Assembly: GCA_965248695.1 (NCBI GenBank)
Contig: CBDFKD010000002.1
Coordinates: 5,568,001 to 5,632,000 of the forward strand
Origin: Acidobacteriota bacterium
GTDB lineage: Bacteria; Acidobacteriota; UBA890; WLXD01
Direction of reading: 5' to 3'
Length of the DNA stretch: 64,000 bases
The notes under the pieces were generated by a model that saw only the letters and a program-made list of their open reading frames with translations, was not told the DNA's origin and made no database searches. Position 1 is the stretch's first letter; each line of letters opens with the position of its first letter. Of this stretch, positions 1-64,000 are shown in pieces. Both the position numbers and the translations under genes were made by a program.

Positions 1-486
1 CGTCTGCAGCAGGATCGGACCGGTATCGAGGCCCTCGTCCATCAGCATCGTGGTCACCCCGGTGACCACATCGCCGGCGAGAATCGCACCCTGGATCGGG
101 GTGGCACCGCGATGACGGGGCAGCAGCGAAACGTGCACGTTGACACAACCGTGGCGCGGCAACTGCAGAATCGCCGGCGGCAGGATGAGACCATAGGCGA
201 ATACGACGATGACGTCCGGGAGGTAGGCGCGGATTGCTTCGCTGGCCGCGGAATCACGTAGGGTTGCCGGCTGCTCGACGGCGACTCCGTGGTCAGCTGC
301 CCAGGCCTTCACCGGCGACATCACCGGCAGTCGTCCGCGACCGGCGCGCCGATCCGGCTGCGTGGCGACGCCCACCACGTGCTCGATATCGGCCAGCGTT
401 GCGAGCGTAGGCACCGCGATCGCGGGCGTGCCCATGAAGAAGACTCGTAGGCCGGCGGGCGGCCCGGCACTACCACTCTCCGGCAC
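1..486 (-). CDS. fmt: methionyl-tRNA formyltransferase (5' part; runs off the window edge)
   Basis: Not in the ORF track; hand translation from GTG at 486 gives LRVFFMGTP...VATQPDR...AYGLILP...CVNVHVSLLPRHRGATPIQ...MDEGLDTGPIL, the Fmt motifs; overlaps the def stop. Confidence 0.93.
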   Translation of the reverse strand, partial: MPESGSAGPPAGLRVFFMGTPAIAVPTLATLADIEHVVGVATQPDRRAGRGRLPVMSPVKAWAADHGVAVEQPATLRDSAASEAIRAYLPDVIVVFAYGLILPPAILQLPRHGCVNVHVSLLPRHRGATPIQGAILAGDVVTGVTTMLMDEGLDTGPILLQT

Positions 487-982
487 GAATCTTCTTCTGG
501 ATCTTGCGCCGGGCCAGGTCTCGTTTCAGTGGCGAAACGCGCCGGAGGAACAGCACGCCGTCGAGATGATCAATCTCGTGATGCAGGCATCGCGCCAACA
601 ACTCGTCCGCCTCCATACGGAAAGACTCGCCGTCGAGATCCTGTGCCTCGACCACGATCTGCTCCGGGCGTGGCACGATCAGCGTCAGGTCGGGAAACGA
701 CAGACAACCCTCATCCTCGCTGACGCTGCCGCTCTCGGCCACAACGACCGGGTTCACCAGCACCAGGAGTTGGTCGGGTTCGGCGCCGGCCGACAGATCG
801 ATCACTGAGAGACGCTCGGAGCGACCGATCTGAGGTGCCGCTAGACCGATGCCGGGAGCCGCATGCATCGTCGCCGTCATGTCGTCGGCCAGAGCTCGCA
901 GCTCGTCATCGAAGCACTCGACGACTTCGGTGGGCTTTTCAAGGCGTGGGTCGGGATACTTGAGGATGGTGAGAAGGGCCAT
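470..982 (-). CDS. def: peptide deformylase
   Basis: GIGLAAPQIG, EGCLS and HEIDH motifs; def-fmt gene pair. Confidence 0.97.
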   Translation of the reverse strand: MALLTILKYPDPRLEKPTEVVECFDDELRALADDMTATMHAAPGIGLAAPQIGRSERLSVIDLSAGAEPDQLLVLVNPVVVAESGSVSEDEGCLSFPDLTLIVPRPEQIVVEAQDLDGESFRMEADELLARCLHHEIDHLDGVLFLRRVSPLKRDLARRKIQKKIRAGEW

Positions 983-1032
983 TGCTCGTGACCGGGTCGG
1001 GGCAACAGGAGGCCTCAGGATACCATCGCCTC

Positions 1033-1773
1033 ATGCGACTGAAGCTCACGCTTGCCTACGTCGGAACGGCCTATGCAGGTTGGCAACGCCAGCCCGAATC
1101 GCCGACCATACAGGCCAGCCTCGAGGAGGCCGCGGCGCCGATCGCGGGTGCCGCCACAACGGTTGCCGGCGCCAGTCGAACCGATGCCGGGGTGCACGCA
1201 CGCGGCCAGGTGGGCCACTTCGATACCGACCTCGAGCGATCGCCCGAGGTGCTTCTGGCGGCTCTTAATGCGCGTTTGCCGCGCGATATACGAGTGCTGG
1301 AATGCGGTGTCGCATCTGACACGTTCCACGCCCGCCACTCGGCGGTCGAGAAGCTCTACGCGTACAGGATCGACAATCGACCGGTGGCATCTCCGTTCCG
1401 GGCACCGTACGCGTGGCATGTAGCTGCCAGGCTCGATCTGGCGGCGATGCAGCGGGCCGCTGAGCATCTTCACGGCCCCCTGGACCAGCGCGCGTTCTCC
1501 ACCCAGCCGGTCGACGGCGGCCGCCCCGACCGCCCCCTCGAATCGATCAGCGTGGAGGGCGAACCGGATATCGTGATCCGCGTCTGTGGCCGCAGCTTCC
1601 TGAGGTACGCCGTGCGCGGAATGGTCGGAACGCTGGTCGAAGTGGGCCTCGGCCGACGGCGTCCGAGCGATCTCGCAAAGCTGGCGCGATCCGGCGATCG
1701 TGCCTCCGCCGGCGCCACCGCACCGGCCCACGGACTGTGCCTGGAGGCGGTGCGCTACGAGGCTGGCGCCTAG
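1033..1773 (+). CDS. truA: tRNA pseudouridine(38-40) synthase
   Basis: AYVGTAYAGWQRQ, ASRTDAGVHARGQ and TAPAHGLCL motifs; start placed at ATG 1033. Confidence 0.95.
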   Translation: MRLKLTLAYVGTAYAGWQRQPESPTIQASLEEAAAPIAGAATTVAGASRTDAGVHARGQVGHFDTDLERSPEVLLAALNARLPRDIRVLECGVASDTFHARHSAVEKLYAYRIDNRPVASPFRAPYAWHVAARLDLAAMQRAAEHLHGPLDQRAFSTQPVDGGRPDRPLESISVEGEPDIVIRVCGRSFLRYAVRGMVGTLVEVGLGRRRPSDLAKLARSGDRASAGATAPAHGLCLEAVRYEAGA

Positions 1774-1832
1774 CGCGGCCGGCCGAGGAAGGCGGTACAC
1801 TCACCATCTCCACTACCGCGCGAGCGACCGCC

Positions 1833-2849
1833 ATGTCGATGTACGTCTTGGTCACGGGAGGCGCCGGCTACGTCGGCGCCAACGTTGTTCGCGCGTTGAT
1901 CGATGCCGAGCATCGCGTATGCGTGCTAGACGACCTGTCGTCGGGACACCGCGCCGCACTGCCCGCCGACGTCGAGCTCATCGTCGGTACCTGCGGCGAC
2001 CGCGCGGCGCTCGACGCGGTGCCCCAGCGACCCGATGGCGTGATGCACATGGCGGCGAGATGCTCGGTGGCGGAGTCGATGCAGAATCCGCGCGCCTACT
2101 ACGACGTCAACCTCGGGCAGAGCATCGTCTTGCTGGATTGGATGGTGGATCGCAGCATCGGCTGGGTGGTGCATTCGTCGACCGCCGCGGTGTACGGGAC
2201 ACCGGACCGTATCCCCATCGACGAGTCCACGCCGACGAGACCGATCAATGCGTACGGGGCTACCAAGCTGGCGGTCGATCGTGCCATCGGCTACTACGCT
2301 GGCGCCTACGGGCTGCGCGGCATCGCGCTGCGCTATTTCAACGCCGCCGGGGCGCAACCGGACGGGTCGCTCGGCGAGGACAAGACCCCGGCCAGCAACC
2401 TCGTACCGAACGTGCTGGCGGTCGCCGGGGGCAGGAAGGAAGCGGTCACCGTTTACGGCAACGACTACGACACCATCGACGGCAGCGCGCTGCGCGACTA
2501 CATCCACGTATGCGATCTTGCAGCCGCCCACGTCGCTGCCATGCGGAGTATGGAATCCGTAGACGGTAGCGCTGTGTTCAACCTCGGTACCGAGAACGGC
2601 TCGACCGTCATGCAGGTCATCGAGGCAGCCCGCGAGGTGACCGGCCACCCGATCCCCGTAACACCCGCGCCGAACCGACCGGGGGACCCGCCGGCGCTGG
2701 TGGCGGCCTCGTCTCGTGCTCGCGACGAGCTCGGCTGGCGCCCCCGCCGCTCGGACCTGAAGACGCTGCTGGGCGACGCGTGGGCATGGCATCGCTCGCA
2801 CCCTGCTGGCTACGCGGTGGAACCCGCGCAGAAGCGACAACTCGAATGA
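1833..2849 (+). CDS. galE: UDP-glucose 4-epimerase
   Basis: VTGGAGYVG, SSTAAVYG, YGATK, LRYFNAAGA and RDYIHV motifs. Confidence 0.93.
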   Translation: MSMYVLVTGGAGYVGANVVRALIDAEHRVCVLDDLSSGHRAALPADVELIVGTCGDRAALDAVPQRPDGVMHMAARCSVAESMQNPRAYYDVNLGQSIVLLDWMVDRSIGWVVHSSTAAVYGTPDRIPIDESTPTRPINAYGATKLAVDRAIGYYAGAYGLRGIALRYFNAAGAQPDGSLGEDKTPASNLVPNVLAVAGGRKEAVTVYGNDYDTIDGSALRDYIHVCDLAAAHVAAMRSMESVDGSAVFNLGTENGSTVMQVIEAAREVTGHPIPVTPAPNRPGDPPALVAASSRARDELGWRPRRSDLKTLLGDAWAWHRSHPAGYAVEPAQKRQLE

Positions 2850-3637
2850 AGCGCCTCGCGACTGCCGCAGTGATCATCGCCTTACTGCTGGCAGTGCTGC
2901 GCCTCCCCTGGCAGGCGTTCGCCCTCATGATGGCGACCGTGTTGCTGCTGGCATGGAGCGAGTACGCGCGCCTGATCCGCGATCTCGGCGGGTCACCGGC
3001 CTCCCTGGTCGGCGCTGTGGTGGCGCTCGGATGCGCCCTGTCATTCGGGTTGTCGAGCCCGGGTGCCCCCCTACCCTGGCTCCTTCTGGGCATCGTGGCT
3101 GCAACGGTCGCCTGCCTACGCCTCGGTTACACCGAGCCGACGAGGTTCGTCGGATCCCTGGCCGCGACGCTCTGCGGCATTGTCTGGTTAGGGCTGTTGG
3201 CCGGCGCCCACATCGGCGTGCGCCGCCTGCCGGACGGGGCTACGTGGCTACTGTTCGTCTACGCTGCGGTGGCGGTCGGAGACTCCGCGGCGCTGTACGG
3301 TGGCACCGCCTTCGGGCGTCGGAAGCTGGCGCCGTTCCTGTCGCCGAACAAGACGATCGAGGGGACCGTTTCAGGGATCGCTGGCAGCGCCGCCGCCGGA
3401 GCCGTTGTCGGGATGTGGCTGCCGGTGACAAATATGCAGGCGGTGGGGTTGGCGGTGCTGCTCGGGGCAACCGGACAGGTTGGCGATCTGATGGAGTCGG
3501 CGCTCAAGCGGGCGGCCGGGGTCAAGGATTCCTCGACGTTGCTACCCGGGCACGGCGGCGTGCTCGACCGCATCGATTCCCACCTTCCGGCGGGCGCCGT
3601 TCTCTACCTCGTGTTGACCGCTGGATGGCTCCGGTAG
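2846..3637 (+). CDS. cdsA: phosphatidate cytidylyltransferase
   Basis: Multi-TM; SPNKTIEG, GDLMESALKR, KDSSTLLPGHGGVLDRIDS; ATG overlaps the galE stop (ATGA). Confidence 0.95.
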   Translation: MKRLATAAVIIALLLAVLRLPWQAFALMMATVLLLAWSEYARLIRDLGGSPASLVGAVVALGCALSFGLSSPGAPLPWLLLGIVAATVACLRLGYTEPTRFVGSLAATLCGIVWLGLLAGAHIGVRRLPDGATWLLFVYAAVAVGDSAALYGGTAFGRRKLAPFLSPNKTIEGTVSGIAGSAAAGAVVGMWLPVTNMQAVGLAVLLGATGQVGDLMESALKRAAGVKDSSTLLPGHGGVLDRIDSHLPAGAVLYLVLTAGWLR

Positions 3638-3734
3638 GCCGCTCACGCGAGTGACCGTGCGCTGATCGTCTGACGCCTGCTACTGTAAAGTTCCTCCCGT
3701 CGGCTGCTCGCTTCGCTTTCTCCACAAGGGTTCC

Positions 3735-5078
3735 ATGCTCGACGTCGCTGTAAACACTCTGGCGCTCCTGTTCGTGCTCGGCGTGCTCATTTTTGTGCAC
3801 GAGCTCGGCCACTTCCTGGTGGCGAAGTACTTCGGCGTCGGCGTCGAGGTGTTCTCGCTCGGCTTCGGCAAGCGCGTTGCCGGATTCCGGCGCGGTGATA
3901 CCGACTACCGTCTCAGCCTGCTGCCGCTGGGCGGCTACGTGAAGATGGTTGGCGAGAACCCCGACGAGGATCTCACCGGCGCCGAAAACGAGTACCTGGG
4001 CAAGCCGAAATGGCAACGCTTCCTGGTGCTGCTGGCCGGGCCGGTGATGAACATCGCCCTGGCGTTCATCCTCACCGTGGGCTACTACCAACTCGGCATC
4101 CGTGTCCCGGCGGATGCCAACGACCCGGTCGTCATTGGCCTGGTGCAGGCCGACTCCCCCGCCGCCGCCGCCGGACTCCTGCCCGGAGATCGCGTCGTAC
4201 GCGTCGACGGCGAAGACATGCCGAACTGGGAGCAGTTCCGCGTCCGGATCCTCATCTCCGCCAATCAGACGATCAGCCTCGGAGTCGTTCGCGGTCGAGC
4301 AGAGATCGACGTGCCGATAACGCCGATGTCTTCCGGCGAACAGGGTACCGGCCTGATCGGCGTGACCGCTCCGGTTCCGCCCGAAGTGGGACCGGTCGCG
4401 GACGCGGGGATGGCCGCCGACGCCGGGTTGCAGCCCGGTGACCTGATCGTCGGAATCGACGGCGAGCTCATCTCCCATTGGAACCGCCTCGTCGAGCTGT
4501 TGAGCAACGGCGCCGGCCAGCAGTTGATGCTGTCGGTGGATCGAGCCGGTAGTCGCTTCGAGACGACGCTGACCCCGAGCGTCACCGACAACGACGTGCT
4601 CGACGTCGGCTTCGTTCCCAATCCAGACAACTTCTTCGAGGTGCGCAGTTATCCGCTGGGCCAGGCGATGGTGGAGGCGGGAAGAGAGCTGCGCAGGCAA
4701 TCCGTACTGCTGGGGGAGATCCTCAAACGTCTGTTCACCGGTCGCATGTCGGTGCGAACGCTGTCGGGACCGATCGAGATCGCGCGCTTCTCGGGCAACG
4801 CCACCCGCACTGGAGACCCATCGGTGGTGATGTCGTTCATGGCCTTCATCAGCCTGCAGCTGGGCATTCTGAACCTGCTGCCGATCGCCGTGCTCGACGG
4901 CGGACAGATCGCCTTGATTCTCTTCGAGGGCGCCATCCGACGCGACCTGTCGCTCCAGGTCAAGGAGCGCATCATGCAGGTGGGCCTGGTGATCCTGGTG
5001 TCGCTGATGGCGGTAGTGCTGACCCTTGACGTCAGCAAGGCGATTCCCGATTCGTGGCTGGCCTGGTTGCCGTTCTGA
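3735..5078 (+). CDS. rseP: RIP metalloprotease RseP (M50, two PDZ domains)
   Basis: HELGH, LPLGGYVKM and NLLPIAVLDGG motifs. Confidence 0.95.
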   Translation: MLDVAVNTLALLFVLGVLIFVHELGHFLVAKYFGVGVEVFSLGFGKRVAGFRRGDTDYRLSLLPLGGYVKMVGENPDEDLTGAENEYLGKPKWQRFLVLLAGPVMNIALAFILTVGYYQLGIRVPADANDPVVIGLVQADSPAAAAGLLPGDRVVRVDGEDMPNWEQFRVRILISANQTISLGVVRGRAEIDVPITPMSSGEQGTGLIGVTAPVPPEVGPVADAGMAADAGLQPGDLIVGIDGELISHWNRLVELLSNGAGQQLMLSVDRAGSRFETTLTPSVTDNDVLDVGFVPNPDNFFEVRSYPLGQAMVEAGRELRRQSVLLGEILKRLFTGRMSVRTLSGPIEIARFSGNATRTGDPSVVMSFMAFISLQLGILNLLPIAVLDGGQIALILFEGAIRRDLSLQVKERIMQVGLVILVSLMAVVLTLDVSKAIPDSWLAWLPF

Positions 5079-5190
5079 GCCCGTCGCAGGTCCGCGGCGC
5101 CGGGATCCGGAATCGGAACTTACGGCGGCGGCGCCACGTAACCTCAGGTACCGGTCCACTCTCGAGATCGGCCCGAAACGGAGAGTCCTC

Positions 5191-5922
5191 ATGAAGATAA
5201 CCGTTGAGCATCGGCCGTCGTACGCACTCGGAATCGTCGAGCTGGAGGCGGGCGAGTCGGTAAAGGCGGAGACCGGGGCTATGGTCTCCATGAGCGGCAA
5301 CGTGCAGGTGGAGAGCGGCGTCCAGGGCGGCCTGCTGAAGGGCGCGATGCGCAAGGTGTTCGGCGGCGAATCGTTCTTCGTGAACACGTTCACGGCCGCA
5401 GGAGCCGCCGGCCACGTGACGTTCGCTCCCAGCTTGCCGGGCGACGTCGTCGATCACCTGGTCGAGGGGGATCTGTACGTCCAATCGGGCTCCTACCTTG
5501 CCGGCGACCCGGGGGTCGAGACCGACATCAAGTGGGGGGGCGCGCGCGCGTTCTTCGCCTCCGAGGGTCTGTTCCTGCTGCACCTGAAGGGGGCCGGCCA
5601 CGTTCTACTGAGCTCTTTCGGCGCCATTCACAAGGTGCCGGTCGACACCTCTCAGAGCCTGGTCATCGACACCGGCCACATCGTTGCCTTCGACTCCTCG
5701 TTGCAGTGGAAAGTGCGCAAGGTCTCTGGGATCTTCACCTCGCTGATCTCCGGGGAGGGGCTCGTAGCCGAGTTCTCCGGCACCGGCAACGTCTACCTGC
5801 AGACGCGATCCAACCAGGCGTTCCTCGACTGGTTGTTGCCCAGATTGCCGACGGCGCGCGCTTCGAGTGGGGGGCGCGGGGGTATCGGCGGCATTATCGG
5901 GAACGTCCTCGGGGGGCGTTAG
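5191..5922 (+). CDS. TIGR00266 / AIM24 family protein
   Basis: GESVKAETGAMVSM, GGESFFVNTF, IDTGHIVAF, SGEGLVAEFSGTGNVYLQTR; GGAGAG RBS before ATG 5191. Confidence 0.85.
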   Translation: MKITVEHRPSYALGIVELEAGESVKAETGAMVSMSGNVQVESGVQGGLLKGAMRKVFGGESFFVNTFTAAGAAGHVTFAPSLPGDVVDHLVEGDLYVQSGSYLAGDPGVETDIKWGGARAFFASEGLFLLHLKGAGHVLLSSFGAIHKVPVDTSQSLVIDTGHIVAFDSSLQWKVRKVSGIFTSLISGEGLVAEFSGTGNVYLQTRSNQAFLDWLLPRLPTARASSGGRGGIGGIIGNVLGGR

Positions 5923-6198
5923 TCCGCGGTCGAAGAGCGGAGCGGCACCGACGGAGGGCTCGTTCCGGCTTGTGTTCGACGATTGTTGCCACTTCCCCCA
6001 CCGGAGTCCTTCTGGAGGATTGGGACCTTCCGTCGACTGGGTGCTGCTCGTCCTGCAACGCGGAGATCGAACGGTCGATGAGGGGTGAGAAGATCAACCT
6101 CGCTCGCGCGGGACGTTCCGCCAGCAGAATCAAGTCGAATCGATCTCGGTCCTACCCCCAACTCGACAGTTCTTCAGCCGGTGAAGCTCGGAGCTAAT

Positions 6199-6379
6199 GC
6201 GGCGCGGAGCGCGGTGAGGGGGCTCGTGGGGGATCAGCCACCGATGTCCAGGCGCCGAGAGGCGGAAGACCCCCGTCTCACGCCGCCGCCGTTGCTTCCG
6301 TCGGGGGGCTTCCAACCCAGGCCGCACACCACGGTGCAGCCAGCGCCCCCGAGAGCCCCCTCACCGCGCTCCGCGCCGC
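6199..6379. repeat. 181-bp element with perfect 27-bp terminal inverted repeats (MITE-like or large palindromic element)
   Basis: GCGGCGCGGAGCGCGGTGAGGGGGCTC at 6199-6225 is the exact reverse complement of 6353-6379; internal second IR GGAAGACCCCCG / CGGGGGGCTTCC. Confidence 0.75.
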
Positions 6380-6393
6380 CTACCTCAGCCGCT

Positions 6394-6981
6394 TCACCCG
6401 GCCCGCAAGAATTGGCGAACACCGTCCATGAACATCTGCACCGCCAACGCCGTGAGCACCATTCCCATCAGGCGCTCGACGGCTAGCAGTCCGCGGCGTC
6501 CCAGCACTCGTCCGAGCGGCTCGGAGACGAACAGGACCGCTCCGGTGATCGCCCAGGCGATGGCCACGGCCGCCAGCCACTCGGGCCAGCGCGAGGGCTC
6601 GCGGTTCATGATCAGCAGGACGGTGGCGAGCGCCGAAGGGCCGGCGACGAACGGGATCGCCAGCGGCACGATAAAAGGCTCGCCGTCGATATCCTCGCCA
6701 CGGCCGCCGGCGGTCGGGAAGGTCATGCGGATGGCGATCAGGAAGAGGATGATGCCACCGGCGATGGTGAGCGAAGGCTCGGCGATGCCCAACACGGCCA
6801 GCAACCGAGCACCGAGAAACAGGAACGCGATCAGGGCGATGAGCGCGAACAGCAACTCGCGCGCCATCACCATCCGACGACGCCCGGCATCGACGTCGGC
6901 AAGCGCCGCCAGGAAGAAGGGGATGTTGCCGACGGGGTCAAGCACCAGCAACAGCAACAGGGTGGCGGAGAGAACGGTCAT
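6394..6981 (-). CDS. MarC family inner-membrane protein
   Basis: VLDPVGNIP, IAGGIILF, VPLAIPFVAGP and ERLMG motifs. Confidence 0.9.
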   Translation of the reverse strand: MTVLSATLLLLLVLDPVGNIPFFLAALADVDAGRRRMVMARELLFALIALIAFLFLGARLLAVLGIAEPSLTIAGGIILFLIAIRMTFPTAGGRGEDIDGEPFIVPLAIPFVAGPSALATVLLIMNREPSRWPEWLAAVAIAWAITGAVLFVSEPLGRVLGRRGLLAVERLMGMVLTALAVQMFMDGVRQFLRAG

Positions 6982-7003
6982 GCTCGTCTCCAGCTCGAAA
7001 TGC

Positions 7004-7423
7004 CTACAGCATCTCGCGTCCCGAGAAGTGGAAGGCGAGCTCCTGCGCGGCGGTCTCCGGACCGTCGGAGCCGTGCACGGAGTTGCGCTCGATGCTCTCG
7101 GCGTACAGCGCGCGGATGGTCCCGGGCTCCGCTTCCTCCGGGTTCGTTGCTCCCATCACCTGGCGCAGATGGGCAATCGCGTTCTCGCGCTCGAGGGCAA
7201 CCGCAAAGATGGGCCCGGAGGTCATGAAGTCGCACAGGCTTTCGAAGAACGGGCGCTCGCGATGCACGGCGTAGAACGCCTCCGCCTCGGCGCGAGTCAG
7301 CAGGGTTTTCTTGCAGGCCACGACGCTGAAGCCGTCCTGCTCGTAGTGGGCCAGGATCGTGCCCGCCAGGTTTCGTGCCGTGGCGTCCGGCTTGATCATG
7401 GCCAGGGTGCGCTCTACTGCCAT
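7004..7423 (-). CDS. ndk: nucleoside diphosphate kinase
   Basis: [22 protein letters not shown] and NSVHGSD motifs. Confidence 0.97.
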
Positions 7424-7428
7424 CGGTG

Positions 7429-8358
7429 CTACTCCTCCAGCTTCGTTACGAGCTCGCGGACATGCGCCACGGAGCGGTCAAACTCTGCCTGCTCGGACTC
7501 GGTGAGCTCGATCTCCAGTACCTTCTCCATTCCGTCGATCCCCAGCACCGCCGGGACACCGACGAACAATCCGTCGACGCCGTACTCCCCTTCCAGGAAC
7601 GCCGCCACCGGTAGGATCTTCTTCTTGTCCAGCAGGATCGCCTCGACCATCTCGGCGACCGATTCGCCGGGAGCGTAGTAGGCCGATCCTGTCCCCAGCA
7701 GCTTGACGATCTCGGCGCCGCCGTTGCGGGTGCGATCAACGATCCGGCTCACCTGCTCGCTGCTCATGAGCTCGGTGATCGGTACGCCGGCCACGGTCGA
7801 GTACCGCGGCAGCGGCACCATGGTGTCGCCGTGGCCGCCGAGCACGAAGGCGTGGGTGTTCTCGACCGAAACACCGAGCTCCATGGCGATGAAGGCACGG
7901 AAGCGCGCCGAGTCTAGAACCCCGGCCATGCCCATGATCCGCTGACGCGGAAAGCCCGACTTCTGCTGCGCCACGTAGACCATGGCATCGAGCGGGTTGG
8001 TCACCAGGATCAGGATCGAATCCGGCGAGTACTTGACGACCTCCTCGACCACACCGCCGACGATCTGGACGTTCTTGAACAACAGATCGTCACGGCTCAT
8101 GCCCGGCTTGCGGGCCAGACCGGCGGTGATCACGACGATGTCGGAATCCTGCGTGTCGACATAGCTGTTGGTGCCGGCGATCTTGCAGTCGCCGCCGACG
8201 ATCGGCGTTGCCTCCATCATGTCAAGCGCCTTGCCCTGCGGCATGCCTTCGACAATGTCGACGAGGGTCACGTCTGCAAGCCGCCGATTCACCAGGCTGT
8301 AGGCGCACGTTGCCCCGACATGTCCGGCGCCAACGATGCTGACCTTCTTGAGAGCCAT
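7429..8358 (-). CDS. mdh: malate dehydrogenase (LDH-like)
   Basis: [37 protein letters not shown]; immediately follows icd. Confidence 0.96.
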
Positions 8359-8361
8359 GAC

Positions 8362-9612
8362 TCAGTTCTCCATGTTGTCGACGAGCGCCCGACCGAACTC
8401 CGAGCAGCTCAACAGCTTCGCGCCTTCCATTTGGCGCTCGAGATCGTAGGTAACTGTCTTCTCGTGCAACGTCCTCTCCAGGGCACGCTCGATCAGCCGC
8501 GCCGCCTCCGGCCAGCCGAGGTGGTCGAACATCATGACGCCGCTGAGAATCAGTGAGGACGGGTTCACCTTGTCTTGTCCGGCGTACTTGGGGGCGGTGC
8601 CGTGCGTCGGCTCGAAGAGCGCCACTTCATCGCTCATGTTGGCCCCCGGCGCCACACCGAGCCCACCGACCTGCGCCGCGGTCGCATCGGAGATGTAATC
8701 GCCGTTCAGGTTCGGGGTGGCGATGAGGTCGTACTCGGATGGCCGCAACAGCACTTGCTGGAACATGGCGTCTGCGATGCGGTCCTTGATGACAACTTTG
8801 CCCGCCGGCACCTCCCCGCCGTGGTCGTCCCAGAGCTCCGTCTCGGTGAGCGTGACGTCGGCGAACTCCTCGCGGGCGAGCTCGTAGCCCCAGGCGCAGA
8901 AGGCGCCCTCGGTGAACTTCATGATGTTGCCTTTGTGCATCAGGGTGACGCTTGCACGGTCGTGATCGAGGGCATAGCGGATCGCCTTGCGCACGAGCCT
9001 CTTGGATCCGTACGCCGACATCGGTTTGATGCCGATGCCGCTGTCAGGGCGGATCTCGGCGCCGAGCTCGGTGCGCATGTACTCGATAGCAAGCGCCGCC
9101 TGCTCGCTGCCGGCCTCCCACTCGATGCCCGAATAAACGTCCTCGGTGTTTTCGCGAAAGATCACCACGTCGAGCTTTTCGGGCTCGCGCACCGGCGATG
9201 GCGTACCCCGGTAGTACTTCACCGGTCGCACGCAGGCATACAGATCCAGCCGCTGGCGGAGCGCCACATTCAGGCTACGCATGCCGCCACCTACCGGTGT
9301 CGTCATCGGACCCTTGATGGCAACGCGGTAGTGGCTGATGGCATCGAGGGTGCTCTGCGGCAGCCATTCGCCCACCTCGGCGTGCGCCTTGCCGCCAGCA
9401 AGCAGTTCCATCCAGGCAATGGAGCGAGCGCCGCCGTACGCCGCCGAGACGGCGCCGTCGAACACGTGTCGCGCTGCCACCCAGATATCGGCGCCGATTC
9501 CGTCGCCTTCTAGCCAGCACACGATCGGGCGATCAGAGACGACGAGCTGTCCCTGGCTATCGAGCTCTATACGGACGCCATCTGCTGGCGGCGTGATGCT
9601 CTCGGCGGACAT
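8362..9612 (-). CDS. icd: NADP-dependent isocitrate dehydrogenase
   Basis: [58 protein letters not shown]; start placed at ATG 9612. Confidence 0.96.
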
Positions 9613-9853
9613 GTCGGCCTCTCGTGGTCGGCTGTCGAATGTGCTCGGTTGCGCGTGGGCCGATCGGCGCGGCGGTCCGAGGACGCGCTCGCTAGCGCGT
9701 TGGACGACAGGCAAGGTGCGGATCGGTGGCGGCCGCCAGCGAGACACCGAGCACCGTCGAAACGCAAGCTATCACGGGCTCCCGGGGGGTTCAAACAGCG
9801 CCGGGCCAGACCCGGAATTGGCTCGCAACGGTCGTGTTGCGGCCACCGGCGGC

Positions 9854-11443
9854 TCAAAACGAGACGACGCGCGCCCAGCGAATATCCGAGTGGTCGAGGA
9901 GCTCGCGGAGCCCGTCCGCGTCCAGCAGCTGATCCATGGCGACCACCGCGATCGCGGTGCCACTCGGCGCGTCGCGGCCCAGGCTCATGTCCGCGATGTT
10001 GATGCCGCGCTGCGCGAGGAACGTGCCGAGCTGGCCTACGACCCCCGGGATGTCTTCGTTCTCGAACACAAGCAGATGACCCTCGAGCTCCGTCTCGACG
10101 GGGATGCGGCCGATTTCCACCAGCCGGCCACGTCCGCCGTCGAAGACCGTGCCGGCCGCCGACTGGCTGCCGGTCTCGGTTACCGCGGTCACTCGGATCA
10201 GGCTCTGGTAGCCGCGCTCCGAAGTGCGCTTGGACTCGTCAACGCCAAGGCCGCGCTGTCGCGCGATCGCCGCAGCGTTCACCACGTTGACCTGATCGCC
10301 CAGGAATGGGCGTAGGTAGCCGGCAAGAATGTGCGCGCTGAGAGGCCGCAACGTATAGCCGGTGATCTCCCCGAAGTACTCGATCTGTAGTCGTTCGATG
10401 TTCTCGAAGCACTGCGACAGCAGAGCACCCAGCCGCTCACCCAGGTGCAGGTAAGGCTCCATGGCGCGTTGCTCGTCCGGCGGCAATGCCTGCACGTTGA
10501 TGGCATGGCGAATCACGCCCTCGGCGAGGTAATCGGCCACCTGTTGCGCGATCCCGGCACCGACACGCTGACGGGCCTCGTGCGTCGCCCCGCCCAGATG
10601 AGGCGTGCCGATGAAGTTCGGGTGAGCGATCAGCGCTTGGTTGTCGGTCGGCTCGGTCTCGAACACGTCGCAGGCGGCGCCGGCCAGCTGCCCGGAATCG
10701 AGCGCCGATAGCAAGGCCGCCTCGTCTATCAGGCCGCCACGGGCACAGTTGATCACTCGAGCGCCGGGCTTCATCGAGGCGATGGCTCGGGCGTCGATGA
10801 GATGTTCGGTGTCGTCCGTCTTCGGAACATGCAGCGTCAGGAAGTCGGCTTGTGGCAGCAGCTCGGCGATGGGGACCAAGTCGATGCCGAGGTCATGCGC
10901 CACCGACGGCGACAGGAACGGGTCAGCACCCAGTACCCGCATCTCCAGACCCCGCGCCCGCCGCGCCACCTCGCGCCCGATTCGACCGAGGCCGATGATG
11001 CCGAGCGTCTTGTCCTTGACCTCCACACCGAGATACGCCGCACGACCCCAAACGCCCTGCTTCAGCGCCGCAGCTGATTGCGGGATGTTGCGCGCCAGCG
11101 CCAGCATCAACGCCGTGGTGTGCTCCGCTGCCGTGACCGTGTTTCCCCATGGCAGGTTCATGACCAGTACGCCGCGTGTGGTCGCTGCGTCGACGTCGAT
11201 GTTGTCAACCCCCACACCGGCACGACCGACCACCTGCAGCAGAGGCGCTGCCTCCAGGGCGGCCGCATCGACGCGGTGTGGCGAGTGCACGATGACGCCC
11301 GCAAACGGCGCGATCACGTCGGACAGGGAGCCAGCCCCTCGATCGGGCGCGTGCTCGACCTCGACTCCGGCAGCCTCGAGAACCTCGCGGCCACCCTCTG
11401 GCAGGCGGCCGCACACCAGCACACGCAGCGGCGACTCAGCCAC
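9854..11443 (-). CDS. serA: D-3-phosphoglycerate dehydrogenase (long form with ASB and ACT domains)
   Basis: RAGVGVDNID, GLGRIG, NCARGG, TPHLGG, C-terminal ACT (DIPGVVGQLG); GTG start at 11443 overlaps the upstream stop. Confidence 0.93.
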   Translation of the reverse strand: MAESPLRVLVCGRLPEGGREVLEAAGVEVEHAPDRGAGSLSDVIAPFAGVIVHSPHRVDAAALEAAPLLQVVGRAGVGVDNIDVDAATTRGVLVMNLPWGNTVTAAEHTTALMLALARNIPQSAAALKQGVWGRAAYLGVEVKDKTLGIIGLGRIGREVARRARGLEMRVLGADPFLSPSVAHDLGIDLVPIAELLPQADFLTLHVPKTDDTEHLIDARAIASMKPGARVINCARGGLIDEAALLSALDSGQLAGAACDVFETEPTDNQALIAHPNFIGTPHLGGATHEARQRVGAGIAQQVADYLAEGVIRHAINVQALPPDEQRAMEPYLHLGERLGALLSQCFENIERLQIEYFGEITGYTLRPLSAHILAGYLRPFLGDQVNVVNAAAIARQRGLGVDESKRTSERGYQSLIRVTAVTETGSQSAAGTVFDGGRGRLVEIGRIPVETELEGHLLVFENEDIPGVVGQLGTFLAQRGINIADMSLGRDAPSGTAIAVVAMDQLLDADGLRELLDHSDIRWARVVSF

Positions 11444-12593
11444 GGGCCTCGAGCACCGCGTTGGCGGCGGCCACCGATGCTCCGGCGCTGACGGAATGTC
11501 CTGCGGTGGCGAGCACCCGCTCCAGGGTGGCGAGCGTTCCCAGCAGGTCGACCTCGTCGATGTACCCGAGGTGGCCGATGCGGAAGACATCGGGCTTGAG
11601 ATCTCCCTGCCCACCGGCGATGAACAAGTCGTGACGCTGGCGCATTGCCGCCACGATCTCAGGTGCCATCCCGGACCGCGGGGCCCGAATCGCTGTCACC
11701 GCCGGGCTCGGAGACGCGGGCGACAACAAGTCGAGCCCCAACGCGGCCACCGCCGCGCGGGTGGCCGCTGCCAGCGCCTGCGCGTTGGTCTCCAGGACGT
11801 CGATCCCACCGGCGTCGGCGATCGCTCCCAGCGCCGCCTGCAACTGCAGGACGAGGCCGGTAGCGGGAGTGAACGGCGTCTGATCGTTGGCCGCCGAGAG
11901 CGCGTACTTGCGCAGGTCGAAGTAATAGCGCGGCTTCTGGCGCTCGTCATGGACGCGGCCCCATCCGCGTTGCGAACACGCCACAAACCCGAGACCCGGA
12001 GGGATCATGAACGCTTTCTGCGAACCGCCGCAGACGGCATCCAGGTCCCAGGCATCCGTCTCGATGGGGAACGCGCCCACCGCGGTGATCGCGTCCACCA
12101 CAATGGCGGCCTCGGGCTCGACTCGCCGCGTCGCTGCGGCAATCTCGGCGACATCGATGGCCGCACCCGTCGAAGTCTCGCTGGCGGTCATTACCAGGCC
12201 GCTCACCGGACGGAAGGCCGCCACAGCTTCCGCGGCGTCGTCAGCGGTCAGGGTCTGGCCGGCGCCCGGCCGGACGGTCTTCACCCGCATCCCGTATGTC
12301 TCGGCCACGTCCACCCAGCGTTCGCCGAACTTCCCGCCAGCCAGCACCACGACCCGGTCGCCGGCGGCGAACAGGTTCACCAGCGCCGCCTCCACGGCCC
12401 CGGTGCCCGACGCCGCCAGCACCGCGACCGGCCCCTCGGTGCGGAAGGCGGCGCGCAGTCCGGTCTGCACGGCCGCGAAGCGCGGCTTGAAGCCGGCGGC
12501 TCGATGATGCGGCAGGGGCTCGCTCGCAGCAGCCCGCGCCGCGGGGTGAACGGGCGCCGGACCGGGGGTCATCAGCCGCAGTTTGCGTATCAT
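11436..12593 (-). CDS. class V PLP aminotransferase (alanine-glyoxylate / serine-pyruvate type; likely phosphoserine aminotransferase here)
   Basis: LMTPGP, SGTGAVEA, ETSTG, VDAI, GSQKAF (PLP lysine) and FRIGHLG motifs; coupled to serA. Confidence 0.88.
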   Translation of the reverse strand: MIRKLRLMTPGPAPVHPAARAAASEPLPHHRAAGFKPRFAAVQTGLRAAFRTEGPVAVLAASGTGAVEAALVNLFAAGDRVVVLAGGKFGERWVDVAETYGMRVKTVRPGAGQTLTADDAAEAVAAFRPVSGLVMTASETSTGAAIDVAEIAAATRRVEPEAAIVVDAITAVGAFPIETDAWDLDAVCGGSQKAFMIPPGLGFVACSQRGWGRVHDERQKPRYYFDLRKYALSAANDQTPFTPATGLVLQLQAALGAIADAGGIDVLETNAQALAAATRAAVAALGLDLLSPASPSPAVTAIRAPRSGMAPEIVAAMRQRHDLFIAGGQGDLKPDVFRIGHLGYIDEVDLLGTLATLERVLATAGHSVSAGASVAAANAVLEARG

Positions 12594-12654
12594 GGCGGCC
12601 AGTGTAACTCAGAAGCGACGGCTGTCTTTCGCCGTCCAGGAGACCGTACAAGCC

Positions 12655-13317
12655 GTGTTCTCAGACCCCGAAATCGACCATGACCGCATCCCCGACACGC
12701 GGTGTGACGGGGTCGCGCGCACCGTGGTGGCGGTCGTCGCGGGCGGGCTGAGCAAGCGAATGGGAGTCGACAAATCGAAGCTCGTGCTCGGCGATCAACC
12801 GCTAGGCGTGTGGCCGGCGCGGGCGCTGTCGGGCTTGGCAGCAACGCGCGTGCAGCTCGGCGGTGACCCGATACCCGGTCTCCACTGGCAGCTGCTCGAC
12901 GACCTGCGCGCCGGATGCGGCCCAGCGGGCGGGATCGAGTCCGGCCTGGCGACGTTCCCCGGAGCCGCCTTGGTAGTGTGCGCCGTCGATTTGCCGTTCG
13001 TACCGACGACATTGCTGGCCGGACTATTGCGTCGTCTGTCCGGCGGTTGCGTCGCCGCCGCACCACATCACGGCGACCGCTGGCACCCCCTGTGTGCGGC
13101 GTACTCCCCGGCCTTTCTGCCACCGCTCCGGGACTGGCTCGATAGCGGGCGGCGTGACCTCCAGCGCCTGCTCGACTCGGTCAGCGCCGTTCCGATCAGC
13201 GGCTCCGATCTGGAAGCCTTCGGCGATCCGGCGGAGCTGCTACGCAATGTCAACACGCCGGACGATCTGGCGGCGGCGCGGGCGTATTTGGGAGCCGAGG
13301 GGGCACCAGAAGTCTAA
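12655..13317 (+). CDS. mobA: molybdenum cofactor guanylyltransferase (MobA-like; start uncertain)
   Basis: VAGGLSKRMGVDKS, GPAGGI, AVDLPF, HPLCAAY and NVNTPDD motifs. Confidence 0.82.
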   Translation: MFSDPEIDHDRIPDTRCDGVARTVVAVVAGGLSKRMGVDKSKLVLGDQPLGVWPARALSGLAATRVQLGGDPIPGLHWQLLDDLRAGCGPAGGIESGLATFPGAALVVCAVDLPFVPTTLLAGLLRRLSGGCVAAAPHHGDRWHPLCAAYSPAFLPPLRDWLDSGRRDLQRLLDSVSAVPISGSDLEAFGDPAELLRNVNTPDDLAAARAYLGAEGAPEV

Positions 13318-13361
13318 GCGGGTAGCCGTTTCTCAGGCGGCGCCGAGCGCGCGGTCGCGCC

Positions 13362-14561
13362 TCAGGCGCCGAACTTCCTCAGACGCCCGGCGTGCGCCAG
13401 CACGAGCGGCAGGACGTCCATCGACCGAACGCTCCCGAGGGAGCCCTGCCGGCACGCCCGCTCGCCGAAGGCGCAACGATCCTGGCGAGCACGATCGCTA
13501 TGGATCAGCAAAGGAACCGGATGCCAGGAGTGCGCCCGCATGTGTGACGGAGTCGAGTGGTCTCCGGTGACCATGATCACGTCAAAGTCCGTCCGCAGCC
13601 CGGCGAGCAGCGCATCGGCCTTTTCGATCTCGGCGACCTTGCCGTCGTAGTCGCCGTCTTCTCCGCGGCTATCGGTCGACTTGTAGTGCAGGAAGACGAA
13701 GTCGTGGTCGGCGACCGAGTCCACCGTGGCAGCCAGGGCTTCGACAGTGTCGGCCGCACGGTAAGCGCTCATGCCGGCTAGACGAGCGGCGCCGAGATAC
13801 ATCGGGTAGCTGGCTACGGCGGCAGCCTTCAGGCCGTAAAGATCGGTGAAGCTCGGCAGGGGCTGGAACACGTCGAATCCGCGCAGCAACACGCCGTTGG
13901 CCACGTCCTGGTCGCCCAGCACCTGGCGGGCGCTGTCCACGAAGCGGGCCGCCAGTTCTGCGGTCGGCCTTGCGTCATCAGCCAGAGCCAGAGGTTCGAG
14001 CGCGGGCACGCCGGTGCGCTGCGGGTCGGTGTCGGCAACGCGGCCATCGAGCTCGGCACCGCGCCAAACCACACAGGCGCGATACTGCTTCACATGACGC
14101 ACGCTGCACTCGATGCCGTCTCCCGGATCGATGCCGTCGAGGCGCTCCACGAGCGGCCGTGCCATGACGTCGTCGATGCGACCCGCCCGACGGTCCACGA
14201 CGTTGCCGGCGCCGTCGAGCGTACAGAAATTGATCCGCGCGGCAACGTCTCCGGGGCACAGATCGAACTCCACCCCGAGGGCCGCGAGCACGCCTCGCCC
14301 CACCTGGTTTTCCACCGGGTCATAACCGAACAGGGCAATGTGCGCCGGGCCGCTGCCGGGAGTGATTCCGGGGCGAACCGGCACGGCTAGCCCACACTCT
14401 CCAGCGGCCGCCAGATCATCGAGCGTCGGGGTGCGAGCCGCCTCGAGCTCGGTCAGACGGGTTTCCGCGTTCGGAAGTCCACCCAGGCCGTCGAGCACCA
14501 TGAAGAGGATGCGCCGGTCCGACGGCGTGGCGAGCGAGCGATAGAAATCCAGGCGGTCCAT
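13362..14561 (-). CDS. apgM: 2,3-bisphosphoglycerate-independent phosphoglycerate mutase (archaeal-type)
   Basis: LDGLGG, TELEAARTP, PGSGPAH, GRGVL, YPMYLG, TGDHSTP and HSWHPVP motifs. Confidence 0.88.
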   Translation of the reverse strand: MDRLDFYRSLATPSDRRILFMVLDGLGGLPNAETRLTELEAARTPTLDDLAAAGECGLAVPVRPGITPGSGPAHIALFGYDPVENQVGRGVLAALGVEFDLCPGDVAARINFCTLDGAGNVVDRRAGRIDDVMARPLVERLDGIDPGDGIECSVRHVKQYRACVVWRGAELDGRVADTDPQRTGVPALEPLALADDARPTAELAARFVDSARQVLGDQDVANGVLLRGFDVFQPLPSFTDLYGLKAAAVASYPMYLGAARLAGMSAYRAADTVEALAATVDSVADHDFVFLHYKSTDSRGEDGDYDGKVAEIEKADALLAGLRTDFDVIMVTGDHSTPSHMRAHSWHPVPLLIHSDRARQDRCAFGERACRQGSLGSVRSMDVLPLVLAHAGRLRKFGA

Positions 14562-14600
14562 GGAAGGTGAGGCGAGCGGCGACGCTCCAGTCGTGGATGA

Positions 14601-15341
14601 CTACGGCATCGGCGCGGTCGGAACGGGGACTCGGCGAGCATACCACCGAGGCGCGAACCGCAACCACAGCACGGTCAGGAGGATTCCGGTGCCGGCGCCG
14701 ATGGTGCCGCGCACCGTGCCGCTGATCTTCGAGCGCCCCTTGCGAGCGCGGTAGCGCACCGCCACTTCGCGCACCCGGAGGTCGTTCTGCAGCGCCTTTA
14801 CCTGCATCTCGGCGTTCCATCCGTACGCCGGATCCCCCATCCGCAGCTTCTGCAATGCCTGCCAACGGATGGCTCGGAACGGGCCCATGTCCTCGTAGGT
14901 GTGTCCGAACAGCAGGCGAATCAGCGAGGTCGCCAACCAGTTACCCCATCGCACGTGAGGGCCCAGCGCGCCGGCTTCCGCCAGCCGCACTCGACTGCCG
15001 CACACGAGGTCCGCGTCGTCGGCCAGAATCGGCTGCAGCACCTCCTCGAGATCCTGCGGATCGTCGCTGTGGTCGGCATCCAGGATGACGACGATTTCTG
15101 GAGGCTGAGCCATCAGGTGGCGGAGTCCGGCCTGGCAGGCGATTCCGTACCCCGGCCGGTCCTCGACCACCACCTCGACGCCAAGCTTGCGCGCCACCTC
15201 TCCGGTGCCGTCGATACTGCCGTTGTCCACCACGACGACGCGCGGGCGCCGCGCCGATGGAATCTCGGCGAGCACGTGCGGCAGCGCCTGCGCCTCGTCG
15301 CGTGCCGGAATGACGATAGCAATGCCTGGTTCGGTGCCCAT
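14601..15341 (-). CDS. glycosyltransferase family 2 (DPM synthase-like)
   Basis: VIPARDE, VVDNGSIDGT, LDADHSD, DMGPFRA and GRSKISG motifs. Confidence 0.9.
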   Translation of the reverse strand: MGTEPGIAIVIPARDEAQALPHVLAEIPSARRPRVVVVDNGSIDGTGEVARKLGVEVVVEDRPGYGIACQAGLRHLMAQPPEIVVILDADHSDDPQDLEEVLQPILADDADLVCGSRVRLAEAGALGPHVRWGNWLATSLIRLLFGHTYEDMGPFRAIRWQALQKLRMGDPAYGWNAEMQVKALQNDLRVREVAVRYRARKGRSKISGTVRGTIGAGTGILLTVLWLRFAPRWYARRVPVPTAPMP

Positions 15342-15505
15342 GACGGGCAGTTTAGTGTCCAGGACCCTGATACGGGCCGCCTGCATGGCCGTGGTAACCT
15401 GCGGCGCGGTACGGCGTATGTCGCAGCATCGCTGTATCGCCCCCACGTTCTCTTGCCGCCGCGCTGGCAACATCTGGCCGCGTTACCACGTAGGCACGCT
15501 CCTAA

Positions 15506-16315
15506 ATGCTGTTTGCCGCCGTTTCGGTGATGCTCGTGTATACGTCGGTTGGCATGGTGGTTGCCGCGCTGATCGCGCGGCCGCCGACGGGTCCGGGCTT
15601 CTGGCGCCTGACCGTTCTTCTCGCCCTCACAGGTATCGGCCTCGGCGGCGGAATCCGGCTGAGTGGGCTGGCCGCGGCGCTGCCGCACCCGGGCTCCGCG
15701 GCGGTCTTGGCGCTGGCCGTCGCGTCAGCTGCCCTGATTGTCTTCGGCGCGCGCAAGGCCGTCGTGGAAGACGAGCGCCAGAGCTGGCTCCTGGCGTTGG
15801 CCGCTATCGCCGCCGTCGCGTCGATCGCCGTGGATCCGGCGCTGCAACCGGCGACCGGGACCGGCGCTGCAGAGACCTTCGTCTACGTGGTCGGCCTGTT
15901 GACGGTCGCCAGCGCGCTGGGGTCGGTGCTGTTGGCGATGCTACTGGCCCACTGGTATCTCATCGAGCCACGCATGCCGATCGCCCCACTCAATCGCGTC
16001 CTGGGGCTGTTTCTCGCCACCGAGGGCATCAAGCTGGCGCTGGTGTTCGCAGTGGTGGCGATCCATCTACCGGCCTGGAACGCCAACGACGGCGGGCTGC
16101 TACGTGCATTCGTTCTGGGGGACGCGCTGTTCGTCGCGGTGCGTGCAACGCTCGGCGTGCTAGCGCCCTTGGTGCTCGGCTGGATGACCTGGAAGACGGT
16201 GCAGATCCGCTCGATCCAATCGGCGACGGGCATCTTGTATGCTGCGATCGTCTTCGTGCTTTTCGGAGAGGTGATCTCGCTCTACCTCTCGCTCTCGACC
16301 GGACGTCCGTTCTGA
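15506..16315 (+). CDS. multi-pass membrane protein of unknown function (about 8 TM; LAMLLAHWYL motif)
   Basis: 269-aa hydrophobic ORF; stop overlaps the next ATG (TGATG). Confidence 0.75.
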   Translation: MLFAAVSVMLVYTSVGMVVAALIARPPTGPGFWRLTVLLALTGIGLGGGIRLSGLAAALPHPGSAAVLALAVASAALIVFGARKAVVEDERQSWLLALAAIAAVASIAVDPALQPATGTGAAETFVYVVGLLTVASALGSVLLAMLLAHWYLIEPRMPIAPLNRVLGLFLATEGIKLALVFAVVAIHLPAWNANDGGLLRAFVLGDALFVAVRATLGVLAPLVLGWMTWKTVQIRSIQSATGILYAAIVFVLFGEVISLYLSLSTGRPF

Positions 16316-16782
16316 TGGACCACTCGATCGAATGGCGCTGCCCCGAGTGCCAGCGCCCTGACCAGCAGGATCTCGACGGCCACCGGAGCCTGAAGTGTTC
16401 GAATTGCGGCCACCAGGCGGACTATGTAGAGGGCGCTCTCGACGACGCCGGAAGCGTCGTCGACCCGGCGGCGCTGTGCCCCATGTGTGGCTATGACCGG
16501 CTCTTCGCTCAGAAGGACTTCAACCGCAAGATCGGTCTGGCGATCGTGGTAGTCGGCGCGGTGCTCTCTCCCTGGACATACGGGCTCAGCCTCGTGGTGT
16601 TCATGGCGTTCGACTATGGGCTCTATCGATTCGTGCCCGAGATCACCGTTTGCTACGGATGCGATGCAATCCTCCGCGGCTTCGAACACAACCCGCTGCA
16701 CCGAGCCCACGATCCGCTGCTGGCGGATCGCTATCGTCGCGAGGCGCCGATCAACGCGCTCAACGAGGACACCGAACAGTGA
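16315..16782 (+). CDS. small membrane protein with four CxxC pairs (zinc-ribbon-like)
   Basis: MDHSIEWRCPEC...CSNC...CPMC...two TM helices...CYGC; C-terminal part of track ORF 15187-16782. Confidence 0.78.
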   Translation: MDHSIEWRCPECQRPDQQDLDGHRSLKCSNCGHQADYVEGALDDAGSVVDPAALCPMCGYDRLFAQKDFNRKIGLAIVVVGAVLSPWTYGLSLVVFMAFDYGLYRFVPEITVCYGCDAILRGFEHNPLHRAHDPLLADRYRREAPINALNEDTEQ

Positions 16783-16935
16783 GAGAGCTGACGCCGGAAG
16801 CCCAGTTTGACGGCCTCTCGCAGCCGCTGGCAAGGATTTGACACCCTTCTGTATCGAAGGTAGCTTTTACCCGCTCCGCGGCCCGGTGGGGGTGTGCGGC
16901 CACACGATCTGGCAAGGTCCAGAACCGCGAACAGC

Positions 16936-17826
16936 ATGACCGACCCTAACGTTCCGGAGTCCTCGGAGACCTCTGAAGGCACGGACGAACTAAGTCCGTT
17001 CCGGGTCGCCCTCGGGTTCTTTATTCTGCCGCTGCTGCTCGTCGTCGCCGGCATCGCCCTGTTCCTGATGTTCGGTGTGCTAGCCCACGACGGCGCCGAC
17101 CCGGTGGACTATCTGCCGGCCATCAACGGCAACGGAATCAACGAGCCCTGGCAGGCTGCGTTCCATCTTTCGCAGCAACTGCAGTACAACGATCAGCTCA
17201 AAGGCGACGCCGAGTTCGCGGCGCAGGTCGTGCGCGCGATGGAACGTGCCGAGGATGGCGATCCGCGTGTTCGCAGGTTCCTCAGCATCGCCCTCGGACG
17301 GCTCGAGCACGCTTCCGCGGTACCCGCGCTGATCGCAACGACCCGCGACGACGACTCGGAAGCGCGCGTCAACGCCGCCTGGGCGTTGGGTACGATCGGC
17401 GATCCGACGGCCGCTGCCGCGGTTGCCGAGCTGTTGACCGACGACGTCGCGGCGGTGCGAACGATGGCGGCGTACGTGCTCGGCGTCTTGGCAGAGTCGA
17501 GCGCCGAGCGCCCGCTCCGCGTCGCCTTGAACGATACCGTCCCGGCGGTGCGCTGGAACGCGGCGGTAGCGCTCGCGATGCTGGGGCACCGTGGTGGCAT
17601 GGAGACGCTGATCCTGATGATCGATCGGGCGCATCTATCCTCTGTGCCGGGTATCACGGAACAGGATCATGGCAACACGATGCTGGCAGCCCTTCGGGCG
17701 CTCGAACGCCTGGGATCTGCGGGCCTGGAAGACAAGCTGACGAAACTGCGCGACACTGACCCCGATCCCCGCATCCAGGAGGCAGCCCGTCGGGCCCTCT
17801 CAGCGCCGCAAGGATCGGTAGAGTAA
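16936..17826 (+). CDS. membrane-anchored HEAT-repeat (PBS lyase-like) protein
   Basis: N-terminal TM, then repeats VRRFLSIALGRL, ARVNAAWALGTIG, VRTMAAYVLGVL, VRWNAAVALAML. Confidence 0.85.
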   Translation: MTDPNVPESSETSEGTDELSPFRVALGFFILPLLLVVAGIALFLMFGVLAHDGADPVDYLPAINGNGINEPWQAAFHLSQQLQYNDQLKGDAEFAAQVVRAMERAEDGDPRVRRFLSIALGRLEHASAVPALIATTRDDDSEARVNAAWALGTIGDPTAAAAVAELLTDDVAAVRTMAAYVLGVLAESSAERPLRVALNDTVPAVRWNAAVALAMLGHRGGMETLILMIDRAHLSSVPGITEQDHGNTMLAALRALERLGSAGLEDKLTKLRDTDPDPRIQEAARRALSAPQGSVE

Positions 17827-17873
17827 GACGGTTCAACGCTCCTGGCTGAGGAGCGATAAGGGGAGCCTGAGAG

Positions 17874-18425
17874 ATGGCGGAAGCCGAAGCACCAGAAGCC
17901 GCTGCCGGCGGACAGGTAGAGGTCGGCAAGAGTCGCCGCGAGTTTCTCGAGTCCTTGCCGTGGGTAACCATCGCCTGGGCATCGTTCACCGGCGCCGTCG
18001 GCGCGATGCTCGCAGCAACCGTACGCTTCCTATACCCGAACGTCCTCTACGAACCGCCGCTACAGTTCAAGATCGGGCTGCCGACGGATTTCCAGGTCGG
18101 ACAGGTGTCGCTGGCCTTCAAGGACCGCTACGGCGTCTGGGTGGTGCGCAACGAGGAAGGGTTCTACGCCCTGATCTCGGTTTGCACTCACCTTGGCTGC
18201 ACCCCCAACTGGCTCGCGGCCGAGAACAAGTTCAAGTGCCCATGCCACGGCAGTGGGTTCTACAGCACCGGTATCAACTTCGAGGGCCCCGCACCACGTC
18301 CGCTCGAACGAGCCGCCGTGTCGCTGGCCGACGACGGCCAGATCTTGGTCGACAAGTCGCGCAAGTTCCTGTTCGAGCAGGGCGGCTGGGACGATCCCGC
18401 ATCGTTCCTCGCCTTCACCGCTTGA
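17874..18425 (+). CDS. qcrA: Rieske [2Fe-2S] subunit of quinol:cytochrome c oxidoreductase
   Basis: SRREFL Tat anchor; CTHLGC and CPCHGS motifs; GPAPRPL. Confidence 0.92.
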
Positions 18426-18459
18426 GATCGTTGCAGATTCCGCGAGGAGCAAAGCTCGG

Positions 18460-19308
18460 ATGAGCAGTTTCGGAGATCGTCTGAAGGGTCTGAAGGAAAA
18501 GATCGGCACGCCCAAGGAGTGGTATGCCGACTTCCGGCTCACTCCGGTGTGGAAGTCGATCTTCCGGCACAAGATGCCGCAGGATCCGAAGAACCGGGCC
18601 ATGGTGGTGCTGACCAACGTGTTCCTGCACCTGCATCCGGTACGGATGCGGAAGCAGGGTCTGCGAGTGTCCTACACCTGGTGCATGGGCGGGATCTCGT
18701 TCTTCCTGTTCCTGTCGTTGACGGTCACCGGCATCCTGTTGATGTTCTACTACCGCCCCACCGCGCAGCATGCCTACCCGGACATGCTCGACCTGATGGA
18801 GTCGGCTTCGCTCGGGCTGATGCGCGAGATGCATCGCTGGGCAGCCCACCTGATGGTCATCACGGTGTGGCTGCACATGCTGCGCGTGTTCCTTACCGGC
18901 TCATACAAGCCGCCGCGCGAGTTCAACTGGGTTGTTGGCGTGCTGCTGCTGGTGCTGACGCTGCTATTCTCGTTCACTGGCTATCTGCTGCCGTGGGACC
19001 AGCTGGCGATGTGGGCGGTCACCGTCGGTAGCAATATGGCGCGGGCCACGCCGATCCTCGGGTCTGAAGGGCCCGGTCAGCAATTGATGCAGATCGGCGA
19101 CGTGCCTCTCATCACCGCCGGCTCGGACATGCGCTTCGTTCTACTGGCGGGCAGATTCGTCGGCGAGGCCGCCTTGCTGCGGTTCTACGTGCTGCATTGT
19201 CTCGGAATCCCGTTCATCTTCGTGATCCTGCTGGCGGTGCACTTCTGGCGAGTACGTCGCGACGGCGGGATATCCGGCCCGGGCAAGGGCGGGAAGTTAG
19301 CACTGTGA
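18460..19308 (+). CDS. qcrB: cytochrome b N-terminal (b6-like) subunit
   Basis: WCMGG, HRWAAH...[17 protein letters not shown]...VH; start at ATG 18460. Confidence 0.9.
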
Positions 19309-19348
19309 GCTGTGGCAGAGTGCTGAAGAACTCCGGTGGGGTGCGGCA

Positions 19349-20437
19349 ATGATCGATGCGCTCAAGCTGTTCATCAACGGGCTGTTCGAGCCCTACATCG
19401 CACTCACGCTGACCACGGCGGCAGTGTTGCTGCTGTACCGCTTCCGCGTTCCGGCGACGCGCAACAAGTGGATAGGCGGTTCCATTCTCGCCACGCCGAT
19501 CTTGTTCTTCGGCCTTTCGGCGCTGGACGCGAACTTCTGGATCCAATTCAAGCGCGCCGACAACCTGCCGATCTCGGGAATGATGTTCCTGGTCGTCTTC
19601 TTCGTTTGGTTCGCGCTCAAGAAGGGGGTCGAGAACGACCTCCGCATGAAAGAAGGCCGGCCGCCGTACGAAGCCGAAGAAGAGGAAGAAGAGAAGGTCT
19701 TCGTGTGGCCCGACCTGGTCTACACCGAGTTCATGTGCGTGCTGCTGGTGAGCATCCTGCTGGTGGTTTGGTCGATCCTGGTGCCGGCGCCACTCGAGGA
19801 GCCCGCCAACCCACAGCTGACGCCGAATCCCTCCAAGGCACCTTGGTACTTCCTCGGGCTGCAGGAGATCCTGGTTTATTTCGATCCCTGGCTGGCGGGG
19901 GTGGTCATCCCGACGTTCATCGTCATCGGGCTGATGTCGATCCCGTATATGGATCCGAATCCGAAGGGCAACGGCTACTACACCTTCGAGGAGCGCCGCT
20001 CCGAGATCGTGTTGTTCCAGTTCGGGTTCATCGTCCTCTGGGTGTTCATGGTCTTTCAGGGCACCTTCCTGCGCGGGCCCAATTGGAACTTCTACGGCCC
20101 CTACGAGCTCTGGGACGCGCACAAGCTGGTGCCGCTGAGCAACGTCCAGCTGTCCGAGTTCATCTGGGCGCGCGGGCTGGGGATCGGACTGCCGAGCTTC
20201 TGGCTGGTGCGCGAATCCTTCGGCATTTTGCTCTTGCTGGCTTACTTCACCGCGCTACCGGCGTGGGCAGCCAGCAGGTGGCTACGGAAGTACTTCGATC
20301 AGATGGGAATGATGCGCTACGTGCTGTTCACCCACCTGTTGCTGTGGATGTTCCTGATCCCGATCAAGATGTATCTGCGCTGGACCATAAACTTGAAGTA
20401 CTTCGTCTGGATTCCGGAGTTCTTCTTCAACATTTAG
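19349..20437 (+). CDS. cytochrome b C-terminal / subunit IV-like protein with extra TM helices
   Basis: VWPDL, APLEEPANP..TPNPSKAPWYFLGLQE and PYMD motifs. Confidence 0.85.
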   Translation: MIDALKLFINGLFEPYIALTLTTAAVLLLYRFRVPATRNKWIGGSILATPILFFGLSALDANFWIQFKRADNLPISGMMFLVVFFVWFALKKGVENDLRMKEGRPPYEAEEEEEEKVFVWPDLVYTEFMCVLLVSILLVVWSILVPAPLEEPANPQLTPNPSKAPWYFLGLQEILVYFDPWLAGVVIPTFIVIGLMSIPYMDPNPKGNGYYTFEERRSEIVLFQFGFIVLWVFMVFQGTFLRGPNWNFYGPYELWDAHKLVPLSNVQLSEFIWARGLGIGLPSFWLVRESFGILLLLAYFTALPAWAASRWLRKYFDQMGMMRYVLFTHLLLWMFLIPIKMYLRWTINLKYFVWIPEFFFNI

Positions 20438-20513
20438 CAGGCCGTCGGCGCGCCCGACAAACGTGACAACGTGGTGTACGGAGTAGGGGCGATGACCGAG
20501 CAAGGGGAAACGG

Positions 20514-23417
20514 ATGGCCAAGCCGAGGCGTAAGGGCGTATACGCGCGCGACGTGGACCGCCTGAACCTGTGGTTCGGGCTGATTGCGATCGCGAGCCTG
20601 CTGAGCGTCCTATGGATGGTATGGGACGACTACGCGCGACCGTGGAAGTCGTATCAGCGGCAGTTCCGCGTGCTCGAGAGCGAGGCCACGCAACGGCAGC
20701 TTGCCGGTGAGCAGGCAGGCGTCGACCAGCAGCAGTTGACGCTGCTGCGGCAGCAACGCGACGCTGGCGAACAGACGCTGTCCGGCCAGGTTGCCCAGCT
20801 GGCGGAGCTGGAGAGCGAGCTCGGGCGAGTCCAGAGTCGCTTCGACCTCGCCGATCAGAACCTGCGCTTCGCCCGCTCCACGTACGACGCACGGCGCTGG
20901 CAGTTCGAGGAAGCGCGCAAGCACGACGGCGACGAAGGCTCCACCCGCGAGCGCGCCACGCTGGACGCCTCGATCGCCGAGATGCAGCGGTACTCCGCCG
21001 AGGTCGAGGAGCTGACCGTCGAGAGAGACGCGCTGCAGTCCGACCTCGTTGACCTCACGGGTGCGCGCGATGAGGCGCAGAGCGAGATCACCACGATGAC
21101 CCGCGAGATCGATCGCCTCCAAGGCAGAGTGGACGAGCTGCGCTTCAACTGGGTCTACTACCTGCGCAATGCACCGTTCATGGACAGCTTCAACCCATCG
21201 GTGCGCATCAATCAGGTGGTGTTGAACAACGTGCGCTTCGATCTCAACTTCACCGATGCGCCGCGCGTCGACCGCTGTGCGTCATGCCACCTCGGCGCTG
21301 CCTCGACCGACTACGAGAACGCCGAACAGCCGTTCACGACCCACCCACGTCTGGACCTGTTCGTTGCCGACAACGCCGTGCACCCGGCCGCCCAGTTCGG
21401 TTGTTCTTCGTGCCACGGAGGAAGAGGACACGCCACCAGCTTCCTCTACGCGGTGCACACGCCCGACAACGAGAGCGAGCGGGAACGCTGGGAGCACGAA
21501 TACGGTTGGGAACCGACCCACCTGTGGGAGTGGCCAATGCGTCCCACCGGTGAGACGGAAGCCGGCTGCCTGAGCTGTCACGTCGACGACAACTGGTTGC
21601 CGGACGCCCCGAAGGTCGAGTACGGGCTCGAGCTGGTCGAGAAGCTCGGCTGCTACGGCTGCCATCAGATCGATCGTTTCGACGATCGCCGCAAGCCAGC
21701 GCCGAACCTGTCGTATCTGGGCTCGAAGACCGATTTCGAGTGGGCCTATAACTGGGTCATGGACCCCAAGAGCTTCCGCCCAGATACCCGCATGCCGAGG
21801 TTCTTCAACCTCGCCAACACCTCCGATACGTACTGGACAGAGCGGAACGAGGTAGAAGCCGAGAGCATCGTCACCTACCTGTTCGACAACACCACCGAGA
21901 TCGAGCTCGAAAGCGCCCCGGCCGGCAACGCCACGCGCGGCGATAGGCTCTTCGGTACGGTCGGCTGCATGGGCTGCCACATGATCGGCGACGAGCCTGC
22001 CGAAGAGGAAGGCACAGGCGACCGCCCGGGTGAGGCGGCCCGCTTCAGTGGCTACCGCCACCACGGACCGAATCTCAGCGGCCTGGGGAGCAAGGTCAAC
22101 CCGGACTGGCTCTTTACGTGGGTGCGCAACCCGACGCATTACTGGGACGAGACGGTGATGCCCGATCTGCGGCTGACCTCGCAGGAGGCCGCCGACATCA
22201 CCGCGTACCTGATCGGCATCCAGCGACCCGGATGGGAAGATCCACAGGTTCCCACCGTCGACGCCGCCCTGCGCGACGAGGTCGCGCTCGAGTATCTGCG
22301 AGCGCAACTGCCGAGCGACGAGGCCGCTGCTCGCCTCGAATCGATGGACGAGGACCAGACGCGCGCCTACCTGGGCGAGCGCCTCATCACACGCTACGGC
22401 TGCTCCGGTTGCCATTTGATCCCCGGCCTCGAGAACGCCGGCCGCATCGGCACGAGCCTGTCGGATTGGGGCAGCAAGCCGGTAACGCGCCTGGACTTCG
22501 GTCTGCGCGACATGGAACACGAGCGCCGCGAGTTCCTCGAGCAGAAAATGCGGGCGCCGCGTAGCTACGACGACGGTCGCGTACGCTCGGCCGAGGAAAT
22601 GCTGCGCATGCCGAACTTCGACCTCGATGAGGAGGAGATCGAAGCGATCTCCACGGCAATTCTCGGCTTTACCGCCGAGGAAGTCCCGACCGCGGGAATG
22701 CCGGCACAGACGCCGGCGCGGCTCGCAATCGAAAAGGGACGCCACATCGCCGACGTGTACAACTGTCGCGGCTGCCACATCCTCGAGGATCGTGGCGGCG
22801 CTATCCGCGAGGTGATCGCCGATGCCAAGTTCGCATCCGGCGAAGTAACCAGCCGTGCGGCCGGGTTGGTGTTCGGACCCCCGAACCTGCGATCCGAAGG
22901 GGCACGGGTGCAACCCACGTGGCTGTACCGCTTCTTCGACGAGCCTACCGTCGTCCGGCCCTGGCTCGAGGTGCGGATGCCGACCTTCCAGTTCAGCGAC
23001 GAGGACCTCAACGCGCTGACGGCCTACTTCGCGGCGCTCGACGAGGCCCCCTACCCGTTCGAAGAGACGTTCACCACGGCGCACGAGTATCCGGCCAACC
23101 TGGTGCGCGAGGGCGCAGTCCTGGCCGCTGATCAACGTGGCTCGTTACAGTGCTTCTCGTGCCATTTCCAGGGCGATCAGGAACCGCGCGTACCCCCGAC
23201 GCAGTGGGCGCCGGACCTCGCCCTGGCGGCCGGGCGGCTGCGGCCGGATTGGCTGGACATGTGGATCAAGGACCCCCAAAGCCTGCAGCCCGGCACCAAC
23301 ATGCCGCAGTTCTACGCCAGCCTGGAGGCGGGCCGCGGCTACTGGGCGCCGCTAGGCAACGATCCGCAGGTGGAGATCGACGCTCTGGTTGCTTACATCA
23401 TGAGCATCGGCAACTAA
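20514..23417 (+). CDS. membrane-anchored multiheme cytochrome c (8 CxxCH) with coiled-coil stalk
   Basis: CASCH, CSSCH, CLSCH, CYGCH, CMGCH, CSGCH, CRGCH, CFSCH; N-terminal TM followed by a Q/E/R/L-rich heptad region. Confidence 0.93.
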   Translation: MAKPRRKGVYARDVDRLNLWFGLIAIASLLSVLWMVWDDYARPWKSYQRQFRVLESEATQRQLAGEQAGVDQQQLTLLRQQRDAGEQTLSGQVAQLAELESELGRVQSRFDLADQNLRFARSTYDARRWQFEEARKHDGDEGSTRERATLDASIAEMQRYSAEVEELTVERDALQSDLVDLTGARDEAQSEITTMTREIDRLQGRVDELRFNWVYYLRNAPFMDSFNPSVRINQVVLNNVRFDLNFTDAPRVDRCASCHLGAASTDYENAEQPFTTHPRLDLFVADNAVHPAAQFGCSSCHGGRGHATSFLYAVHTPDNESERERWEHEYGWEPTHLWEWPMRPTGETEAGCLSCHVDDNWLPDAPKVEYGLELVEKLGCYGCHQIDRFDDRRKPAPNLSYLGSKTDFEWAYNWVMDPKSFRPDTRMPRFFNLANTSDTYWTERNEVEAESIVTYLFDNTTEIELESAPAGNATRGDRLFGTVGCMGCHMIGDEPAEEEGTGDRPGEAARFSGYRHHGPNLSGLGSKVNPDWLFTWVRNPTHYWDETVMPDLRLTSQEAADITAYLIGIQRPGWEDPQVPTVDAALRDEVALEYLRAQLPSDEAAARLESMDEDQTRAYLGERLITRYGCSGCHLIPGLENAGRIGTSLSDWGSKPVTRLDFGLRDMEHERREFLEQKMRAPRSYDDGRVRSAEEMLRMPNFDLDEEEIEAISTAILGFTAEEVPTAGMPAQTPARLAIEKGRHIADVYNCRGCHILEDRGGAIREVIADAKFASGEVTSRAAGLVFGPPNLRSEGARVQPTWLYRFFDEPTVVRPWLEVRMPTFQFSDEDLNALTAYFAALDEAPYPFEETFTTAHEYPANLVREGAVLAADQRGSLQCFSCHFQGDQEPRVPPTQWAPDLALAAGRLRPDWLDMWIKDPQSLQPGTNMPQFYASLEAGRGYWAPLGNDPQVEIDALVAYIMSIGN

Positions 23418-23570
23418 CAGGTACCGGGAGCATTCCCGCACAGCTCGCGCCCGCGGCAAACGCGGGCATGCAGTGCCCAATCAGGGCATAATCTACGTCG
23501 TTATTCTGAACGGATTCTTTCGCGCCGACCGATCCCGGTGCGGCGGTGGGAATCGCCCTAGGAGTTGAAC

Positions 23571-24350
23571 ATGCAGCAGCGAAAGTTCGCAGCGGTCGTC
23601 GCCTTGATCGCGCTCGTATCCGTGGCCGCGTGCGGCGGCGGTGGCGACGAAGCGGCCGCGCCGACCCCGGATACCAATACCCCGGCAGCGACCGCTCCTG
23701 ACCTGAGCGACGCCGGCGGCATCAGCGGCACGGTGATGCTCTCCGGTGACGCCCCGGCCGCCGAGACCATCCAGATGGCAGCCGACCCGTTCTGTCAGCT
23801 CGCCCACAGCGAGACGGTGACGACGTCGCCGGTGATGACCGACGCCGCCGGCGGCCTGATGAACGTCGTCGTGCACGTCGCCAGCGGGCTCGAGGGCTAC
23901 TCTTTTCCGGCCGCCAGCGGTGCGGCGAACATGGGCCAGAGCGGATGCATCTACGATCCGCATATCGTGGCGATGCGCACCGGTCAGACGCTGATGATCC
24001 TCAACGACGACGACACGCTCCACAACGTCAACGTGCAGCCGAACGACAATGCGGCGTTCAACCAGGCACAGCCGCTCGCCGGCATGACCATCGAGAAGGT
24101 GTTCGACAACGCCGAAGTCGGTATTCCGGCGCGCTGTGACGTACACCCCTGGATGTCGGCGTTCATCAACGTCTTCGACCATCCTTATTTTGCCGTGTCG
24201 GGCGCCGACGGTAGCTTCTCGATCGAGAACCTGCCTCCGGGCGATTACGTCATCGAGGCATGGCACGAGACGTTGGGAACACAGACGCAGAGCATTACCG
24301 TAGCCCCGAACGAGACGGCCGCGGCGGGAATCAGCTTCGGCGGGAACTGA
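23571..24350 (+). CDS. lipoprotein with cupredoxin-like type-1 copper motif and carboxypeptidase-regulatory-like domain
   Basis: Lipobox VAAC; LHNV ... CDVHPWM; DGSFSIENLPPGDY. Confidence 0.8.
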   Translation: MQQRKFAAVVALIALVSVAACGGGGDEAAAPTPDTNTPAATAPDLSDAGGISGTVMLSGDAPAAETIQMAADPFCQLAHSETVTTSPVMTDAAGGLMNVVVHVASGLEGYSFPAASGAANMGQSGCIYDPHIVAMRTGQTLMILNDDDTLHNVNVQPNDNAAFNQAQPLAGMTIEKVFDNAEVGIPARCDVHPWMSAFINVFDHPYFAVSGADGSFSIENLPPGDYVIEAWHETLGTQTQSITVAPNETAAAGISFGGN

Positions 24351-24459
24351 CCGCACACGCCGGCGTCGCTCTGCGACGAACCGTCAAAGCAACAGACTTC
24401 CTCGTCGGCGCCCTCATACCAAGGGGCGCCGACGTCGTTTCGGGATAGTCGAGACCACC

Positions 24460-25419
24460 ATGAGCGCCCCCCAGGAAACGGCCGGCGGCTGGTTGCACCG
24501 CTACGCGTTGCTCGTGACCGCGGCAACGCTGCTGCTGATCGTGGCTGGCGGGCTAGTCACCAGCACTGACTCAGGCCTCGCCGTCCCCGACTGGCCGTTG
24601 TCCTACGGCATGCTTTTTCCGCCGATGGTGGGCGGAATCTTCTACGAGCACGGTCATCGCATGATCGCCGGCGCAGTGGGCCTGATGACGGCGGCGCTGG
24701 CGTTCTGGGTGTCGCGGCGCGAGTCGAGGGAATGGGTGCGACGACTCGGATGGGTGGCGCTCGGCACGGTGATCGTCCAGGCTCTGCTCGGTGGCATCAC
24801 CGTGATCTGGCTGCTGCCGCCGGTCGTTTCGACCTCACATCTCGGAACCGCGATGCTGTTTCTGGCAATCGTCACGTTATTGGCAGTCGTCACCGCGCCG
24901 GGATGGCACGCAGCGCGTCTACGACCGCCGGTAGCGGCCGGCGATTTACGACGCATGGCGGCTATTGCCACGGCCGCAGTCTACGTCCAGATACTCCTGG
25001 GCGCCGCAATGCGCCATACGGGAGCCGGCCTCGCTTGCCCCGATTTCCCGCTCTGCAACGGCCAGCTGCTACCCGATCTGACGGGTGCCGCGATCGCGTT
25101 GCACATGGCGCACCGCGTCGGCGCCGTGGTGGTGACCGTCCTCGTGTTCCTGCTCGCCGAGAGCGCTTGGGCCCGGCACCCGGAAGTACCCGAATTCCGC
25201 CGTCCTGCCTTGGCGGCGCTCGGCTGCGTCACCCTGCAGGTCCTCCTGGGGGCGCTCAGCGTGTTGTCGCGGTTGGCGCCCTTCATCACGACGGCGCATG
25301 TGCTTGGCGGCGCATTGCTGCTCTGTAGCCTGGTGGTGCTCACGGCACGGGCCCACCGCCGACTGCCTGCGACCGGCCCGGCCGCCGAGGCGGCGCAGGC
25401 ATCGGGGGCGACAGCTTGA
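24460..25419 (+). CDS. ctaA: heme A synthase (COX15/CtaA)
   Basis: SGLAVPDWP, EHGHR, GLACPDFPLC and HMAHR motifs. Confidence 0.9.
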   Translation: MSAPQETAGGWLHRYALLVTAATLLLIVAGGLVTSTDSGLAVPDWPLSYGMLFPPMVGGIFYEHGHRMIAGAVGLMTAALAFWVSRRESREWVRRLGWVALGTVIVQALLGGITVIWLLPPVVSTSHLGTAMLFLAIVTLLAVVTAPGWHAARLRPPVAAGDLRRMAAIATAAVYVQILLGAAMRHTGAGLACPDFPLCNGQLLPDLTGAAIALHMAHRVGAVVVTVLVFLLAESAWARHPEVPEFRRPALAALGCVTLQVLLGALSVLSRLAPFITTAHVLGGALLLCSLVVLTARAHRRLPATGPAAEAAQASGATA

Positions 25420-26309
25420 CGACCTTTTCGGCGCCCACCGCGGTCAGTCCTCCGACCCGGCTGGCCGACTACCTGGCGCTTACCAAGCCGCGGCTGAGCG
25501 CGCTCGTGCTCGCCACCACTGGCGCCGGCTTCCTGCTGGCGCCGCGGCCGAGCGCAACACTGCTCGCGCTCGTATGGGCGTTGCTGGGGACCATTCTCGT
25601 CGTCGGCGGCGCCAACGCCCTCAATCAGGTCTACGAGCGAGAGATCGACGCGCTGATGCGGCGCACCCGCGATCGGCCGCTGCCGGCCGGCCGCCTGTGG
25701 GCTGGCCCGGCGGGACTGTTCGGAGCAACGCTGGCGCTCGGCGGTGTTGCCATCCTGGCACTGCAGGTGAACCTGTTGTCGGCGGCGTTGGGCGCCGGAG
25801 GGTTCTTGCTCTACGTCTTCGTCTACACGCCGCTCAAACGCCTGTCGTGGCTCTGCACGCTCGTCGGCGCCATCCCCGGCGCCACCCCGCCCATGATCGG
25901 CTGGGCCGCCGCCACCGGACAACTCGACCGCACCGCCGCGGTGCTCTTTGCCATCCTGTTCTTCTGGCAGATGCCGCACTTCCTGGCCATCGCCAGGCTG
26001 TTCCGCGACGACTACCGCAACGCCGGCATGGTCATGGTCGGGGTTCAGGAAGTAGACCCGGTCGCGTATCGCCACATGATCCTCTATTGCCTGGCGCTGA
26101 TTCCCGTATCCGCCTCGCTGGCATGGACCGGCGCCACCGGAACCGTCTACCTGATCGGGTCAACCCTACTCGGCATCGGCTTTCTCGCCAGCGCCGTGCG
26201 CGCCGCGGCGAGCCCTTCGCGGCGTACGGACCGCGCCGCCTTTCTATACTCGCTGATCTACCTGCCTATACTGCTCGTCCTCATGCTGCTCGACCGACAG
26301 CTCGTCTGA
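25416..26309 (+). CDS. ctaB: protoheme IX farnesyltransferase (heme O synthase)
   Basis: LTKPR, DALMRRTRDRPLP, YTPLKR, GAIPGA.PP and FWQMPHF motifs. Confidence 0.94.
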   Translation: MTTFSAPTAVSPPTRLADYLALTKPRLSALVLATTGAGFLLAPRPSATLLALVWALLGTILVVGGANALNQVYEREIDALMRRTRDRPLPAGRLWAGPAGLFGATLALGGVAILALQVNLLSAALGAGGFLLYVFVYTPLKRLSWLCTLVGAIPGATPPMIGWAAATGQLDRTAAVLFAILFFWQMPHFLAIARLFRDDYRNAGMVMVGVQEVDPVAYRHMILYCLALIPVSASLAWTGATGTVYLIGSTLLGIGFLASAVRAAASPSRRTDRAAFLYSLIYLPILLVLMLLDRQLV

Positions 26310-26337
26310 AGCAGCGCCAGGGAAACCGGTCCTCCGA

Positions 26338-26784
26338 ATGGAAACTGCCCCCGAATGGGTCCAAGCGCTCCCCGGCATCAACGCCGGACTGAACGCCACC
26401 AGCGCTGTGTTGTTGCTGAACGGCTACCGCTTTATCCGGGCCCGGCGCATCGCCCCGCACCGCGCCTGCATGCTCGGTGCGTGCGCCTCTACCCTGCTGT
26501 TCCTGACCCTCTACCTGACGCTGCACTACCACATCGGCACGACACGCTTCGGGCACGAAGGAACCGTCGTCCGCACGGTGTATATGACAATCCTGCTCAG
26601 CCACACAGCCCTGGCAATCATGGCGGCACCAATGGTCGTGTGGACGCTGACACGGGCCCTGCGCGGGCGGTTCGAGCAACACGCCGCGCTGGCACGCTGG
26701 ACGTTTCCGATCTGGCTGTACGTGTCGGTCACCGGCCTGATCGTCTACATGATGCTGTATCAGGTACCGGGGGCGGCCGGTTGA
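26338..26784 (+). CDS. DUF420 / CtaM-like membrane protein (oxidase assembly)
   Basis: LPGINAGLN, HRACM, ILLSH and PIWLYVSVTG motifs. Confidence 0.85.
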   Translation: METAPEWVQALPGINAGLNATSAVLLLNGYRFIRARRIAPHRACMLGACASTLLFLTLYLTLHYHIGTTRFGHEGTVVRTVYMTILLSHTALAIMAAPMVVWTLTRALRGRFEQHAALARWTFPIWLYVSVTGLIVYMMLYQVPGAAG

Positions 26785-26814
26785 TCGCTAGCGGCGAGGC
26801 CCCGAAACGTGGAC

Positions 26815-27360
26815 TTACGCCGGCAGCACCGCGGCCCGCAGCGTGCCGGTAATATCCACCTGATCGTGAGCTTCGAAGCTATCCCCGCTGAACGAAACCT
26901 TGAACTGGATCGGTTCGGTTCGAGACAGTCGGTGGGAAGGTATCTCGGCGACGCCCACGGCGATTCCCTGCTCATTGGCATGCGCGTCGATGCGAGCAAG
27001 CGTTGCGCCCTTCTGGATTACTTCGACGTGAACGGCTTGGGCGGAAGCGAGGAACACCGCCTGAAAGCTCGCCTCGATGACGGGGCTCACTGCGATCTTC
27101 GACGTGACCGATCTCGCGAACCGCAGTCGTACCGACCGCATTCCGCGGGCTGGGGTGTGCTGAGTGACGACTAGGTTCCGGCCTACGGAGACGCCCGTGA
27201 CGATGGGGGCACTGCCCACCGCAGAGTGCGCTGGAGTGCGGAATGACATTGCAAGTGCGATGCACAGCACCGCGCATGTGATGTGCCTCGTCCGTGTGCA
27301 GAATCCGTGCGAGCCCATTGACTTGACTCCTCTCAGGCAGAGACGGTTGACCCTGTCCAT
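26815..27360 (-). CDS. hypothetical protein, possibly secreted (start uncertain)
   Basis: Longest ORF in a 700-bp gap; hydrophobic signal-like stretch and beta-rich body; no recognised motif. Confidence 0.4.
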   Translation of the reverse strand: MDRVNRLCLRGVKSMGSHGFCTRTRHITCAVLCIALAMSFRTPAHSAVGSAPIVTGVSVGRNLVVTQHTPARGMRSVRLRFARSVTSKIAVSPVIEASFQAVFLASAQAVHVEVIQKGATLARIDAHANEQGIAVGVAEIPSHRLSRTEPIQFKVSFSGDSFEAHDQVDITGTLRAAVLPA

Positions 27361-27492
27361 TAACGCGGAAACAACGCGTAGTCTGGCTCACCGGCCGCAG
27401 CTACTAGACTATGTCTGGAAAGGGTTCTCGCAGATCGTGGCGATTTCTACCAACGGAGGGCGGCCCCCAGCGCGCATCCGACCCGGCGAGCG

Positions 27493-29940
27493 ATGATGAT
27501 GGAGGTGAGCAGGATGCCGAGGTTGGAGCGCGGACAGCGCGGACAGCGTGTACCGCGACCCCACACGATGGCAGCGCTCATCGTTGGCGCGTCCGTTTTG
27601 GCGCTCGTGCCCACGATCGGCTGTGGCCCGGGAGCGTCACCGGAGGCCGACCTCGACCGGCTCCGCGGCGACCGCAAGCTCAACGTCGTGCTGGTGACGC
27701 TCGACACGACGCGCGCCGACCGCATCGGCGCTTACGGCTTCGATGAGGTCGACACGCCGGCCATCGACGCGCTTGCCGGCCGCGGCATCACCTTCATGCG
27801 CGCCTACGCCTCGACGCCGCTGACGCTGCCCTCCCACACGTCGCTGTTCACCGGAACCCATCCCCCTTATCACGGGGTGCGCGACAACGGCGTCCACATC
27901 GCGCCCGAAGCGCTACAGACCATGGCCGAGAGCTTCCAGGCGGCTGGCTACCGCACCGGCGCCTTCGTCGGCGCCTTCGTCCTCGACTCGCGCTGGGGCC
28001 TGGCCCAGGGGTTCGACCGGTACTTCGACGATTTCGACCTGCCCACCGAGCGAGCGATTTTTCTTAGCCGCCTGCAGCGTTCCGGATCCGAGGTCATCGA
28101 CACTGCCCTGGCGTGGGCCCTAGAGGACGACACGACCCCGTTCTTCATGTGGGTACACCTGTACGATCCGCACACCCCGTACGAGCCGCCTGAACCCTTC
28201 AGGTCGCGATACACTGACCGGCCCTATGTGGGTGAGATCGCCTGGACCGACTCCTTGGTGGGCAGGCTGACATCGTGGCTGGACGACTCCGGCCGGTCCG
28301 ACGAGACCTACGTCGTGGTGGCAGCCGATCACGGAGAGAGTCTCGGTGAGCACGGAGAGGCCGAGCACGGGTTGCTGCTGTACGAATCCGCTATCCGAGT
28401 GCCGTTGATTATCGCCACGCCGTTCGACGAGCCGCAGGGAATCCAGCGCCACGAGCTGGTCTCGTTGATCGACGTCATGCCGACCGTGCTGGAGTTGACC
28501 GGGCTGGAGACTCCCGAGGACGTGCACGGCAGCAGCCTGGTTCCTCTGTTTGCCGAGGCGGCCGACGTCGAGGACTGGCCTGATAGGCGCATCTACGCCG
28601 AGACCTTCTACCCGCGTCTCCATTTCGGCTGGAGCGAGCTCCAGGCGATCGTCGAGCCCACCCACAAGCTCATCATCTCGCCCGAGCCGGAGCTCTACGA
28701 TCTTCTGCAGGACCCCGAGGAGCAGCAGGACCTCGCATCAGAGCGCGCCGCCACCGCAGAGGCGCTGCGCCGGGAGGCCGAGGAGCTGGTGGCATGGCTC
28801 GAGGAGAACGCCAACCCGGCGAACGTCGTCACGCTCGACCAGGAGACCCGCCAGCGGCTCGCTGCGCTCGGCTACATCGGCGGCGGCTACAGCGCCGATG
28901 CCAACGACCCGGACGTCGAGCTTGCCAACCCGAGGGACAAGATCGAGATCTACAACGACCTGCTGCGGGCTCGCCGTCTAACCGTCAAAGACGAACTTGC
29001 TGAGGCCGAGGCGCTCCTGAGGGGGGTCATCGCTGAGGATGCCGGAGTGGTCGATGCGCACCAGTCGCTAGGCAACTTGCTCTTCGAGCAGCGCCGCTAC
29101 GACGAAGCGATCGAGGTCTTCGAGATTGCACTTTCCATGAGGCCCGAGGATGCGGCCCTGGTGCTCTTTCTCACCAGCACGCAGCGGCAGGCCGGCCGGC
29201 TGGGCGATGCCGAGAGGGTGTTGCTGGACTTCATTGACGTCCTCGAGCCACCGGATGCCCGGCTGTACATCAGCCTCGGGCGCATCAAGCAGACCAAGCG
29301 CGCCTACGCCGAGGCGGCGACCTATTTCAGCGAGGCGTTGCGCCTCAGCGAGGATGCTCCGGCGAACAACATCACTGCCGCCGCGCACGTCGGGCTCGGG
29401 GCAGTCCAGCTGGCCGCGGGCCGACTGCGGCTGGCGGAGGAGCATCTGAACCTGGCACGCGGCTTCAACGACAGCCTCGCCGACCTGCACTTCCAGCGCG
29501 CCTTGCTTTTCGAGGCCAGGGAACAGCCGGATGAGGCGATCGCCGCCTACCTCCGCGAGCTCGAGAACGCGCCGGGCAATCTCGAAGCCGCCTTCAAGCT
29601 GAGCGTCATCTACCGCAACCGCATCGACCTCGCCGAGGAGGAGCGGTACCTGCGTCTGGCCCTCGAAATCGAACCGCGGTTCCCCACCGGGCGCCTGTTC
29701 CTCGCCCGCATCTACCTGGTGAAGAACGAGCGCCTCGACGAGGCCGTGCCGCTCGTCGAGGGGGCACTGGAGCAACTCGAGTCGGCGGCGGCGCGTGGAA
29801 TGCCGCAAGAGGTCACCAGGCAGGACCGGGTGCTGGGTCATCTCTTGCTGGCGGATATCTACAATCGACTCGGCAGGAACGAGCTCTCCAACCAGCACGC
29901 GCGTCTCGGAACGCAGCTGCGTGCCGGCACGCAGCGCTGA
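27493..29940 (+). CDS. sulfatase-like hydrolase fused to TPR repeats (probable lipoprotein)
   Basis: NVVLVTLDTTRAD, PLTLPSH, WVHLYDPH, ADHGE and LAALGY motifs; C-terminal TPRs. Confidence 0.88.
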   Translation: MMMEVSRMPRLERGQRGQRVPRPHTMAALIVGASVLALVPTIGCGPGASPEADLDRLRGDRKLNVVLVTLDTTRADRIGAYGFDEVDTPAIDALAGRGITFMRAYASTPLTLPSHTSLFTGTHPPYHGVRDNGVHIAPEALQTMAESFQAAGYRTGAFVGAFVLDSRWGLAQGFDRYFDDFDLPTERAIFLSRLQRSGSEVIDTALAWALEDDTTPFFMWVHLYDPHTPYEPPEPFRSRYTDRPYVGEIAWTDSLVGRLTSWLDDSGRSDETYVVVAADHGESLGEHGEAEHGLLLYESAIRVPLIIATPFDEPQGIQRHELVSLIDVMPTVLELTGLETPEDVHGSSLVPLFAEAADVEDWPDRRIYAETFYPRLHFGWSELQAIVEPTHKLIISPEPELYDLLQDPEEQQDLASERAATAEALRREAEELVAWLEENANPANVVTLDQETRQRLAALGYIGGGYSADANDPDVELANPRDKIEIYNDLLRARRLTVKDELAEAEALLRGVIAEDAGVVDAHQSLGNLLFEQRRYDEAIEVFEIALSMRPEDAALVLFLTSTQRQAGRLGDAERVLLDFIDVLEPPDARLYISLGRIKQTKRAYAEAATYFSEALRLSEDAPANNITAAAHVGLGAVQLAAGRLRLAEEHLNLARGFNDSLADLHFQRALLFEAREQPDEAIAAYLRELENAPGNLEAAFKLSVIYRNRIDLAEEERYLRLALEIEPRFPTGRLFLARIYLVKNERLDEAVPLVEGALEQLESAAARGMPQEVTRQDRVLGHLLLADIYNRLGRNELSNQHARLGTQLRAGTQR

Positions 29941-29942
29941 AG

Positions 29943-31157
29943 ATGCGGGCGACGGTAGGGTGGGTCGGCTTGCACGTCGTCGTGTCCTGTTTTCTGGCCG
30001 CTCCGAACCCTCGCGATTCGATCGCGGAGAAATCGGCCTCGCCGGGTGGTATGGGAGCGAACACCACCGCCGCACGGGAAACAGGGACCGCGCAGACGCC
30101 AGAATACGACCAGGCGATCCAGGCGGGTGCGGCGGCGCTGCAGGCCGGCGACTTCGAGTCGGTTCTCAGGGCGACGACGGCCTATGAGCGTGCCCGCGAG
30201 CTGCGGCCGGAGAGTGTCGAAGCCTGCCTGGGGCTCGGCCGCTCGTACCGCCGCCTGTCCCTCCACGAGGAGACCCTCGCCCTCGTCGACGAGTGCCCCC
30301 CGCACCCGAACCTCGAACTGATGAGGGGCCGCACGCTGCTCCGGATGGGCATGGGGTCGGCGGCGCGAGCCGCCTTGGAGGCGGCGACGATGGCAGGCTC
30401 CGTGGAAGCGCGATTCGATCTCGCATTGCTGGTGCGGGATGAGGGCGATCTCGACGTCGCGGTGGAGCAGCTCGAAGCACTGATCCGGGTGCGGCCGCGC
30501 CGAGCGCTGGCGCACGTGCGCCTTGCCGAGCTGCACATCGATCGCGACGAGATCTCGGCCGCCGAGGAGTTGCTCCAGCGCGTTCTCAGCATGGAGGCCT
30601 GCTGCGCGGCGCAGGCGCACAACCTGCTCGGGTCCGTTCGCTACAAGGCCAGCGACCTAGAGGGTGCGGTAATGCACGCACGCGAGGCAATCAAGCTCGA
30701 CCCCGAGCTCAAGCTGGCTCATTACAACCTGGCGCTCGCCCTTCGCGCCAGCGGTCAGCGCCAAGAGGCCGAACGGGCGATGCAGCACTTCCAGGAGATG
30801 ACCAGCGCCGAGGAACAGCGCGAGCTCGACCAGAATCAGGCCACGCAGATCGGCCTGCGGAACGCACAGGGGCTCTACTACTTCCGCCGAGAACGCCCAG
30901 CCGAGGCGCTGGAGATCTTCGAGGCCGCGCTCGAGTTAGCGCCCGACGACGCTCTGATCCACTTCAACATCGGCCTGTCCAGGGCGGCGCTCTTTCAGCA
31001 CGAGGGTGCGATCACAGCACTGGAGAGAGCGCGCGAGCTGCAGCCGCAACGTGCGGAGACCTACGAGGTGCTCGCCGCCGTCTACCTTGCACTCGGTCGC
31101 GTCGACGACGCAGAGCGCATCGAAGAGCTGCGTCAGCAGCTCGAGGGGCAGCGCTGA
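29943..31157 (+). CDS. tetratricopeptide repeat protein
   Basis: Repeated TPR patterns (AHNLLG, AHYNLALAL, IHFNIG, ALELAPDD). Confidence 0.85.
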   Translation: MRATVGWVGLHVVVSCFLAAPNPRDSIAEKSASPGGMGANTTAARETGTAQTPEYDQAIQAGAAALQAGDFESVLRATTAYERARELRPESVEACLGLGRSYRRLSLHEETLALVDECPPHPNLELMRGRTLLRMGMGSAARAALEAATMAGSVEARFDLALLVRDEGDLDVAVEQLEALIRVRPRRALAHVRLAELHIDRDEISAAEELLQRVLSMEACCAAQAHNLLGSVRYKASDLEGAVMHAREAIKLDPELKLAHYNLALALRASGQRQEAERAMQHFQEMTSAEEQRELDQNQATQIGLRNAQGLYYFRRERPAEALEIFEAALELAPDDALIHFNIGLSRAALFQHEGAITALERARELQPQRAETYEVLAAVYLALGRVDDAERIEELRQQLEGQR

Positions 31158-31212
31158 AGAGCTCCGTCAGCAGCCCCGAGGGACAGCACTGAAGAGCTCC
31201 GTCAGCTGCCCC
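31122..31212 (+). repeat. tandem 34-35-bp repeat (about 2.6 copies) formed from the 3' end of the TPR gene
   Basis: GAAGAGCTGCGTCAGCAGCTCGAGGGGCAGCGCT / GAAGAGCTCCGTCAGCAGCCCCGAGGGACAGCACT / GAAGAGCTCCGTCAGCTGCCCC. Confidence 0.85.
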
Positions 31213-31219
31213 AAAACGA

Positions 31220-31252
31220 AACGAGCAGGGTGCGGTCAGCACCCTGCTCGTT
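31220..31252. terminator. probable intrinsic terminator between convergent genes
   Basis: Perfect 14-bp stem AACGAGCAGGGTGC-ggtca-GCACCCTGCTCGTT; T-rich tail on the minus strand, 21 nt after the TonB receptor stop. Confidence 0.75.
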
Positions 31253-31273
31253 CCTTCTTAGAGTGTCAGTGGC

Positions 31274-34168
31274 TCAGAAGGAGAGTCGCACACCCACCCG
31301 GAACTGCCTGCCGGGCAGGTATGAGCCCGAGTTCGTGGGCTGCCCGACGCGGGAGGTGCCGTCGCTGAAGGTCCGGTCGATTCGCCCATTCACGCCGGTC
31401 GGGGAGAAGGCGTTGAGCATGTTGAATCCGTCGAGCATCAACTCTACGCGGCCACTGTCCCCGTAATTGAAGGACTTCGAGAACCGCAGATCGAGCTGTT
31501 TATGGGCATCCCACCGCCTGCTGCGGACCGGCTCGATGGCCGTGGTGCTGTAGTCGGCGTTGCTCAATTGCGGGATCCCCCGGGATCCGTGCCTGATACT
31601 GAGGTTCCAGGGCCGACCCGACGACAGGTTGAAGTACATACCCGCGAGGATGCCTCCGGGCAGCCTGTAGTTGCTCAGCACCTTCCAGCTCCACGCCCTG
31701 CTGAAGCGCAACGGCCCCGACTCGGCGAAGGGGTGGCCAACGAAGTTCGGGTTGTCTGCTTGGTCAATGCCCCTACCCCAGACGCTCTGGCCGTCGCCGT
31801 TCTCCTTCGTTCCACGGTTGTTCTGGTAGGTGAGGGAGGTGCTGAAGTTGAGGCCGGAACCCGTTCGCCGTCGGTCCAGCGTAAGGGTCACGATGTCGTG
31901 CGTTCGTTTGTAGTAGTCGTCGTTGGAGTAGACGTTGTTGACCTGGCCGCTCTCTTTTTGGTAGAGCGTCTGGGTCAACGGGGTGTCGAGGAACCCGGGC
32001 ACTACCGGGCTGGTGAATTCGAAGGGCGTGAACACGTGGTCAATCGTGTCGTCGTAGTTGAAGAAGTTGCTGTCGTCCTTGTGGATATAGTCCAGGCCCG
32101 CGACCCAGTTGTCGACGAACTCAAACTCGATACCGACATTGAAGACGTCGGTATGCAGCGAGTGCAAGTCCTCCGGGATCGGGAACTGTGGCGCATTCAG
32201 CGAGTTCAGGTTTTCGGGTTGGAACGTCGCTGCCTGCAGCGCCAGCAGTTGGTCGGGGGTCGGGTTGTTCGGGTCGTAGTTGTCAGGGAAGAAACCGTCG
32301 GGAATCGCGAAGCCGTACGACGCGTAGGGTGCGAAATCGGGTGCGCGAAAAGCGCCGCCGCTGGCTCTCGAGACGTGTCCGATGGCTACCTTCTCGAAGT
32401 AGCGGCCCCAGCTGCCATGCGCGACCAGGCGGCCGTCGCCGGCCAGATCCCAGGTACCACCAAGGCGTGGCGCCAAGTTGTAGTACTTCGTGATCAGCCC
32501 CGATCCCGATGGAGCCCAGGGAGATCCGAACTCGGTCCGCTGACCGTCCCTCTGGTCGTAACCATTCGTCCGGTCGTAGCGCAGCCCGAGGTTGAGGGTG
32601 ATGTTGTCGGTCGGGCTGGCGTTGTCCTGGATGAACGCCGAGCTGCGAACGATGTTGGCCTCGAGGCCAACGTCGTAGATCGACCCGTATACGTACGATC
32701 CATAGGTAAACAGACCGCCTTGGCCGGTATAACCACTGATCCAGGCGGACCAGCTGTCGTTGTAGTCGATACCCACCTTGACGTCATGCGACGCACCCAG
32801 GAAGTTATCGACATACTGGGTCAGCGTTGCCGTCACCTCTGTCCGGGCGTTGGTTTCGTCCTCCAGGAAGCCTCGGGTGATCCTCCTGAACCCGCTGTAC
32901 CAGTAATCGGGTAGGTCGCAGCACACGAGCGGGAGGCGCAAGAAGGCGCCGCTGTAGCCTGCGAAGCGCAGATCGGTGAAGGTGTTGTCGCCGAGTTGGC
33001 TTTGCAAGCTGGCCAGCCAGGTCGTGGTGCGGTAGGTGGTGTCCATGGCGACGTGTAGCGGCGAGCCTGCTCGCAGATCCTTGTTGAACTCTCCGCCCGG
33101 ATCATGGTTGATCATGAAACCGAGCGTGTGGCGGTCGCTGAGCAGGAAATCCAGCCTGCCGTGCAAACGCCACCTGTCGTTGCGCTGCTGGGCATCTTCG
33201 ACGGCGATCCCACCGTCCAGCCAAACCTGGTCGGCGACGACGGAATCTTTCGTTTCCTGACGGGCGGCGCTGGCAAAGAAAAGCGCCTTGTTGCGCACGA
33301 TCGGGCCACCGACGGTGAGGGAAATGTCGCGGTCGTAGGAGAACTTTCCGCGCGCCTGATCCGGGTGGCGGTGGTTGTCGCTTCTCATACCGCCGTTCTG
33401 GAAGTAGAAGGAGCCCGTGCCATGAAACTCGTTGGTGCCCCCCTTGGTCACCATGTTGACCATGGCGCCCGTGAAGTTGCTGTACTCGGCACTAGCGCCG
33501 ACACCGACAATCTGGATCTCGGCGATCGCGTCTACGTTCGGGTTGACCCAGGTGCTGCCCCAGTCGCCCTCATTGACGTCAACGCCGTTGAGCCGGTAGC
33601 CATTGGTCGCGGCGCCCACGCGGTGCACGCTGGAGCCTTCGGAGTGGTTGCCACCGGCGCCGTAGGCACCCTTGTCGGCGAAGCCAGGGGCGAAGTTCGT
33701 GATCTCGGCGAACTCACGCGCCACCGGAATGTTGTCCAGCAGCTCCGCAGTGTAGCTCGTGTCGAGCGCTGACGACGTGATGTCGATCAACGGAGTTTCG
33801 GAGATCACGGTGACCGTCTCTGAGACCCCGGCCAGTTCCATCATTGCAGTGATGTTCGAGGTCGAGCCTACGTTCACCGGGACGTTATAGGCAACCGACT
33901 GGAACCCGGTCAGCGAGACCGTAACGAGGTACGTTCCCGGCCTGAGATTCCGAAACCGGAAAGTCCCACCGACGTCGGTTGTCTGGGTAAGAGATTCCTG
34001 GATGAGGTTGTCTCCCTCCACGGTGACGCTGACTCCGGGCAGCCCAGCACCATCGGCGTCTTGAACTTCTCCGGCGATGATTCCGGTAGCACGCGCGCCC
34101 TGCGCCATTACCTGCGCGGGGAGTACGAGGAGTAATGCGACGGTCAGAACCGCTAGCTTGGTGCGCAT
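31274..34168 (-). CDS. TonB-dependent outer-membrane receptor (Oar-like, N-terminal carboxypeptidase-regulatory domain)
   Basis: Signal peptide; GAGLPGVSVTV, VTKGGTNEFHG, TLNLGLRYD, NLAPRLG; ends VRLSF; GGAGGA RBS before ATG 34168. Confidence 0.92.
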   Translation of the reverse strand: MRTKLAVLTVALLLVLPAQVMAQGARATGIIAGEVQDADGAGLPGVSVTVEGDNLIQESLTQTTDVGGTFRFRNLRPGTYLVTVSLTGFQSVAYNVPVNVGSTSNITAMMELAGVSETVTVISETPLIDITSSALDTSYTAELLDNIPVAREFAEITNFAPGFADKGAYGAGGNHSEGSSVHRVGAATNGYRLNGVDVNEGDWGSTWVNPNVDAIAEIQIVGVGASAEYSNFTGAMVNMVTKGGTNEFHGTGSFYFQNGGMRSDNHRHPDQARGKFSYDRDISLTVGGPIVRNKALFFASAARQETKDSVVADQVWLDGGIAVEDAQQRNDRWRLHGRLDFLLSDRHTLGFMINHDPGGEFNKDLRAGSPLHVAMDTTYRTTTWLASLQSQLGDNTFTDLRFAGYSGAFLRLPLVCCDLPDYWYSGFRRITRGFLEDETNARTEVTATLTQYVDNFLGASHDVKVGIDYNDSWSAWISGYTGQGGLFTYGSYVYGSIYDVGLEANIVRSSAFIQDNASPTDNITLNLGLRYDRTNGYDQRDGQRTEFGSPWAPSGSGLITKYYNLAPRLGGTWDLAGDGRLVAHGSWGRYFEKVAIGHVSRASGGAFRAPDFAPYASYGFAIPDGFFPDNYDPNNPTPDQLLALQAATFQPENLNSLNAPQFPIPEDLHSLHTDVFNVGIEFEFVDNWVAGLDYIHKDDSNFFNYDDTIDHVFTPFEFTSPVVPGFLDTPLTQTLYQKESGQVNNVYSNDDYYKRTHDIVTLTLDRRRTGSGLNFSTSLTYQNNRGTKENGDGQSVWGRGIDQADNPNFVGHPFAESGPLRFSRAWSWKVLSNYRLPGGILAGMYFNLSSGRPWNLSIRHGSRGIPQLSNADYSTTAIEPVRSRRWDAHKQLDLRFSKSFNYGDSGRVELMLDGFNMLNAFSPTGVNGRIDRTFSDGTSRVGQPTNSGSYLPGRQFRVGVRLSF

Positions 34169-34232
34169 TCCACTTCCTCCTGGGGGGAGATGCCCGTCAT
34201 CCAAACGGACAATGCTTATGTGAACGTTTACG

Positions 34233-34249
34233 TGCAAAAAACGTGCCGA
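34233..34249 (-). promoter_or_regulatory. sigma54 (-24/-12) promoter of the TonB receptor gene
   Basis: Minus strand TCGGCACGTTTTTTGCA versus consensus YTGGCACG-N4-TTGCW; exact GG-N10-GC spacing; about 65 bp upstream of the ATG. Confidence 0.7.
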
Positions 34250-34459
34250 TCGCCCTGTTCGCGGCGTCTCGGTCGGCACCGCGCTTGTGCAAACTCAATA
34301 TCTCCGGTCGCCAGACCCACTCTTACTGGGCGATTCCGTCTAATATCCCGAGCGGTCATTAATTGACTGGAAGGCGAACACAGCACGAAACGGGAGGCGC
34401 TCTGCGGGTCCGCAGCGCCTCCGGGCGTCACTGAATCCAACTAGTTGGGTCACTCGATC

Positions 34460-34496
34460 CAATGATTTGGGCCCTGTTTCAATGATTTGATCCCTG
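34460..34496. repeat. 17-bp direct repeat pair with a 20-bp period (candidate activator or operator sites)
   Basis: CAATGATTTGGGCCCTG at 34460 and CAATGATTTGATCCCTG at 34480. Confidence 0.55.
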
Positions 34497-34505
34497 CACT
34501 TCTAT

Positions 34506-35765
34506 TGACCTGACCCCGCGGTTAGTACCATGTCTTATCTCAGTAACTCGGTGCTGACAAGAGGTTGTTGAGGCCGGCGAAGCGGAGCGCAGCCGGCTTC
34601 AACAACGTCGCTTCGGGTGCGGGCGGCCGATAGCTCAGCGAGCTGTGCGGTCGCATGCGGTTGTAGTGCTGACGCCATCTCTCGATCAGAACCTTTGCCT
34701 CCTTGAGCGTGTAGAAGATCTCTCCATCCAGCAGCTCGTCGCGTAGCTTGCCGTTGAAGCTCTCCACGTAACCGTTCTCCCACGGCGAGCCCGGCTCGAT
34801 GAACAGCGTCCCCACGCCCAACCGGCCCAGCCAGTCGCGAACCGCCTCGGCGGTGAACTCTGGTCCGTTATCCGACCGGATGTGCTCAGGTATGCCCCGG
34901 TGTACGAACAACCTCCCGAGCTGCTCCAGCACGTCCTCAGAGTTGAGCTTCCGTGCTACATGGATCGCCAGGCTTTCTCGTGTGTACTCATCGACGATCG
35001 TCAGCAGCCTCATAGCCCGACCGTCGTGCGTCCGGTGGTGCAGGAAGTCATACGCCCAGACATGATCCCGGTGCTGTGGGCGCAGCCGGATGCAGGAGCC
35101 ATCGCTCAGCCACAGCCGTGCTCGTTTGGGCTGTTTTCTCGGTACTTTCAGCCCTTCGCGCCGCCAGATACGCTGCACTCGTTTGTGGTTCACGGACCAG
35201 CCCTCCATGCGCAGCAACGCTGTCACCCTCCGATATCCGTAGCGCCCGTACTGTCGGGCTAAATCCACGATCCGCTCCGTCAAAATCTGCTCCTGTTGCG
35301 GCTCTCTTGGCACGTACCGGTGTGTCGTGCGTGGTTGTTTCAGTACCCGACACGCCCGCCTCTCCGAGACGCCCAGCCGCCCCCGTACATGTGCCACCGC
35401 CTCTCGCCGCCGAGCTGGGCTCAGAAGTTTCCCTCCGCCACTTCCTTCAGGATCGACAGGTCGAGTTCCTTTTCCGCCACCAGCCTCTTGAGCCGGGCAT
35501 TCTCCTTCTCCAGTTGCTTGAGCTTTCTGGCCTGGTTGAGCTTCAGTCCGCCGTACTCTCGCCGCCACCGGTAGTAGGTGTGCTCGGTGATTGCTAGCTT
35601 GCGGCAGGCATCCTTGACCGTCGCCCCTCGAGCCAGCTCCACCTCAGCCTCCCGGAGCTTGCGTACGATCTGCTCGGCGCTGTGCCTCTTACTCGGCATT
35701 CTGACCTCCCGTTCTTGACCCAGATCGTGAGATTACATCCGGATCCGTTTTCGGGGGTCAGGTCA
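34506..35765 (-). mobile_element. IS3-family insertion sequence (IS407-group-like), 1260 bp, apparently intact
   Basis: TG...CA ends with 12-bp identical IR TGACCTGACCCC; CTAT target duplication at 34502-34505 and 35766-35769; orfA and orfB present. Confidence 0.95.
34540..35699 (-). CDS. IS3 transposase OrfAB (orfA 35421-35699 plus orfB, joined by -1 frameshift)
   Basis: OrfA HTH (EQIVRKLRE, TYYRWR); OrfB DDE (WAYDF, SDNGPEF, ESFNGKLRDE); slippery G GGA AAC just before the orfA stop. Confidence 0.92.
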
Positions 35766-36043
35766 CTATCACCCGAGCCGGCCCTTCGCAGTTGAATTTG
35801 ACCTGCGTGAGCCTAGTCGCCGGTTTATTAGCACCGCGCCACGACCGCTGTCAATGAGCAGCAGCCGCACGAGGCGTGCCAATTCACACGCAGCGGATGC
35901 CACGAATTCCCTCGAGCTTCCTCACACTTCCGTGTCGGCTGTGGACTCGGATCGCGGCGTGGAGCAGGCAGCGGATCCATGCTTGAATCATCCGGGTGGC
36001 TCGCCGGTAGCAAGCCAACGACTCGCGTACCGAAGGAGGGAGC

Positions 36044-37696
36044 GTGAAAAGGCGTGACTTCATCAAGCTCGGAGCAGCTGTCGGCGCCATCGCAAGTGGG
36101 CCAACTACGCCATCTGCGGCCGCGGAACAGCGCCCAATGACCGGATCCGAGGCCCACCTGTCAAGGGGTGGCCGCGACCTGGCGATCGTCAACGCCAAGA
36201 TCGTCACGATGGAGGCAGGACAGCCGGAAGCCGAAGCTGCCCTTGTTCGTGATGGTCGCCTGATCCTGGTGGGCGATACGAACGAGGTGCGCTCGCAGGC
36301 CGGGCGCGTACCGATCTTCGACGCCGCTGGGCGGACGGTCGTACCAGGATTCATCGATGCACACACCCACTTCGAGGTGGCCTGCACCGCCGAGGCCTAC
36401 ATGGCGAAGGTTCACACGCCGCCGCTCGGCAGCCTTCGAGAGGTCATCAACGTCTTGCGCGCCAAGACAGCCGAGACACCAGCGGGTGAATGGGTGATCG
36501 CTCGCGGCTCGTTCGCGCTCGAGCGGCGCGTCAGCGAGGGCCGGTTGCTAGATCGGCACGATCTCGACGCCATCACCGAGAACCACCCCTTGATCGTGTT
36601 CTCCGGACGCCACGTGTCGATGCTGAACACGAAGGCGATCCACACGATGGGGCTCTGGGACGCGGACTCGACGCCGCCGCCTGGAGCGATCGTTCATCGC
36701 GACGCCGCCGGCATACCGACCGGGACCGCGACCGAGCTCTACTATCTGCTGCCCGAGTATTCGATCGAACAGGTCAAGGCCGCCATCCGCCAGCACGTCG
36801 GTCCGATGTTCGTCGCCAACGGTACGACCTCCGTCTATACCGTCCCCTACTCCACCAGCGACATCACCGCCGACCTGGAGCTACAAGCAGCCGGCGAGCT
36901 GCCCCTGCGGGTGCGCATGTACTACCACGTGCCCCACATGATCTCGCTGCAGGGTTTTCTAGATACCGGTCTGGTCTCCGGCTTCGGCGACGACATGTTT
37001 CGATTGGGCGGTGTAAAGCTCTTCGTCGACGGGCTCGGCGGCAATGGTCTCGGGGAGCCGCTCGAAGACTTCAAGTGGACCCAGGAGGAGCTCGACGAGA
37101 TCGTGTTCCAGGCTCACACGCGGGACCACCAGGTGCTGATGCACGTGATCACGCCGGGGGCCGTTCATCGAGCCGCGACCGCCGTGGAGAAAGCCCTGCA
37201 ACGCGATCCCCGACCCCATCGTCACCGGCTCGAGCACGGTGGCAGTGTCGAGACCGTCGAGGAGATGCGCTGGCTGCGCGATCTGGGATTGCGTCTGGTC
37301 GTCACCCCCAGCCGTGGCCGGCCGGGACGTCGGACCCCGCGCTACCGCACGCTGGTGGATGAGGGACTCGAGATCATCGGCATCACCGATACCACCGGCA
37401 CCGTGCCGGGGTCCTCCGCCCCAATGCCGAAGATCGCGGCGGCGATGGTATCGGTCGATGAGGGCGGCGGGGCGCCCGTCGGAGAGACGCTGACCTTCGA
37501 AGAGGCCCTGCGTCTGTACACGCTGTGGGCGGCACGCGGTGGTCGGGAAGAAGCCGACAAGGGCTCGATCGCCGTCGGCAAGCTAGGCGACTTTGCGGTG
37601 CTCTCCGATGACCCCCGAGACCTTGCCGGTGAGGACCTGTTCGGAGTCCAAGCAGAGGCGACGATCCTCGGCGGCGAGGTCGTCTTCGAGCGCTAG
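36044..37696 (+). CDS. Tat-exported metal-dependent amidohydrolase (Amidohydro_3 / YtcJ-NfdA-like)
   Basis: KRRDFIK signal; PGFIDAHTH, GGVKLFVDG, RHRLEH, KGSIAVGKLGDFAVL. Confidence 0.9.
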   Translation: MKRRDFIKLGAAVGAIASGPTTPSAAAEQRPMTGSEAHLSRGGRDLAIVNAKIVTMEAGQPEAEAALVRDGRLILVGDTNEVRSQAGRVPIFDAAGRTVVPGFIDAHTHFEVACTAEAYMAKVHTPPLGSLREVINVLRAKTAETPAGEWVIARGSFALERRVSEGRLLDRHDLDAITENHPLIVFSGRHVSMLNTKAIHTMGLWDADSTPPPGAIVHRDAAGIPTGTATELYYLLPEYSIEQVKAAIRQHVGPMFVANGTTSVYTVPYSTSDITADLELQAAGELPLRVRMYYHVPHMISLQGFLDTGLVSGFGDDMFRLGGVKLFVDGLGGNGLGEPLEDFKWTQEELDEIVFQAHTRDHQVLMHVITPGAVHRAATAVEKALQRDPRPHRHRLEHGGSVETVEEMRWLRDLGLRLVVTPSRGRPGRRTPRYRTLVDEGLEIIGITDTTGTVPGSSAPMPKIAAAMVSVDEGGGAPVGETLTFEEALRLYTLWAARGGREEADKGSIAVGKLGDFAVLSDDPRDLAGEDLFGVQAEATILGGEVVFER

Positions 37697-37737
37697 TGTC
37701 CTGTTAAACCGTAGGCAGGCTCCATGCCGGTAAACTT

Positions 37738-38790
37738 TCAATCCGGCTCGGGCAGAGAACCGAAGATGCTCTTGGGTAGCATCACGTGCACCCCGAGGCT
37801 ATCGTCGACGATCTGTGTCATGCGCAGGTAGGCGGCCATGCTGGCGAGCCGGTTCGCTTCGCCTGGAGTCAGCGACCGCGTCTCCACGAGGAAGTCGATC
37901 GCCTCCTGAACCGCGATCCGCGTGGCCGTCGCGAGGTCCGGGTCCGACCCCATGGCGATGAAATGGGTCGGTGTCTCGGCGCGCGGCCAGCGCAGATGCA
38001 AGTCCTTGCGGACGATCAGCTGCAGGCGGCCGCGCAGCGAGCTCTCCAGTGCCGTGCCCCCCAACTCGCCATCGCCCTGGGCGGCGTGACCGTCGCCGAC
38101 GGTGAGCAACGCACCCTCGACAAACACCGGCAAGAAAAGCGTCGTCCCGCCCACCAGCTCCTGGTTGTCGATATTGCCGCCAAAGTTGGCCGGTGGGTTG
38201 GTGCTCACGCGCCCGAGCTCCGGCGGCGGCGCCACCCCCAGAATGCCGAAGAACGGCCGCAGCGGGACGTCGACCCCATGCACCGGCGCGACCATGCGTT
38301 CCATATCGAAGCGGATGAGCTGACTGCGGGGCTCCTCGCAGTTCTCCGGCACGTAGGTCCAGGCCGGGCTGCAGGCGTGGTAGCCGTACGGGATCGCCAC
38401 CTCGACGTCGAGGATCCGTATCTCGAGGGCATCTCCTGGTTGTGCCCCCTCAACCCAGATCGGTCCGGTGACGATGTGGCCGCCGGGACCGCGGTCGGTG
38501 ACCTCCGCGTAGATGGCCCGCAAAGAATCCTGGATCTCCGAGGGCGCAGCACCCAGATCCTCGAGATTGTCCGGGCCGGAGGTGATCAGGCTGTCGACAT
38601 CGACGACATCACCCGACTCGACCCGCAATACCGGCGCCAGCCGCGCATCGAAATACCCCCAGGCAACGGTCTGCGGCGTTGCCTCGAGCCGATGCACGGT
38701 TCCGGATACCTGACTCGGACGGGTGCCGGGAGTAGCAACGACCGCACCAACGCATACGAGCAATCCCACCACCGTTAGCGTGATCCTCAT
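37738..38790 (-). CDS. acetamidase/formamidase family protein with signal peptide
   Basis: HIVTGPIWVEGAQPGD, PFFGILGVAP, GGNIDN, GDGHAAQGDGE; start placed at ATG 38790. Confidence 0.9.
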   Translation of the reverse strand: MRITLTVVGLLVCVGAVVATPGTRPSQVSGTVHRLEATPQTVAWGYFDARLAPVLRVESGDVVDVDSLITSGPDNLEDLGAAPSEIQDSLRAIYAEVTDRGPGGHIVTGPIWVEGAQPGDALEIRILDVEVAIPYGYHACSPAWTYVPENCEEPRSQLIRFDMERMVAPVHGVDVPLRPFFGILGVAPPPELGRVSTNPPANFGGNIDNQELVGGTTLFLPVFVEGALLTVGDGHAAQGDGELGGTALESSLRGRLQLIVRKDLHLRWPRAETPTHFIAMGSDPDLATATRIAVQEAIDFLVETRSLTPGEANRLASMAAYLRMTQIVDDSLGVHVMLPKSIFGSLPEPD

Positions 38791-39101
38791 GAATATCCTC
38801 TCGACTGGTCTGTCATGGTCATTTTGTCCACTTGGCGATCCCGAACGCCGACGATCGGCGTTCGTCGCACCGCATCGCGCCAGGCTCACCGCTCGAATCA
38901 GATCTCCTGACAGGACGCTAGCGCCTGAGCACGCTACAGCGACCGGAGCGACGATTCCAGCGACCGTGTCTTCGTCTTCCGGTTCTGCCCGCCGTTCGTC
39001 TTGAGCAGCCCCACGCATCAGTGGTTGAATCCAGGCGTCCCGGTACCGACCCCGCCAAGCACGTGACTCGACGGGCGGATCTGGGGAACCCTAGGGTACA
39101 G

Positions 39102-40151
39102 ATGAACCTGAATCTCCGGAGCTCGCTGCCGCTCGGGCTGTGTGCCATGGCCACGGCAGCAGTCGCGTTATCGGCGGCGACGCTGTGGTCAACAGCGGCG
39201 GCGCAGAGCGGCGCGTCCGACGACGCTGCATGGCAGGTGCCCAGAACGCCGCACGGCCACCCGGATCTCCAGGGGAACTGGACCAACGCCACGCTTACCC
39301 CCCTCGAGCGCCCGGAAGGTCTGGAGCCCGTTCTCACCCCGGATCAGGTTGCGGAGATCGAGGAAACCCGTGATCCCAGCGGTCGCCCCGAGGTGTTGAC
39401 CGACACTGGCTATTGGAGGCGATTCGGAGACGAGGTGGAACTCGGCAAGGGCACCGCACCGAGCGAGGGCGGTGATCGCGTGGCGGTCGTGGATGGCGTG
39501 CCCATGAGCTCGCTGATCACGCATCCAGCGGATGGCCGAGTGCCCGGGCTGACGCCGGAGGGACAACGGCGGATCGATGAGCGCGCGGCGCTCAAGAGCC
39601 AGTTCGATTTTCGCGATCATCCCGAGCTGCTACCGCTGGAGGACCGCTGCCTCGTATCGTTCGGCTCCAACGCCGGGCCGCCGATACTTCCCAATTACTT
39701 CTACCTCAACAACTACACGATCGTGCAGAACGCCGATCACGTGATGATCATGACGGAGATGGTGCACGACGTTCGGATCATCCGGCTCGGCGAGCCCGCA
39801 CCGCTCCCGAGCGGCATCCGTCCGTGGTTCGGTGACTCGTGGGGTCGTTGGGAGGGGGACACGCTCGTTGTCGAGACCACCAACTTGAATCCCGATCACG
39901 CGCTCCGCCGTGTCCCTCCCTCTGAAGATCGCAAGGTGATCGAACGCTTCACCCGGGTGGCCGAAGAAACCATTCTGTACGAGTTCACGATCGATGACCT
40001 CACCATGTACGGAAGCGTCTGGGGAGGCCAGGTGCCGTTCGATCGACTCAACAATCGACTGTACGAGTATGCGTGTCACGAGGGGAACTACTCGATGTCG
40101 AGTACCCTGAGCGGCGCGCGCTATGAGGAGAGCAGCGAGGAGAACAGGTAG
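39102..40151 (+). CDS. secreted hypothetical protein
   Basis: Signal peptide; PRTPHGHPDLQGNW, WFGDSWGRWEGDTLVVETTN and YEYACHEGN motifs. Confidence 0.85.
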   Translation: MNLNLRSSLPLGLCAMATAAVALSAATLWSTAAAQSGASDDAAWQVPRTPHGHPDLQGNWTNATLTPLERPEGLEPVLTPDQVAEIEETRDPSGRPEVLTDTGYWRRFGDEVELGKGTAPSEGGDRVAVVDGVPMSSLITHPADGRVPGLTPEGQRRIDERAALKSQFDFRDHPELLPLEDRCLVSFGSNAGPPILPNYFYLNNYTIVQNADHVMIMTEMVHDVRIIRLGEPAPLPSGIRPWFGDSWGRWEGDTLVVETTNLNPDHALRRVPPSEDRKVIERFTRVAEETILYEFTIDDLTMYGSVWGGQVPFDRLNNRLYEYACHEGNYSMSSTLSGARYEESSEENR

Positions 40152-40224
40152 CCGGGCGGTAAGCGGAGGGGTCACCAAGGCCCGTCAAGCGGCCCGACAT
40201 CACTACCAACGTGGGAGCGGAGCC

Positions 40225-41478
40225 ATGTCGCCGCATGATCGACGCAAGTTCCTCAAGCTGACCGGGGCTGGTGCGCTGGCGTTGGCCGGCACCAAAGAAC
40301 TGCAGGCAGCGGCCGCCGCAGTGCAGACGTCCGGACCGGCGGCAGCATCAACCGCGGACGTGGCGGTCATCGGGGCGGGAGCGTTCGGCGGCTGGACGGC
40401 ACTTTACCTGCGCGAGATGGGGCACCGGGTCACGCTCATCGACGCGTACGGCGCCGGCAACGCGCGCGCGGCCTCCGGCGGGGAGAGCCGGCAGATCCGC
40501 ACCCAATACGGCGAGCGAGAGATCTACACCCGTTGGGTGGTGCAGGCATTCGACCGTTGGGAAGCGCGTCAGAGGGAGTGGGGTGGACGGCCGCTCTTCT
40601 ACCGCACCGGTCAGCTGACACTGGCGCGCGGATGGTCCGATTACCTGCGAGCCTCCAAGGTTGTGCTCGATCGACACGGGATCGATAACGAACTCGTGCC
40701 GGCCGACGAGCTGCCTCGGCGCTATCCGCAGTTCAACCACGAAGACGTCGAGTTCGGCTTCTACGTACCCAGCACCGGCGTCCTCATGGCGCGTCGTGCA
40801 TGCTTCGCGGTCGCGGGTGCCTTCGAGCGCGCCGGCGGCACGGTGGTCACCGCCAGGGCCAAGCCCGGTCGGCACGCCGGAGGCAAACTGCTGGAGCTCG
40901 AGCTATCGACCGGCGAGCCGGTGTCGGCCGACACGTTCGTCTTCGCGTGCGGGCCATGGCTGCCGAAGGTGTTTCCCTCCGTGATGAAGAACAAGCTCCA
41001 GACTCCGCGACGGATCACCTTCTGGTACGGCGTGCCGACCGACGACAACCGGTTCATCTACCCCAACTGTCCGACGTGGGACATACGGGGCGTCTACGGT
41101 TTCCCGAGCATCGAGGGCCGCGGCTGGAAGGTGGCACCCTATTTCGACAGCATCCCGTTCGATCCGGACACCGGCGAGCGGATCGTCACCGCCGAGGAGA
41201 TCGAGCAGGCGCGCCTGGTCGTGACCCGCGCCTTCCCTGCCCTCGCCGACCAGCCGGTGCTCGAGTCGCGAGTCTGCCAGTACGAGAACAGCATCGATAA
41301 CCACTTCATCGTCGATCGCCATCCAGAGATGGACAACGTATGGATCGTCGGCGGCGGCTCGGGCCACGGCTACAAGCACGGAATCATGATGGGCGACTAC
41401 GCGGCCCATCGTGTCGTCGGCGACGATCACAGCCCGGAGCTGGCCGACACGTTCAAGCTCAAGAAGGACACCTTCTGA
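40225..41478 (+). CDS. Tat-exported FAD-dependent oxidoreductase, monomeric sarcosine oxidase / DAO family
   Basis: DRRKFLK signal; IGAGAFG, SGGESRQIR, VCQY (position of the MSOX flavinylated Cys) and SGHGYK motifs. Confidence 0.87.
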   Translation: MSPHDRRKFLKLTGAGALALAGTKELQAAAAAVQTSGPAAASTADVAVIGAGAFGGWTALYLREMGHRVTLIDAYGAGNARAASGGESRQIRTQYGEREIYTRWVVQAFDRWEARQREWGGRPLFYRTGQLTLARGWSDYLRASKVVLDRHGIDNELVPADELPRRYPQFNHEDVEFGFYVPSTGVLMARRACFAVAGAFERAGGTVVTARAKPGRHAGGKLLELELSTGEPVSADTFVFACGPWLPKVFPSVMKNKLQTPRRITFWYGVPTDDNRFIYPNCPTWDIRGVYGFPSIEGRGWKVAPYFDSIPFDPDTGERIVTAEEIEQARLVVTRAFPALADQPVLESRVCQYENSIDNHFIVDRHPEMDNVWIVGGGSGHGYKHGIMMGDYAAHRVVGDDHSPELADTFKLKKDTF

Positions 41479-41593
41479 GGTGTCGTGAGATACGTCTTGC
41501 ATCCGATCGCCAGCCTGGGCGGCATGGTACGGTAGCGTGGGTCGCAAGCGTAGGCACGGCACCTCGACGAGCTGAGCTCCCGAAGACAGGAGA

Positions 41594-42865
41594 ATGACGA
41601 TGAGCGACGATCTACACGGCCGGGATCGAACAGAACGACGACCACCTAGGGAACAGCCGACGATCGGCCGAGCAGGCCTGGCGCTGGCGGCGGTGCTGGC
41701 GGCGTTCCTGCTGGTGGCAGTGTCTGTGTTGAGCACGAGCGCAACCGTCAACGCGGCGCCGCGCCCAACCATCCAGGCGCAACAGGCCGCTGACCCCGCT
41801 ACCCTCGACACCGCGTCGATGAGCAACGATGAGTTCGCTACGCTGCTGGCGTCAGCGGAGCTCGGACCCTACGCGCGTGAGGACGCTCTCGCCGATGCGT
41901 TCTCGCTAGAGCGCGCCGCCGCCTTCCTCGATCGAGTTGCCGTGGCATGGGGTGAGAAGTACGGCTGCGTCACCTGCCATACGAACGGTTTGTATCTCGC
42001 GGCACCGCCCGAGATCTTCGCCGAGCGCCGTGCCTTCGAGATAGCACACGATCAGGCTGCTCGCTTCGTGCGCTCCTGGCGCGCCAACGACGTGCCTGGC
42101 AACGATGCGCCAGCCCCCCCAGACGTGACGGACGTCGTTGGCACGTCTGCGTTTCTGGCCATCAACGAGGCCCAGTCGGGTGCAAGCGAGCTCAGCGACA
42201 TCGCCGCGGAGGCGCTCGACCACGCCTGGTCGCTACAGGACGAAGGGGGCCACTGGACTGGGTTTGTATCCAACTGGCCGCCGTTCTACGATCGCCACTG
42301 GCCCGTCACGCTGATGGCGATCGCTACCGGCATGGCTCCGGGCGACTACCCCAGCACCGATGCTGCTGTACAGGGGATGCGCAGGATTCGTGCCTACATC
42401 GCCGCCAATCCGCCCGAGTTCGCCCACAACCGCGGCATGCTGCTATGGGCCGGCAGTGTCAACGAGGGGCTGATCAGCGACGCCGATCGCCAACTTTGGA
42501 TCGACGAGCTTCTCGGTCTGCAGCGTGATGACGGTGGCTGGGCCGCGGGACAGCTCGGCGTATGGCGTATGCGCATGGGACTCGAATCCGATCCCCCGGT
42601 GACTGTCGAAAGTGATGGATACGGCACCGGCTTCGTCATGTACGTTCTGCGACAGGCCGGAGTCCCGGCGTCGCACGCGGCGATCCAACGCGGCGTCGGC
42701 TGGTTGAAGACGAACCAGCGTGCCGGTGGCTACTGGTGGACCCAGTCCATACGCAATAGCTTCACAACCTCGAACTTTCTGACGCACGCCGGCACGATGT
42801 TCGCGGTCAAGGCGCTTGCGGCCACGGCGGTCGAAGCGGGCGGTGTCGCCGAAGCGGAGCGTTGA
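41594..42865 (+). CDS. exported prenyltransferase / squalene-cyclase-repeat protein with CxxCH (paralog 1)
   Basis: N-terminal hydrophobic signal; CVTCH; QW-like repeats LQDEGGHW, LQRDDGGW, NQRAGGYW; SDGYGTG. Confidence 0.8.
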   Translation: MTMSDDLHGRDRTERRPPREQPTIGRAGLALAAVLAAFLLVAVSVLSTSATVNAAPRPTIQAQQAADPATLDTASMSNDEFATLLASAELGPYAREDALADAFSLERAAAFLDRVAVAWGEKYGCVTCHTNGLYLAAPPEIFAERRAFEIAHDQAARFVRSWRANDVPGNDAPAPPDVTDVVGTSAFLAINEAQSGASELSDIAAEALDHAWSLQDEGGHWTGFVSNWPPFYDRHWPVTLMAIATGMAPGDYPSTDAAVQGMRRIRAYIAANPPEFAHNRGMLLWAGSVNEGLISDADRQLWIDELLGLQRDDGGWAAGQLGVWRMRMGLESDPPVTVESDGYGTGFVMYVLRQAGVPASHAAIQRGVGWLKTNQRAGGYWWTQSIRNSFTTSNFLTHAGTMFAVKALAATAVEAGGVAEAER

Positions 42866-43002
42866 GGGAGGGCCACCACGACGCGCCCATCGTCGCTGAC
42901 GCTCAACCTCGATGGCTTCGGTTACAAGGTCTCGATTCTCGCGCCTGACTACTGGTTGCCTTCGATCGGACAAGACGAGCTCACACGGACAGGAGAACGA
43001 CG

Positions 43003-44289
43003 ATGGGCGACGATCGACACGGCGGGGATCGGACCGAACTACGACTACCTGGCGACGAGCCCACGAAGGTCCGAGCAGGCCTGGCGCTGGCGGGAGTGCT
43101 AGCGACGGTCCTGCTGGTAGCGGTTTCCGTGCTGAGCACGACCGCGACCGTCGACGCAGCGTCGCATCCGCCGATCCAGGCGCAGCAGGCCGCCGACGTT
43201 GCGACCCCCGACACCGAGTCGATGAGCAACGAGGAGCTCGCAACGCTGCTGGCGTCGGCGGAGCTAGGCCCCTACGCGCGTGAGGACGCTCTCGCCGACA
43301 CGTTCTCGATGGAGCGCGCCGCCAGCTTCCTCGATCGGGTTGCCGTGACCTGGGGTGAGAAGTACGGCTGCGTCACCTGCCATACGAACGGTTTGTATCT
43401 CACCGCGCCGCCCGAGATCTTCGGCGAGCGCCGTGCTTTCGAGATCACACACAGCCAGGCTGCCCGTTTCGTGCGCTCCTGGCGCGCCGACGACGTGCCT
43501 GAACACGATGCAAAACACCTACAGCAGACGTACTCCCCACACGTGGTGAACATCATTGGCACGTCGGCGTTCTTGGCCATCAACGAGGCCCAGTCGGGTG
43601 CAAGCGAGCTCAGCGACATCGCCGCGGAGGCGCTCGACCACGCCTGGTCGCTACAGGACGAAGGCGGCCATTGGGCCGATTGGACGGTAAACAACTGGCC
43701 ACCGTTCGAGTCCGATTTTCACTTCCCCGTCACGCTGATGGCGATCGCCACCGGCATGGCTCCGGGCGACTACCCCAGCACCGATGCTGCTGTACAGGGG
43801 ATGCGCAGGATTCGCGCCCACATCGCCGCCAATCCGCCCGAGTTCGCCCACAACCGCGGCATGCTGCTATGGGCCGGCAGTGTCAACGAGGGGCTGATCA
43901 GCGACGCCGATCGCCAACTTTGGATCGACGAGCTTCTCGGTCTGCAGCGTGACGACGGTGGTTGGGCTTCCGGCGGGCTGGGCGTGTGGCGCATGCGCAA
44001 GGGTCTTCCTTCCGATCCCCCGGTCACCGTCGAGAGCGACGGCTACGGCACCGGCTTCGTCATCTATGTCCTGCGACAGGCGGGCGTGCCGGCTTCGAAC
44101 GCGGCAATTCAGCGCGGTGTCGGCTGGTTGAAGACGAACCAGCGCGCCGGCGGGTACTGGTGGACCCAGTCCATACGCAACAGCTTCACAACCTCGAACT
44201 ACCTTACTCACGCCGGCACGACGTTCGCGCTCAAAGCGCTCGCGGCCACTGCGCTCGAAACGGGGGGCGTCGCCGATCTCGAGCGTTGA
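43003..44289 (+). CDS. exported prenyltransferase / squalene-cyclase-repeat protein with CxxCH (paralog 2)
   Basis: Tandem near-copy of 41594-42865 with the same motifs. Confidence 0.8.
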   Translation: MGDDRHGGDRTELRLPGDEPTKVRAGLALAGVLATVLLVAVSVLSTTATVDAASHPPIQAQQAADVATPDTESMSNEELATLLASAELGPYAREDALADTFSMERAASFLDRVAVTWGEKYGCVTCHTNGLYLTAPPEIFGERRAFEITHSQAARFVRSWRADDVPEHDAKHLQQTYSPHVVNIIGTSAFLAINEAQSGASELSDIAAEALDHAWSLQDEGGHWADWTVNNWPPFESDFHFPVTLMAIATGMAPGDYPSTDAAVQGMRRIRAHIAANPPEFAHNRGMLLWAGSVNEGLISDADRQLWIDELLGLQRDDGGWASGGLGVWRMRKGLPSDPPVTVESDGYGTGFVIYVLRQAGVPASNAAIQRGVGWLKTNQRAGGYWWTQSIRNSFTTSNYLTHAGTTFALKALAATALETGGVADLER

Positions 44290-44319
44290 ACGCCACCGTC
44301 GGAGAGCTTGGAGGACGGG

Positions 44320-45654
44320 ATGAGCAAGAAGGCGGAAGGAACGACGTCGACTCGGCGTGACTTGGCGCGCAGCGCCGTTGTCGCGTACACCGCCGCCGCC
44401 ATGGGGGTTCCCCGGAACCTGCTTGCCAGGGCGATCCGAGAGCCGGCCCAGATGGGCGGTGGGGGTTCGGGGCCCGCTGGGTTTCGAAGAAACACAGTAG
44501 ACGCCGAGTACTATACGGACGAAGCGCGCTACCTGTTCGATGAGCGCCTGGTGGCCGACCACTTCTGGCAAATGGTCGACCACGAGAGCAGGATCCCTGA
44601 TGCGGGCGACTTCTTCGTGTTCGAGTTCGGTCGCACCGAGAGCATCCTGATCGTGCGCGGGCGGGACAACGCAGTCCGCGGCTTCTACAACGTCTGCCGC
44701 CACCGCGGCTCGCGCCTGTGTCGTCACGATGCGGATCCGATCCCCGGGGATCCGCGCCTGTCAGTCAAGCAGCTCAGCCAGTCGGGCAGCTCACCGGTGT
44801 TCCGCTGCCCGTACCACGCCTGGACGTACGACACCGAAGGCAGCCTGATCTATGCCTACGGCATGCAGGAGGACTTCGACCCGGCCGACAACGGTCTGAT
44901 CCCCTGCCACCTTCGCGTGGCAGACGGCTTCATCTTCGTGAACCTGTCGCCCGAGCCGGAGGCGCCGGAGTTCGAGTCAGCGATCGAGCCCTTCCGCACC
45001 GATGTGGGCGGACCCCACGGCACCGCCCAGCTGAAGGTCGGCGAACGGGTCTACGTTCCGATGCACGCCAACTGGAAGCTGGCGCTGGAGAACTTCCTGG
45101 AGTGCTACCACTGCGGTCCGTCGCACGACTACCTCTGCCACGTGTACCCGGGCTCTGACCTCACAACCCCTTCGGAGAGACAAGGAAAGGGTGGCCTGCT
45201 CAACGGATTCGTCAGCGGCACGATGGACGGCAAGGCGGCGGCACCGTTGCTGCCCGCCTTCGAGGGCACCGATGCGAGGATGACGTCACGCACGTCGACC
45301 GAAACGGCCACCGGTTGGTCGACCGGCTACTGGCTCGGGTACGACGATTACGTCTTCGCGGTGAGGTTCACTCCTCGCGATATCAAGCTCACCGACGTGG
45401 AGTGCATCTGGCTGGTGCATCCGGATGCGAAGCGCGGCGTGGACTACGACGCCGAGAAGCTCAAGGAGGTGTGGCTCGTCACGCTGCTGGAGGACATCTG
45501 GTTGTGCGAGAACAACCACGACGGAATGCGCTCCGGCGCCTACCGACCCGGGCGCTACGCCACCCATGAGATCGGCAGCGTCTTGCCGGCCAATTTCATC
45601 CACTGGTACATGAACGCCGTGGCGGGTGACGTCGACCGCGTGATGCCGTACTAA
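44320..45654 (+). CDS. Rieske non-heme iron oxygenase alpha subunit with Tat-like signal (R1)
   Basis: STRRDLA + h-region; NVCRHRGS...CPYHAWTY; NWKLALENFLECYHCGPSH; EDIWLCE. Confidence 0.9.
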   Translation: MSKKAEGTTSTRRDLARSAVVAYTAAAMGVPRNLLARAIREPAQMGGGGSGPAGFRRNTVDAEYYTDEARYLFDERLVADHFWQMVDHESRIPDAGDFFVFEFGRTESILIVRGRDNAVRGFYNVCRHRGSRLCRHDADPIPGDPRLSVKQLSQSGSSPVFRCPYHAWTYDTEGSLIYAYGMQEDFDPADNGLIPCHLRVADGFIFVNLSPEPEAPEFESAIEPFRTDVGGPHGTAQLKVGERVYVPMHANWKLALENFLECYHCGPSHDYLCHVYPGSDLTTPSERQGKGGLLNGFVSGTMDGKAAAPLLPAFEGTDARMTSRTSTETATGWSTGYWLGYDDYVFAVRFTPRDIKLTDVECIWLVHPDAKRGVDYDAEKLKEVWLVTLLEDIWLCENNHDGMRSGAYRPGRYATHEIGSVLPANFIHWYMNAVAGDVDRVMPY

Positions 45655-45688
45655 CGCGGCGAGCGAGCTCCGCCTACCCGAGGTGCAC

Positions 45689-47623
45689 ATGAGCGATCGG
45701 GATCTTGATTTGGGGATGCGCCGGGAGATCACCCGTCGCGATTTCGTCTCCGGTGTCAGCGTAGCGCTGAGCGGTAGCCTCGCATTGCCGTGGGCGCAGA
45801 CCCACGCCCTGGCGGCCCCCGGGGCGCCGGCAGCACCCCTGCAGACGACGGCGGCCGCGTATCCACCGATCCGGACCGGTATGCGTGGCAGTCACGAAGG
45901 CTCCTACGAGGTTGCGCACCAGCTTCGAGATGGCATGCGCTGGGACGACCCGGAGGAGACCGGTGAGTTCTACGACCTGATCGTGGTCGGGGGCGGCATC
46001 AGTGGCCTGGCGGCGGCGTGGTTTTACCGAGAAGCGGTTCCCGAGGCCCGCATCCTGATCCTCGACAACCACGACGACTTCGGCGGTCACGCCAAGCGCA
46101 ACGAGTTCTGGCACGAAGGTCGGATGTTGCTATCGCACGGCGGCACCATCGAGATTGTCAACTTGAACCGCTACGGCAGCGCCGCCAAGCGCCTGATTCA
46201 TGCCCTCGGGATCGACGTACGGCGCTACCCGGAGTTCTTGAATCGCGAGTTGTATTCCTCACTCGGGTTGCGGAGCTCGGTGTTCTTCGACCGCGAGACC
46301 TTCGGCAGCGATCGCTTGTTGGTGGGCGAGGGTGAACCCTCCTGGCGCGAGTTTCTGGCGCGCGCGCCCCTGTCGGAGGCCGCCCGCGAACAGATCGTGC
46401 GATTGCACGAAACGAAGGTCGATTACCTGCCGGAGATGACGCTGCCGGAGAAGCGCGACCACCTCAGGCAAACCAGCTATGAGGATTTTCTCCTCGATGC
46501 CGCCAAGATCAGCCCGGAGGCGGTCTCCTTTCTCGAAACGTCCAACGGCTGGGCGATCGGTCTCGATGCCATCTCTGCCTGGGTAGGCGTCGGTAGCGGA
46601 TGGGCCGGCACCGAGGGGCTCGGGTTCGGTGAGGACGACAGCTGGGGAGCTGAAACCGCCGAGGAGCGACTCTACTTCCAGTTTCCCGATGGCAACTCGT
46701 CGATCGCGCGCCTGCTCGTTCGGTCGCTGGTGCCGGGGGTAGCGCCGGGCAGCACGATGGAGGACATCGTCGCCGCCGAATTCGACTACGGGCAACTCGA
46801 CCGCGAGGACTCTGCCGCCCGCATTCGTCTCGACAGCACGGCAGTAAGGGTGCGCCACCTGGGAGACCCTCAGACCGCCGCCGAGGTCGAAGTCACCTAC
46901 GTCCGCGGCGGGCGTGCCGCCCGCGTCCGCGCCGGCCAGTGTGTCCTTGCCTGCTACAACGCCGTCATCCCTCACATCTGCGACGAGCTTCCGAACCGCC
47001 AAAAGCAAGCGCTGTCGCAGGCGTTGAAGGCGCCCCTCATCTACACGAATGTTCTGATCCGCAACTGGACCGCCTTCGCCAAGCTCGGCGTGGACGCCGT
47101 GCGCTGCCCGGGGAGCTACTTCGACGACATCAACCTGAAGCCGCCGATCAGCATCGGAGGGTACCGACACGCTGAAACGCCCGACGAGCCCACCGTGGTG
47201 CGCTTGTGGCGAGCCCCCTTGGTGCCGGAAGCTCGTGGGCTTTCCGCGGCCGAGCAGTGGAAGGCCGGCCGCCGGGGTCTATTGACGACGACGTTCGAGA
47301 CCTTCGAGCGCAAGATCAGGGACCAACTCGGCCGGATACTGTCGGCCGGGGGCTTCGATCCGGCGCGCGACATCGAGGCCATTACCGTGAACCGCTGGCC
47401 ACACGGCTACGCCTACGGCCACGATCCGGAGACCGGCCAGGTGGCGTGGAGGCTCGACGAGCTACCGCCCGAGCGTCGTCCGTGGCTTGCCGCCCGACGG
47501 CCCTTCGGCCGCATCGCGATCGCCAACTCGGACGCGATGGCGGACGCCATGACCGAGGGTGCGATCGGCGCGGCGCATCTGGCGGTCGAGGCGCTCGTCG
47601 CGCTTGAGACGACGCCACGATGA
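45689..47623 (+). CDS. Tat-exported spermidine dehydrogenase (SpdH)-like flavoprotein (S1)
   Basis: TRRDFVS signal; YPP..TGMRGSH, VGGGISGL, DNHDDFGGHAKRNEF, FPDGN, ITVNRWPHGY, IANSD. Confidence 0.87.
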   Translation: MSDRDLDLGMRREITRRDFVSGVSVALSGSLALPWAQTHALAAPGAPAAPLQTTAAAYPPIRTGMRGSHEGSYEVAHQLRDGMRWDDPEETGEFYDLIVVGGGISGLAAAWFYREAVPEARILILDNHDDFGGHAKRNEFWHEGRMLLSHGGTIEIVNLNRYGSAAKRLIHALGIDVRRYPEFLNRELYSSLGLRSSVFFDRETFGSDRLLVGEGEPSWREFLARAPLSEAAREQIVRLHETKVDYLPEMTLPEKRDHLRQTSYEDFLLDAAKISPEAVSFLETSNGWAIGLDAISAWVGVGSGWAGTEGLGFGEDDSWGAETAEERLYFQFPDGNSSIARLLVRSLVPGVAPGSTMEDIVAAEFDYGQLDREDSAARIRLDSTAVRVRHLGDPQTAAEVEVTYVRGGRAARVRAGQCVLACYNAVIPHICDELPNRQKQALSQALKAPLIYTNVLIRNWTAFAKLGVDAVRCPGSYFDDINLKPPISIGGYRHAETPDEPTVVRLWRAPLVPEARGLSAAEQWKAGRRGLLTTTFETFERKIRDQLGRILSAGGFDPARDIEAITVNRWPHGYAYGHDPETGQVAWRLDELPPERRPWLAARRPFGRIAIANSDAMADAMTEGAIGAAHLAVEALVALETTPR

Positions 47624-47696
47624 AACATTCGTGAGTTCCGGGCCGCCGGCCCTCACTCCGTTGCGCCGAACTCTCGTACCATCCGCCGACCCGCGC

Positions 47697-49034
47697 TCAG
47701 ATGCCGCTGAGGTAATCGAGCTCGAGACGGGCCGTGCTATTGCCGAAGCTCTCTACTGGAACACCCAGCTTGTCGAGCAGCGCGACATGCAGGTTCGCGA
47801 GCGGCGTGCCCTCGCCGTAGCGAATGTACTGTCCACCCTCGAGCTGGCCGGCGCCCCCACCGGCTAGCACGATCGGCAGATCGTTGACGATATGGCCGTT
47901 GCCGTCGTTCATGCCGGCGCCGAACTTGATGACCATCTGATCCAGCAACGACCCGTCGCCGTCCGGCGTCGCGGCCAGCTTCTCCAGCAGATGGCTGAAC
48001 AGCCTCGCATGGTAGCGGTTGATCTGGGCACACTTGTCCATCTTCTCGGGGTCATTGCGGTGGTGCGAGATCGGGTGGTGCGAGTCGGGTACACCGATCT
48101 CGGGGTAGGTGCGGCCGTTGAACTCCCTTCCCATCATGAACGTGCAGACGCGAGTGATGTCGGCCTGGTAAGCAATTACCTGCAGGTCGAACATCAACTT
48201 CGCATGCTCCGCGTAGTCGCCTGGAACGCCGGCTGGTCGGTCGAACGCCGGCAGCTCGACGTTCTGCTCGACCGCTCGCTGAATGCGCTGCTCCACCGCG
48301 CGCACGCTCTCCAAGTATCCAGTCAGTCGGGATTGGTCGCTCGGACCGACCTTGTTCTTGAGCAGCGCGACCTCAGCGAGCACCGAATCGAGAATGCTGG
48401 TCTTGCGGAGTGCGCTGGCGCGGCGCGCCGCCGGATCGGTGGTGTCTTCGCCGAACAAGCGCTCGAAGACGGCCGCAGGATCGGTCTCCATCGGCAGCGG
48501 CGAAGTCGGTCCGGCCCAGGAGATCGTTCCCGTGTAGATACAGCTTCCATCGTCGCAAGTCGCCGCGGCGTCCACCGTATCCAGAGCGAGCTCGAGCGAT
48601 GGCAGCTGTGTTGTCCGACCCAGTTCCCGGGCCGCCAGCTGGTCCATCGAGATGCCGGCTTTGAGCGCACGGCTGGGGTGCACGTTGGTCAGGAACTTCG
48701 TGCTCGCCCTCGCGTGAACCGCGGAGGGGGCGCCGGGTGGCCTGATCGGGTCGCTGTCGAGCCCGCCCAACACCTTCAGTCGATCGCGAAACGGCTCCAG
48801 CGGTTTCAAGGCGTACGAAAACTCGAAGTCGGAACCCACCTCGGCGGGGAACCAACGATCCGGGATCACGCCGTTCGGCACATAGACGGCGCCAAAGCGT
48901 TTTATCGCTTTGGCCGGCGTCTGACTGAGAGCGGTGGCCGCAGGCACCATCGCGTCCAGCAGCGGAAGTGCGACGGCAGCGCCCAACCCGCGTAGTACCG
49001 TGCGCCGGGGAATGGCCTTCTTGGCGATGATCAT
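47697..49034 (-). CDS. DUF1552 (HXXSHH) family protein with twin-arginine-like N-terminus
   Basis: IPRRTVLRGLGAAVALPLLDAM, YVPNG, SMDQ, HHPISHH; start placed at ATG 49034. Confidence 0.88.
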   Translation of the reverse strand: MIIAKKAIPRRTVLRGLGAAVALPLLDAMVPAATALSQTPAKAIKRFGAVYVPNGVIPDRWFPAEVGSDFEFSYALKPLEPFRDRLKVLGGLDSDPIRPPGAPSAVHARASTKFLTNVHPSRALKAGISMDQLAARELGRTTQLPSLELALDTVDAAATCDDGSCIYTGTISWAGPTSPLPMETDPAAVFERLFGEDTTDPAARRASALRKTSILDSVLAEVALLKNKVGPSDQSRLTGYLESVRAVEQRIQRAVEQNVELPAFDRPAGVPGDYAEHAKLMFDLQVIAYQADITRVCTFMMGREFNGRTYPEIGVPDSHHPISHHRNDPEKMDKCAQINRYHARLFSHLLEKLAATPDGDGSLLDQMVIKFGAGMNDGNGHIVNDLPIVLAGGGAGQLEGGQYIRYGEGTPLANLHVALLDKLGVPVESFGNSTARLELDYLSGI

Positions 49035-49343
49035 GACGCAGTGCTCTCCATCTGAAGCGGCGCTCTCCCCATCTGGAATGGCTCGCTGGCGACGATTCCC
49101 TGGATGATAGCCGACCACCGGCAATCGGTGGCGGCGGCGCGCCGCAGAATCCTACGAATGGAGGGATTGTCGTAGTACTCGAGTCCTCGGCCGAACGGGT
49201 CAGATCGCCTGGATGCTCGACGTAGGCCTCAAGAGTCCGCTCTTCACGTTGTCGTAGCTGGATCTCGGGGGTAGAGTTCACCTCCTCGTTGGTTCACGGA
49301 GCGCGCTGAACGGGAAACGTCGGGCGCCGGGTAAGAGCAGACA

Positions 49344-51401
49344 ATGCGCCGAATAAGGCTCGCTAGCTCCTTTGTGGCAATCACGCTGTTGGCGGGGCTT
49401 TCGCACGCCGGCGGGCAGCTCTCCCAGACCGAGAGCCAGATCCTGGGCGCGCTGGACAAAGACAGGACCCTCGCCCTCACCCGCCGCCTCTCGGAAGAGC
49501 TGGTCAAGAACGACTCCGGTGGGGGCGCCGGCTCGGCCATCGCCGGCAGCGCCGATGAACGCCTCTTGGCCGGCTTCATCGAGGCCGAAATGACCCGGAT
49601 GGGTCTGGACGTGCGGCGCGAGAGCTTTCCCGTGCACGCCTACGACTACGGCAAAGTACTGCTGCGGGCAGCGGGCAGACAGCTGGCGGCGATTACCCAA
49701 CATTCCGGCGGTGGCACCTGGGGCACGGCCGAGCGCGTGCCGTACACCAAGGGCAACACGTCTGCTGGACGGGTCTTGCGAGCGGCCTTGCTCGATGCCG
49801 GAGAAGGCTGGGTTAATGACTACGCTGATCTGAGCGAGGTGCCCGGCAACGCCGTGCTCGTGCGCCGCGGAGACGACTGGCTCAACAGCCAGGTCGTGAT
49901 GGAGGCGGCGGAACAGGGAGCCTCCGCGATCTTGCTCTACGACTACGACAGCGGTGCGGAGGCCCCACAGGACTCGATCCAGCAGATGAGCATCGTCTAC
50001 CGCGACCCGATCCCGACCGTAACGATCAGCAACAGCGATGCGGCATGGCTCAAGGAGCGCCTCGCCGAGGGCGAGGTGATGATCGAGCTGGAAAACCGGG
50101 TCGACGTCGAATACGGCTCCTCAGAGAACGTCATCGGCATGATCCGGGGCCGGGAGTATCCAGACGAATGGATCATCGTCTCGGCGCACCACGACCGCTG
50201 GTGGCAGGGGGCCCAGGACGACAGCGTCGGGGTGGCCGTCATGCTGGAGTTGGCGCGCGTGATCTCGGAGGGCTACCGGCCGCGGCGCAGCTTCCTCTTC
50301 ATTGGCTTCGGCAGCGAAGAGGTCGGAGGGCTGTGGACCCAGTTCGACTGGCTGGCGGGCTCGCATGCGTTCATCCGGGCACACCCCGAGATCACCTCGC
50401 GGTTGGCCTATGCCTTCAACCTGGACATCGCTGGATGGACGGGGCGCGAGGGCCGCGTGAACGCCACCCCCGACCAGGTTGCCTTCCAACGCGAACTGCT
50501 GGCGGACCTCGGCCTCGACGAGCGGGTGACGGTGCGTGAGCACGTCAGTACCGGCGTCGATGCCTGGTCACTCGGAGGTGTTCGGGGCGGAGCGGTGGCA
50601 ACCCTGAGCTGGACGGGTGACGTCCCCTACAGCCGCTACTACCACACGCAGCACGATGTCTATCGAGCCGAGGACTATGCCAACCTGGAGCACGATCTGC
50701 GACACGGGGCACTCGGCGTGTTGCGGATGGACCAGGCTGTCGTCCTGCCCGTCGGCTTTTCGGAGATCGCCGGCTGGGTCGCCAAAGAGCTCGAGAGGCT
50801 CGAGCAGACGCTCTCGGGTCTCTCGGCGCCGACCGACCTGCTTCGCGACGCCGGACAGGCGGCAGAGCGCCTGCGCGTGCAGGGCGACAGGTTGACCGCG
50901 TCGTCTGCGTCTTTGGCGGATGGAGATCACGCGGCCATGGTCAACGCCCTCTTGATGAACACCCGGCATGATCTCGTTCCCTGGCTTCTGAACACGGAAG
51001 CGCGTCTGCGCGGGAGCGGGCACGCGGACGATGTCGTCGCCCTCCAGAGGGCGCGTATCGCTGCCGCGGATGGAGATGCCGAGGCTGCAGCTACTGCGCT
51101 CGAAGAAGTCAACACGATGCTGTGGGGCAAGCGGGTCTCGTCCGGGACCTATCGCGCCGAGAGGCTGCTCTCCTACGAGCCAACCGGTTGGATGTGGGAG
51201 TTCGACCAGCACCCGCGTCCGGTCAGCCCCGAGCTCTACACCATCTACTCGAAGCTCCGGGCAGGGCGCGGCGCCGATTCGGTCGCCGGGATCGGCAGGC
51301 TCGAGGCGCAGGCGGAGGGCTCGCTGCGGGAGGCCTTGTTCATCGTCAGCGGCAAGCTCAGGGACGCCGCGAGGGCGCTCGCCGACACTCCTCTACCGTA
51401 G
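49344..51401 (+). CDS. secreted M28 family metallopeptidase with PA domain
   Basis: Signal peptide; SAHHD, GAQDD, GSEE, NLD and YYHT zinc-ligand motifs. Confidence 0.87.
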   Translation: MRRIRLASSFVAITLLAGLSHAGGQLSQTESQILGALDKDRTLALTRRLSEELVKNDSGGGAGSAIAGSADERLLAGFIEAEMTRMGLDVRRESFPVHAYDYGKVLLRAAGRQLAAITQHSGGGTWGTAERVPYTKGNTSAGRVLRAALLDAGEGWVNDYADLSEVPGNAVLVRRGDDWLNSQVVMEAAEQGASAILLYDYDSGAEAPQDSIQQMSIVYRDPIPTVTISNSDAAWLKERLAEGEVMIELENRVDVEYGSSENVIGMIRGREYPDEWIIVSAHHDRWWQGAQDDSVGVAVMLELARVISEGYRPRRSFLFIGFGSEEVGGLWTQFDWLAGSHAFIRAHPEITSRLAYAFNLDIAGWTGREGRVNATPDQVAFQRELLADLGLDERVTVREHVSTGVDAWSLGGVRGGAVATLSWTGDVPYSRYYHTQHDVYRAEDYANLEHDLRHGALGVLRMDQAVVLPVGFSEIAGWVAKELERLEQTLSGLSAPTDLLRDAGQAAERLRVQGDRLTASSASLADGDHAAMVNALLMNTRHDLVPWLLNTEARLRGSGHADDVVALQRARIAAADGDAEAAATALEEVNTMLWGKRVSSGTYRAERLLSYEPTGWMWEFDQHPRPVSPELYTIYSKLRAGRGADSVAGIGRLEAQAEGSLREALFIVSGKLRDAARALADTPLP

Positions 51402-51567
51402 GCTCGGGTGCCTCTAATCGGAAGAGTCGGTCGGCTCCCTACTGTTAACCGGCGCCCGGTCGTGATACGCCTGAGCCAGACTCCCGACGGGGACGAAGCC
51501 CGATTCGGAGAACGTGGTCGGGAGCTCTTGCACCGCGCCACTTCAGCCCGTTGATCGAGGAGAGTCC

Positions 51568-52953
51568 ATGAGCGCAAGGAAAGGCAAGCGCAAGAAAGAC
51601 GGCATGAGCCGCCGCGACTTCGCCAAGTCCTCGGTTGCCGCTGGTGCCGCTGCCGTCACGCTTCCGAAAGAGCTACGTGCCGAGACGGCCTCGGGGAAGA
51701 CAAGACAGAGCTTGCGGGATGGCTGGACAGCGGGCACCACCATTCCGGCCGAGTATTACGTCGACGAGAGGCACTACGTCGCAGATGAGCGTTTCCTCGC
51801 CGAGAACATCTGGCTCTACGTCGACCACGAAAGCCGCATTCCGAACGTCGGCGACTACTTCGTGTTCGAGATGGGGCGCTCGGAGAGCGTCATCATCGTA
51901 CGCGGCAACGACGACGGCCAGATCCGGGCCTTTCACAATGTTTGCCGCCACCGTGGCTCGCGGCTCTGCCGACACGATGCCGATTCGATCCCCGGCGACC
52001 CGCGGCTGTCAGTCAAGCAGCTGGGGCAGAGCGGCAACTCGCCCGTGTTTCGCTGCCCTTACCACGCCTGGACCTATGACGTGGACGGCAACCTGATCTA
52101 CGCCTACGGCATGCAAGAGGACTTCGACCCAGCGGACAACGGCTTGAACCCGTGTCACCTGCGAACGTCGGAGGGCAGCATCTTCGTCAACCTGTCGCAG
52201 CAGGACGAGCCACCGGACTTCGAGTCCGCCGTCTCGGCACAACAGCTCATGGGCCGGTACTACGGACACGCGGGCCTGAAGATCGCCGCCCGGGAAAGCC
52301 ACCTGGTCCATGCCAACTGGAAGCTGGTGTTGGAAAACTTCTCCGAGTGCTATCACTGCGGACCAACCCACAAGGGGTTGACCACCACCCACAACTACGA
52401 CTACGACGCCACGCCCGAGCAGATGGCGGTGCGCAACGCGGCGGTGGGCGAATGGCTGACGCCGGCGGGCAGGGTACGGCCCGAGGGTCCCGAGCAGGGG
52501 CCGCGGCTGACAGGGAACCTCAACCCCGGCTTCGTCACGGGGTCCAGCGACGGCAAGTCGGTGGCACCGTTGCTTCCAACCATCGAGCAGCCAACTCACG
52601 GCACCAACGAGGCATACACGGGTTACTACACCGGCTACTGGCAATCCTATGACGACTACGTCGTCGGGCTCCGGTTCACGCCTCGAGACGTCGCGCTCAC
52701 CGACGCTGAGCTCATCTGGCTGGTGCACCCGGACGCCGTGGAGGGAAGAGACTACGATCTGGACACCCTCAAGGCCTTCTGGCAGATCATCGTCCAAGAG
52801 GATATCTGGGTGATCGGCAACAACCACAGGGGCGTGCTCTCCGGCGCCTATCGTTCAGGTCCGTACTCTACCCATGAGAATTCCACGGCCGATTTCATCA
52901 AGTGGTACATGGACGAGGTCGTGACGGCGGGAGGGCGGCCAGACCTGGCATAG
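51568..52953 (+). CDS. Rieske non-heme iron oxygenase alpha subunit with Tat signal (R2)
   Basis: MSRRDFAKSSVAAGAAAVTLPKELRA; CRH...CPYH; NWKLVLENFSECYHCGPTH; QEDIW. Confidence 0.9.
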   Translation: MSARKGKRKKDGMSRRDFAKSSVAAGAAAVTLPKELRAETASGKTRQSLRDGWTAGTTIPAEYYVDERHYVADERFLAENIWLYVDHESRIPNVGDYFVFEMGRSESVIIVRGNDDGQIRAFHNVCRHRGSRLCRHDADSIPGDPRLSVKQLGQSGNSPVFRCPYHAWTYDVDGNLIYAYGMQEDFDPADNGLNPCHLRTSEGSIFVNLSQQDEPPDFESAVSAQQLMGRYYGHAGLKIAARESHLVHANWKLVLENFSECYHCGPTHKGLTTTHNYDYDATPEQMAVRNAAVGEWLTPAGRVRPEGPEQGPRLTGNLNPGFVTGSSDGKSVAPLLPTIEQPTHGTNEAYTGYYTGYWQSYDDYVVGLRFTPRDVALTDAELIWLVHPDAVEGRDYDLDTLKAFWQIIVQEDIWVIGNNHRGVLSGAYRSGPYSTHENSTADFIKWYMDEVVTAGGRPDLA

Positions 52954-53005
52954 GTCGCTTCCCCACAATTCAGAGTGCATCGGCCCAGAGAAGTTGGAGG
53001 GCGGG

Positions 53006-54328
53006 ATGAGCAAGAACGAGGAAGTCACCACGTCGACCCGGCGTGACCTGGCGCGCAGCGCAGTCGCTGCGTATACCGCCGCCGCCCTCGGGCTGCCGCG
53101 GAACCTGTTTGCCCGTGCGATTCCGGATACAGGCCAGATGGGGGGCGGAGAATCCGGCCCCGCGGGGTGGGTACGAGACACGATCGACGCCGAGTACTAC
53201 GTCGACGAAGCGCGCTGGCAGGTCGACGAGCGCCTGGTGGCCGACCACTTCTGGCAGATGGTCGACCACGTGAGCAGGATCCCCGAGCCGGGCGACTTCT
53301 TCGTGTTCGAGTTCGGTCGCTCCGAGTCCATCTTGATCGTGCGCGGGCGAGACAACGAAGTCCGCGGCTTCTACAACGTCTGCCGCCACCGCGGCTCGCG
53401 CCTGTGCCGTCACGATGCCGATCCGATTCCCGAGGACCCGCGCCTGTCGGTCAAGCAGCTGGGCCAGTCAGGTAGCTCGCCGGTGTTCCGCTGCCCGTAC
53501 CACGCCTGGACCTACGACACCGAGGGCAGCCTGATCTACGCCTACGGCATGCAGGACGACTTCGACCCGGCCGAAAACGGCCTGATCCCCTGCCACCTTC
53601 GTGTGGCCGAGGGCTTCATCTTCGTGAACCTGTCGCGCGAGGCGGAGCCGCCGGAGTTCGAGACGGCGATCGAGCCGTTCCGCGAGGTGGGTCAGTCACA
53701 CGGCATGGCCGACCTGAAGGTGGCCGAGCGCGTCTTCGTGCCGTGCCGGTCCAACTGGAAGCTGGCGCTCGAGAACTTCCTGGAGTGCTACCACTGTGGG
53801 CCGTCGCACGACTACCTGTGCCACGTGTTCCCGAACATCGATCTCTCGCTACCGGAATCTCAAAGACCTGGGAGCGGGATGCCCGCGAGCTTCGTCAGCG
53901 CCACGATGGACGGCAAGCCGGCGGCACCGTTGCTGCCCGCCTTCGAGCGCAGAACTGGCCGGAAGATGGGAAGCGACGTGGCGACGGGTTGGTCGACCGG
54001 TTACTGGTCTCCCAACGAGGACTACGTCTTTGCAGTCCGATTCACCCCCCGCGATGTGGACCTCACCGACGTGGAGTGCACCTGGCTCGTGCACCCGGAC
54101 GCGAAGCGCGGCGTGGACTACGACCCGGAGAGGCTGAAGGAAGTCTGGTACGTCACGCTGCTGGAGGACATCTGGTTGTGCGAGAACAACCACATCGGGA
54201 TCCGCTCAGGCGCCTACCGCCCCGGACGCTACGCCACCCACGAGATCGGCCGGATCCTGCCGGCCAACTTCATGCACTGGTACGTGAAGGCCGTGGCGGG
54301 TGACGTCGGCCGAGTGATGCCTTACTGA
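53006..54328 (+). CDS. Rieske non-heme iron oxygenase alpha subunit with Tat-like signal (R3)
   Basis: STRRDLA; same Rieske and mononuclear-Fe motifs as R1. Confidence 0.9.
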   Translation: MSKNEEVTTSTRRDLARSAVAAYTAAALGLPRNLFARAIPDTGQMGGGESGPAGWVRDTIDAEYYVDEARWQVDERLVADHFWQMVDHVSRIPEPGDFFVFEFGRSESILIVRGRDNEVRGFYNVCRHRGSRLCRHDADPIPEDPRLSVKQLGQSGSSPVFRCPYHAWTYDTEGSLIYAYGMQDDFDPAENGLIPCHLRVAEGFIFVNLSREAEPPEFETAIEPFREVGQSHGMADLKVAERVFVPCRSNWKLALENFLECYHCGPSHDYLCHVFPNIDLSLPESQRPGSGMPASFVSATMDGKPAAPLLPAFERRTGRKMGSDVATGWSTGYWSPNEDYVFAVRFTPRDVDLTDVECTWLVHPDAKRGVDYDPERLKEVWYVTLLEDIWLCENNHIGIRSGAYRPGRYATHEIGRILPANFMHWYVKAVAGDVGRVMPY

Positions 54329-54345
54329 CGAGCTTGGAGGATGGG

Positions 54346-55728
54346 ATGAGCAAGAAAGAGGAAGGCAACAAATCGACTCGGCGTGACTTGGCGCGTAGCG
54401 CTGTTGTCGGCTACACCGCCGCCGCCCTCGGGCTGCCAGCTCACCTGCTTGGCAGGGAAGTTGCGGAAGTGGGCCAGATGGCCAGCGGGGAATCGGGCGT
54501 CGCTGGGTCGCTCGGAGCCACGATTGACGCCGAGTACTACACGGACGCAGAGCGCTGGGAGTTCGATGAGCGCCTGGTGGCCGACCACTTCTGGCAAATG
54601 GTCGACCACGAGAGCAGGATCCCGAATACAGGCGACTTCTTCGTGTTCGAGTTCGGTCGCAGCGAGAGCATCCTGATCGTGCGCGGGCGGGACAACGAAG
54701 TCCGCGGCTTCTATAACGTGTGCCGCCACCGCGGCTCGCGCCTGTGTCGTCACGATGCGGATGCGATCCCCCAGGATCCACGCCTGTCGGTCAAGCAGCT
54801 CAGCCAGTCGGGCAGCTCGCCGGTGTTCCGCTGCCCCTACCACGCCTGGACGTACGACACCGAAGGCAGCCTGATCTATGCCTACGGCATGCAGGAGGAC
54901 TTCGACCCGGCGGACAACGGTTTGATCCCCTGCCACCTGCGCATCGCGGACGGCATGATCTTCGTGAACCTGTCGCGAGAGCCGGAACCGCCAGAGTTCG
55001 AGACAGCAGTCGAGCCCTTCCGCCGCGATGTGGGCAGACCCCACGGCACCGCCGACTTGAAGGTCGGCGAGCGGGTCTACGTTGCGATGCACGCCAACTG
55101 GAAGCTGGCGCTGGAGAACTTCCTGGAGTGCTACCACTGCGGTCCGTCGCACGACTACCTGTGCTACGTGTACCCGGGCTCCGACTTCACCACGGAGTCC
55201 GAGAAACAGGGGAAGGGTGGGCTGCTCAACGGATTCGTCACCGGCACGATGGACGGCAAGGCGGCGGCACCGTTGCTGCCCGCCTTTGAGGGCACCGACG
55301 CGAGGACAACGTCACGCACGTCGACCGAGACGACGTCGGGTTGGTCGACCGGCTACTGGCTCGGGTACGACGATCACGTCTTCACGGTGAGGTTCACCCC
55401 CCGTGACGTCGATCTCACCGACGTGGAGTGCACCTGGCTGGTGCATCCGGATGCGAAGCGCGGCGTCGATTACGACCCCGAGAGGCTAAAGGAAGTGTGG
55501 CTCGTCACGCTGCTGGAGGACATCTGGTTGTGCGAGAACAACCACGCCGGCATTCGCTCAGGCGCCTACCAGCCTGGCCGCTACGCCACTCATGAGCGCA
55601 GCCCGTCCAGATTCATACAGTGGTATATGGCCGCCGTCGCGGGTGACATCGGGCCGGCGTGGAACCCACGGCGGTATGAGCGTCCGACTGCCCGCCTCGA
55701 GGGTCCGGACGATGCACTCTTGACCTGA
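54346..55728 (+). CDS. Rieske non-heme iron oxygenase alpha subunit with Tat-like signal (R4)
   Basis: STRRDLA; same motifs as R1; distinct C-terminal tail. Confidence 0.9.
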   Translation: MSKKEEGNKSTRRDLARSAVVGYTAAALGLPAHLLGREVAEVGQMASGESGVAGSLGATIDAEYYTDAERWEFDERLVADHFWQMVDHESRIPNTGDFFVFEFGRSESILIVRGRDNEVRGFYNVCRHRGSRLCRHDADAIPQDPRLSVKQLSQSGSSPVFRCPYHAWTYDTEGSLIYAYGMQEDFDPADNGLIPCHLRIADGMIFVNLSREPEPPEFETAVEPFRRDVGRPHGTADLKVGERVYVAMHANWKLALENFLECYHCGPSHDYLCYVYPGSDFTTESEKQGKGGLLNGFVTGTMDGKAAAPLLPAFEGTDARTTSRTSTETTSGWSTGYWLGYDDHVFTVRFTPRDVDLTDVECTWLVHPDAKRGVDYDPERLKEVWLVTLLEDIWLCENNHAGIRSGAYQPGRYATHERSPSRFIQWYMAAVAGDIGPAWNPRRYERPTARLEGPDDALLT

Positions 55729-55790
55729 ATCTCCGAGTTGCTGCATCAGGTAGCGACTGCGGGCAACCGAGCGCACTCCGCGCACCGAGG

Positions 55791-57725
55791 ATGCACATGA
55801 GAGATCGGGATCTTGATCTGGGAATGCACCGGGAGATCACCCGGCGTGATTTCGTCTCCGGTGTCAGCGTAGCGCTGAGCGGCAGCCTCGCATTGCCGTG
55901 GGCGCAGACGGGCGCCCTGGCTAACCCCACGGCTCCGGCACAAACCCCACAGTCCATGGCGGCCGCGTATCCACCGATCCGGACCGGTATGCGCGGCAGT
56001 CATGAAGGCTCCTACGAGGTCGCTCACCAGCTTCGAGATGGCATGCGCTGGGACAACCCGGAGGAGACGGGTGAGCTCTACGACCTGATCGTGGTCGGTG
56101 GCGGCATCAGCGGCCTCGCCTCGGCATGGTTTTATCGCGAAGCCGTCCCCGGGGCGCGCATCCTGATCCTCGATAACCACGACGACTTCGGCGGTCATGC
56201 CAAGCGCAACGAGTTCTGGCACGAAGACCAGATGGAGCTGTCACATGGCGGCACCATCTTCATCTCCAACTTGCATCGGTACAGTGCAGCAGCCCAGCGC
56301 CTGATCCGCGGGATCGGCATCGATGTGAACCGCTACTCCGAGTTCCTCGACGAGGATCTGTACAGCTCGCTCGGCATGGGCGGGTCGGTCTTCTTCGACC
56401 GCGAGACGTTCGGCACCGATCGTCTGCTGTTGGGTGAAGGCGAGCCATCTTGGCGCCAGTTTCTGGCGCACGCACCCTTGTCCGAGGCGGCGCGTGAGGA
56501 CCTCGTACGACTCCACGAATCGGACGTCGATTATCTGGCGCACCTCAGCTTGGAGGAGAAGGTCGAGTACCTTCAGCACACGAGCTACGAGGACTTTCTC
56601 TTGCAGGTGGTCAAGATCAGCCCGGAGGCGGTCTCCTTCCTCCGGACGTCCAACGGCTGGGCGATCGGCATCGACGCCATCTCCGCCTGGAGTGGCGCTG
56701 GCAGCCGGCCAGGAACCACCGGGCTCGGTTTGGGTCGCGACGATGCGGCCGCCGAACCGCGCGAGGAGCGCGCGTTCTTCCAGTTCCCGGATGGCAACTC
56801 TTCCGTCGCGCGCCTGCTCGTCCGGTCGCTGATCCCCGACGTCGCTCCCGGCACCACGATGGAGGATGTCGTCGCTGCACGATTCGATTACGGCAAGCTC
56901 GATCGGGAAGACTCGCCCGTCCGCGTGCGCCTGGAGAGCACAGCGGTGCGAGTAGGCCACCGGGGCGATCCGCGCACTGCCGAAGAAGTCGAGGTCACCT
57001 ACGTCCGCCACGGCCGCGCCCAGCGAGCTCGCGCCGGCCGCTGTGTGCTTGCCTGCTACAACGCGGTCATTCCTCATATTTGCGACGAGCTGCCGGACAC
57101 GCAAGAGCACGCGCTATCGAATGCTCTCAAGGCGCCCCTTATCTACACCAACGTCCTGATCCGCAACTGGACCGCCTTCCAGAAGCTCGGCACGCACGAT
57201 GTGCGCTGCCCGGGCAGTTATTTCGACGACGTCAATCTGACACCGCCGATCAGCATTGGAGGCTACCGACACGCAAGCACTCCCGACGAGCCCACCGTGG
57301 TGCGCATGTGGCGCGCCCCGCTGGTGCCCGAGGCCCGCGGGCAGTCCGCGGCGGAGCAATGGAAAGCCGCCCGCCAGAGTCTGGTGATGACGACGTTCGA
57401 GACCTTCGAGCGCAAGATCAGGGATCAGCTCGGCCGCATACTCTCCACCGGAGGCTTCGACCCGGCGCGCGACATCGAGGCGATCACCGTGAACCGCTGG
57501 CCACACGGCTATGCCTACGGCCACGATCTGGAGACCGGTCAGATCGCATGGAGGCTCGATGAGGTACCGCCCGAGCGCTCTTCGTGGATCGTCGCCCGCC
57601 AGCGTTTCGGCCGCATCGGGATCGCCAACTCGGACGCGATGGCCGACGCCATGACCGAAGGTGCGATCGGCGCGGCGCATCTGGCGGTCGAGGCGCTCAT
57701 TGCCCCCGAGACAGCGCCATTGTGA
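55791..57725 (+). CDS. Tat-exported spermidine dehydrogenase (SpdH)-like flavoprotein (S2)
   Basis: Paralog of 45689-47623 with the same motifs. Confidence 0.87.
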   Translation: MHMRDRDLDLGMHREITRRDFVSGVSVALSGSLALPWAQTGALANPTAPAQTPQSMAAAYPPIRTGMRGSHEGSYEVAHQLRDGMRWDNPEETGELYDLIVVGGGISGLASAWFYREAVPGARILILDNHDDFGGHAKRNEFWHEDQMELSHGGTIFISNLHRYSAAAQRLIRGIGIDVNRYSEFLDEDLYSSLGMGGSVFFDRETFGTDRLLLGEGEPSWRQFLAHAPLSEAAREDLVRLHESDVDYLAHLSLEEKVEYLQHTSYEDFLLQVVKISPEAVSFLRTSNGWAIGIDAISAWSGAGSRPGTTGLGLGRDDAAAEPREERAFFQFPDGNSSVARLLVRSLIPDVAPGTTMEDVVAARFDYGKLDREDSPVRVRLESTAVRVGHRGDPRTAEEVEVTYVRHGRAQRARAGRCVLACYNAVIPHICDELPDTQEHALSNALKAPLIYTNVLIRNWTAFQKLGTHDVRCPGSYFDDVNLTPPISIGGYRHASTPDEPTVVRMWRAPLVPEARGQSAAEQWKAARQSLVMTTFETFERKIRDQLGRILSTGGFDPARDIEAITVNRWPHGYAYGHDLETGQIAWRLDEVPPERSSWIVARQRFGRIGIANSDAMADAMTEGAIGAAHLAVEALIAPETAPL

Positions 57726-57751
57726 TCACAGCGGGCTCACCCCTGCGCAGG

Positions 57752-59413
57752 TTACCGCTCGTAGACGATCTCGCCACCGAGGATGGTGGCGTCGACCCCG
57801 ACGTCGAACATCTCCGCGCCCTGCAACCGCGTCGGGTCTGCCGACAACACGGCTAAGTCCCCGAGCTTGCCAACCGCAATCGAGCCCTTCTCTCGCTCTT
57901 CGAAGCCAGCGCGCGCCGCCCAGATGGTGTGCATCCGCAGGGCGTCCTCAAAGCCGAGCTCCTCGCCCGGCGGCGTGCCGCCGCCGTCCTCCGGCGAGGC
58001 CATCAACGAGGCGATTGCCCCCATGGGACTGAAGACCGGCACGGTGCCGGTGGCGTCCGACACCGCCACCGGGCGAACGCCCTGCTGAACGAGCGTGCGG
58101 TATCGCGGGACTGTCCGGGGCGTCGTGCGCGGCGGTGTGCTCCTCTGCTGCTGGGGCGTGATGATCGGGATGAGGCCGAGCTCCGCAAGGCGTTCGATGC
58201 GATCGAGCGCCTCGACGTCTCCGCCGTGCTCGAGCCGGTGGCGCATGGGCGTCGGATCGTGTTGCAGCGCCGCCTCGACGGCCGCCTCGGCGGCCATATG
58301 TCCCGGATCGGTGACCACGTGCATCATGAGCTGCACCCCGGCGGTATGCGCCCGAAGCACGAACTCGTCGAGCTCCGGTTGTGTCCACTTGAAGTCGGTA
58401 AAGGCGCGACCCAGACCATCGCTGCCGGCGCCGTCGACGAAGATCTTGACGCCGCCGAAGCGGAACATGTCGTTGCCGAACCCTGACTGAAGCCCGATCT
58501 CCAAGAAGTGGTCGAGCCCGAACAGGTGCGGCACGTGGTAGTAGGCGCGCAGGCGAATCGGTAGCTCACCGGAAGCCTGCACCGCCTGGTCGGCCAGAAG
58601 ATCGGTTCCGGCCAGCGGCAACGTCTGGATCGAGGTAATCGCCTTGGCCACGAACAGCTCCGAGGCGTGAGCCCGGAGCGCTGCCTCGACCTCTGCGACC
58701 GTGTAGGCGGGCGGCAACGTCCAGATCTCCGTTGCGATACCTGTCGGATCTCCCCCAGGATCACGATGCACGAGCGCCCCCCGGGGCGCCGCGTCGTCCG
58801 AGTCCCAGAGACCGAGCTCCCGAAGACCTCGCGTGTTCACCATGCCGACGTGGAAGCCGGCGTAGAGGATCAGCGGGTGGTCCTCGGTGATGGCGTCAAG
58901 CTCGTGGCGATCGGGGAGCCGACCCTCCTCGACGCGGCCAGCCATGCCGAACGAACCCCGACCGATGATCCATCGTCCGTTGGGGCTCTCCGCCGCTTTC
59001 GACTGCAGCGCTGCCTTGATCTCGCGGAGACTGGTGAACGGAGGCGTGTGGCAGGCGACTTGATAGGCGCTCGCGTTGCACGCCATCTCGAAGTGGACGT
59101 GAGCATCGACGAAACCGGGGACGACCCCACGCCCGTCGGCGTCGAAGACGGGGGCTGTCCCGGCGGCCGCGCTCACAGCCTCGTTGCTGCCGACCAACGC
59201 GATGCGGCCAGCGCGTACGAGTACTGCCTCGGCTCGCGGTTGGTCCGTCTCGAGGGTCACGACGCTACCGTTGACCAGCGCCAGGTCCCGCGCCCAGCGG
59301 CCGCCGCCGCCAGCAGCCGGGCCCATGCCTGTCCCGGGCGCTCCGCAGCCGATCGGGAGCGTGGCCCCGACGCCTGCGGCGGCACCGATCTTGAGCAGGT
59401 CGCGTCGTCTCAT
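57752..59413 (-). CDS. Tat-exported (lipoprotein?) amidohydrolase, Amidohydro_3 family
   Basis: RRRDLLK signal, then LPIGC; PGFVDAHVH, GGVKIFVDG, RHRLEH; paralog of 36044-37696. Confidence 0.9.
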   Translation of the reverse strand: MRRRDLLKIGAAAGVGATLPIGCGAPGTGMGPAAGGGGRWARDLALVNGSVVTLETDQPRAEAVLVRAGRIALVGSNEAVSAAAGTAPVFDADGRGVVPGFVDAHVHFEMACNASAYQVACHTPPFTSLREIKAALQSKAAESPNGRWIIGRGSFGMAGRVEEGRLPDRHELDAITEDHPLILYAGFHVGMVNTRGLRELGLWDSDDAAPRGALVHRDPGGDPTGIATEIWTLPPAYTVAEVEAALRAHASELFVAKAITSIQTLPLAGTDLLADQAVQASGELPIRLRAYYHVPHLFGLDHFLEIGLQSGFGNDMFRFGGVKIFVDGAGSDGLGRAFTDFKWTQPELDEFVLRAHTAGVQLMMHVVTDPGHMAAEAAVEAALQHDPTPMRHRLEHGGDVEALDRIERLAELGLIPIITPQQQRSTPPRTTPRTVPRYRTLVQQGVRPVAVSDATGTVPVFSPMGAIASLMASPEDGGGTPPGEELGFEDALRMHTIWAARAGFEEREKGSIAVGKLGDLAVLSADPTRLQGAEMFDVGVDATILGGEIVYER

Positions 59414-59754
59414 GCTACGTCACTCATGGCATTCGACCGTTCTACGGCGACTCTTCCACCCGGGATTTCCGAGAGATGACCCGAGTCGCGTTCTTGGCTT
59501 GGTCTATCAGGGACGCTCTTGACTCAACCACTGACCGCCGGAAGCTTCAAGGGATCGTCGTCCGTCCTTGCATCGATCTGTCCCAGCCAGGGGTTGCTTC
59601 GTCGACGTAGACAAGCTCGTCGTAGCCATCGCTCACGCGGTGGATCCCTTGAGGAGCCTGACGGTCAGTGATTGACTCCTGGCGGTTCCCGATACTGACC
59701 AAGCCAAGACCGTGACCCGACCAGGGTCTCCCAGGAAATCCCGGGAGGTGAACA

Positions 59755-61566
59755 ATGCCGCGCAGATCATCGACCGAAACCGGGCTCCGTCTGTTGATCG
59801 CATTGCTGGCGAGCCTGAGCCTATCAGCGTGTCAGCCGTCAACGCAGGACGCGTCGCCACGCGATGGTGACGGTCCTGCCGATCTGGTCTTGCGCGGGGG
59901 TAAGTTCTTTACCCTCGACGAAGCCCAGGTCTGGGCGGAAGCCGTCGCGATCAAGGAGGGCAGGTTCGTCTACGTCGGCGACGACGCCGGTGCACAGAGC
60001 CTTGTCGGCCCCGATACCGATCGCCATGACCTCGGCGGCAGGCTGACACTTCCCGGCCTGGTGGATTCCCATACCCACCCGGGTCTGATGGGGCGGGAGT
60101 CGGCCGGGTACATCGCCGTCCCCGTGGGTGGTGGTCCGAGAGGGAGTCTGCCCCGGCGCGGGAGCAACGAGGAGGTGGTCGCCGCGGTGCAGGCGTATGC
60201 CCAGGCCAACCCGGACCTTCCCTGGATCGAGATGGGTAGCTGGTCCGGACATGTTTACGGCAAAGCGGGTCCACACAGGAGCGATCTGGATCGCGTCGTA
60301 GCGGATCGACCGGTGATGCTGGGAGACGACACCGGCCATAGCGTTTGGGTCAATTCCAAGGCGCTCGAAATGATGGGCGTCGACAGGAACACACCCGATC
60401 CGGTACCCGGTCTGTCGATGTTCGTACGGGATGCCGATGGGGAGCCTACCGGCTGGATCAAGGAGTTCGCCGCCTGGCCCTATGCGCGGCCCATTGCCGC
60501 TGCCGTTGACCGGGAGGCCAACAAGGAGGGCATCGTCACCTTCTTGGAGTACCTATCACGCCACGGCGTCACTTCGCTCTTGGACGCCGGCAACTTCGAC
60601 TACCACGATCTCACCTACTCGTTGCTTGCCGAGCTGGAGGCCGCCGGTCGCCTGCCGATTCGCTACGAGGCCGCATATCACATCATCTTGCCCGATCAGG
60701 TGCCCGATGCGATCGATGAGCTACTACGGTTGCGCCGCACCTACGGCGGCGAACGTCTGACGTTCAACACCATCAAGATTCACTTCGACGGCACGGACGA
60801 GCTTCGTACCGGCGCGGTGCTCGAACCGTTCAGCGATGATCCGGGCAACCGCGGCACGACTCTCCTCGACACCGAGGAGCTCAGTGACTTCATCGTGAAG
60901 CTTCACGACGCCCGCATCGATCTGCACCTTCACATCATGGCCGACCGGGGCGTGCGCATCGCGCTGGATGCCGTGGAAGCAGCGCGGGGATCGGTCGACG
61001 GCGAGCTCTATCCGCGCGTCACCATCTGCCATCTGGATATCATCGACACCGCGGACTACCCCCGTTTCAAACAGCTCGGTGTCATTGCCAACTACACGCC
61101 CCAATGGCACGGCCTGGGAGACCGGCTGCCGTTGACCGCGCTGACCCTTGGCGATCGCTTCGAGAGGATGTTGCTGGTGCAGCCGTTACTGGATGACGGC
61201 GCCGTCGTCACCTTCTCCAGCGACGTGACATCGCTCAGTGGCATGGAGCGAGCCAACCCGTATCTCGGGATGCAGATCGGCCACAACCGCCAGTACCATG
61301 AGCAAGGTGCGGATGCGCCGATAAGGCTGCCGATGACCGAACGGCTGAACCTGGAGGATCTGATCAAGGGATACACCTCGAGCGGCGCCTATCAGCTCCG
61401 CGTGGAGGACCAGCTCGGCTCGATCGAGGTGGGCAAGCTCGCCGATCTGGTGGTGCTCGATCGAAACCTGTTCGAGGTGGACCGCTACGAGATCCACACG
61501 GTGCGCCCCGAAGCGGTCTTCATGGAAGGCGAGATCATCAGCGGAAGCCCGGACGCCTGGAGATGA
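59755..61566 (+). CDS. amidohydrolase lipoprotein, Amidohydro_3 / YtcJ-like
   Basis: Lipobox LSAC; PGLVDSHTH, IKIHFDG, FSSD, GSIEVGKLADLVVLD. Confidence 0.9.
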   Translation: MPRRSSTETGLRLLIALLASLSLSACQPSTQDASPRDGDGPADLVLRGGKFFTLDEAQVWAEAVAIKEGRFVYVGDDAGAQSLVGPDTDRHDLGGRLTLPGLVDSHTHPGLMGRESAGYIAVPVGGGPRGSLPRRGSNEEVVAAVQAYAQANPDLPWIEMGSWSGHVYGKAGPHRSDLDRVVADRPVMLGDDTGHSVWVNSKALEMMGVDRNTPDPVPGLSMFVRDADGEPTGWIKEFAAWPYARPIAAAVDREANKEGIVTFLEYLSRHGVTSLLDAGNFDYHDLTYSLLAELEAAGRLPIRYEAAYHIILPDQVPDAIDELLRLRRTYGGERLTFNTIKIHFDGTDELRTGAVLEPFSDDPGNRGTTLLDTEELSDFIVKLHDARIDLHLHIMADRGVRIALDAVEAARGSVDGELYPRVTICHLDIIDTADYPRFKQLGVIANYTPQWHGLGDRLPLTALTLGDRFERMLLVQPLLDDGAVVTFSSDVTSLSGMERANPYLGMQIGHNRQYHEQGADAPIRLPMTERLNLEDLIKGYTSSGAYQLRVEDQLGSIEVGKLADLVVLDRNLFEVDRYEIHTVRPEAVFMEGEIISGSPDAWR

Positions 61567-63740
61567 CTAGCGTGACTCGACACCGGCCATCAGGGAAACC
61601 CCGGATAAACCCACACAGACTGGGCATTGCGGCCAGCGCTGCGATCGTCGCGGCGATAGTGCTCGGTTTTGTCTCCCACGAAACACTGATGGGTGGCACG
61701 CTGCGGCGCCAAGCGACGGTGGCCAAGGGCATCGACAGCGTCGACGGTGCCCGCATCGCCGGGGCGGACGAGGAACCGGGGAACTGGTTCACCGGCGGCC
61801 GTACCTTCTCCGAGCAACGATTCTCGCCGTTGGCCCAGATCCACGAGGATAACGTCGGCGCGCTCGGCTTCGCCTGGGAATACGACCTGCGGACCAAGGA
61901 CCCGCTCGAGGCCTCGCCGGTCGTCATTGACGGCATCCTGTACGCCAGCGGCCCCTGGGGTCGCGTCTACGCCGTGGACGCCGCCACCGGTGAGGAGCTC
62001 TGGGCCTACGATCCCCAGGCGTCCGGCAGCTGGGCCCGCAAGGCGTGTTGTGGGGTGGTCAACCGCGGCTTGGCGGCCTGGAAGGGCTCTCTGTACGTGG
62101 CTTCGCTCGACGGTCGGCTCGTCCGACTGGACGCCCGTACGGGCGAGCCGCTTTGGGAGCAGGACACGCTGATTGATCGTGACCGTGACTACACCATCAC
62201 CAGCGCCCCTCGCGTCATCCGGGATCGCGTCGTCATTGGCAACAGCGGCGCCGAGTACGGGGTGCGCGGCTACGTCACCGCTTACGACGTCGAGTCGGGC
62301 GAGCTGGCGTGGCGCTTCTATACCGTGCCGGGCCATCCCGACCTGCCCTTCGAGCATCCCGAGATGGAGATGGCGGCGGCCACCTGGGACCCCGAATCGC
62401 TCTGGGAGTTCGGTGGCGGCGGCACCGTATGGGGCGACATGGCCTACGACCCGGAGGCGAACCTGCTGTACGTGGGAACGGGCAACGCCTCACCCTACCC
62501 GGTGGCCACCAGGAGCCCAGCCGGCGGCGACAACCTGTTTCTGGCATCGATTCTGGCCATCAACCCGGACACCGGTCGGCTCGTTTGGCACTACCAGACG
62601 ACGCCCGGAGAAAACTGGGACTACACGGCAACGCAGAACCTGATCCTGGCCGACCTGGAGATCGACGGACGCCAGCGACAGGTCATCATGCAGGCGCCGA
62701 AGAACGGCTTCTTCTATGTGATCGACCGGCGCACCGGCGAGCTGCTGTCCGCGGAACCGTACGTCACCGTGAACTGGGCCAGCCACGTGGATCTCGACAC
62801 CGGTCGTCCGATACAGGTGCCGGCCGGCGACTATGCCGATGAACCGAAGACGGTCAGCCCGTCGTGGTGGGGCGGGCACAACTGGCATCCGATGGCGTTC
62901 AGTCCGACGACGGGGTTCGTTTACATTCCGACGATCGAGTGGCCGACCACCTTCGAGCGTGTGCGCGACCCCCTCGTATACAGTCCGGGCCAGCAAGTCA
63001 CGGGAGTGAGGACCCAGGGCGGGTCGTTTCCCCACGATCCGCCCGAAAAGGACCCGCCCCACGCCCTCAAGGCCTGGGACCCGGTCGCCAACCGCGAGGT
63101 CTGGCGTGTGAGCTACCGTTTCCCCTACAATGGCGGACTGCTGACCACAGCCGGCAACCTGGTGTTCCAGGGGACGGTCGACGGTCGCCTGAAGGTCTAT
63201 GCCGCCGACACCGGGGCAGAGCTGGCGGACATCGAGGTCGGAACCAGCATCATGGCGGCGCCGGTCGCGTACCTCGTTGACGACACCCAGTTCATCGCCG
63301 TGATGGCCGGCTACGGCGGTGGATCGAGCGCCCGGGCATTCCCGGAGGGCTCGGCGGCGATCGAGCGCGGCAACGCCGGTCGCATGATCGCGTTCAAGCT
63401 CGACGGCGGGCCAGTGCCGCTGCCGTCAGTGGTTGATCCTCGCCCCGAAAGCCCGCTGCCGACTCGCCCGAACGTTGCCCCTGAAACCCTCGCTGAGGGC
63501 CAGCTGCTCTACCGCCGCTATTGCGCCGACTGCCATCGAATCGATGACCAGCCGACGATAGCGCCCAACCTGTTGCGCATGGGCTCCGCCGCTCGCGCCG
63601 GGTTCAAGCGCATCGTTCTCGAGGGGCTCCTCGAGGCCAACGGCATGCCCGACTTCGGCCTCGAGCTTGGCGACGCCCAGGTCGACGCGATTCACGCGTT
63701 TCTTGTCGAGACCGCCCACGAGGTACGGGGCAACGACTGA
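61563..63740 (+). CDS. PQQ-dependent quinohemoprotein alcohol dehydrogenase (type II)
   Basis: QRFSPL, ACCGVVNRG vicinal disulfide, GAEYGVRGY, WDYTATQ, KNGFFY; C-terminal CADCH...GMP. Confidence 0.92.
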   Translation: MTSVTRHRPSGKPRINPHRLGIAASAAIVAAIVLGFVSHETLMGGTLRRQATVAKGIDSVDGARIAGADEEPGNWFTGGRTFSEQRFSPLAQIHEDNVGALGFAWEYDLRTKDPLEASPVVIDGILYASGPWGRVYAVDAATGEELWAYDPQASGSWARKACCGVVNRGLAAWKGSLYVASLDGRLVRLDARTGEPLWEQDTLIDRDRDYTITSAPRVIRDRVVIGNSGAEYGVRGYVTAYDVESGELAWRFYTVPGHPDLPFEHPEMEMAAATWDPESLWEFGGGGTVWGDMAYDPEANLLYVGTGNASPYPVATRSPAGGDNLFLASILAINPDTGRLVWHYQTTPGENWDYTATQNLILADLEIDGRQRQVIMQAPKNGFFYVIDRRTGELLSAEPYVTVNWASHVDLDTGRPIQVPAGDYADEPKTVSPSWWGGHNWHPMAFSPTTGFVYIPTIEWPTTFERVRDPLVYSPGQQVTGVRTQGGSFPHDPPEKDPPHALKAWDPVANREVWRVSYRFPYNGGLLTTAGNLVFQGTVDGRLKVYAADTGAELADIEVGTSIMAAPVAYLVDDTQFIAVMAGYGGGSSARAFPEGSAAIERGNAGRMIAFKLDGGPVPLPSVVDPRPESPLPTRPNVAPETLAEGQLLYRRYCADCHRIDDQPTIAPNLLRMGSAARAGFKRIVLEGLLEANGMPDFGLELGDAQVDAIHAFLVETAHEVRGND

Positions 63741-63791
63741 GACTCCGACCGTCGCTCACTCAGCTGACGGAACGTAGCCAATGGCCTGTCG

Positions 63792-64000
63792 TCAGCGTTG
63801 TGTCCCGTCTTGGAGCTGCATCCCAAGACGCGCGTGCTGGTTGGAGAGCTCATTTCTGCCGAGTCGATTGTAGAGATCCGCCAGCAAGAGATGCCCTAGC
63901 ACCCGGTCCTGCCTGGTGATCGCTTGCGGCACCCCGCTCGCCGTCGCCGACTCGAGTCGCTGCAGCGCCCCCTCGACCAGCGGCACGGCCGCGTCGAGGC
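63792..64000 (-). CDS. 3' end of a second sulfatase-TPR paralog (partial)
   Basis: AVPLVEGALQRLES...QDRVLGHLLLADLYNRLGRNELSNQHARLG is nearly identical to the C-terminus of 27493-29940. Confidence 0.85.
   Translation of the reverse strand, partial: LDAAVPLVEGALQRLESATASGVPQAITRQDRVLGHLLLADLYNRLGRNELSNQHARLGMQLQDGTQR

Follow-up and report, generated by a model that had tools for sequence, protein, structure and literature searches.

The run of exported enzymes between 31.3 and 63.7 kb of the window (the whole 64,000-nucleotide stretch of DNA that was analysed) is best read, with roughly even confidence, as a loose, envelope-targeted neighbourhood of C–N-cleaving proteins whose real unit is a Rieske–SpdH module, not one fixed pathway. 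The module would consist of a gene for an alpha-only, Tat-exported Rieske oxygenase (R) and, directly downstream, one for a Tat-exported SpdH-type amine dehydrogenase (S), and two copies of it, R1-S1 and R4-S2, stand on either side of M28-R2-R3. It is unusual for such an oxygenase to be paired with a haem-flavin amine dehydrogenase when both seem to be exported, and this pair is the conserved core of the run; an exported oxygenase also raises the question of how electrons are supplied outside the cell interior. The reading builds on the gene families, their cofactor ligands, the export signals and their conservation, a single Tat clade of Rieske proteins, and R-S adjacency in several genomes. 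From these we infer export itself, a probable substrate class and electron route, and any cooperation among the remaining genes.

The chromosome is that of a soil- or sediment-type member of the Acidobacteriota, and over its first 16 kb the window has ordinary housekeeping content. There are 18 genes in the region apart from an IS3-family element; 19 ORFs were searched with Pfam and NCBIfam profiles. Gene calls and both profile sets returned the ORFs and families that a preliminary description of this DNA had given. The features, with the basis of each assignment, are as follows.

31274–34168, minus strand: TonB-dependent-receptor-like outer-membrane protein with N-terminal CarboxypepD_reg and Sec-type N-terminus MRTKLAVLTVALLLVLPAQVMA (Pfam)
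34503–35768, minus strand: IS3-family insertion sequence (orfA 35421–35732, orfB 34540–35568)
36044–37696, plus strand: Amh1, Amidohydro_3 metal hydrolase, Tat signal KRRDFIKLGAAVGAIASG (Pfam)
37738–38790, minus strand: Fmd, acetamidase/formamidase-family protein, Sec-type N-terminus MRITLTVVGLLVCVGAVVATPG (Pfam FmdA_AmdA)
39102–40151, plus strand: Hyp, hypothetical exported protein, N-terminus MNLNLRSSLPLGLCAMATAAVALSAATLWSTAAAQ (N-terminal signal)
40225–41478, plus strand: MSOX/MTOX-like FAD amine oxidoreductase, Tat signal DRRKFLKLTGAGALALAGT (Pfam DAO)
41594–42865, plus strand: Cyc1, prenyltransferase/squalene-oxidase-repeat-like protein with N-terminal hydrophobic helix and CxxCH (weak SQHop_cyclase_C)
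43003–44289, plus strand: Cyc2, paralogue of Cyc1 (84% amino acid and 86% nucleotide identity to it)
44320–45654, plus strand: R1, Rieske non-haem-iron oxygenase alpha subunit, Tat signal TRRDLARSAVVAYTAAAMGVP (Pfam, NCBIfam, PDB)
45689–47623, plus strand: S1, SpdH-family FAD/haem b amine dehydrogenase, Tat signal TRRDFVSGVSVALSGSLALPWA (PDB)
47697–49034, minus strand: DUF1552 (HXXSHH) protein, Tat signal PRRTVLRGLGAAVALPLL (Pfam HXXSHH, 307.7 bits)
49344–51401, plus strand: M28 metallopeptidase with PA domain, Sec-type N-terminus MRRIRLASSFVAITLLAGLSHA (Pfam)
51568–52953, plus strand: R2, Rieske oxygenase, Tat signal SRRDFAKSSVAAGAAAVTLP (Pfam, NCBIfam)
53006–54328, plus strand: R3, Rieske oxygenase, Tat signal (Pfam, NCBIfam)
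54346–55728, plus strand: R4, Rieske oxygenase, Tat signal (Pfam, NCBIfam, paralogy to R1)
55797–57725, plus strand: S2, second SpdH-family flavocytochrome, Tat signal (Pfam; 81% amino acid identity to S1)
57752–59413, minus strand: Amh2, Amidohydro_3 hydrolase, Tat signal RRRDLLKIGAAAGVGATLPIGC, possibly lipidated too (Pfam)
59755–61566, plus strand: Amh3, Amidohydro_3 lipoprotein with lipobox LSAC (Pfam)
61563–63740, plus strand: PQQ-dependent alcohol dehydrogenase with C-terminal cytochrome c domain, quinohaemoprotein type (NCBIfam, Pfam)

Polytopic membrane proteins, regulators and evidently cytoplasmic enzymes are absent from the products of the 18 non-IS genes, and none of the intergenic gaps, which are at most ~340 nt, is roomy enough for a further gene. 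The earlier statement that the region holds no transporter or regulator was borne out, and the 19 ORFs include no reductase gene either. Exported character runs on beyond the region at its left, to TPR and sulfatase-TPR genes. The sulfatase-TPR genes, which are inverted paralogues, bracket the stretch.

By motif, all 18 non-IS genes have export-type N-termini – ten twin-arginine, as had been claimed, and eight Sec, lipoprotein or anchor-like – and every product appears exported. A regular expression placed an RR motif with a directly adjoining, mildly hydrophobic stretch in Amh1, the MSOX-like protein, R1–R4, S1, S2, the DUF1552 protein and Amh2. Seven further matches (IS3 orfB, Fmd, Hyp, Amh3, the PQQ protein and one additional site each in R1 and S1) were rejected because no mildly hydrophobic stretch lies behind the RR. 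The eight non-Tat genes encode a positively charged N-end and then a strongly hydrophobic stretch; the N-terminal helix of Cyc1, Cyc2 and the PQQ protein could be an uncleaved anchor. Start codons that yield export-type N-termini have Shine-Dalgarno-like motifs upstream, among them AGGAGG ahead of ATG 34168 (receptor), GGAGGGAG ahead of the GTG start of Amh1, GAGAGGA ahead of ATG 38790 (Fmd) and GAGGAGAG ahead of ATG 51568 (R2). No such motif was seen before the start of Hyp, the start codon of which is uncertain.

A home-made, crude signal rule, with thresholds tightened after a looser first pass, was positive in all 18 proteins of the region and also in 17 of 29 controls, which comprised 27 ORFs of the window's first half plus both IS3 ORFs. 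Eight of the 17 are polytopic membrane proteins, and an epimerase, SerC and a MobA-like protein are probably false positives. Because of these control positives and the tightened thresholds, the rule alone is weak evidence. Conservation of the RR motif in relatives is stronger support for the predicted export. In the R family, 110 of 120 Rieske homologues have the motif, and the ten that do not begin inside or past the signal; R12 and R13 do not vary in any of the 36 aligned Rieske sequences, and the clade keeps the h-region and a c-region of A-x-A-like type as well. In the S family the motif is present in 115 of 120 homologues, and the P. aeruginosa SpdH of solved structure aligns from its own ISRRDFLNG. 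Pfam TAT_signal scores of Amh1 (19.1 bits) and Amh2 (18.2 bits) are both below the cut-off of 22.7. The pattern of universal export, as first described, is confirmed in the predicted signals of the 18 proteins and in the RR motifs conserved in relatives, with the reservation that the same rule flags more than half of the controls. For the RR-bearing proteins of the region, Tat-dependent export is predicted.

The four Rieske proteins have complete metal sites. R1 matches Pfam Rieske at 44.9 bits and Ring_hydroxyl_A at 94.4 bits, and the four proteins score 45–51 bits (cut-off 20.3) and 88–105 bits (cut-off 24.9), respectively. The Rieske ligands C126, H128, C163 and H166 and the iron-site residues H264, H269 and D392 (R1 numbering) are the same in all 36 aligned sequences, R1–R4 among them; D392 is the putative carboxylate iron ligand. 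R2 is 52–56% identical to R1, R3 and R4. The best NCBIfam match of all four is GbcA (NF058607), at 220.2, 236.2, 222.9 and 222.5 bits for R1, R2, R3 and R4, far below its equivalog cut-off of 670, and R1 matches PDB entries 3n0q (E 2e-52) and Stc2 3vca (E 3e-47). In a tree of catalytic cores without the signal region, from which 41 short or long rows were excluded, all 24 RR-bearing rows group with three N-truncated ones, making a single set of 27 among the 126 rows (support 100); the nearest relatives outside it reach ~42% identity at most and do not have the N-terminal extension. The Rieske proteins form a single, separate, Tat-bearing clade within the N-dealkylating oxygenases of GbcA/Stc2/CntA-like type. 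The earlier assignment of an N-alkyl substrate to them is consistent with their nearest relatives (GbcA, 3n0q, Stc2 and CntA), and N-dealkylase chemistry is an extrapolation, since the nearest characterised Rieske enzymes are only ~30–40% identical. No Fer2, FAD_binding_6, NAD_binding_1, FNR-type or ferredoxin domain was found in the 19 ORFs with Pfam or NCBIfam. For Rieske oxygenases in general, the reductase gene often lies elsewhere in the genome. A literature search found no description of Tat-exported Rieske oxygenases, and we know of no exported Rieske oxygenase that has been characterised.

S1 aligns with SpdH (PDB 7d9f/7d9i) at E 1.4e-141 over residues 5–625. Both haem b histidines are retained in S1, as equivalents of His54 (EVAHQ) and His562 (NRWxHGY), with ligand numbering from a passage of PMC12564564. 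According to passages of the same paper, electrons in SpdH go from FAD to a surface-exposed haem b, the enzyme reduces cytochrome c or an electrode, and oxidation of the haem b sets in at -0.14 V vs Ag/AgCl. The NRWxHGY motif is present in 119 of 120 S homologues, and these matches place S in the SpdH (spermidine dehydrogenase) family, whose cofactors are FAD and a surface haem b. Oxidation of spermidine or spermine is a candidate activity. The S family greatly exceeds the Tat-Rieske clade in size and spread (all 8000 candidates scored), and therefore most S proteins work without R; members 62–82% identical occur in Gammaproteobacteria.

In the working mechanism that seems most likely, R and S would fold and load their cofactors in the cytoplasm, pass through Tat to the periplasm, and cleave C–N bonds there, with no need to import the amine beforehand. 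Candidate amines are N-alkylated, polyamine-like or peptide-derived compounds. R would hydroxylate the carbon adjoining the nitrogen at a cost of two electrons and O2, and S would oxidise a secondary amine to an imine, a reaction that would place two electrons on its exposed haem b. With NAD(P)H and a reductase or ferredoxin gene not at hand, a periplasmic redox protein would have to reduce R – S is the leading candidate, and a cytochrome c or the PQQ quinohaemoprotein are alternatives. A haem b that begins to be oxidised at -0.14 V vs Ag/AgCl may be too positive for reducing an oxygenase-type Rieske cluster. The suggestion that a flavin dehydrogenase could return electrons gains plausibility from the SpdH-like gene beside the Rieske gene and its retained haem b histidines. 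The peptidase, amidohydrolases, acetamidase-family protein, MSOX-like protein and PQQ dehydrogenase may trim amides and oxidise the released amines, alcohols or aldehydes; the tie of these accessory enzymes to the R-S module is loose.

Several of the accessory assignments are broad. The receptor matches OMP_b-brl_4 (93 bits), CarboxypepD_reg (61 bits) and TonB_dep_Rec_b-barrel (42.8 bits) in Pfam, with no Plug domain listed at E<=0.01. Amidohydro_3 scores are 204 bits for Amh1, 208.9 for Amh2 (54% identical to Amh1) and 225 for Amh3. The best PDB match of Amh1 is 3icj, an uncharacterised hydrolase (E 6e-11), and NfdA-like deformylation, proposed earlier, found no backing in the amidohydrolases, which match uncharacterised metal hydrolases only. 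The formamidase and MSOX/MTOX identities also fell short of their equivalog cut-offs. Fmd has 104 bits to FmdA_AmdA, a broad family only, and 61.5 bits to NCBIfam formamidase FmdA (NF045496), far below the cut-off of 500. The MSOX-like protein has 168.6 bits to Pfam DAO and 207.9 bits to N-methyl-L-tryptophan oxidase (NF008425; cut-off 257). From residue 44 onward it aligns to the MSOX 1zov chain from residue 4 onward, with a cysteine at chain position 315; Cys315 of MSOX is presumably the FAD-carrying cysteine. Cyc1 has 19.6 bits to SQHop_cyclase_C, a weak match below the cut-off of 26.1, squalene-cyclase-repeat clusters as its Atlas neighbours, and the CxxCH motif YGCVTCHTNG. Hyp had no match in Pfam, NCBIfam or PDB, and its closest Atlas clusters are uncharacterised and chiefly from Acidobacteriota. 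The peptidase matches Peptidase_M28 (87.4 bits) and PA (29.3 bits). The PQQ dehydrogenase scores 613.9 bits to TIGR03075 (cut-off 480), 261 bits to Pfam PQQ and 39.7 bits to Cytochrome_CBB3 (cut-off 27), and a CxxCH is present; its gene overlaps that of Amh3 by 4 nt, and its link to the Rieske module is putative.

Owing to recent duplications, the 18 genes amount to about 12 families, and their transcription units probably number 8. R1 and R4 are 84% identical in amino acids, R1-S1 and R4-S2 are 81–88% identical in nucleotides, and R4-S2 is a duplicate of R1-S1. Three groups are tightly spaced on the same strand: Hyp-MSOX-Cyc1-Cyc2-R1-S1, M28-R2-R3-R4-S2 and Amh3-PQQ. Scans for promoters, terminators and riboswitches (Rfam) gave no signal bearing on co-regulation. 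The IS3 element scores 240.9 bits to transpos_IS3 in NCBIfam (cut-off 160), contains HTH_Tnp_1 and has imperfect, 15-nt terminal inverted repeats at 34503–34517 and 35754–35768.

Among the listed matches there are 80 loci with a relative of R, and the Tat signal is real in at least five of them (L001–L005), all in Acidobacteriota. An S gene lies within 10 kb of R in three of these five and in none of the other 75 listed, with a hypergeometric chance of ~1e-4 if relatedness is ignored; five listed loci from one phylum, with one close relative, therefore represent perhaps two or three independent R-S adjacencies. L001, the nearest relative among those listed, keeps the order R-S-M28-R-R at 84–88% nucleotide identity. 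Its M28 counterpart is 88% identical and directly behind S; no DUF1552 counterpart was found between the two. DUF1552, Cyc, MSOX, amidohydrolases, PQQ and receptor are absent from the 21 kb compared, and the flanks have recA, a LysM-SLT gene, a ComM-like gene and two-component genes. S is directly downstream of R in L003 also, and two genes separate them in L002, both at 47–59% protein identity. What L002–L005 have in common with the region is R, accompanied by S in L002 and L003 but not in L004 or L005. In L003 the R-S pair is among SDR, aldehyde dehydrogenase and TRAP transporter genes. Near the Rieske gene there are a lipoprotein homologue of Amh3 (34% identical, 5 kb away) in L004, a PQQ-cytochrome c protein in L002, and an adjoining monohaem cytochrome c and a PQQ-like protein in L005. 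Co-occurrence in relatives, named earlier as a check on the region, holds for R-S(-M28-R-R) and fails in L001 for the remaining genes.

The preliminary description had proposed one co-regulated extracytoplasmic pathway across all 32 kb, from TonB entry through Rieske hydroxylation and electron-returning PQQ or flavin dehydrogenases to amidohydrolases, which we consider quite improbable. A continuous series of 18 exported products in which no cytoplasmic gene intervenes, tight spacing in three long same-strand groups, families that mostly act on C–N bonds or their products, and the Amidohydro_3 and PQQ-type neighbours that recur by Tat-Rieske genes in L004, L002 and L005 are what such a pathway would lead one to expect. 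However, L001, the closest of the five listed loci, keeps R-S-M28-R-R alone and has unrelated flanks, and the pair in L003 sits among cytoplasmic and inner-membrane genes. The receptor, counted as part of the system, is on the opposite strand behind the IS3 element; four single minus-strand genes interrupt the run, much of which recent duplication accounts for, and exported character extends outside it, to the TPR and sulfatase-TPR genes at left.

These duplications also bear on the opposite view – a chance or architectural pile-up of secreted paralogues without functional link, in a genome with many exported enzymes, where tandem duplication has enlarged the run and R and S are neighbours by descent alone in one lineage. 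The collapse of 18 genes to about 12 families, the plasticity suggested by the IS3 element and bracketing inverted sulfatase-TPR paralogues, the non-conserved flanks of L001, the single phylum behind all listed R-S cases and the loci with R alone favour it. It is nonetheless unlikely, because R-S proximity recurs in L003 and L002 well past the close relative, because of the three-of-five against none-of-75 distribution, and because no other electron donor for R is encoded in the 19 ORFs. Very unlikely, in our judgement, is that the Rieske proteins are not periplasmic oxygenases at all, the Tat-like N-terminus being an uncleaved anchor or a remnant and the enzyme acting on the cytoplasmic side, served by a generic reductase from a gene elsewhere, or oxygenase activity having been lost to leave redox or binding proteins. 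Export read from motifs, the lack of a known characterised precedent, also in the literature searched, and the frequent location of reductase genes elsewhere are compatible with this. Clade-wide conservation of RR, h-region and c-region, the nearest non-Tat relatives lacking the whole extension, the invariance of every metal ligand, and neighbours that are themselves predicted Tat or Sec substrates argue against it. The loose neighbourhood around a Rieske–SpdH module is the preferred reading.

Known systems resemble parts of the neighbourhood. Type II quinohaemoprotein alcohol dehydrogenases are periplasmic enzymes; their PQQ and C-terminal cytochrome c are matched by the region's PQQ protein, the N-terminus of which is more anchor-like than a cleaved signal. 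P. aeruginosa SpdH (PDB 7d9f–7d9j) is similar to S over the full length, with the same Tat-type N-terminus, FAD fold and both haem b histidines, and many S homologues are named spermidine dehydrogenase by JGI. The S1 and S2 genes are directly behind a Rieske oxygenase gene and were duplicated with it, and Pseudomonas SpdH was compared by protein alone. Cytoplasmic glycine betaine/sarcosine demethylation (GbcAB, DgcAB, SoxBDAG or MSOX) has the same pairing of Rieske N-demethylase-like and MSOX-like enzymes, and its MSOX has the Cys315 to which a cysteine aligns here. In contrast to that pathway, all members here bear export signals and none of the NAD(P)H-dependent partners occurs; the region adds amidohydrolases and a peptidase, and formaldehyde-handling genes were not seen.

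R resembles the GbcA/Stc2/CntA group, alpha-only N-dealkylating monooxygenases of glycine betaine, stachydrine and carnitine, with 3n0q, Stc2 (3vca), 4qup and CntA (6y8j) as the nearest structures. Both have the Rieske and Ring_hydroxyl_A architecture, all cluster and iron ligands, including the E-x2-H-x4-H iron motif (ECYHCGPSH), and no beta-subunit gene at the locus. Identity is only about 30–40%, and R differs in a 40–90-residue N-terminal extension with a conserved Tat signal. Further differences are that R has no GbcB/CntB-type reductase gene nearby (19 ORFs) and that its gene is set among genes for periplasmic haem, flavin and PQQ proteins.

Besides an IS3 element, the region 31,274–63,740 of the window contains 18 protein genes. 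The chosen reading frames are backed by codon-position GC, and families were assigned with Pfam and NCBIfam.

Genes of the region 31,274–63,740
31274–34168: TonB-receptor-like barrel with a CarboxypepD_reg domain (Pfam)
34503–35768: IS3-family element with orfA and orfB, complete-looking, between the TonB-type receptor and Amh1
Amh1 and Amh2 (the latter at 57752–59413): Amidohydro_3 proteins, 54% identical to each other
One gene: FmdA_AmdA-family protein (Pfam)
One gene: protein without a family in Pfam or NCBIfam
MSOX-like gene: DAO-family FAD enzyme, nearest to N-methyltryptophan and sarcosine oxidases
41594–42865 (Cyc1) and 43003–44289 (Cyc2): paralogues with a weak squalene-cyclase-repeat signal
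R1–R4: four proteins with Rieske and Ring_hydroxyl_A domains
S1 and S2: proteins in which Pfam and NCBIfam recognise only the N-terminal dinucleotide fold
47697–49034: DUF1552 gene, between S1 and the M28 peptidase gene, opposite strand
One gene: M28 peptidase with a PA domain (Pfam)
Amh3: third Amidohydro_3 protein, a lipoprotein
One gene: PQQ alcohol dehydrogenase with a cytochrome c domain (TIGR03075, 614 bits against a cut-off of 480)

No Plug domain was listed by Pfam at E ≤ 0.01 in the TonB-type receptor. The IS3 element has 15-nt imperfect terminal inverted repeats, and inspection by eye revealed no clear target-site duplication. The amidohydrolases had been labelled NfdA-like, a name that no match supports.

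The preliminary description read these genes as one candidate pathway for the degradation of N-alkyl and amide compounds, with every non-IS product apparently exported. The export pattern is confirmed, as judged from predicted signals. In ten proteins (Amh1, the MSOX-like enzyme, R1–R4, S1, S2, DUF1552 and Amh2) a twin-arginine (RR) motif is followed directly by a mildly hydrophobic stretch; seven further matches to the RR regular expression in the region lack this stretch and were set aside. The remaining eight genes have N-termini that are Sec-like, of lipoprotein type (Amh3, with LSAC) or anchor-like. Shine-Dalgarno-like motifs precede exactly those start codons that give signal-bearing N-termini – AGGAGG before the ATG at 34168 (TonB-type receptor), GAGAGGA before the ATG at 38790 (FmdA-family gene) and GGAGG before the ATGs of R1, R3 and R4. 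Past the N-terminal region, each of the 18 proteins has at most one strongly hydrophobic 19-mer, the exception being the FmdA-family ORF when its longest start is taken. In Amh2 the end of the Tat signal, ...TLPIGC, could be a lipobox, which would make Amh2 a Tat-exported lipoprotein.

The home-made signal rule used for these calls is weak. Its first version flagged 22 of 29 control ORFs (27 from the first half of the window and the two IS3 ORFs) and was discarded, and the tightened version still flags 17, among them eight polytopic membrane proteins and three probable false positives. The convincing evidence for the predicted signals is instead their conservation in homologues. The RR motif lies upstream of the Rieske domain in 110 of the 120 R1 homologues listed (in one of these, P0098, only by way of a second RR further in), and the ten homologues without it start inside or after the signal. 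The two arginines, at positions 12 and 13, are invariant in an alignment of 36 Rieske proteins, as are all of the Rieske and iron-site residues. The motif is also present in 115 of 120 S1 homologues, and the crystallised spermidine dehydrogenase SpdH of P. aeruginosa aligns with S1 from its own ISRRDFLNG.

The best NCBIfam model for the R proteins is the glycine betaine monooxygenase GbcA, at 220–236 bits against a cut-off of 670, and their closest matches among structures are 3n0q, the stachydrine demethylase Stc2 (3vca), 4qup and the carnitine oxygenase CntA. R-type genes are currently annotated "aromatic ring-hydroxylating dioxygenase subunit alpha". A search of 1.84 billion representatives gave 247 proteins at E ≤ 1e-30. 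Among the best 150 of these, ten carry the RR motif, and they are the top-scoring full-length ones. Below them the scores fall from 600–350 bits to about 270 bits, and the matches at that level are roughly 400–420 residues long, align from their first 10–30 residues and have no N-terminal extension. A FastTree phylogeny of 126 catalytic cores excluded the signal region, as well as 41 rows that were short or long. All 24 RR-bearing sequences, including R1–R4, fell in one set of 27 with a support of 100, the other three members being N-terminally truncated gene models. Because the RR-bearing sequences are confined to one supported set, the Tat signal marks one clade. A tblastn search with R1 matched 946 records of a plasmid collection, all below 60% identity, and no Tat-type Rieske relative was found among the 15 matches listed (31–36%).

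A search for longer, fused forms of R2 gave five proteins at E ≤ 0.001 among 8000 candidates, none of them close to R2 (at most 39% identity). Two of the five, P0390 and P0391, resemble gene models produced by read-through or a frameshift, and the 8000 candidates gave no fusion clue to the electron donor, an absence that is weak evidence.

S1 matches SpdH (7d9f–7d9j) over its whole length (E 1.4e-141) and keeps the histidines aligned to SpdH His54 and His562. In SpdH these two residues are axial ligands of a haem b exposed at the surface, which is reduced by FAD when polyamines are oxidised and can donate the electrons to cytochrome c, dyes or an electrode (PMC12564564, excerpts). The S family is large and well conserved (8000 of 8000 scored candidates were significant), with relatives 62–82% identical in Acidobacteriota and gammaproteobacterial MAGs.

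A genome scan for R relatives listed at least 80 loci from 597 stretches. In five of these the Rieske gene carries a genuine Tat signal, and all five are from Acidobacteriota MAGs; the RR regular expression had flagged 13 loci, eight of them for arginines in untranslated upstream frames. The five were compared by tblastn of all 18 window proteins, followed by ORF and Pfam analysis.

Loci with a Tat-type Rieske gene
L001, 84–88% nucleotide identity to the window: R-S-M28-R2-R3, ordered as in the window, without DUF1552; two-component genes flank one side, and recA, a LysM-SLT gene and a ComM-like gene the other
L003, R 59% and S 47% identical to the window: S about 100 nt after R; neighbours are an SDR, a TRAP transporter, an S15 peptidase and an aldehyde dehydrogenase
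L002, more distant: R, separated from a broken S further along by a kinase-like gene and a HAD hydrolase; PQQ-cytochrome c protein in the locus
L004, more distant: R with glucan-synthesis genes on one side and an M43 peptidase on the other; Amh3-like lipoprotein 5 kb off
L005, more distant: PQQ-like protein, R, monohaem cytochrome c

Among the loci listed, S lies near R in three of the five with a Tat-type Rieske gene and in none of the 75 others. By our own arithmetic the hypergeometric chance of this is about 1e-4, a value inflated by relatedness, since the five loci share a phylum and include a close relative. No other window family occurs consistently at the five loci. The single-pathway reading is only partly supported: the R–S pairing recurs, and the rest of the set is not kept together. 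The narrower and sharper finding is that Rieske oxygenases of a conserved clade, apparently periplasmic, are encoded repeatedly next to a gene for a putatively exported FAD/haem b amine dehydrogenase.

Two of the loci have further features. The S gene of L002 (13970–15645) is split in two ORFs, and a second SpdH-like N-terminus (MSKILRRDFINGALMVAG...) at 2–367 runs off the locus edge, which together point to several S paralogues and to a frameshift or an assembly error. In L005, the gene for the monohaem cytochrome c (9960–10571), which has a signal peptide, is the next one downstream of R and lies on the opposite strand; after it, at 11096–15476, come molybdopterin oxidoreductase and Nuo51-like genes.

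Part of the 32-kb run is a recent duplication, judging by DNA identity. R1–S1 (44200–47700) and R4–S2 (54250–57800) share 88% of their nucleotides in the Rieske gene and 81% in the S gene, and Cyc1 and Cyc2 are 86% identical. The last 212 bases of the window (63789–64000) are an inverted copy, at 86.8% nucleotide identity, of 29732–29943, the 3' end of a sulfatase-TPR gene (27493–29940). The segment 29.9–63.8 kb thus lies between two convergent paralogous sulfatase-TPR genes, and it could be inversion-prone or rearranged. The DUF1552 gene has none of its usual partner families nearby in the window and is missing from the equivalent place in the syntenic L001 (13337–13442), implying an insertion in the window or a loss in L001. 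GC is 0.61–0.67 throughout, with no compositional sign of horizontal transfer. Rfam gave no match at gathering thresholds in 31–64 kb, and scans of 34.0–53.9 kb for promoters (0 promoter-like sites, 2.4 expected) and terminators (11 terminator-like sites, 9.1 expected) were uninformative. The wider region, where secreted hydrolases and oxidoreductases form a plastic neighbourhood, is less remarkable than its R–S part.

The first 16 kb of the window are ordinary housekeeping genes (fmt, def, truA, cdsA, rseP, mdh, icd, serA, serC, gpmI), followed by a bc-type complex, a multihaem cytochrome, ctaA/ctaB, the sulfatase-TPR gene and then a separate TPR gene. The stretch 17874–23417 encodes a Rieske/cytochrome b complex that includes a Tat-type Rieske subunit, and a 967-residue multihaem cytochrome c with FixO-like and Cytochrome_C domains, then ctaA/ctaB. 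These respiratory proteins are possible acceptors for periplasmic dehydrogenases.

Rieske oxygenases require two electrons per turnover, and Tat carries folded, cofactor-loaded proteins. In the R and S proteins the cofactor sites are intact and the signals conserved. No reductase or ferredoxin gene was recognised by Pfam or NCBIfam in the 31–64 kb region; a reductase for R may be encoded elsewhere in the genome. In the proposed mechanism, R and S would both act on amines in the periplasm, and R would be reduced by S or by another periplasmic haem protein. SpdH-type enzymes yield two electrons per C–N bond oxidised and expose them at the surface haem (PMC12564564, excerpts). The most far-reaching form of this proposal, which we regard as unlikely, is that the whole Rieske clade is periplasmic and NAD(P)H-free, reduced by the adjacent SpdH-type haem b or a periplasmic cytochrome, so that the oxidation of one C–N bond pays for the oxygenation of another. 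If true, it would amount to redox-balanced, reductase-free stepwise amine dealkylation outside the cytoplasm.

Typical oxygenase Rieske clusters perhaps have potentials lower than the onset of the SpdH haem b, which may be a difficulty for electron transfer from S to R. This onset is −0.14 V vs Ag/AgCl (PMC12564564, excerpts). Complex prediction with mature S1 and mature R1 scored 0.00 in both runs and is no evidence either way. Cyc1 and Cyc2, encoded just upstream of R1–S1, both contain the CxxCH motif YGCVTCHTNG some 70 residues past the N-terminal helix and might bind haem c. Pfam recognised no cytochrome domain in either, and modelling Cyc1 with AlphaFold on an alignment of two rows gave an unusable result (mean pLDDT 38.6).

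Peptidases recur near R – M28 in the window and L001, S15 in L003, M43 in L004 – and together with the amidohydrolases they suggest that the wider substrate pool would be peptide- or amide-linked amines. The aldehyde dehydrogenase and TRAP transporter of L003 would fit the oxidation and uptake of aldehyde or acid products.

No description of a Tat-exported Rieske oxygenase was found in full-text searches of open-access papers and preprints. PMC9296663 and bioRxiv 10.1101/2021.05.19.444901 were rejected as precedents; in the available parts of both, the Tat signals are on laccases and an amidase. A conserved clade of Tat-bearing Rieske oxygenases would put oxygen-dependent C–N cleavage in the periplasm, ahead of uptake, with a bearing on organic-nitrogen mineralisation by Acidobacteriota and on the annotation of R-type genes, and it would be a possible source of reductase-independent oxygenase systems. 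To our knowledge, the characterised Rieske oxygenases all work in the cytoplasm and rely on reductases or ferredoxins that are fed by NAD(P)H; a Tat-bearing clade without such a partner would need a different electron supply.

Follow-up and report, generated by a model that had tools for sequence, protein, structure and literature searches.

The locus raises the question of how a Rieske oxygenase could be supplied with electrons outside the cytoplasm. Four genes for Rieske non-haem-iron oxygenases with twin-arginine leaders (R1–R4) were found in a 64,000-nucleotide stretch of an Acidobacteriota genome, referred to as the window. To our knowledge, all characterised Rieske oxygenases reside in the cytoplasm or in a plastid and are fed from NAD(P)H through a reductase, which may or may not be joined by a ferredoxin. 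A preliminary description of the window had proposed a periplasmic Rieske class with electrons from a source other than NAD(P)H, and this proposal gained computational support from the start codons, the leader, TatC, the reductase search, and the neighbouring genes. A periplasmic clade of Rieske oxygenases supplied with electrons by haem proteins is the best reading, and we hold it to be fairly probable; what we infer is that the proteins are exported, which way and between which partners the electrons flow, and what the substrates are.

Genes and iron ligands of R1–R4

R1 (44320–45654, 444 aa), R2 (51568–52953, 461 aa), R3 (53006–54328, 440 aa), and R4 (54346–55728, 460 aa) are all encoded on the plus strand and, judged from their sequences, are complete Stc2/GbcA-like, alpha-only Rieske oxygenase alpha subunits of a Tat type. 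All four matched the Pfam families Rieske (PF00355; above the cut-off, E 1e-11 to 1.5e-13) and Ring_hydroxyl_A (PF00848; E 1e-24 to 5e-30). In an alignment of 26 sequences, the Rieske ligands C126, H128, C163, and H166 (CxH...CxxH) were invariant, as were H264 and H269 of the mononuclear-iron motif NWKLALENFLECYHCGPSH and the preceding E261, the acidic bridge residue. D392 of EDIW was conserved in at least 90% of the rows and, by its motif position, is taken as the iron carboxylate; the 2-His-1-carboxylate assignment is based on motif position, by comparison with solved relatives. The full sets of Rieske and mononuclear-iron ligands noted in the preliminary description were thus confirmed by both Pfam and the alignment. 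The predicted activity is an O2-dependent oxygenation that consumes two external electrons.

The closest PDB matches of R1–R4 were 3n0q and Stc2 (3vca, 4qup), with E values of ~5e-53 over residues ~51–450. As the alignments to Stc2 and 3n0q start at query residues 51–54, the first ~50 residues constitute an extension. CntA (6y8j) matched the N-terminal half (E 2.4e-28). The best NCBIfam model was GbcA NF058607 (E 3e-65 to 4e-70), whose equivalog cut-off of 670 bits was missed (220.3 bits for R1 and 236.5 bits for R2).

Twin-arginine leaders and the clade that carries them

The R1 leader (44320–44433, plus strand; residues 1–38) comprises an n-region, the motif TRRDLAR with the invariant R12 and R13, the h-region SAVVAYTAAAMGV, and the c-region PRNLLARA. 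The leaders of R1 and R3 both contain STRRDLARSAV, followed further on by LLARA and LFARA, respectively, whereas that of R2 (residues 1–38) reads MSRRDFAKSSVAAGAAAVTLPKELRA and that of R4, in which the AxA site is absent, reads STRRDLARSAVVGYTAAALGLPAHLLGRE. Re-reading gave the same picture as the preliminary description, which had placed RR leaders on all four proteins and a cleavage-like end on R1–R3 alone; an AxA site is also absent from many homologues. The description had named true starts downstream of the RR motifs as a finding that would overturn it. This is not the case, as the ATG codons of R1 (44320), R2 (51568), R3 (53006), and R4 (54346), each preceded at 4–5 nt by a GGAGG-type Shine–Dalgarno site, all lie upstream of the RR pair.

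Of the 18 oxygenase genes in the genome, 17, R1–R4 among them, showed a Tat-like N-terminus, defined as RR followed by an uncharged, moderately hydrophobic h-region of at least 12 residues near the N-terminus. The RR pair was invariant across the 26 aligned sequences, and the RR leader was kept in 113 of 122 homologues; the nine leaderless ones were truncated gene calls, six beginning within a leader remnant and three after it. Some public gene calls begin inside or after the leader (e.g., those NCBI-named P0010, P0056, and P0083), and such truncated calls hide the leader from annotation-based surveys. The genome has two TatC matches (215 and 161 bits). The AlphaFold model of R1 (mean pLDDT 67.7, pTM 0.72) was of low confidence at residues 1–59 and at an insertion in the Rieske domain, and it shows only that the leader lies outside the fold.

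This insertion, of 17–29 residues between the two Rieske ligand motifs, co-occurs with the RR leader. In R1, it lies at approximately 44722–44784 (plus strand), between CxH and CxxH, and appears as a gap in the Stc2 alignment. The CxH–CxxH spacing is 37 residues in R1 and 37–49 residues in the clade, compared with ~20 in cytoplasmic relatives. Among 133 full-length sequences, 26 combined the leader with a ligand spacing of at least 30 residues and 98 had neither; six had the long spacing only, two of which were truncated calls within the clade, and three were flagged for the leader only. These three were the only ones flagged by a stricter Tat-like rule among the 101 sequences with short spacing, and all of them fell outside the clade in the tree. 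By eye, their RR pairs lie within a conserved helix.

In a FastTree phylogeny of 84 rows, the oxygenases with a Tat leader and long spacing formed one clade of 28 with an SH-like support of 100. Together, the leader and the insertion mark one well-supported clade, of which the leader is a trait. The window's genome carries 18 genes of this clade; 17 have the leader, and the remaining one has a replaced 5' end. From their sequences, R1–R4 are assigned to a clade of their own among the alpha-only Rieske oxygenases, with an origin in the Stc2/GbcA/CntA group.

Search for reductases, ferredoxins, and beta subunits

When 14 and 33 ORFs of the window were scanned with Pfam, none was identified as a ferredoxin, a beta subunit, or an NAD(P)H reductase, in agreement with what the preliminary description had said of the window; several of these ORFs matched no family. 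The genome-wide check for a reductase that it had called for gave the same answer for FNR-type enzymes. In the genome, which is 96.4% complete, FAD_binding_6 (PF00970) had no match, the sole match of NAD_binding_1 (PF00175) was PyrK, adjoining PyrD, and no Fer2 match was fused to an FNR module. This search covered FNR-type families, as distinct from glutathione-reductase-type reductases. The beta subunit family PF00866 had no match in the genome or the window, and the oxygenases are thus classed as alpha-only. A regex screen of 161 loci yielded no ORF with an FNR–Fer2 fusion; as it was run without a positive control, its result was discounted.

A Pfam control on 27 non-Tat relatives showed that 0 of 101 neighbouring ORFs encoded an FNR-type reductase or a ferredoxin. 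A missing nearby reductase is therefore not diagnostic, because these cytoplasmic relatives also lack one; the earlier remark that no reductase was in sight is true but carries little weight alone.

The single Tat-signalled Fer2 ORF in the genome resembles, by eye, a molybdoenzyme small subunit. A small Rieske ORF beside an oxygenase/SpdH pair (C2:2371215–2371820) was considered as a ferredoxin and rejected, as it appeared by eye to be a leaderless, oxygenase-like fragment.

Haem proteins encoded next to the oxygenase genes

As a correction to the preliminary description, an electron source is arguably visible at the locus: SpdH-like genes lie 3' of R1 and R4, and genes for two CxxCH proteins lie 5' of R1. 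The SpdH-like genes encode FAD/haem-b dehydrogenases with Tat leaders on the plus strand, one directly 3' of R1 (45713–47623, alternative start 45683; leader ITRRDFVSG) and the other directly 3' of R4 (55821–57725, alternative start 55791). The SpdH-like neighbour matched PaSpDH (PDB 7d9f/7d9i) with an E value of 1.4e-141. PMC12564564 gives His54 and His562 as the haem-b ligands of PaSpDH and describes electron flow from FAD to the surface haem b, with cytochrome c reduced in vitro. Both ligands are conserved in the neighbours, with H69 and H564 invariant in 14 sequences.

Within the 5.8-Mb genome, seven of the ~27 SpdH-like genes lie no more than 250 bp from a Tat oxygenase gene, and a Tat-signalled SpdH-like dehydrogenase was found within 250 bp at 7 of the 18 oxygenase genes. 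Externally, neighbours were counted at the best 80 loci of each of two collection scans (26 Tat and 135 non-Tat loci), and among these, SpdH-like genes were present at 10 of the 26 Tat-clade loci versus 2 of the 135 non-Tat loci. In a survey of 201 genomes, SpdH-like genes occurred in 26 and the oxygenase in five; being far more widespread, the SpdH-like genes are not dependent on the oxygenase.

The second recurrent neighbour is a small monohaem cytochrome c (PF13442) with CxxCH and a TMP/MPP motif, which carries a lipobox in most same-strand copies. Among the same best 80 loci per scan, its gene abuts the oxygenase gene at 11 of the 26 Tat loci versus none of the 135 non-Tat loci. Eight of the 11 abutting genes are on the same strand, several of them starting inside the oxygenase 3' end, and three are convergent. 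In G038, the only surveyed Tat-oxygenase genome without an SpdH-like match, the stop codon of the oxygenase gene lies within the cytochrome c gene; the best homologue of this cytochrome c in the window's genome starts 2 nt after the end of an SpdH-like gene. Across 38 sources, the SpdH-like dehydrogenase and the cytochrome c were the two neighbour families that recurred most often at up to 4 kb from the oxygenase. By their signals, these recurrent neighbours are predicted to be periplasmic haem proteins.

Upstream of R1, cyc2 (43003–44289, plus strand) ends 30 nt before the R1 start. Its product is anchored in the membrane, combines a single CxxCH haem-c motif with a squalene-cyclase-like domain, and could serve as a redox partner confined to the R1 locus. 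The paralogue cyc1 (41594–42865, plus strand) has the same CxxCH motif and domain. As general partners, cyc1 and cyc2 were rejected: of four paralogues in the genome, only the two in the window are near an oxygenase gene. Farther upstream lies a Tat-signalled FAD amine oxidase of the N-methyltryptophan/sarcosine oxidase type (40222–41478, plus strand). The window also encodes a Rieske electron-transfer subunit of the Tat-exported type, of the bc1/b6f and arsenite oxidase kind (17871–18422), and it is rich in further exported amine- and amide-processing enzymes.

We lean slightly toward haem proteins as the electron supply. Another donor, such as an exported iron–sulfur protein or a quinol-linked membrane protein, could instead serve the exported oxygenases, the haem neighbours then belonging to a common periplasmic amine-catabolic pathway or an ordinary respiratory chain. 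The adjacency of SpdH-like and oxygenase genes could reflect such a common amine pathway rather than electron transfer, and the 22 surveyed genomes that have SpdH-like genes without the oxygenase, together with the abundance of exported amine- and amide-processing enzymes in the window, are consistent with it. So are the loci without a nearby haem-protein gene: at 7 of the 18 own-genome oxygenase genes, SpdH-like genes and CxxCH ORFs are both missing within 3 kb, and at 9 of the 26 external Tat loci (three of the nine on truncated contigs), haem-protein genes are absent up to a distance of 4 kb. Two loci (L007 and L008) have PQQ dehydrogenases, likewise users of cytochrome c, near the cytochrome c gene, although no PQQ enzyme is near it at a third (L090). 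Two observations speak against a different donor: the same-strand cytochrome c gene starts inside the oxygenase 3' end or immediately beyond it at eight loci, and such a cytochrome c is absent from all of the 135 non-Tat loci examined among the best 80 per scan. Moreover, no exported ferredoxin was found among the Fer2 and Rieske matches of the genome. We consider a different donor unlikely.

Probable export of the oxygenases

From the sequence features described above, Tat export of the R1–R4 clade is highly probable. Alternatively, the RR leader could be vestigial or mediate membrane association on the cytoplasmic side, with the enzyme working in the cytoplasm with a generic reductase, such as one of the glutathione-reductase type together with a small Rieske ferredoxin; the genome has three small cytoplasmic Rieske ferredoxin-like ORFs, and the adjacent reductase genes are missing in the cytoplasmic relatives, too. 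HMM support is weak for the leaders of R1, R3, and R4, to which Pfam TAT_signal (PF10518) gave no match; R2 scored 20.6 bits (E 4e-4) against a cut-off of 22.7, and TIGR01409 was also weak. However, leaders of accepted type in the window scored little or no better with PF10518 (23.4 bits for an amidohydrolase and 19.6 bits for the DAO-type amine oxidase), and the leaders of the SpdH-like proteins had no Pfam TAT_signal match despite aligning to the PaSpDH N-terminus. The RR pair, the h-region, and the helix-breaking Pro have all been kept in a clade sharing just 38–85% identity, a linker of variable, Ala/Pro-rich sequence without an aligned counterpart in Stc2 comes after the leader, and the products of the partner genes are periplasmic proteins with Sec, lipoprotein, or Tat signals, all of which argue for export and make a cytoplasmic enzyme quite improbable.

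That the proteins leave the cytoplasm not as oxygenases but as electron carriers, passing electrons to cytochrome c as the Rieske subunits of arsenite oxidase and bc complexes do, is hardly credible: only the adjacency to cytochrome c and the precedent of those Tat-exported subunits reducing cytochrome c speak for it, while the iron site in the Ring_hydroxyl_A domain is intact, with its two His and preceding Glu invariant and its Asp kept in at least 90% of sequences, and R1–R4-type proteins have no dehydrogenase cofactor domain.

Proposed electron supply

In the favoured reading of periplasmic oxygenases fed by haem proteins, the oxygenase would fold and acquire its [2Fe-2S] cluster in the cytoplasm, be exported in the folded state by the Tat pathway via the conserved twin-arginine leader, and then act in the periplasm as a free protein or anchored through an uncleaved leader. 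NAD(P)H and an FNR-type reductase would be unavailable there, and the Rieske cluster would be fed by periplasmic haem proteins instead. One candidate donor is the small, often lipid-anchored, monohaem cytochrome c; the other is the SpdH-like amine dehydrogenase, in which electrons would pass from FAD to the surface haem b. The partner-docking surface may be remodelled by the insertion that the clade carries next to its Rieske cluster. The substrates are probably amines, as suggested by the amine oxidase, amidohydrolase, and SpdH-like neighbours.

Oxygenase Rieske clusters typically have potentials of ~-150 mV, and those of His/Met cytochromes c and of the PaSpDH haem b are usually far higher. 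Such donors would thus have to pass electrons uphill unless the cluster of this clade is tuned upward, and nothing in the sequences of the clade indicates such tuning. As a tentative proposal, the scheme could be closed without NAD(P)H: the two electrons taken from an amine would pass via the SpdH-like surface haem b to the oxygenase, directly or through the lipoprotein cytochrome c, with a high-potential cluster and a docking face remodelled by the insertion. If this is true, O2 activation outside the cytoplasm would be paid for by the pool of substrates or by that of respiratory cytochrome c, and the 18 oxygenase and ~27 dehydrogenase paralogues would form a combinatorial toolkit for breaking C–N bonds in compounds that are never imported.

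More generally, periplasmic oxygenases fed by haem proteins would bring a major enzyme class into a compartment, and together with a type of redox partner, that are both new to it, and the orphan SpdH family would gain a candidate for its physiological electron acceptor. Periplasmic oxidative C–N cleavage would then be a nutritional strategy of an Acidobacteriota lineage in which both gene families are amplified. A testable question would also follow, namely the upper limit of the Rieske potential that still supports O2 activation. Searches of the open literature brought up neither a description of a Rieske oxygenase with a Tat signal or a periplasmic location nor one of SpdH paired with a Rieske oxygenase or a lipoprotein cytochrome c.

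Comparison with known systems

One of the two best solved relatives is Stc2 (3vca, 4qup), a cytoplasmic stachydrine demethylase. Stc2 and the uncharacterised 3n0q share with the clade an alpha-only organization, the CxH/CxxH ligands, the ExxH...H iron motif, and the C-terminal Asp, but they have no N-terminal leader and a spacing of ~20 residues, whereas the clade has a leader plus linker of ~40–90 residues and a spacing of 37–49. Enzymes of the Stc2/GbcA/CntA group typically catalyse the oxidative N-demethylation or hydroxylation of amines. The chemistry of the clade is probably related to that of GbcA/GbcB (glycine betaine) and CntA/CntB (carnitine), an oxidative attack next to the amine nitrogen. 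Those systems employ an FNR-type FAD/NAD/[2Fe-2S] reductase, in contrast to the window's genome, which has none.

Tat export of a Rieske cluster has precedents in the Rieske subunit of the bc1/b6f complexes and the small subunit of arsenite oxidase, in which the cluster is assembled in the cytoplasm and carried by Tat, the leader sometimes being kept as an anchor. However, these subunits only transfer electrons and have no mononuclear-iron oxygenase domain. Bacterial cytochrome c peroxidase and the nitrite and nitrous oxide reductases are periplasmic and draw electrons from the respiratory cytochrome c pool, not from NAD(P)H. This is the working mode proposed for R1–R4, but these enzymes belong to unrelated families, none of which is a Rieske non-haem-iron oxygenase.

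The SpdH-like neighbours have the FAD-binding motif, the haem-b histidines, and the RRDF leader in common with PaSpDH, the spermidine dehydrogenase of Pseudomonas aeruginosa (PDB 7d9f–7d9j). They differ from PaSpDH in belonging to a set of ~27 SpdH-like paralogues in one genome.

Structure and family of the window oxygenases

R1 (44320-45654, 444 aa), R2 (51568-52953, 461 aa), R3 (53006-54328, 440 aa), and R4 (54346-55728, 460 aa) were same-strand (+) ORFs for Rieske oxygenase alpha subunits, and a GGAGG-type Shine-Dalgarno sequence (GAGGAGAGTCCATG for R2 and TTGGAGGAYGGGATG for the other three) preceded every ATG. The genes are complete and carry conserved N-terminal twin-arginine leaders, all four ATGs were found upstream of the twin-arginine (RR) motif, and the genes belong to one clade with an insertion in the Rieske loop (the Tat clade). 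The Pfam domains Rieske and Ring_hydroxyl_A scored above their cut-offs in all four proteins. The nearest solved structures were 3n0q and stachydrine demethylase Stc2 (3vca, 4qup), with E ~5e-53; CntA matched the N-terminal half, and the best NCBIfam model was GbcA, with scores of 220-236 bits (cut-off of 670). As the GbcA score was far below its cut-off and Stc2 and CntA also matched, R1-R4 are related to the amine-oxidising alpha-only group without being GbcA, and the likeness to the GbcA/Stc2/CntA group proposed in the preliminary description was borne out.

Leader and insertion in the Tat clade

Among 122 homologues (the best 120 matches, R2 and R4 among them, plus R1 and R3), the RR motif was observed upstream of the catalytic core in 113, with a leader consensus of approximately VSRRDFAKTSVAAGAAAVALPxxLRAE. 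The remaining nine were short gene calls, six starting within a remnant of the h- or c-region and three just ahead of the conserved TIPAEYY. RR was invariant in all 26 aligned clade members, whose identity to R1 ranged from 38 to 85%. The gene calls of P0010, P0056, and P0083, public entries annotated as 'aromatic ring-hydroxylating dioxygenase subunit alpha', begin inside or after the leader, and thus, annotation-based surveys would miss the export signal. Support from the Tat-signal HMM was mixed: Pfam TAT_signal scored 20.6 bits on R2 (cut-off of 22.7), gave no score for R1, R3, and R4, and also missed the leaders of the spermidine dehydrogenase-like proteins described below, while two other leaders in the window scored 23.4 and 19.6 bits.

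Relatives were drawn from a search of 1.84 billion cluster representatives. The analysis set comprised 133 full-length sequences of 360-470 aa with detectable ligand motifs, of which 108 were representatives and 25 were members of the clade. A Tat-like leader and a spacing of at least 30 between the ligand motifs occurred together in 26 sequences, the spacing alone in six, the leader alone in three, and neither in 98; the RR pairs of the three leader-only sequences were judged by eye to lie within a conserved helix. In a FastTree phylogeny of 84 rows, from which every second 'neither' row was omitted, the 26 sequences and two truncated calls formed one clade of 28 (SH-like support of 100, branch of 0.71). 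This co-occurrence in a single clade indicates that the leader and the 17-29-residue insertion beside the Rieske cluster arose together.

Distribution in the genome and the phylum

The window's own assembly (two contigs, 96.4% complete) contained 18 Tat-clade oxygenase genes across 12 regions, of which 16 were intact with the leader. Of the two damaged copies (C2:2817746-2819149 and C2:3037322-3038890, on a contig of the same genome), one had lost the RR region and had transposase-like ORFs at its 5' side, and the other was split by an in-frame TGA with the leader kept. A few ordinary oxygenase-like matches had no leader and a short ligand spacing. The Tat machinery is present, with two TatC genes. 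In a presence-only survey of 201 genomes sampled from the phylum (E <=1e-90, at most eight candidates scored per genome), the clade was identified in five, namely every genome of the window's genus (four, own genome included) and G038, a genome of another family; at this threshold, none of the five other genomes of the family to which the window's genus belongs had it. Of the 201 genomes, 26 had spermidine dehydrogenase-like (SpdH-like) genes.

Search for a conventional reductase

The preliminary description had emphasised that no reductase was in sight. Neither a reductase nor a ferredoxin or beta subunit was found among the 47 ORFs scanned in the window, and this part stood; its significance did not, since cytoplasmic relatives show the same. 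Around the oxygenases of 27 loci of relatives without the leader (non-Tat) and with full flanks, a scan to a distance of 3 kb took in 101 ORFs of up to 480 aa, not counting 44 longer ones, and yielded one Pyr_redox_2 protein but neither an FNR-type reductase nor a ferredoxin. By itself, a missing reductase nearby is therefore uninformative, whereas absence from the whole genome is informative. GbcAB and CntAB use an FNR-type reductase, and the genome-wide search, which covered the FNR type, found no such reductase. The own genome gave no match to Ring_hydroxyl_B or FAD_binding_6, and the single NAD_binding_1 match was a PyrK subunit adjoining PyrD. Inspected by eye, the Fer2 matches were mostly molybdoenzyme small subunits plus one plant-type ferredoxin. 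Three small cytoplasmic Rieske ferredoxin-like ORFs were also present.

Haem-protein genes beside the oxygenases

Directly 3' of R1 and of R4 are genes for FAD proteins of 636-646 aa with a Tat-type leader, strongly homologous to the spermidine dehydrogenase of Pseudomonas aeruginosa (PaSpDH; E 1.4e-141); both haem-b histidines were invariant in 14 of 14 aligned SpdH-like sequences. According to a 2025 report, FAD of PaSpDH passes electrons to a haem b exposed at the surface, electrons are transferred directly to an electrode, and cytochrome c had earlier been used as its acceptor (PMC12564564). Seven SpdH-like genes of the own genome are no more than 250 bp away from a clade oxygenase gene, four of them immediately downstream on the same strand. 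The own genome (5.9 Mb) has approximately 27 such genes, almost every one with an RR leader, and the other three genomes of the genus have 46-73 first-look candidates each, a large expansion.

We compared 26 Tat-clade loci (11 from genome contigs, all titled Acidobacteriota, 14 from metagenome contigs, and one from G038) with 135 non-Tat loci, taken from the best-matching 80 loci of each of two collections plus G038. Among the loci listed, an SpdH-like gene occurred anywhere in the locus in 10/26 and 2/135, respectively, and a monohaem cytochrome c gene abutted the oxygenase in 11/26 and 0/135, with none anywhere in the non-Tat loci. The association of the clade with periplasmic haem-protein genes is strong and clade-specific. 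The cytochromes matched PF13442 and had CxxCH, a TMP or MPP motif, and, in most same-strand copies, a lipobox. Eight of the 11 abutting genes were on the same strand, several with start codons inside the oxygenase 3' end, and three were convergent. G038, alone among the surveyed genomes in having the oxygenase but no SpdH-like match, has overlapping oxygenase and cytochrome c genes. An SpdH-like gene of the own genome is followed, 2 nt after its end, by the start of this cytochrome's best homologue, which links all three proteins.

When all ORFs up to 4 kb from the oxygenase were clustered (38 sources), the top families were SpdH-like proteins (10 sources) and monohaem cytochromes c (nine), followed by amidohydrolases (four). 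Counting a 426-aa CxxCH protein as a third type, a haem-protein gene lay within 4 kb in 17 of the 26 external Tat loci among those listed. This protein, which has a signal (L066:8310-9590, also in L008 and L096) and is encoded directly upstream of the Tat oxygenase gene, showed a weak, below-cut-off match (E 1.2e-4) to copper type II (PHM/DBH-like) monooxygenases in their C-terminal domain and may be a further periplasmic monooxygenase that a haem c module feeds. A DUF1592/1588/1585 PSCyt-type protein adjoins the oxygenase in L091.

Other genes of the window

A respiratory cluster (17871-25416) encodes a bc-type Rieske subunit with an RR/TM leader (17871-18422), cytochrome b (18193-19305), a 967-aa multihaem cytochrome c (20514-23414), and a CtaA-type haem A synthase (24460-25416); it could be a source of reduced periplasmic cytochrome c. 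Two membrane-anchored paralogues (41594-42865 and 43003-44289), of four in the genome, have one CxxCH each and a squalene-hopene-cyclase-like domain below the Pfam cut-off; their look-alikes are nameless or 'putative squalene-hopene cyclase' clusters from Planctomycetota, Verrucomicrobiota, and Acidobacteriota. A DUF1552 (HXXSHH) protein whose leader contains RR (47697-49124, - strand, RRTVLRGLGAAVALPLL) separates the two groups of oxygenase genes. Further exported catabolic enzymes are encoded in the flanks (36044-39018, 57752-61566, and 61563-63737), namely three Amidohydro_3 proteins (one with TAT_signal at 23.4 bits), a formamidase/acetamidase, an M28 peptidase (49344-51401), and a PQQ alcohol dehydrogenase whose C-terminal domain is a cytochrome c. 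An IS-type integrase (34543-35568, - strand; rve, rve_3, HTH_21) adjoins a TonB-dependent-receptor-like outer-membrane protein (31277-34279).

Proposed export and electron supply

The leaders make export of the clade oxygenases highly probable, and the folded enzyme would leave via Tat with its cluster already loaded. The gene neighbourhoods lead us to favour, by a modest degree, electron supply by haem proteins, in which the donors would be cytochrome c or the haem b of SpdH-like dehydrogenases. The insertion near the Rieske cluster may take part in partner docking, and the substrates would probably be amines. Haems usually have much higher potentials than oxygenase Rieske clusters, and thus, the haem-donor model predicts an unusually high-potential cluster; thermodynamics is its chief weakness. 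Exported oxygenases receiving electrons from another donor are a less likely reading. Oxygenases that stay unexported would suit the mixed HMM scores, and are improbable given the invariant RR. That the clade proteins are not oxygenases is very improbable and fits poorly with both oxygenase domains scoring above cut-off.

Comparison with known oxygenases

Stc2 differs from R1-R4 at the same two places that define the clade: its alignments start only at residues 51-54 of R1-R4, and it shows a gap where R1-R4 have residues between their Rieske ligand motifs. A search of full-text literature with few subscription journals turned up neither a Rieske oxygenase described as Tat-signalled or periplasmic nor one paired with an SpdH-like protein. 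The catalytic family is known; its apparent novelty lies in the compartment and in the kind of redox partner.

Follow-up and report, generated by a model that had tools for sequence, protein, structure and literature searches.

To our knowledge, all described Rieske oxygenase systems are classed by their NAD(P)H-dependent components and reside in the cytoplasm or in plastids. The nearest sequence relatives of the oxygenases described below are two-component Rieske monooxygenases for quaternary or N-methylated amines, namely GbcAB (glycine betaine), CntAB (carnitine), and Stc2 (stachydrine); the PDB matches are 3n0q, Stc2 (3vca/4qup), and CntA (6y8j), and gbcB and cntB adjoin gbcA and cntA, respectively. 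Ammonia monooxygenase is extracytoplasmic and draws reductant from its own product via periplasmic hydroxylamine oxidoreductase and cytochromes, and the small subunit of arsenite oxidase is a Tat-exported Rieske protein that exchanges electrons with cytochrome c. According to the accessible text of PMC6085387, the bc1 Rieske subunit likewise carries a Rieske cluster moved by Tat, and the Pseudomonas aeruginosa spermidine dehydrogenase SpdH (PaSpdH; PA3713) has been confirmed by experiment to be exported by Tat. The accessible text of PMC12564564 describes the heme b of SpdH, with His54 and His562 as its ligands in PaSpdH, as surface exposed and as taking electrons from FAD; SpdH reduces cytochrome c and electrodes, and PaSpdH on an electrode has a catalytic onset of -0.14 V vs Ag/AgCl. 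In the full-text literature, subscription journals excluded, we found no paper on a Rieske oxygenase that is periplasmic, exported by Tat, or tied to a spermidine dehydrogenase, and the accessible literature yielded no report of SpdH as an operon partner of a Rieske oxygenase or a cytochrome c.

The uncultured, soil-type acidobacterium considered here appears, from the N-terminal signals of the encoded proteins, to send a family of Rieske oxygenases (R) out of the cytoplasm. Amine dehydrogenases similar to SpdH (S) and a small cytochrome are encoded beside them instead of an NADH-dependent reductase, which suggests an undescribed electron feed. Below, the window is the whole 64,000-nucleotide stretch of DNA that was analyzed, and its genes are on the plus strand unless stated otherwise.

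Rieske oxygenase and SpdH-like genes in the window

Upstream of R1-S1, in the same gene string, lies a gene for a DAO-family flavoprotein (40123 to 41478; Pfam DAO, E 3.8e-49) that is N-methyltryptophan/sarcosine oxidase-like, carries a putative Tat signal (N-terminus ...DRRKFLKLTGAGALALAG), and scores 208 bits against the NCBIfam N-methyl-L-tryptophan oxidase, below the cut-off of 257. Two tandem paralogs of paralog cluster c27 (41594 to 42865 and 43003 to 44289) have a hydrophobic N-terminal segment and weak squalene-hopene-cyclase-C-like repeats (Pfam SQHop_cyclase_C, E 5e-4 and 1e-4, each under the cut-off). R1 (44308 to 45654; Pfam Rieske and Ring_hydroxyl_A) encodes the alpha subunit of a Tat-type Rieske non-heme-iron oxygenase; its frame opens with TTG at 44308, and the ATG at 44320 is the likelier start. 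S1 (45683 to 47623), starting with GTG at 45683 or alternatively with ATG at 45689, encodes a Tat-type, SpdH-like FAD/heme b amine dehydrogenase (Pfam NAD_binding_8/DAO; PDB SpdH entry 7d9f). Between S1 and an M28 peptidase gene lies a gene whose RR-signal-bearing product belongs to DUF1552 (HXXSHH) (47697 to 49124, minus strand; PF07586, E 1.4e-91; N-terminus IPRRTVLRGLGAAVALP), which was absent from the map of the sequence-only reading and which converges on S1, so that R1-S1 forms the two-gene end of an operon. A plus-strand ORF at 47892 to 48995, without a Pfam match, was dropped in favor of this minus-strand gene. The M28 peptidase gene (49344 to 51401; Pfam Peptidase_M28, E 1.3e-24, plus a PA domain), whose product has a signal-like N-terminus and is predicted to be secreted, lies upstream of R2-R3-R4-S2. 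R2 (51514 to 52953; Pfam; MSRRDFAKSSVAAGAAAVTLP) is a more divergent Tat-type oxygenase paralog, with 57% identity to R1, and R3 (52994 to 54328; Pfam), likewise of the Tat type and with 80% identity to R1, belongs to the R1/R4 clade of the R tree. The string ends with a further Tat-type oxygenase, R4 (54334 to 55728; Pfam Rieske and Ring_hydroxyl_A), and a second SpdH-like FAD/heme b dehydrogenase, S2 (55791 to 57725; Pfam NAD_binding_8/DAO).

The sequence-only reading had placed S1 about 34 bp after R1 and S2 about 62 bp after R4, and the gaps are indeed 28 or 34 bp, depending on the start codon of S1, and 62 bp. DNA proximal to the ribosome-binding site had also been described as conserved between the copies; accordingly, the last ~28 nt 5' of the S start codon align between the R1-S1 spacer (45655 to 45688) and the R4-S2 spacer (55729 to 55790), the latter having a 39-nt insertion relative to the former. 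Neither spacer contains a terminator-like site in a scan of positions 39000 to 58000, which returned no promoter-like sites and 13 terminator-like sites, the level of shuffled sequences (8.5 +/- 3.2). Both of the cassettes that had been counted are present, but they represent one local duplication, with 84% identity between R1 and R4 and 81% between S1 and S2.

Sequence comparison identifies R1 to R4 as Rieske oxygenase alpha subunits, with GbcA/Stc2/CntA as the closest group. They score 88 to 105 bits against Pfam Ring_hydroxyl_A (cut-off, 24.9) and above the cut-off for Pfam Rieske, and the best PDB matches of R1 are 3n0q, Stc2 (3vca), and CntA (6y8j). Against the GbcA equivalog NF058607, R1, R2, R3, and R4 score 220.2, 236.2, 222.9, and 222.5 bits, below the cut-off of 670. 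In the 444-amino-acid numbering of R1, all 82 aligned homologs share the Rieske [2Fe-2S] ligands C126, H128, C163, and H166, and H264, H269, and E391/D392 of the 2-His-1-carboxylate site, in which the acidic iron ligand would be E391 or D392, are likewise invariant. The NWK..EN..ECYHC..H iron motif is present, and a CPYHAW box, which we take to be a low-potential-type Rieske box, is retained. CxH and CxxH are 34 residues apart in R1 and in 119 of 120 homologs, whereas 67 of 69 relatives that lack an RR signal have a spacing of 17 to 19, and the corresponding 17-residue insertion between the Rieske ligand motifs is, on this alignment, a clade marker of Tat-type R. Two loci, L025 and L079, have the 17-residue spacing and yet match a loose RR regular expression. 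An R gene elsewhere in the genome (C2:3037319-3038836) is split by a TGA and is probably a pseudogene, whereas an apparent in-frame TGA at L218 was rejected as a case of recoding, since the R gene simply ends there. A gene for a beta subunit was not seen.

S1 aligns to SpdH over the full length (residues 16 to 636; 7d9f, E 1.5e-141; residues 3 to 617 of 7d9i), and S1 and S2 retain the FAD-binding GGGxSG motif. All 64 aligned homologs share H71, H79, and H574 of S1, and the heme-His motifs are found in S1, S2, and most S paralogs of the genome. The GSH (H71) and NRWPHGY (H574) histidines are thus kept in S1 and S2, as had been noted, and their proposed role as the two heme ligands holds for one of them. 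With PaSpdH numbered from the PA3713 N-terminus as printed in the accessible text of PMC6085387, the 7d9f alignment equates His562 with H574 (NRWPHGY) and His54 with H79 (EVAH); compared with the ligands given in the accessible text of PMC12564564, the NRWPHGY histidine stands, but the second ligand is the EVAH histidine, and the GSH histidine (H71; PaSpdH His46), though conserved, is not the ligand given there. The genome encodes 27 S paralogs with 37 to 81% identity to S1, a divergence from which we conclude that the substrates of the S proteins very probably differ.

The Tat signals that had been read on both R and S are borne out by twin-arginine N-termini in R1, R4, S1, and S2 that are conserved in homologs. 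The motif reads STRRDLARSAV in R1, R3, and R4, MSRRDFAKSSVAAGAAAV in R2, and ITRRDFVSGVSVALSG in S1 and S2, with ITRRDF in the signal of S1; on this reading of motifs, R and S carry an S/T-R-R-x-F-L-K-like motif together with an h-region and would be Tat substrates. Of the 120 top database R homologs, 109 have an RRx[FLVIM] motif before residue 91, the other 11 beginning inside or past the signal, and a motif of this type is present in 17 of the 19 R genes of the genome, which has two TatC genes. We regard it as very unlikely that R is unexported or only anchored in the membrane, in which case the RR region would stay uncleaved as an anchor or have no part in export, and the donor would be cytoplasmic or in the membrane. 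Consistent with such an anchor, the h-region of R1, R3, and R4 is weaker (SAVVAYTAAAMGVP) and has no clear AxA site, and the bc1 Rieske protein retains its Tat signal as an anchor (accessible text of PMC6085387). However, each of the 82 aligned R homologs has the RR pair, the pattern SRRDFAK-AAGAAAVALP is retained among homologs with identities as low as 47%, the neighboring S, DAO, amidohydrolase, and DUF1552 proteins bear RR signals as well, and the catalytic domain of an anchored R would still face the periplasm.

Recurrence of R, S, and cytochrome genes as neighbors

Among the 19 R and 27 S paralogs of the genome, 7 R have an immediate S neighbor, whereas permutation gave 0.20 on average and never more than 4 in 20,000 trials; three or more adjacencies arose in 0.1% of the trials. 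The four tandems in the order R to S have gaps of 8, 28, 62, and 84 bp. In the S tree, paired S proteins are scattered among unpaired ones over at least four clades, and in the R tree paired R proteins fall into three clades. In pair E, the R is near R1 and the S is distant from S1, which indicates that R and S partners have been exchanged. S is not an obligate partner of R: an adjacent S is missing for 12 of the 19 R, and an adjacent R for 20 of the 27 S.

Tandems in the order R to S also occur in each of the four remaining genomes of the genus (G001 to G004), in which pairs were read by eye; examples lie in G002 at C8 1148159-1149469 / 1149606-1151534 and in G003, G004, and G001 on C15, C12, and C196, respectively. 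Outside the genus, L219 has the order S-R-R-cytochrome c, with gaps of 39, ~33, and 51 bp, and L220 has the order S'-R-cytochrome c, where S', although only 30% identical to S1, carries a Tat signal along with the two His motifs; these loci belong to two Acidobacteriota families other than that of the window. S accompanies 2 of the 8 evaluable out-of-genus loci of Tat-type R, and the adjacency data as a whole are confined to a single phylum, with three or four genera whose members, as kin, are not independent. A scan of metagenome contigs placed 5 of 80 loci in the Tat-type R clade, three of them too short to judge; one, L112, has R followed by S with 77% (R) and 84 to 87% (S) identity to pair B of the window's genome and is thus close kin. 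The pairing therefore extends beyond the local duplication to which, as the sequence-only reading had allowed, it might have been confined.

The view that R and S adjoin only through local duplication and because two greatly expanded families share genomic islands, with no functional link, is largely refuted, and we consider it extremely improbable. R1S1 and R4S2 do stem from one duplication, as do pairs B1 and B2, transposases are found at L009, L003, and L106, and L016 and L017 were rejected as representatives of other taxa, their S-match coordinates being identical to those of G004 and G001 of the same genus. The seven adjacencies nevertheless exceed anything obtained by permutation, they involve at least four S clades, and the operons of L219 and L220 bring in a different S clade in two other families.

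The most constant neighbor of exported R across lineages is a small c-type cytochrome, which the earlier reading had not included. The members of this family have 156 to 203 amino acids and a CxxCH motif and share 46 to 63% identity with one another. The cytochrome adjoins Tat-type R at each of the nine out-of-genus loci; at six it follows R directly in the same orientation, and at the other three it is convergent and hence not cotranscribed with R. The same family is encoded directly 3' of an S in the window's genome (C2:5251520-5252119) and in G001, G002, and G003. Matches to Pfam Cytochrome_CBB3 have E values of 1e-8 to 1e-9 (L019, L028, L113, L107, L217, and L219), and the CxxCH...M pattern is that of His/Met class I cytochromes, with the Met heme ligand probably provided by a TMPxD motif.

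It had been pointed out that S occupies the gene slot usual for a reductase, and the counts agree: a reductase-type neighbor is present at 13 of 36 loci of cytoplasmic relatives (Oxidored_FMN plus Pyr_redox_2 at 12 and an FNR-Fer2 reductase at 1), compared with no FNR, Fer2, or Oxidored_FMN domain in 119 proteins encoded within two genes of any R or S of the window's genome. We found no gene for an NAD(P)H reductase next to a Tat-type R, and the electron supply through such a reductase that characterizes Rieske oxygenases is not seen among these neighbors. The genome was searched for classical reductases with two queries. A GbcB-like reductase query gave a sole match of 63 residues (E 2e-6), and an Oxidored_FMN/Pyr_redox_2 query gave one copy, with an in-frame TAG, 35 kb from the nearest R.

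Possible electron supply to an exported oxygenase

We give about an even chance to the reading that dehydrogenase, cytochrome, and Rieske oxygenase form a periplasmic system with electron transfer among them, as part of an amine-degrading gene set. In the following scheme, we infer export, the substrates, and every electron-transfer step. The R proteins, taken as monooxygenases, would as a clade have gained a twin-arginine export signal and the 17-residue insertion and would work in the periplasm, where it could not use classical reductases because the periplasm lacks NAD(P)H. The two electrons needed for each turnover of R would come from periplasmic heme proteins encoded alongside, passing from an amine to FAD and the surface heme b of S and then to R, and/or through the small monoheme c-type cytochrome. 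Such a dehydrogenase-carrier-oxygenase chain would parallel the cytoplasmic reductase-ferredoxin-oxygenase chain. S may oxidize the amine that R produces or else a co-substrate, in which case substrate oxidation would fund oxygen activation. We tentatively propose, at slightly less than even odds, that this is a new class of electron supply, in which a Tat-exported, NAD(P)H-free periplasmic Rieske oxygenase is reduced via a c-type cytochrome and/or the heme b of S and amine oxidation pays for O2 activation on a related (e.g., quaternary or N-methylated) amine, with ~19 oxygenases and 27 dehydrogenases in one genus.

Alternatively, although this seems rather unlikely, R and S might belong to the same pathway without electron coupling, acting consecutively or in parallel on N-alkylated amines, while S and the cytochrome feed the respiratory chain and R has an unlinked donor. 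S is not obligate to R: seven relatives have one or two S copies each without a Tat-type R, S1-type proteins (62 to 68% identity) occur without a Tat-type R in Proteobacteria, in Woeseiaceae, Pseudomonadales, and Lysobacterales MAGs, a Woeseia S1-like gene (65% identical) having neither R nor the cytochrome nearby, and a pair of S followed by cytochrome c without R is conserved in the window's genus. At L191, from a gammaproteobacterial MAG, a Tat-type S' adjoins a signal-less Rieske oxygenase, a linkage across compartments that would be of the pathway type and cannot be electron transfer, and at L088 an amino-oxidase adjoins a cytoplasmic relative of R. Catabolic neighbors abound, including amidohydrolases, peptidases, DAO, and GCV_T, as well as GFA beside S at L093 and L106. 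Redox potentials point in the same direction. The Rieske clusters of ring-hydroxylating oxygenases lie at roughly -100 to -150 mV, and the potentials of SpdH and the cytochrome are probably well above these, which may argue against transfer.

However, without coupling, an exported oxygenase would be left with no electron source; no other redox protein recurs beside R, and the two queries found no classical reductase genes in the genome. Moreover, at L217 and L218 cytochrome c adjoins R with S absent within 8 kb, and the only evident role of the cytochrome there is electron exchange with R. Rieske oxygenases are normally trimers; a complex prediction for mature R1 (residues 52 to 444) and S1 (residues 56 to 640), each with its own alignment and with R as a monomer only, twice gave a score of 0.00, which we take neither for nor against binding.

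Comparison with described systems

If R is indeed supplied with electrons by periplasmic heme proteins, this clade would differ from described Rieske systems in both compartment and electron source and would add to the ways in which oxygenases are known to receive electrons. SpdH-like enzymes would gain a physiological electron acceptor, none being identified in the accessible literature, and there would be an explanation for why these genes have expanded so greatly in a particular lineage of soil Acidobacteriota. Such enzymes would also represent NADH-independent, substrate-driven oxygenases for biocatalysis or biosensing.

In contrast to GbcAB, CntAB, and Stc2, R has a putative Tat signal, the 17-residue insertion, no NAD(P)H reductase partner that we could find, and a GbcA score far under 670. 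S1 and S2 share with SpdH (PA3713; PDB 7D9F-J) full-length homology, the Tat signal, GGGxSG, and both heme b histidines, but S differs from SpdH in having 27 paralogs in one genome, some of them operon partners of a Rieske oxygenase or cytochrome c. Like the bc1 Rieske subunit and the arsenite oxidase small subunit, R would combine a cluster assembled in the cytoplasm, Tat export, and a periplasmic cytochrome c partner; those proteins are high-potential electron-transfer subunits and have no catalytic iron domain, whereas R retains the oxygenase catalytic domain. With ammonia monooxygenase and hydroxylamine oxidoreductase, R and S would have in common a product-substrate relation, here hypothesized, while the proteins and cofactors are unrelated. 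The proposed logic of flavoprotein, carrier, and oxygenase in one operon, as at L219 and L220, is that of three-component Rieske systems such as naphthalene dioxygenase, with the differences that the proposed donor is an amine and not NAD(P)H, the carrier a c-type cytochrome and not a ferredoxin, and the compartment the periplasm; the likeness is one of analogy and not of membership.

The Rieske oxygenases and their SpdH-like neighbors

The ORF map and Pfam place four Rieske oxygenase α subunits on the plus strand of the window, namely, R1 (44308-45654), R2 (51514-52953), R3 (52994-54328), and R4 (54334-55728), along with two large flavoproteins on the same strand, S1 (45683-47623; alternative ATG start at 45689) and S2 (55791-57725). 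R1 to R4 contain Rieske and Ring_hydroxyl_A domains (Pfam). Among curated families, GbcA matches them best, at 220 to 236 bits, far below the 670-bit cut-off, and the closest solved structures are 3n0q, the stachydrine demethylase Stc2 (3vca and 4qup), and the carnitine monooxygenase CntA. Homologues of this Tat-type clade (R), of which the database contains about 5500, carry generic names only. The Rieske ligands and both iron histidines are invariant among 82 aligned homologues.

S1 matches the solved Pseudomonas aeruginosa spermidine dehydrogenase SpdH (PA3713) over its full length (E value, 1.5e-141). As reported in PMC12564564, SpdH holds a heme b at its surface that is ligated by His54 and His562 and receives electrons from FAD, and the enzyme passes electrons to cytochrome c, ferricyanide, DCIP, and electrodes. 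With residue numbering anchored on the PA3713 N terminus printed in PMC6085387, alignment to the solved SpdH equates these ligands with H79 (EVAH motif) and H574 (NRWPHGY motif) of S1, both of which are invariant in 64 of 64 homologues. The sequence-only reading had tentatively named the histidines of GSH and NRWPHGY as heme ligands; the second is indeed a reported ligand, but the GSH histidine, although conserved, is not (PMC12564564), and the other ligand aligns with the EVAH histidine.

The arrangement described from the sequence is confirmed: in the ORF map, 28 bp separate R1 from S1 (34 bp if S1 starts at the ATG at 45689) and 62 bp separate R4 from S2, and the RBS-proximal DNA is conserved, the last ~28 nt 5' of the S start being alike in the two aligned spacers; the R4-S2 spacer has a 39-nt insertion relative to that of R1-S1. 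R1 and R4 are 84% identical and S1 and S2 81% identical, and therefore the cassette, said to occur twice, is present as two R-S pairs but represents a single local duplication. A minus-strand gene for a DUF1552 (HXXSHH) protein that bears an RR signal (47697-49124; Pfam E value, 1.4e-91) lies between S1 and an M28 peptidase gene, which makes R1-S1 the end of a transcription unit. At the upstream end of this unit lie a DAO-family oxidase gene with a Tat signal and two uncharacterized tandem paralogs on the plus strand (41594-42865 and 43003-44289, between the DAO gene and R1), each of which has a hydrophobic stretch at its N terminus and only a weak squalene-hopene-cyclase-C-like match (E values, 1e-4 to 5e-4). 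The plus-strand ORF at 47892-48995 has no family match, overlaps the DUF1552 gene, and is probably spurious. A PQQ-dependent alcohol-dehydrogenase-family protein encoded 4 kb downstream of S2 (61563-63740, plus strand) ends in a cytochrome c domain and is another periplasmic dehydrogenase carrying its own heme carrier.

Export signals and pairing across genomes

All four R proteins of the window carry an RR motif with a hydrophobic segment after it, and both arginines are conserved in every one of 82 aligned R homologues (47 to 85% identity). Among the 120 best database homologues, 109 have RRx[FLVIM] within the first 90 residues, and the remaining 11 start within the signal or downstream of it. 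The clade is also marked by an insertion of 17 residues between CxH and CxxH: these motifs are spaced by 34 residues in 119/120 R homologues, versus 17 to 19 in 67/69 relatives without an RR signal. The genome encodes two TatC proteins (C2:4929448-4930077 and 4398780-4399403; 215 and 161 bits, respectively), and RR signals also occur on the DAO, two amidohydrolases, and the DUF1552 protein of the window. SpdH itself is reported to be an experimentally validated Tat substrate (PMC6085387). From their sequences, R and S are predicted to be periplasmic.

The 5.89-Mb genome contains 19 R and 27 S paralogs, which are lineage-specific expansions found in similar numbers in four other genomes of the genus; their surroundings are rich in sulfatases, Amidohydro_3 enzymes, PQQ dehydrogenases, and peptidases, the majority of which bear export signals. 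Seven of the 19 R genes have an S neighbor within 300 bp, as four R-to-S tandems (gaps of 8, 28, 62, and 84 bp), one S-R-R string, one convergent pair, and one divergent pair. Random placement gave a mean of 0.20 adjacent pairs and a maximum of 4 in 20000 trials, versus the 7 observed, using crude gene calls (4615 genes, with 17 R and 27 S recognized). R-adjacent S fall into at least four clades of the S tree, with unpaired S interleaved, and paired R fall into three clades of the R tree; in pair E, an R near R1 is joined with an S far from S1. The pairing extends beyond one local duplication: these seven pairs span several clades, and tandems recur in other genomes. The 12 R and 20 S genes without such a neighbor count against an obligate partnership. 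One R (C2:3037319-3038836, minus strand; L011), split by an in-frame TGA, and one S (C2:5174507-5176320), split into two frames, are probably pseudogenes.

Several other genes adjoin these paralogs. Pair E lies next to a GCV_T aminomethyltransferase (L002:10563-11807), glutathione-dependent formaldehyde-activating enzyme (GFA) genes (L093:6441-6851 and L106:8391-8771) adjoin SpdH-like genes, and a third member of GFA paralog cluster c6 is near another S; the GFA and GCV_T neighbors hint at formaldehyde-releasing N-demethylation. NrfD-like and ActD genes, for subunits of alternative complex III (L097:4484-6399, plus strand), stand directly beside an SpdH-like paralog (L097:6470-8467, minus strand). 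A stand-alone 194-aa Rieske-domain protein without an evident signal (L001:5213-5797, minus strand) is encoded two genes from the convergent pair D.

In a survey of 40 relatives (E value, ≤1e-40; >40% identity), R was present in all four same-genus genomes and absent from all six genomes of other genera of the family. Each same-genus genome has 24 to 31 S matches and, read by eye, many R-to-S tandems, examples (R/S) being G001:C196 9313-10695/10814-12736, G002:C8 1148159-1149469/1149606-1151534, G003:C15 11429-12772/9430-11355, and G004:C12 18554-19879/16509-18416. Seven relatives without Tat-type R have single S genes. L016 and L017 were rejected as independent loci because both lie in same-genus genomes, as was L112, the sole usable locus from the metagenome scan, a close relative of the genome's own pair B. 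Independent evidence was obtained from 401 sampled genomes of the phylum, with up to four candidates scored per genome: 8 of them, belonging to 3 genera, contained the Tat-type clade. So did 5 of 34 genomes from the order of G066.

Reductases and a small c-type cytochrome

FNR, Fer2, and Oxidored_FMN domains were absent from all 119 proteins encoded within two genes of any R or S in the genome; the recurring neighbors are instead sulfatases, amidohydrolases, PQQ dehydrogenases, GFA, DAO, and peptidases. Querying the genome with a GbcB-type reductase gave only one 63-residue match (E value, 2e-6), and an Oxidored_FMN/Pyr_redox_2 query found one copy, with an in-frame TAG. As controls, we examined the immediate neighbors of 36 of 70 signal-less relatives of R on genome contigs, leaving out four further loci at which gene calling gave no R ORF. 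These neighbors included an Oxidored_FMN plus Pyr_redox_2 flavoprotein at 12 loci, a DAO-FAO_M-GCV_T dehydrogenase at 5, and an FNR-Fer2 reductase and an amino-oxidase at 1 each. An S-like match within 6 kb was found at only 2 of the 70 signal-less loci (L021 and L034).

A small cytochrome c adjoins R at all nine Tat-type loci outside the genus. The order is R-cytochrome c at L217, L218, L221, and L222, whereas at L019, L028, and L113 the cytochrome gene and R are convergently oriented. At L219, S, two R, and cytochrome c follow one another on one strand (gaps of 39, ~33, and 51 bp), and at L220, R and cytochrome c follow a distant SpdH-like protein (S') that is 30% identical to S1 and has a Tat signal, an AAH motif, and NRWGHAY. 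S or S' thus occurs at two of the eight out-of-genus loci with a readable upstream side. The R-adjacent cytochromes are one family, with 58 to 63% identity among those of L019, L028, and L113 and 46 to 49% identity to a cytochrome of the window's genome (C2:5251520-5252119, equivalent to L107:5521-6120, minus strand). The latter gene lies 1 bp downstream of an S gene (C2:5252121-5254121), an arrangement also found in G001, G002, and G003, and its product is a candidate physiological electron acceptor for the adjoining SpdH-like enzyme. Therefore, R, S, and the cytochrome are linked pairwise in all three combinations.

Proposed electron supply to a putatively exported Rieske oxygenase

Full-text literature searches found no Tat-exported or periplasmic Rieske oxygenase, nor one tied to spermidine dehydrogenase. 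By its predicted export, this clade would place Rieske oxygenases in a new compartment, probably with a new electron-supply chain.

As members of the Rieske oxygenase family, the R proteins would need two external electrons per O2, and the Rieske clusters of such enzymes lie at about -100 to -150 mV. The main caveat on supply by S or the cytochrome is thermodynamic, given these potentials, a cytochrome that looks like a His/Met type, and the catalytic onset of SpdH, reported as -0.14 V versus Ag/AgCl (PMC12564564). Two further observations count against such a supply. In a gammaproteobacterial metagenome-assembled genome (L191, G043:C51 3863-9747, minus strand), the genes for a TonB-dependent receptor, a Tat-signal S' (P0247), and a Rieske oxygenase that lacks a signal (P0249) form an operon, and electron transfer cannot account for this linkage. 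In a Woeseia genome, 12 S-like matches, one of them a 65% homologue of S1, occur with neither R nor the cytochrome nearby. R and S might instead share a pathway without electron coupling, which we consider possible but less likely, and all remaining explanations together are improbable. The R-S, R-cytochrome, S-cytochrome, and S-R-R-cytochrome arrangements are tight and co-directional, and classical reductases are absent from the neighbors in the genome and from the two queries. At L034, from the same genome as L191, another Rieske oxygenase gene has a similar S-like gene 3 kb upstream of it.

We judge the chances to be about even that S, the cytochrome, or both supply electrons to R, those from S passing from the amine through FAD to heme b. 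In an attractive version, R, by analogy with GbcA, Stc2, and CntA, would attack a C-N bond that flavoenzymes cannot oxidize, such as that of a quaternary or N-methyl amine; S would then oxidize the amine formed, giving two electrons back, and R and S would form a redox-neutral pair. Ammonia monooxygenase and hydroxylamine oxidoreductase would offer a parallel to such a pair.
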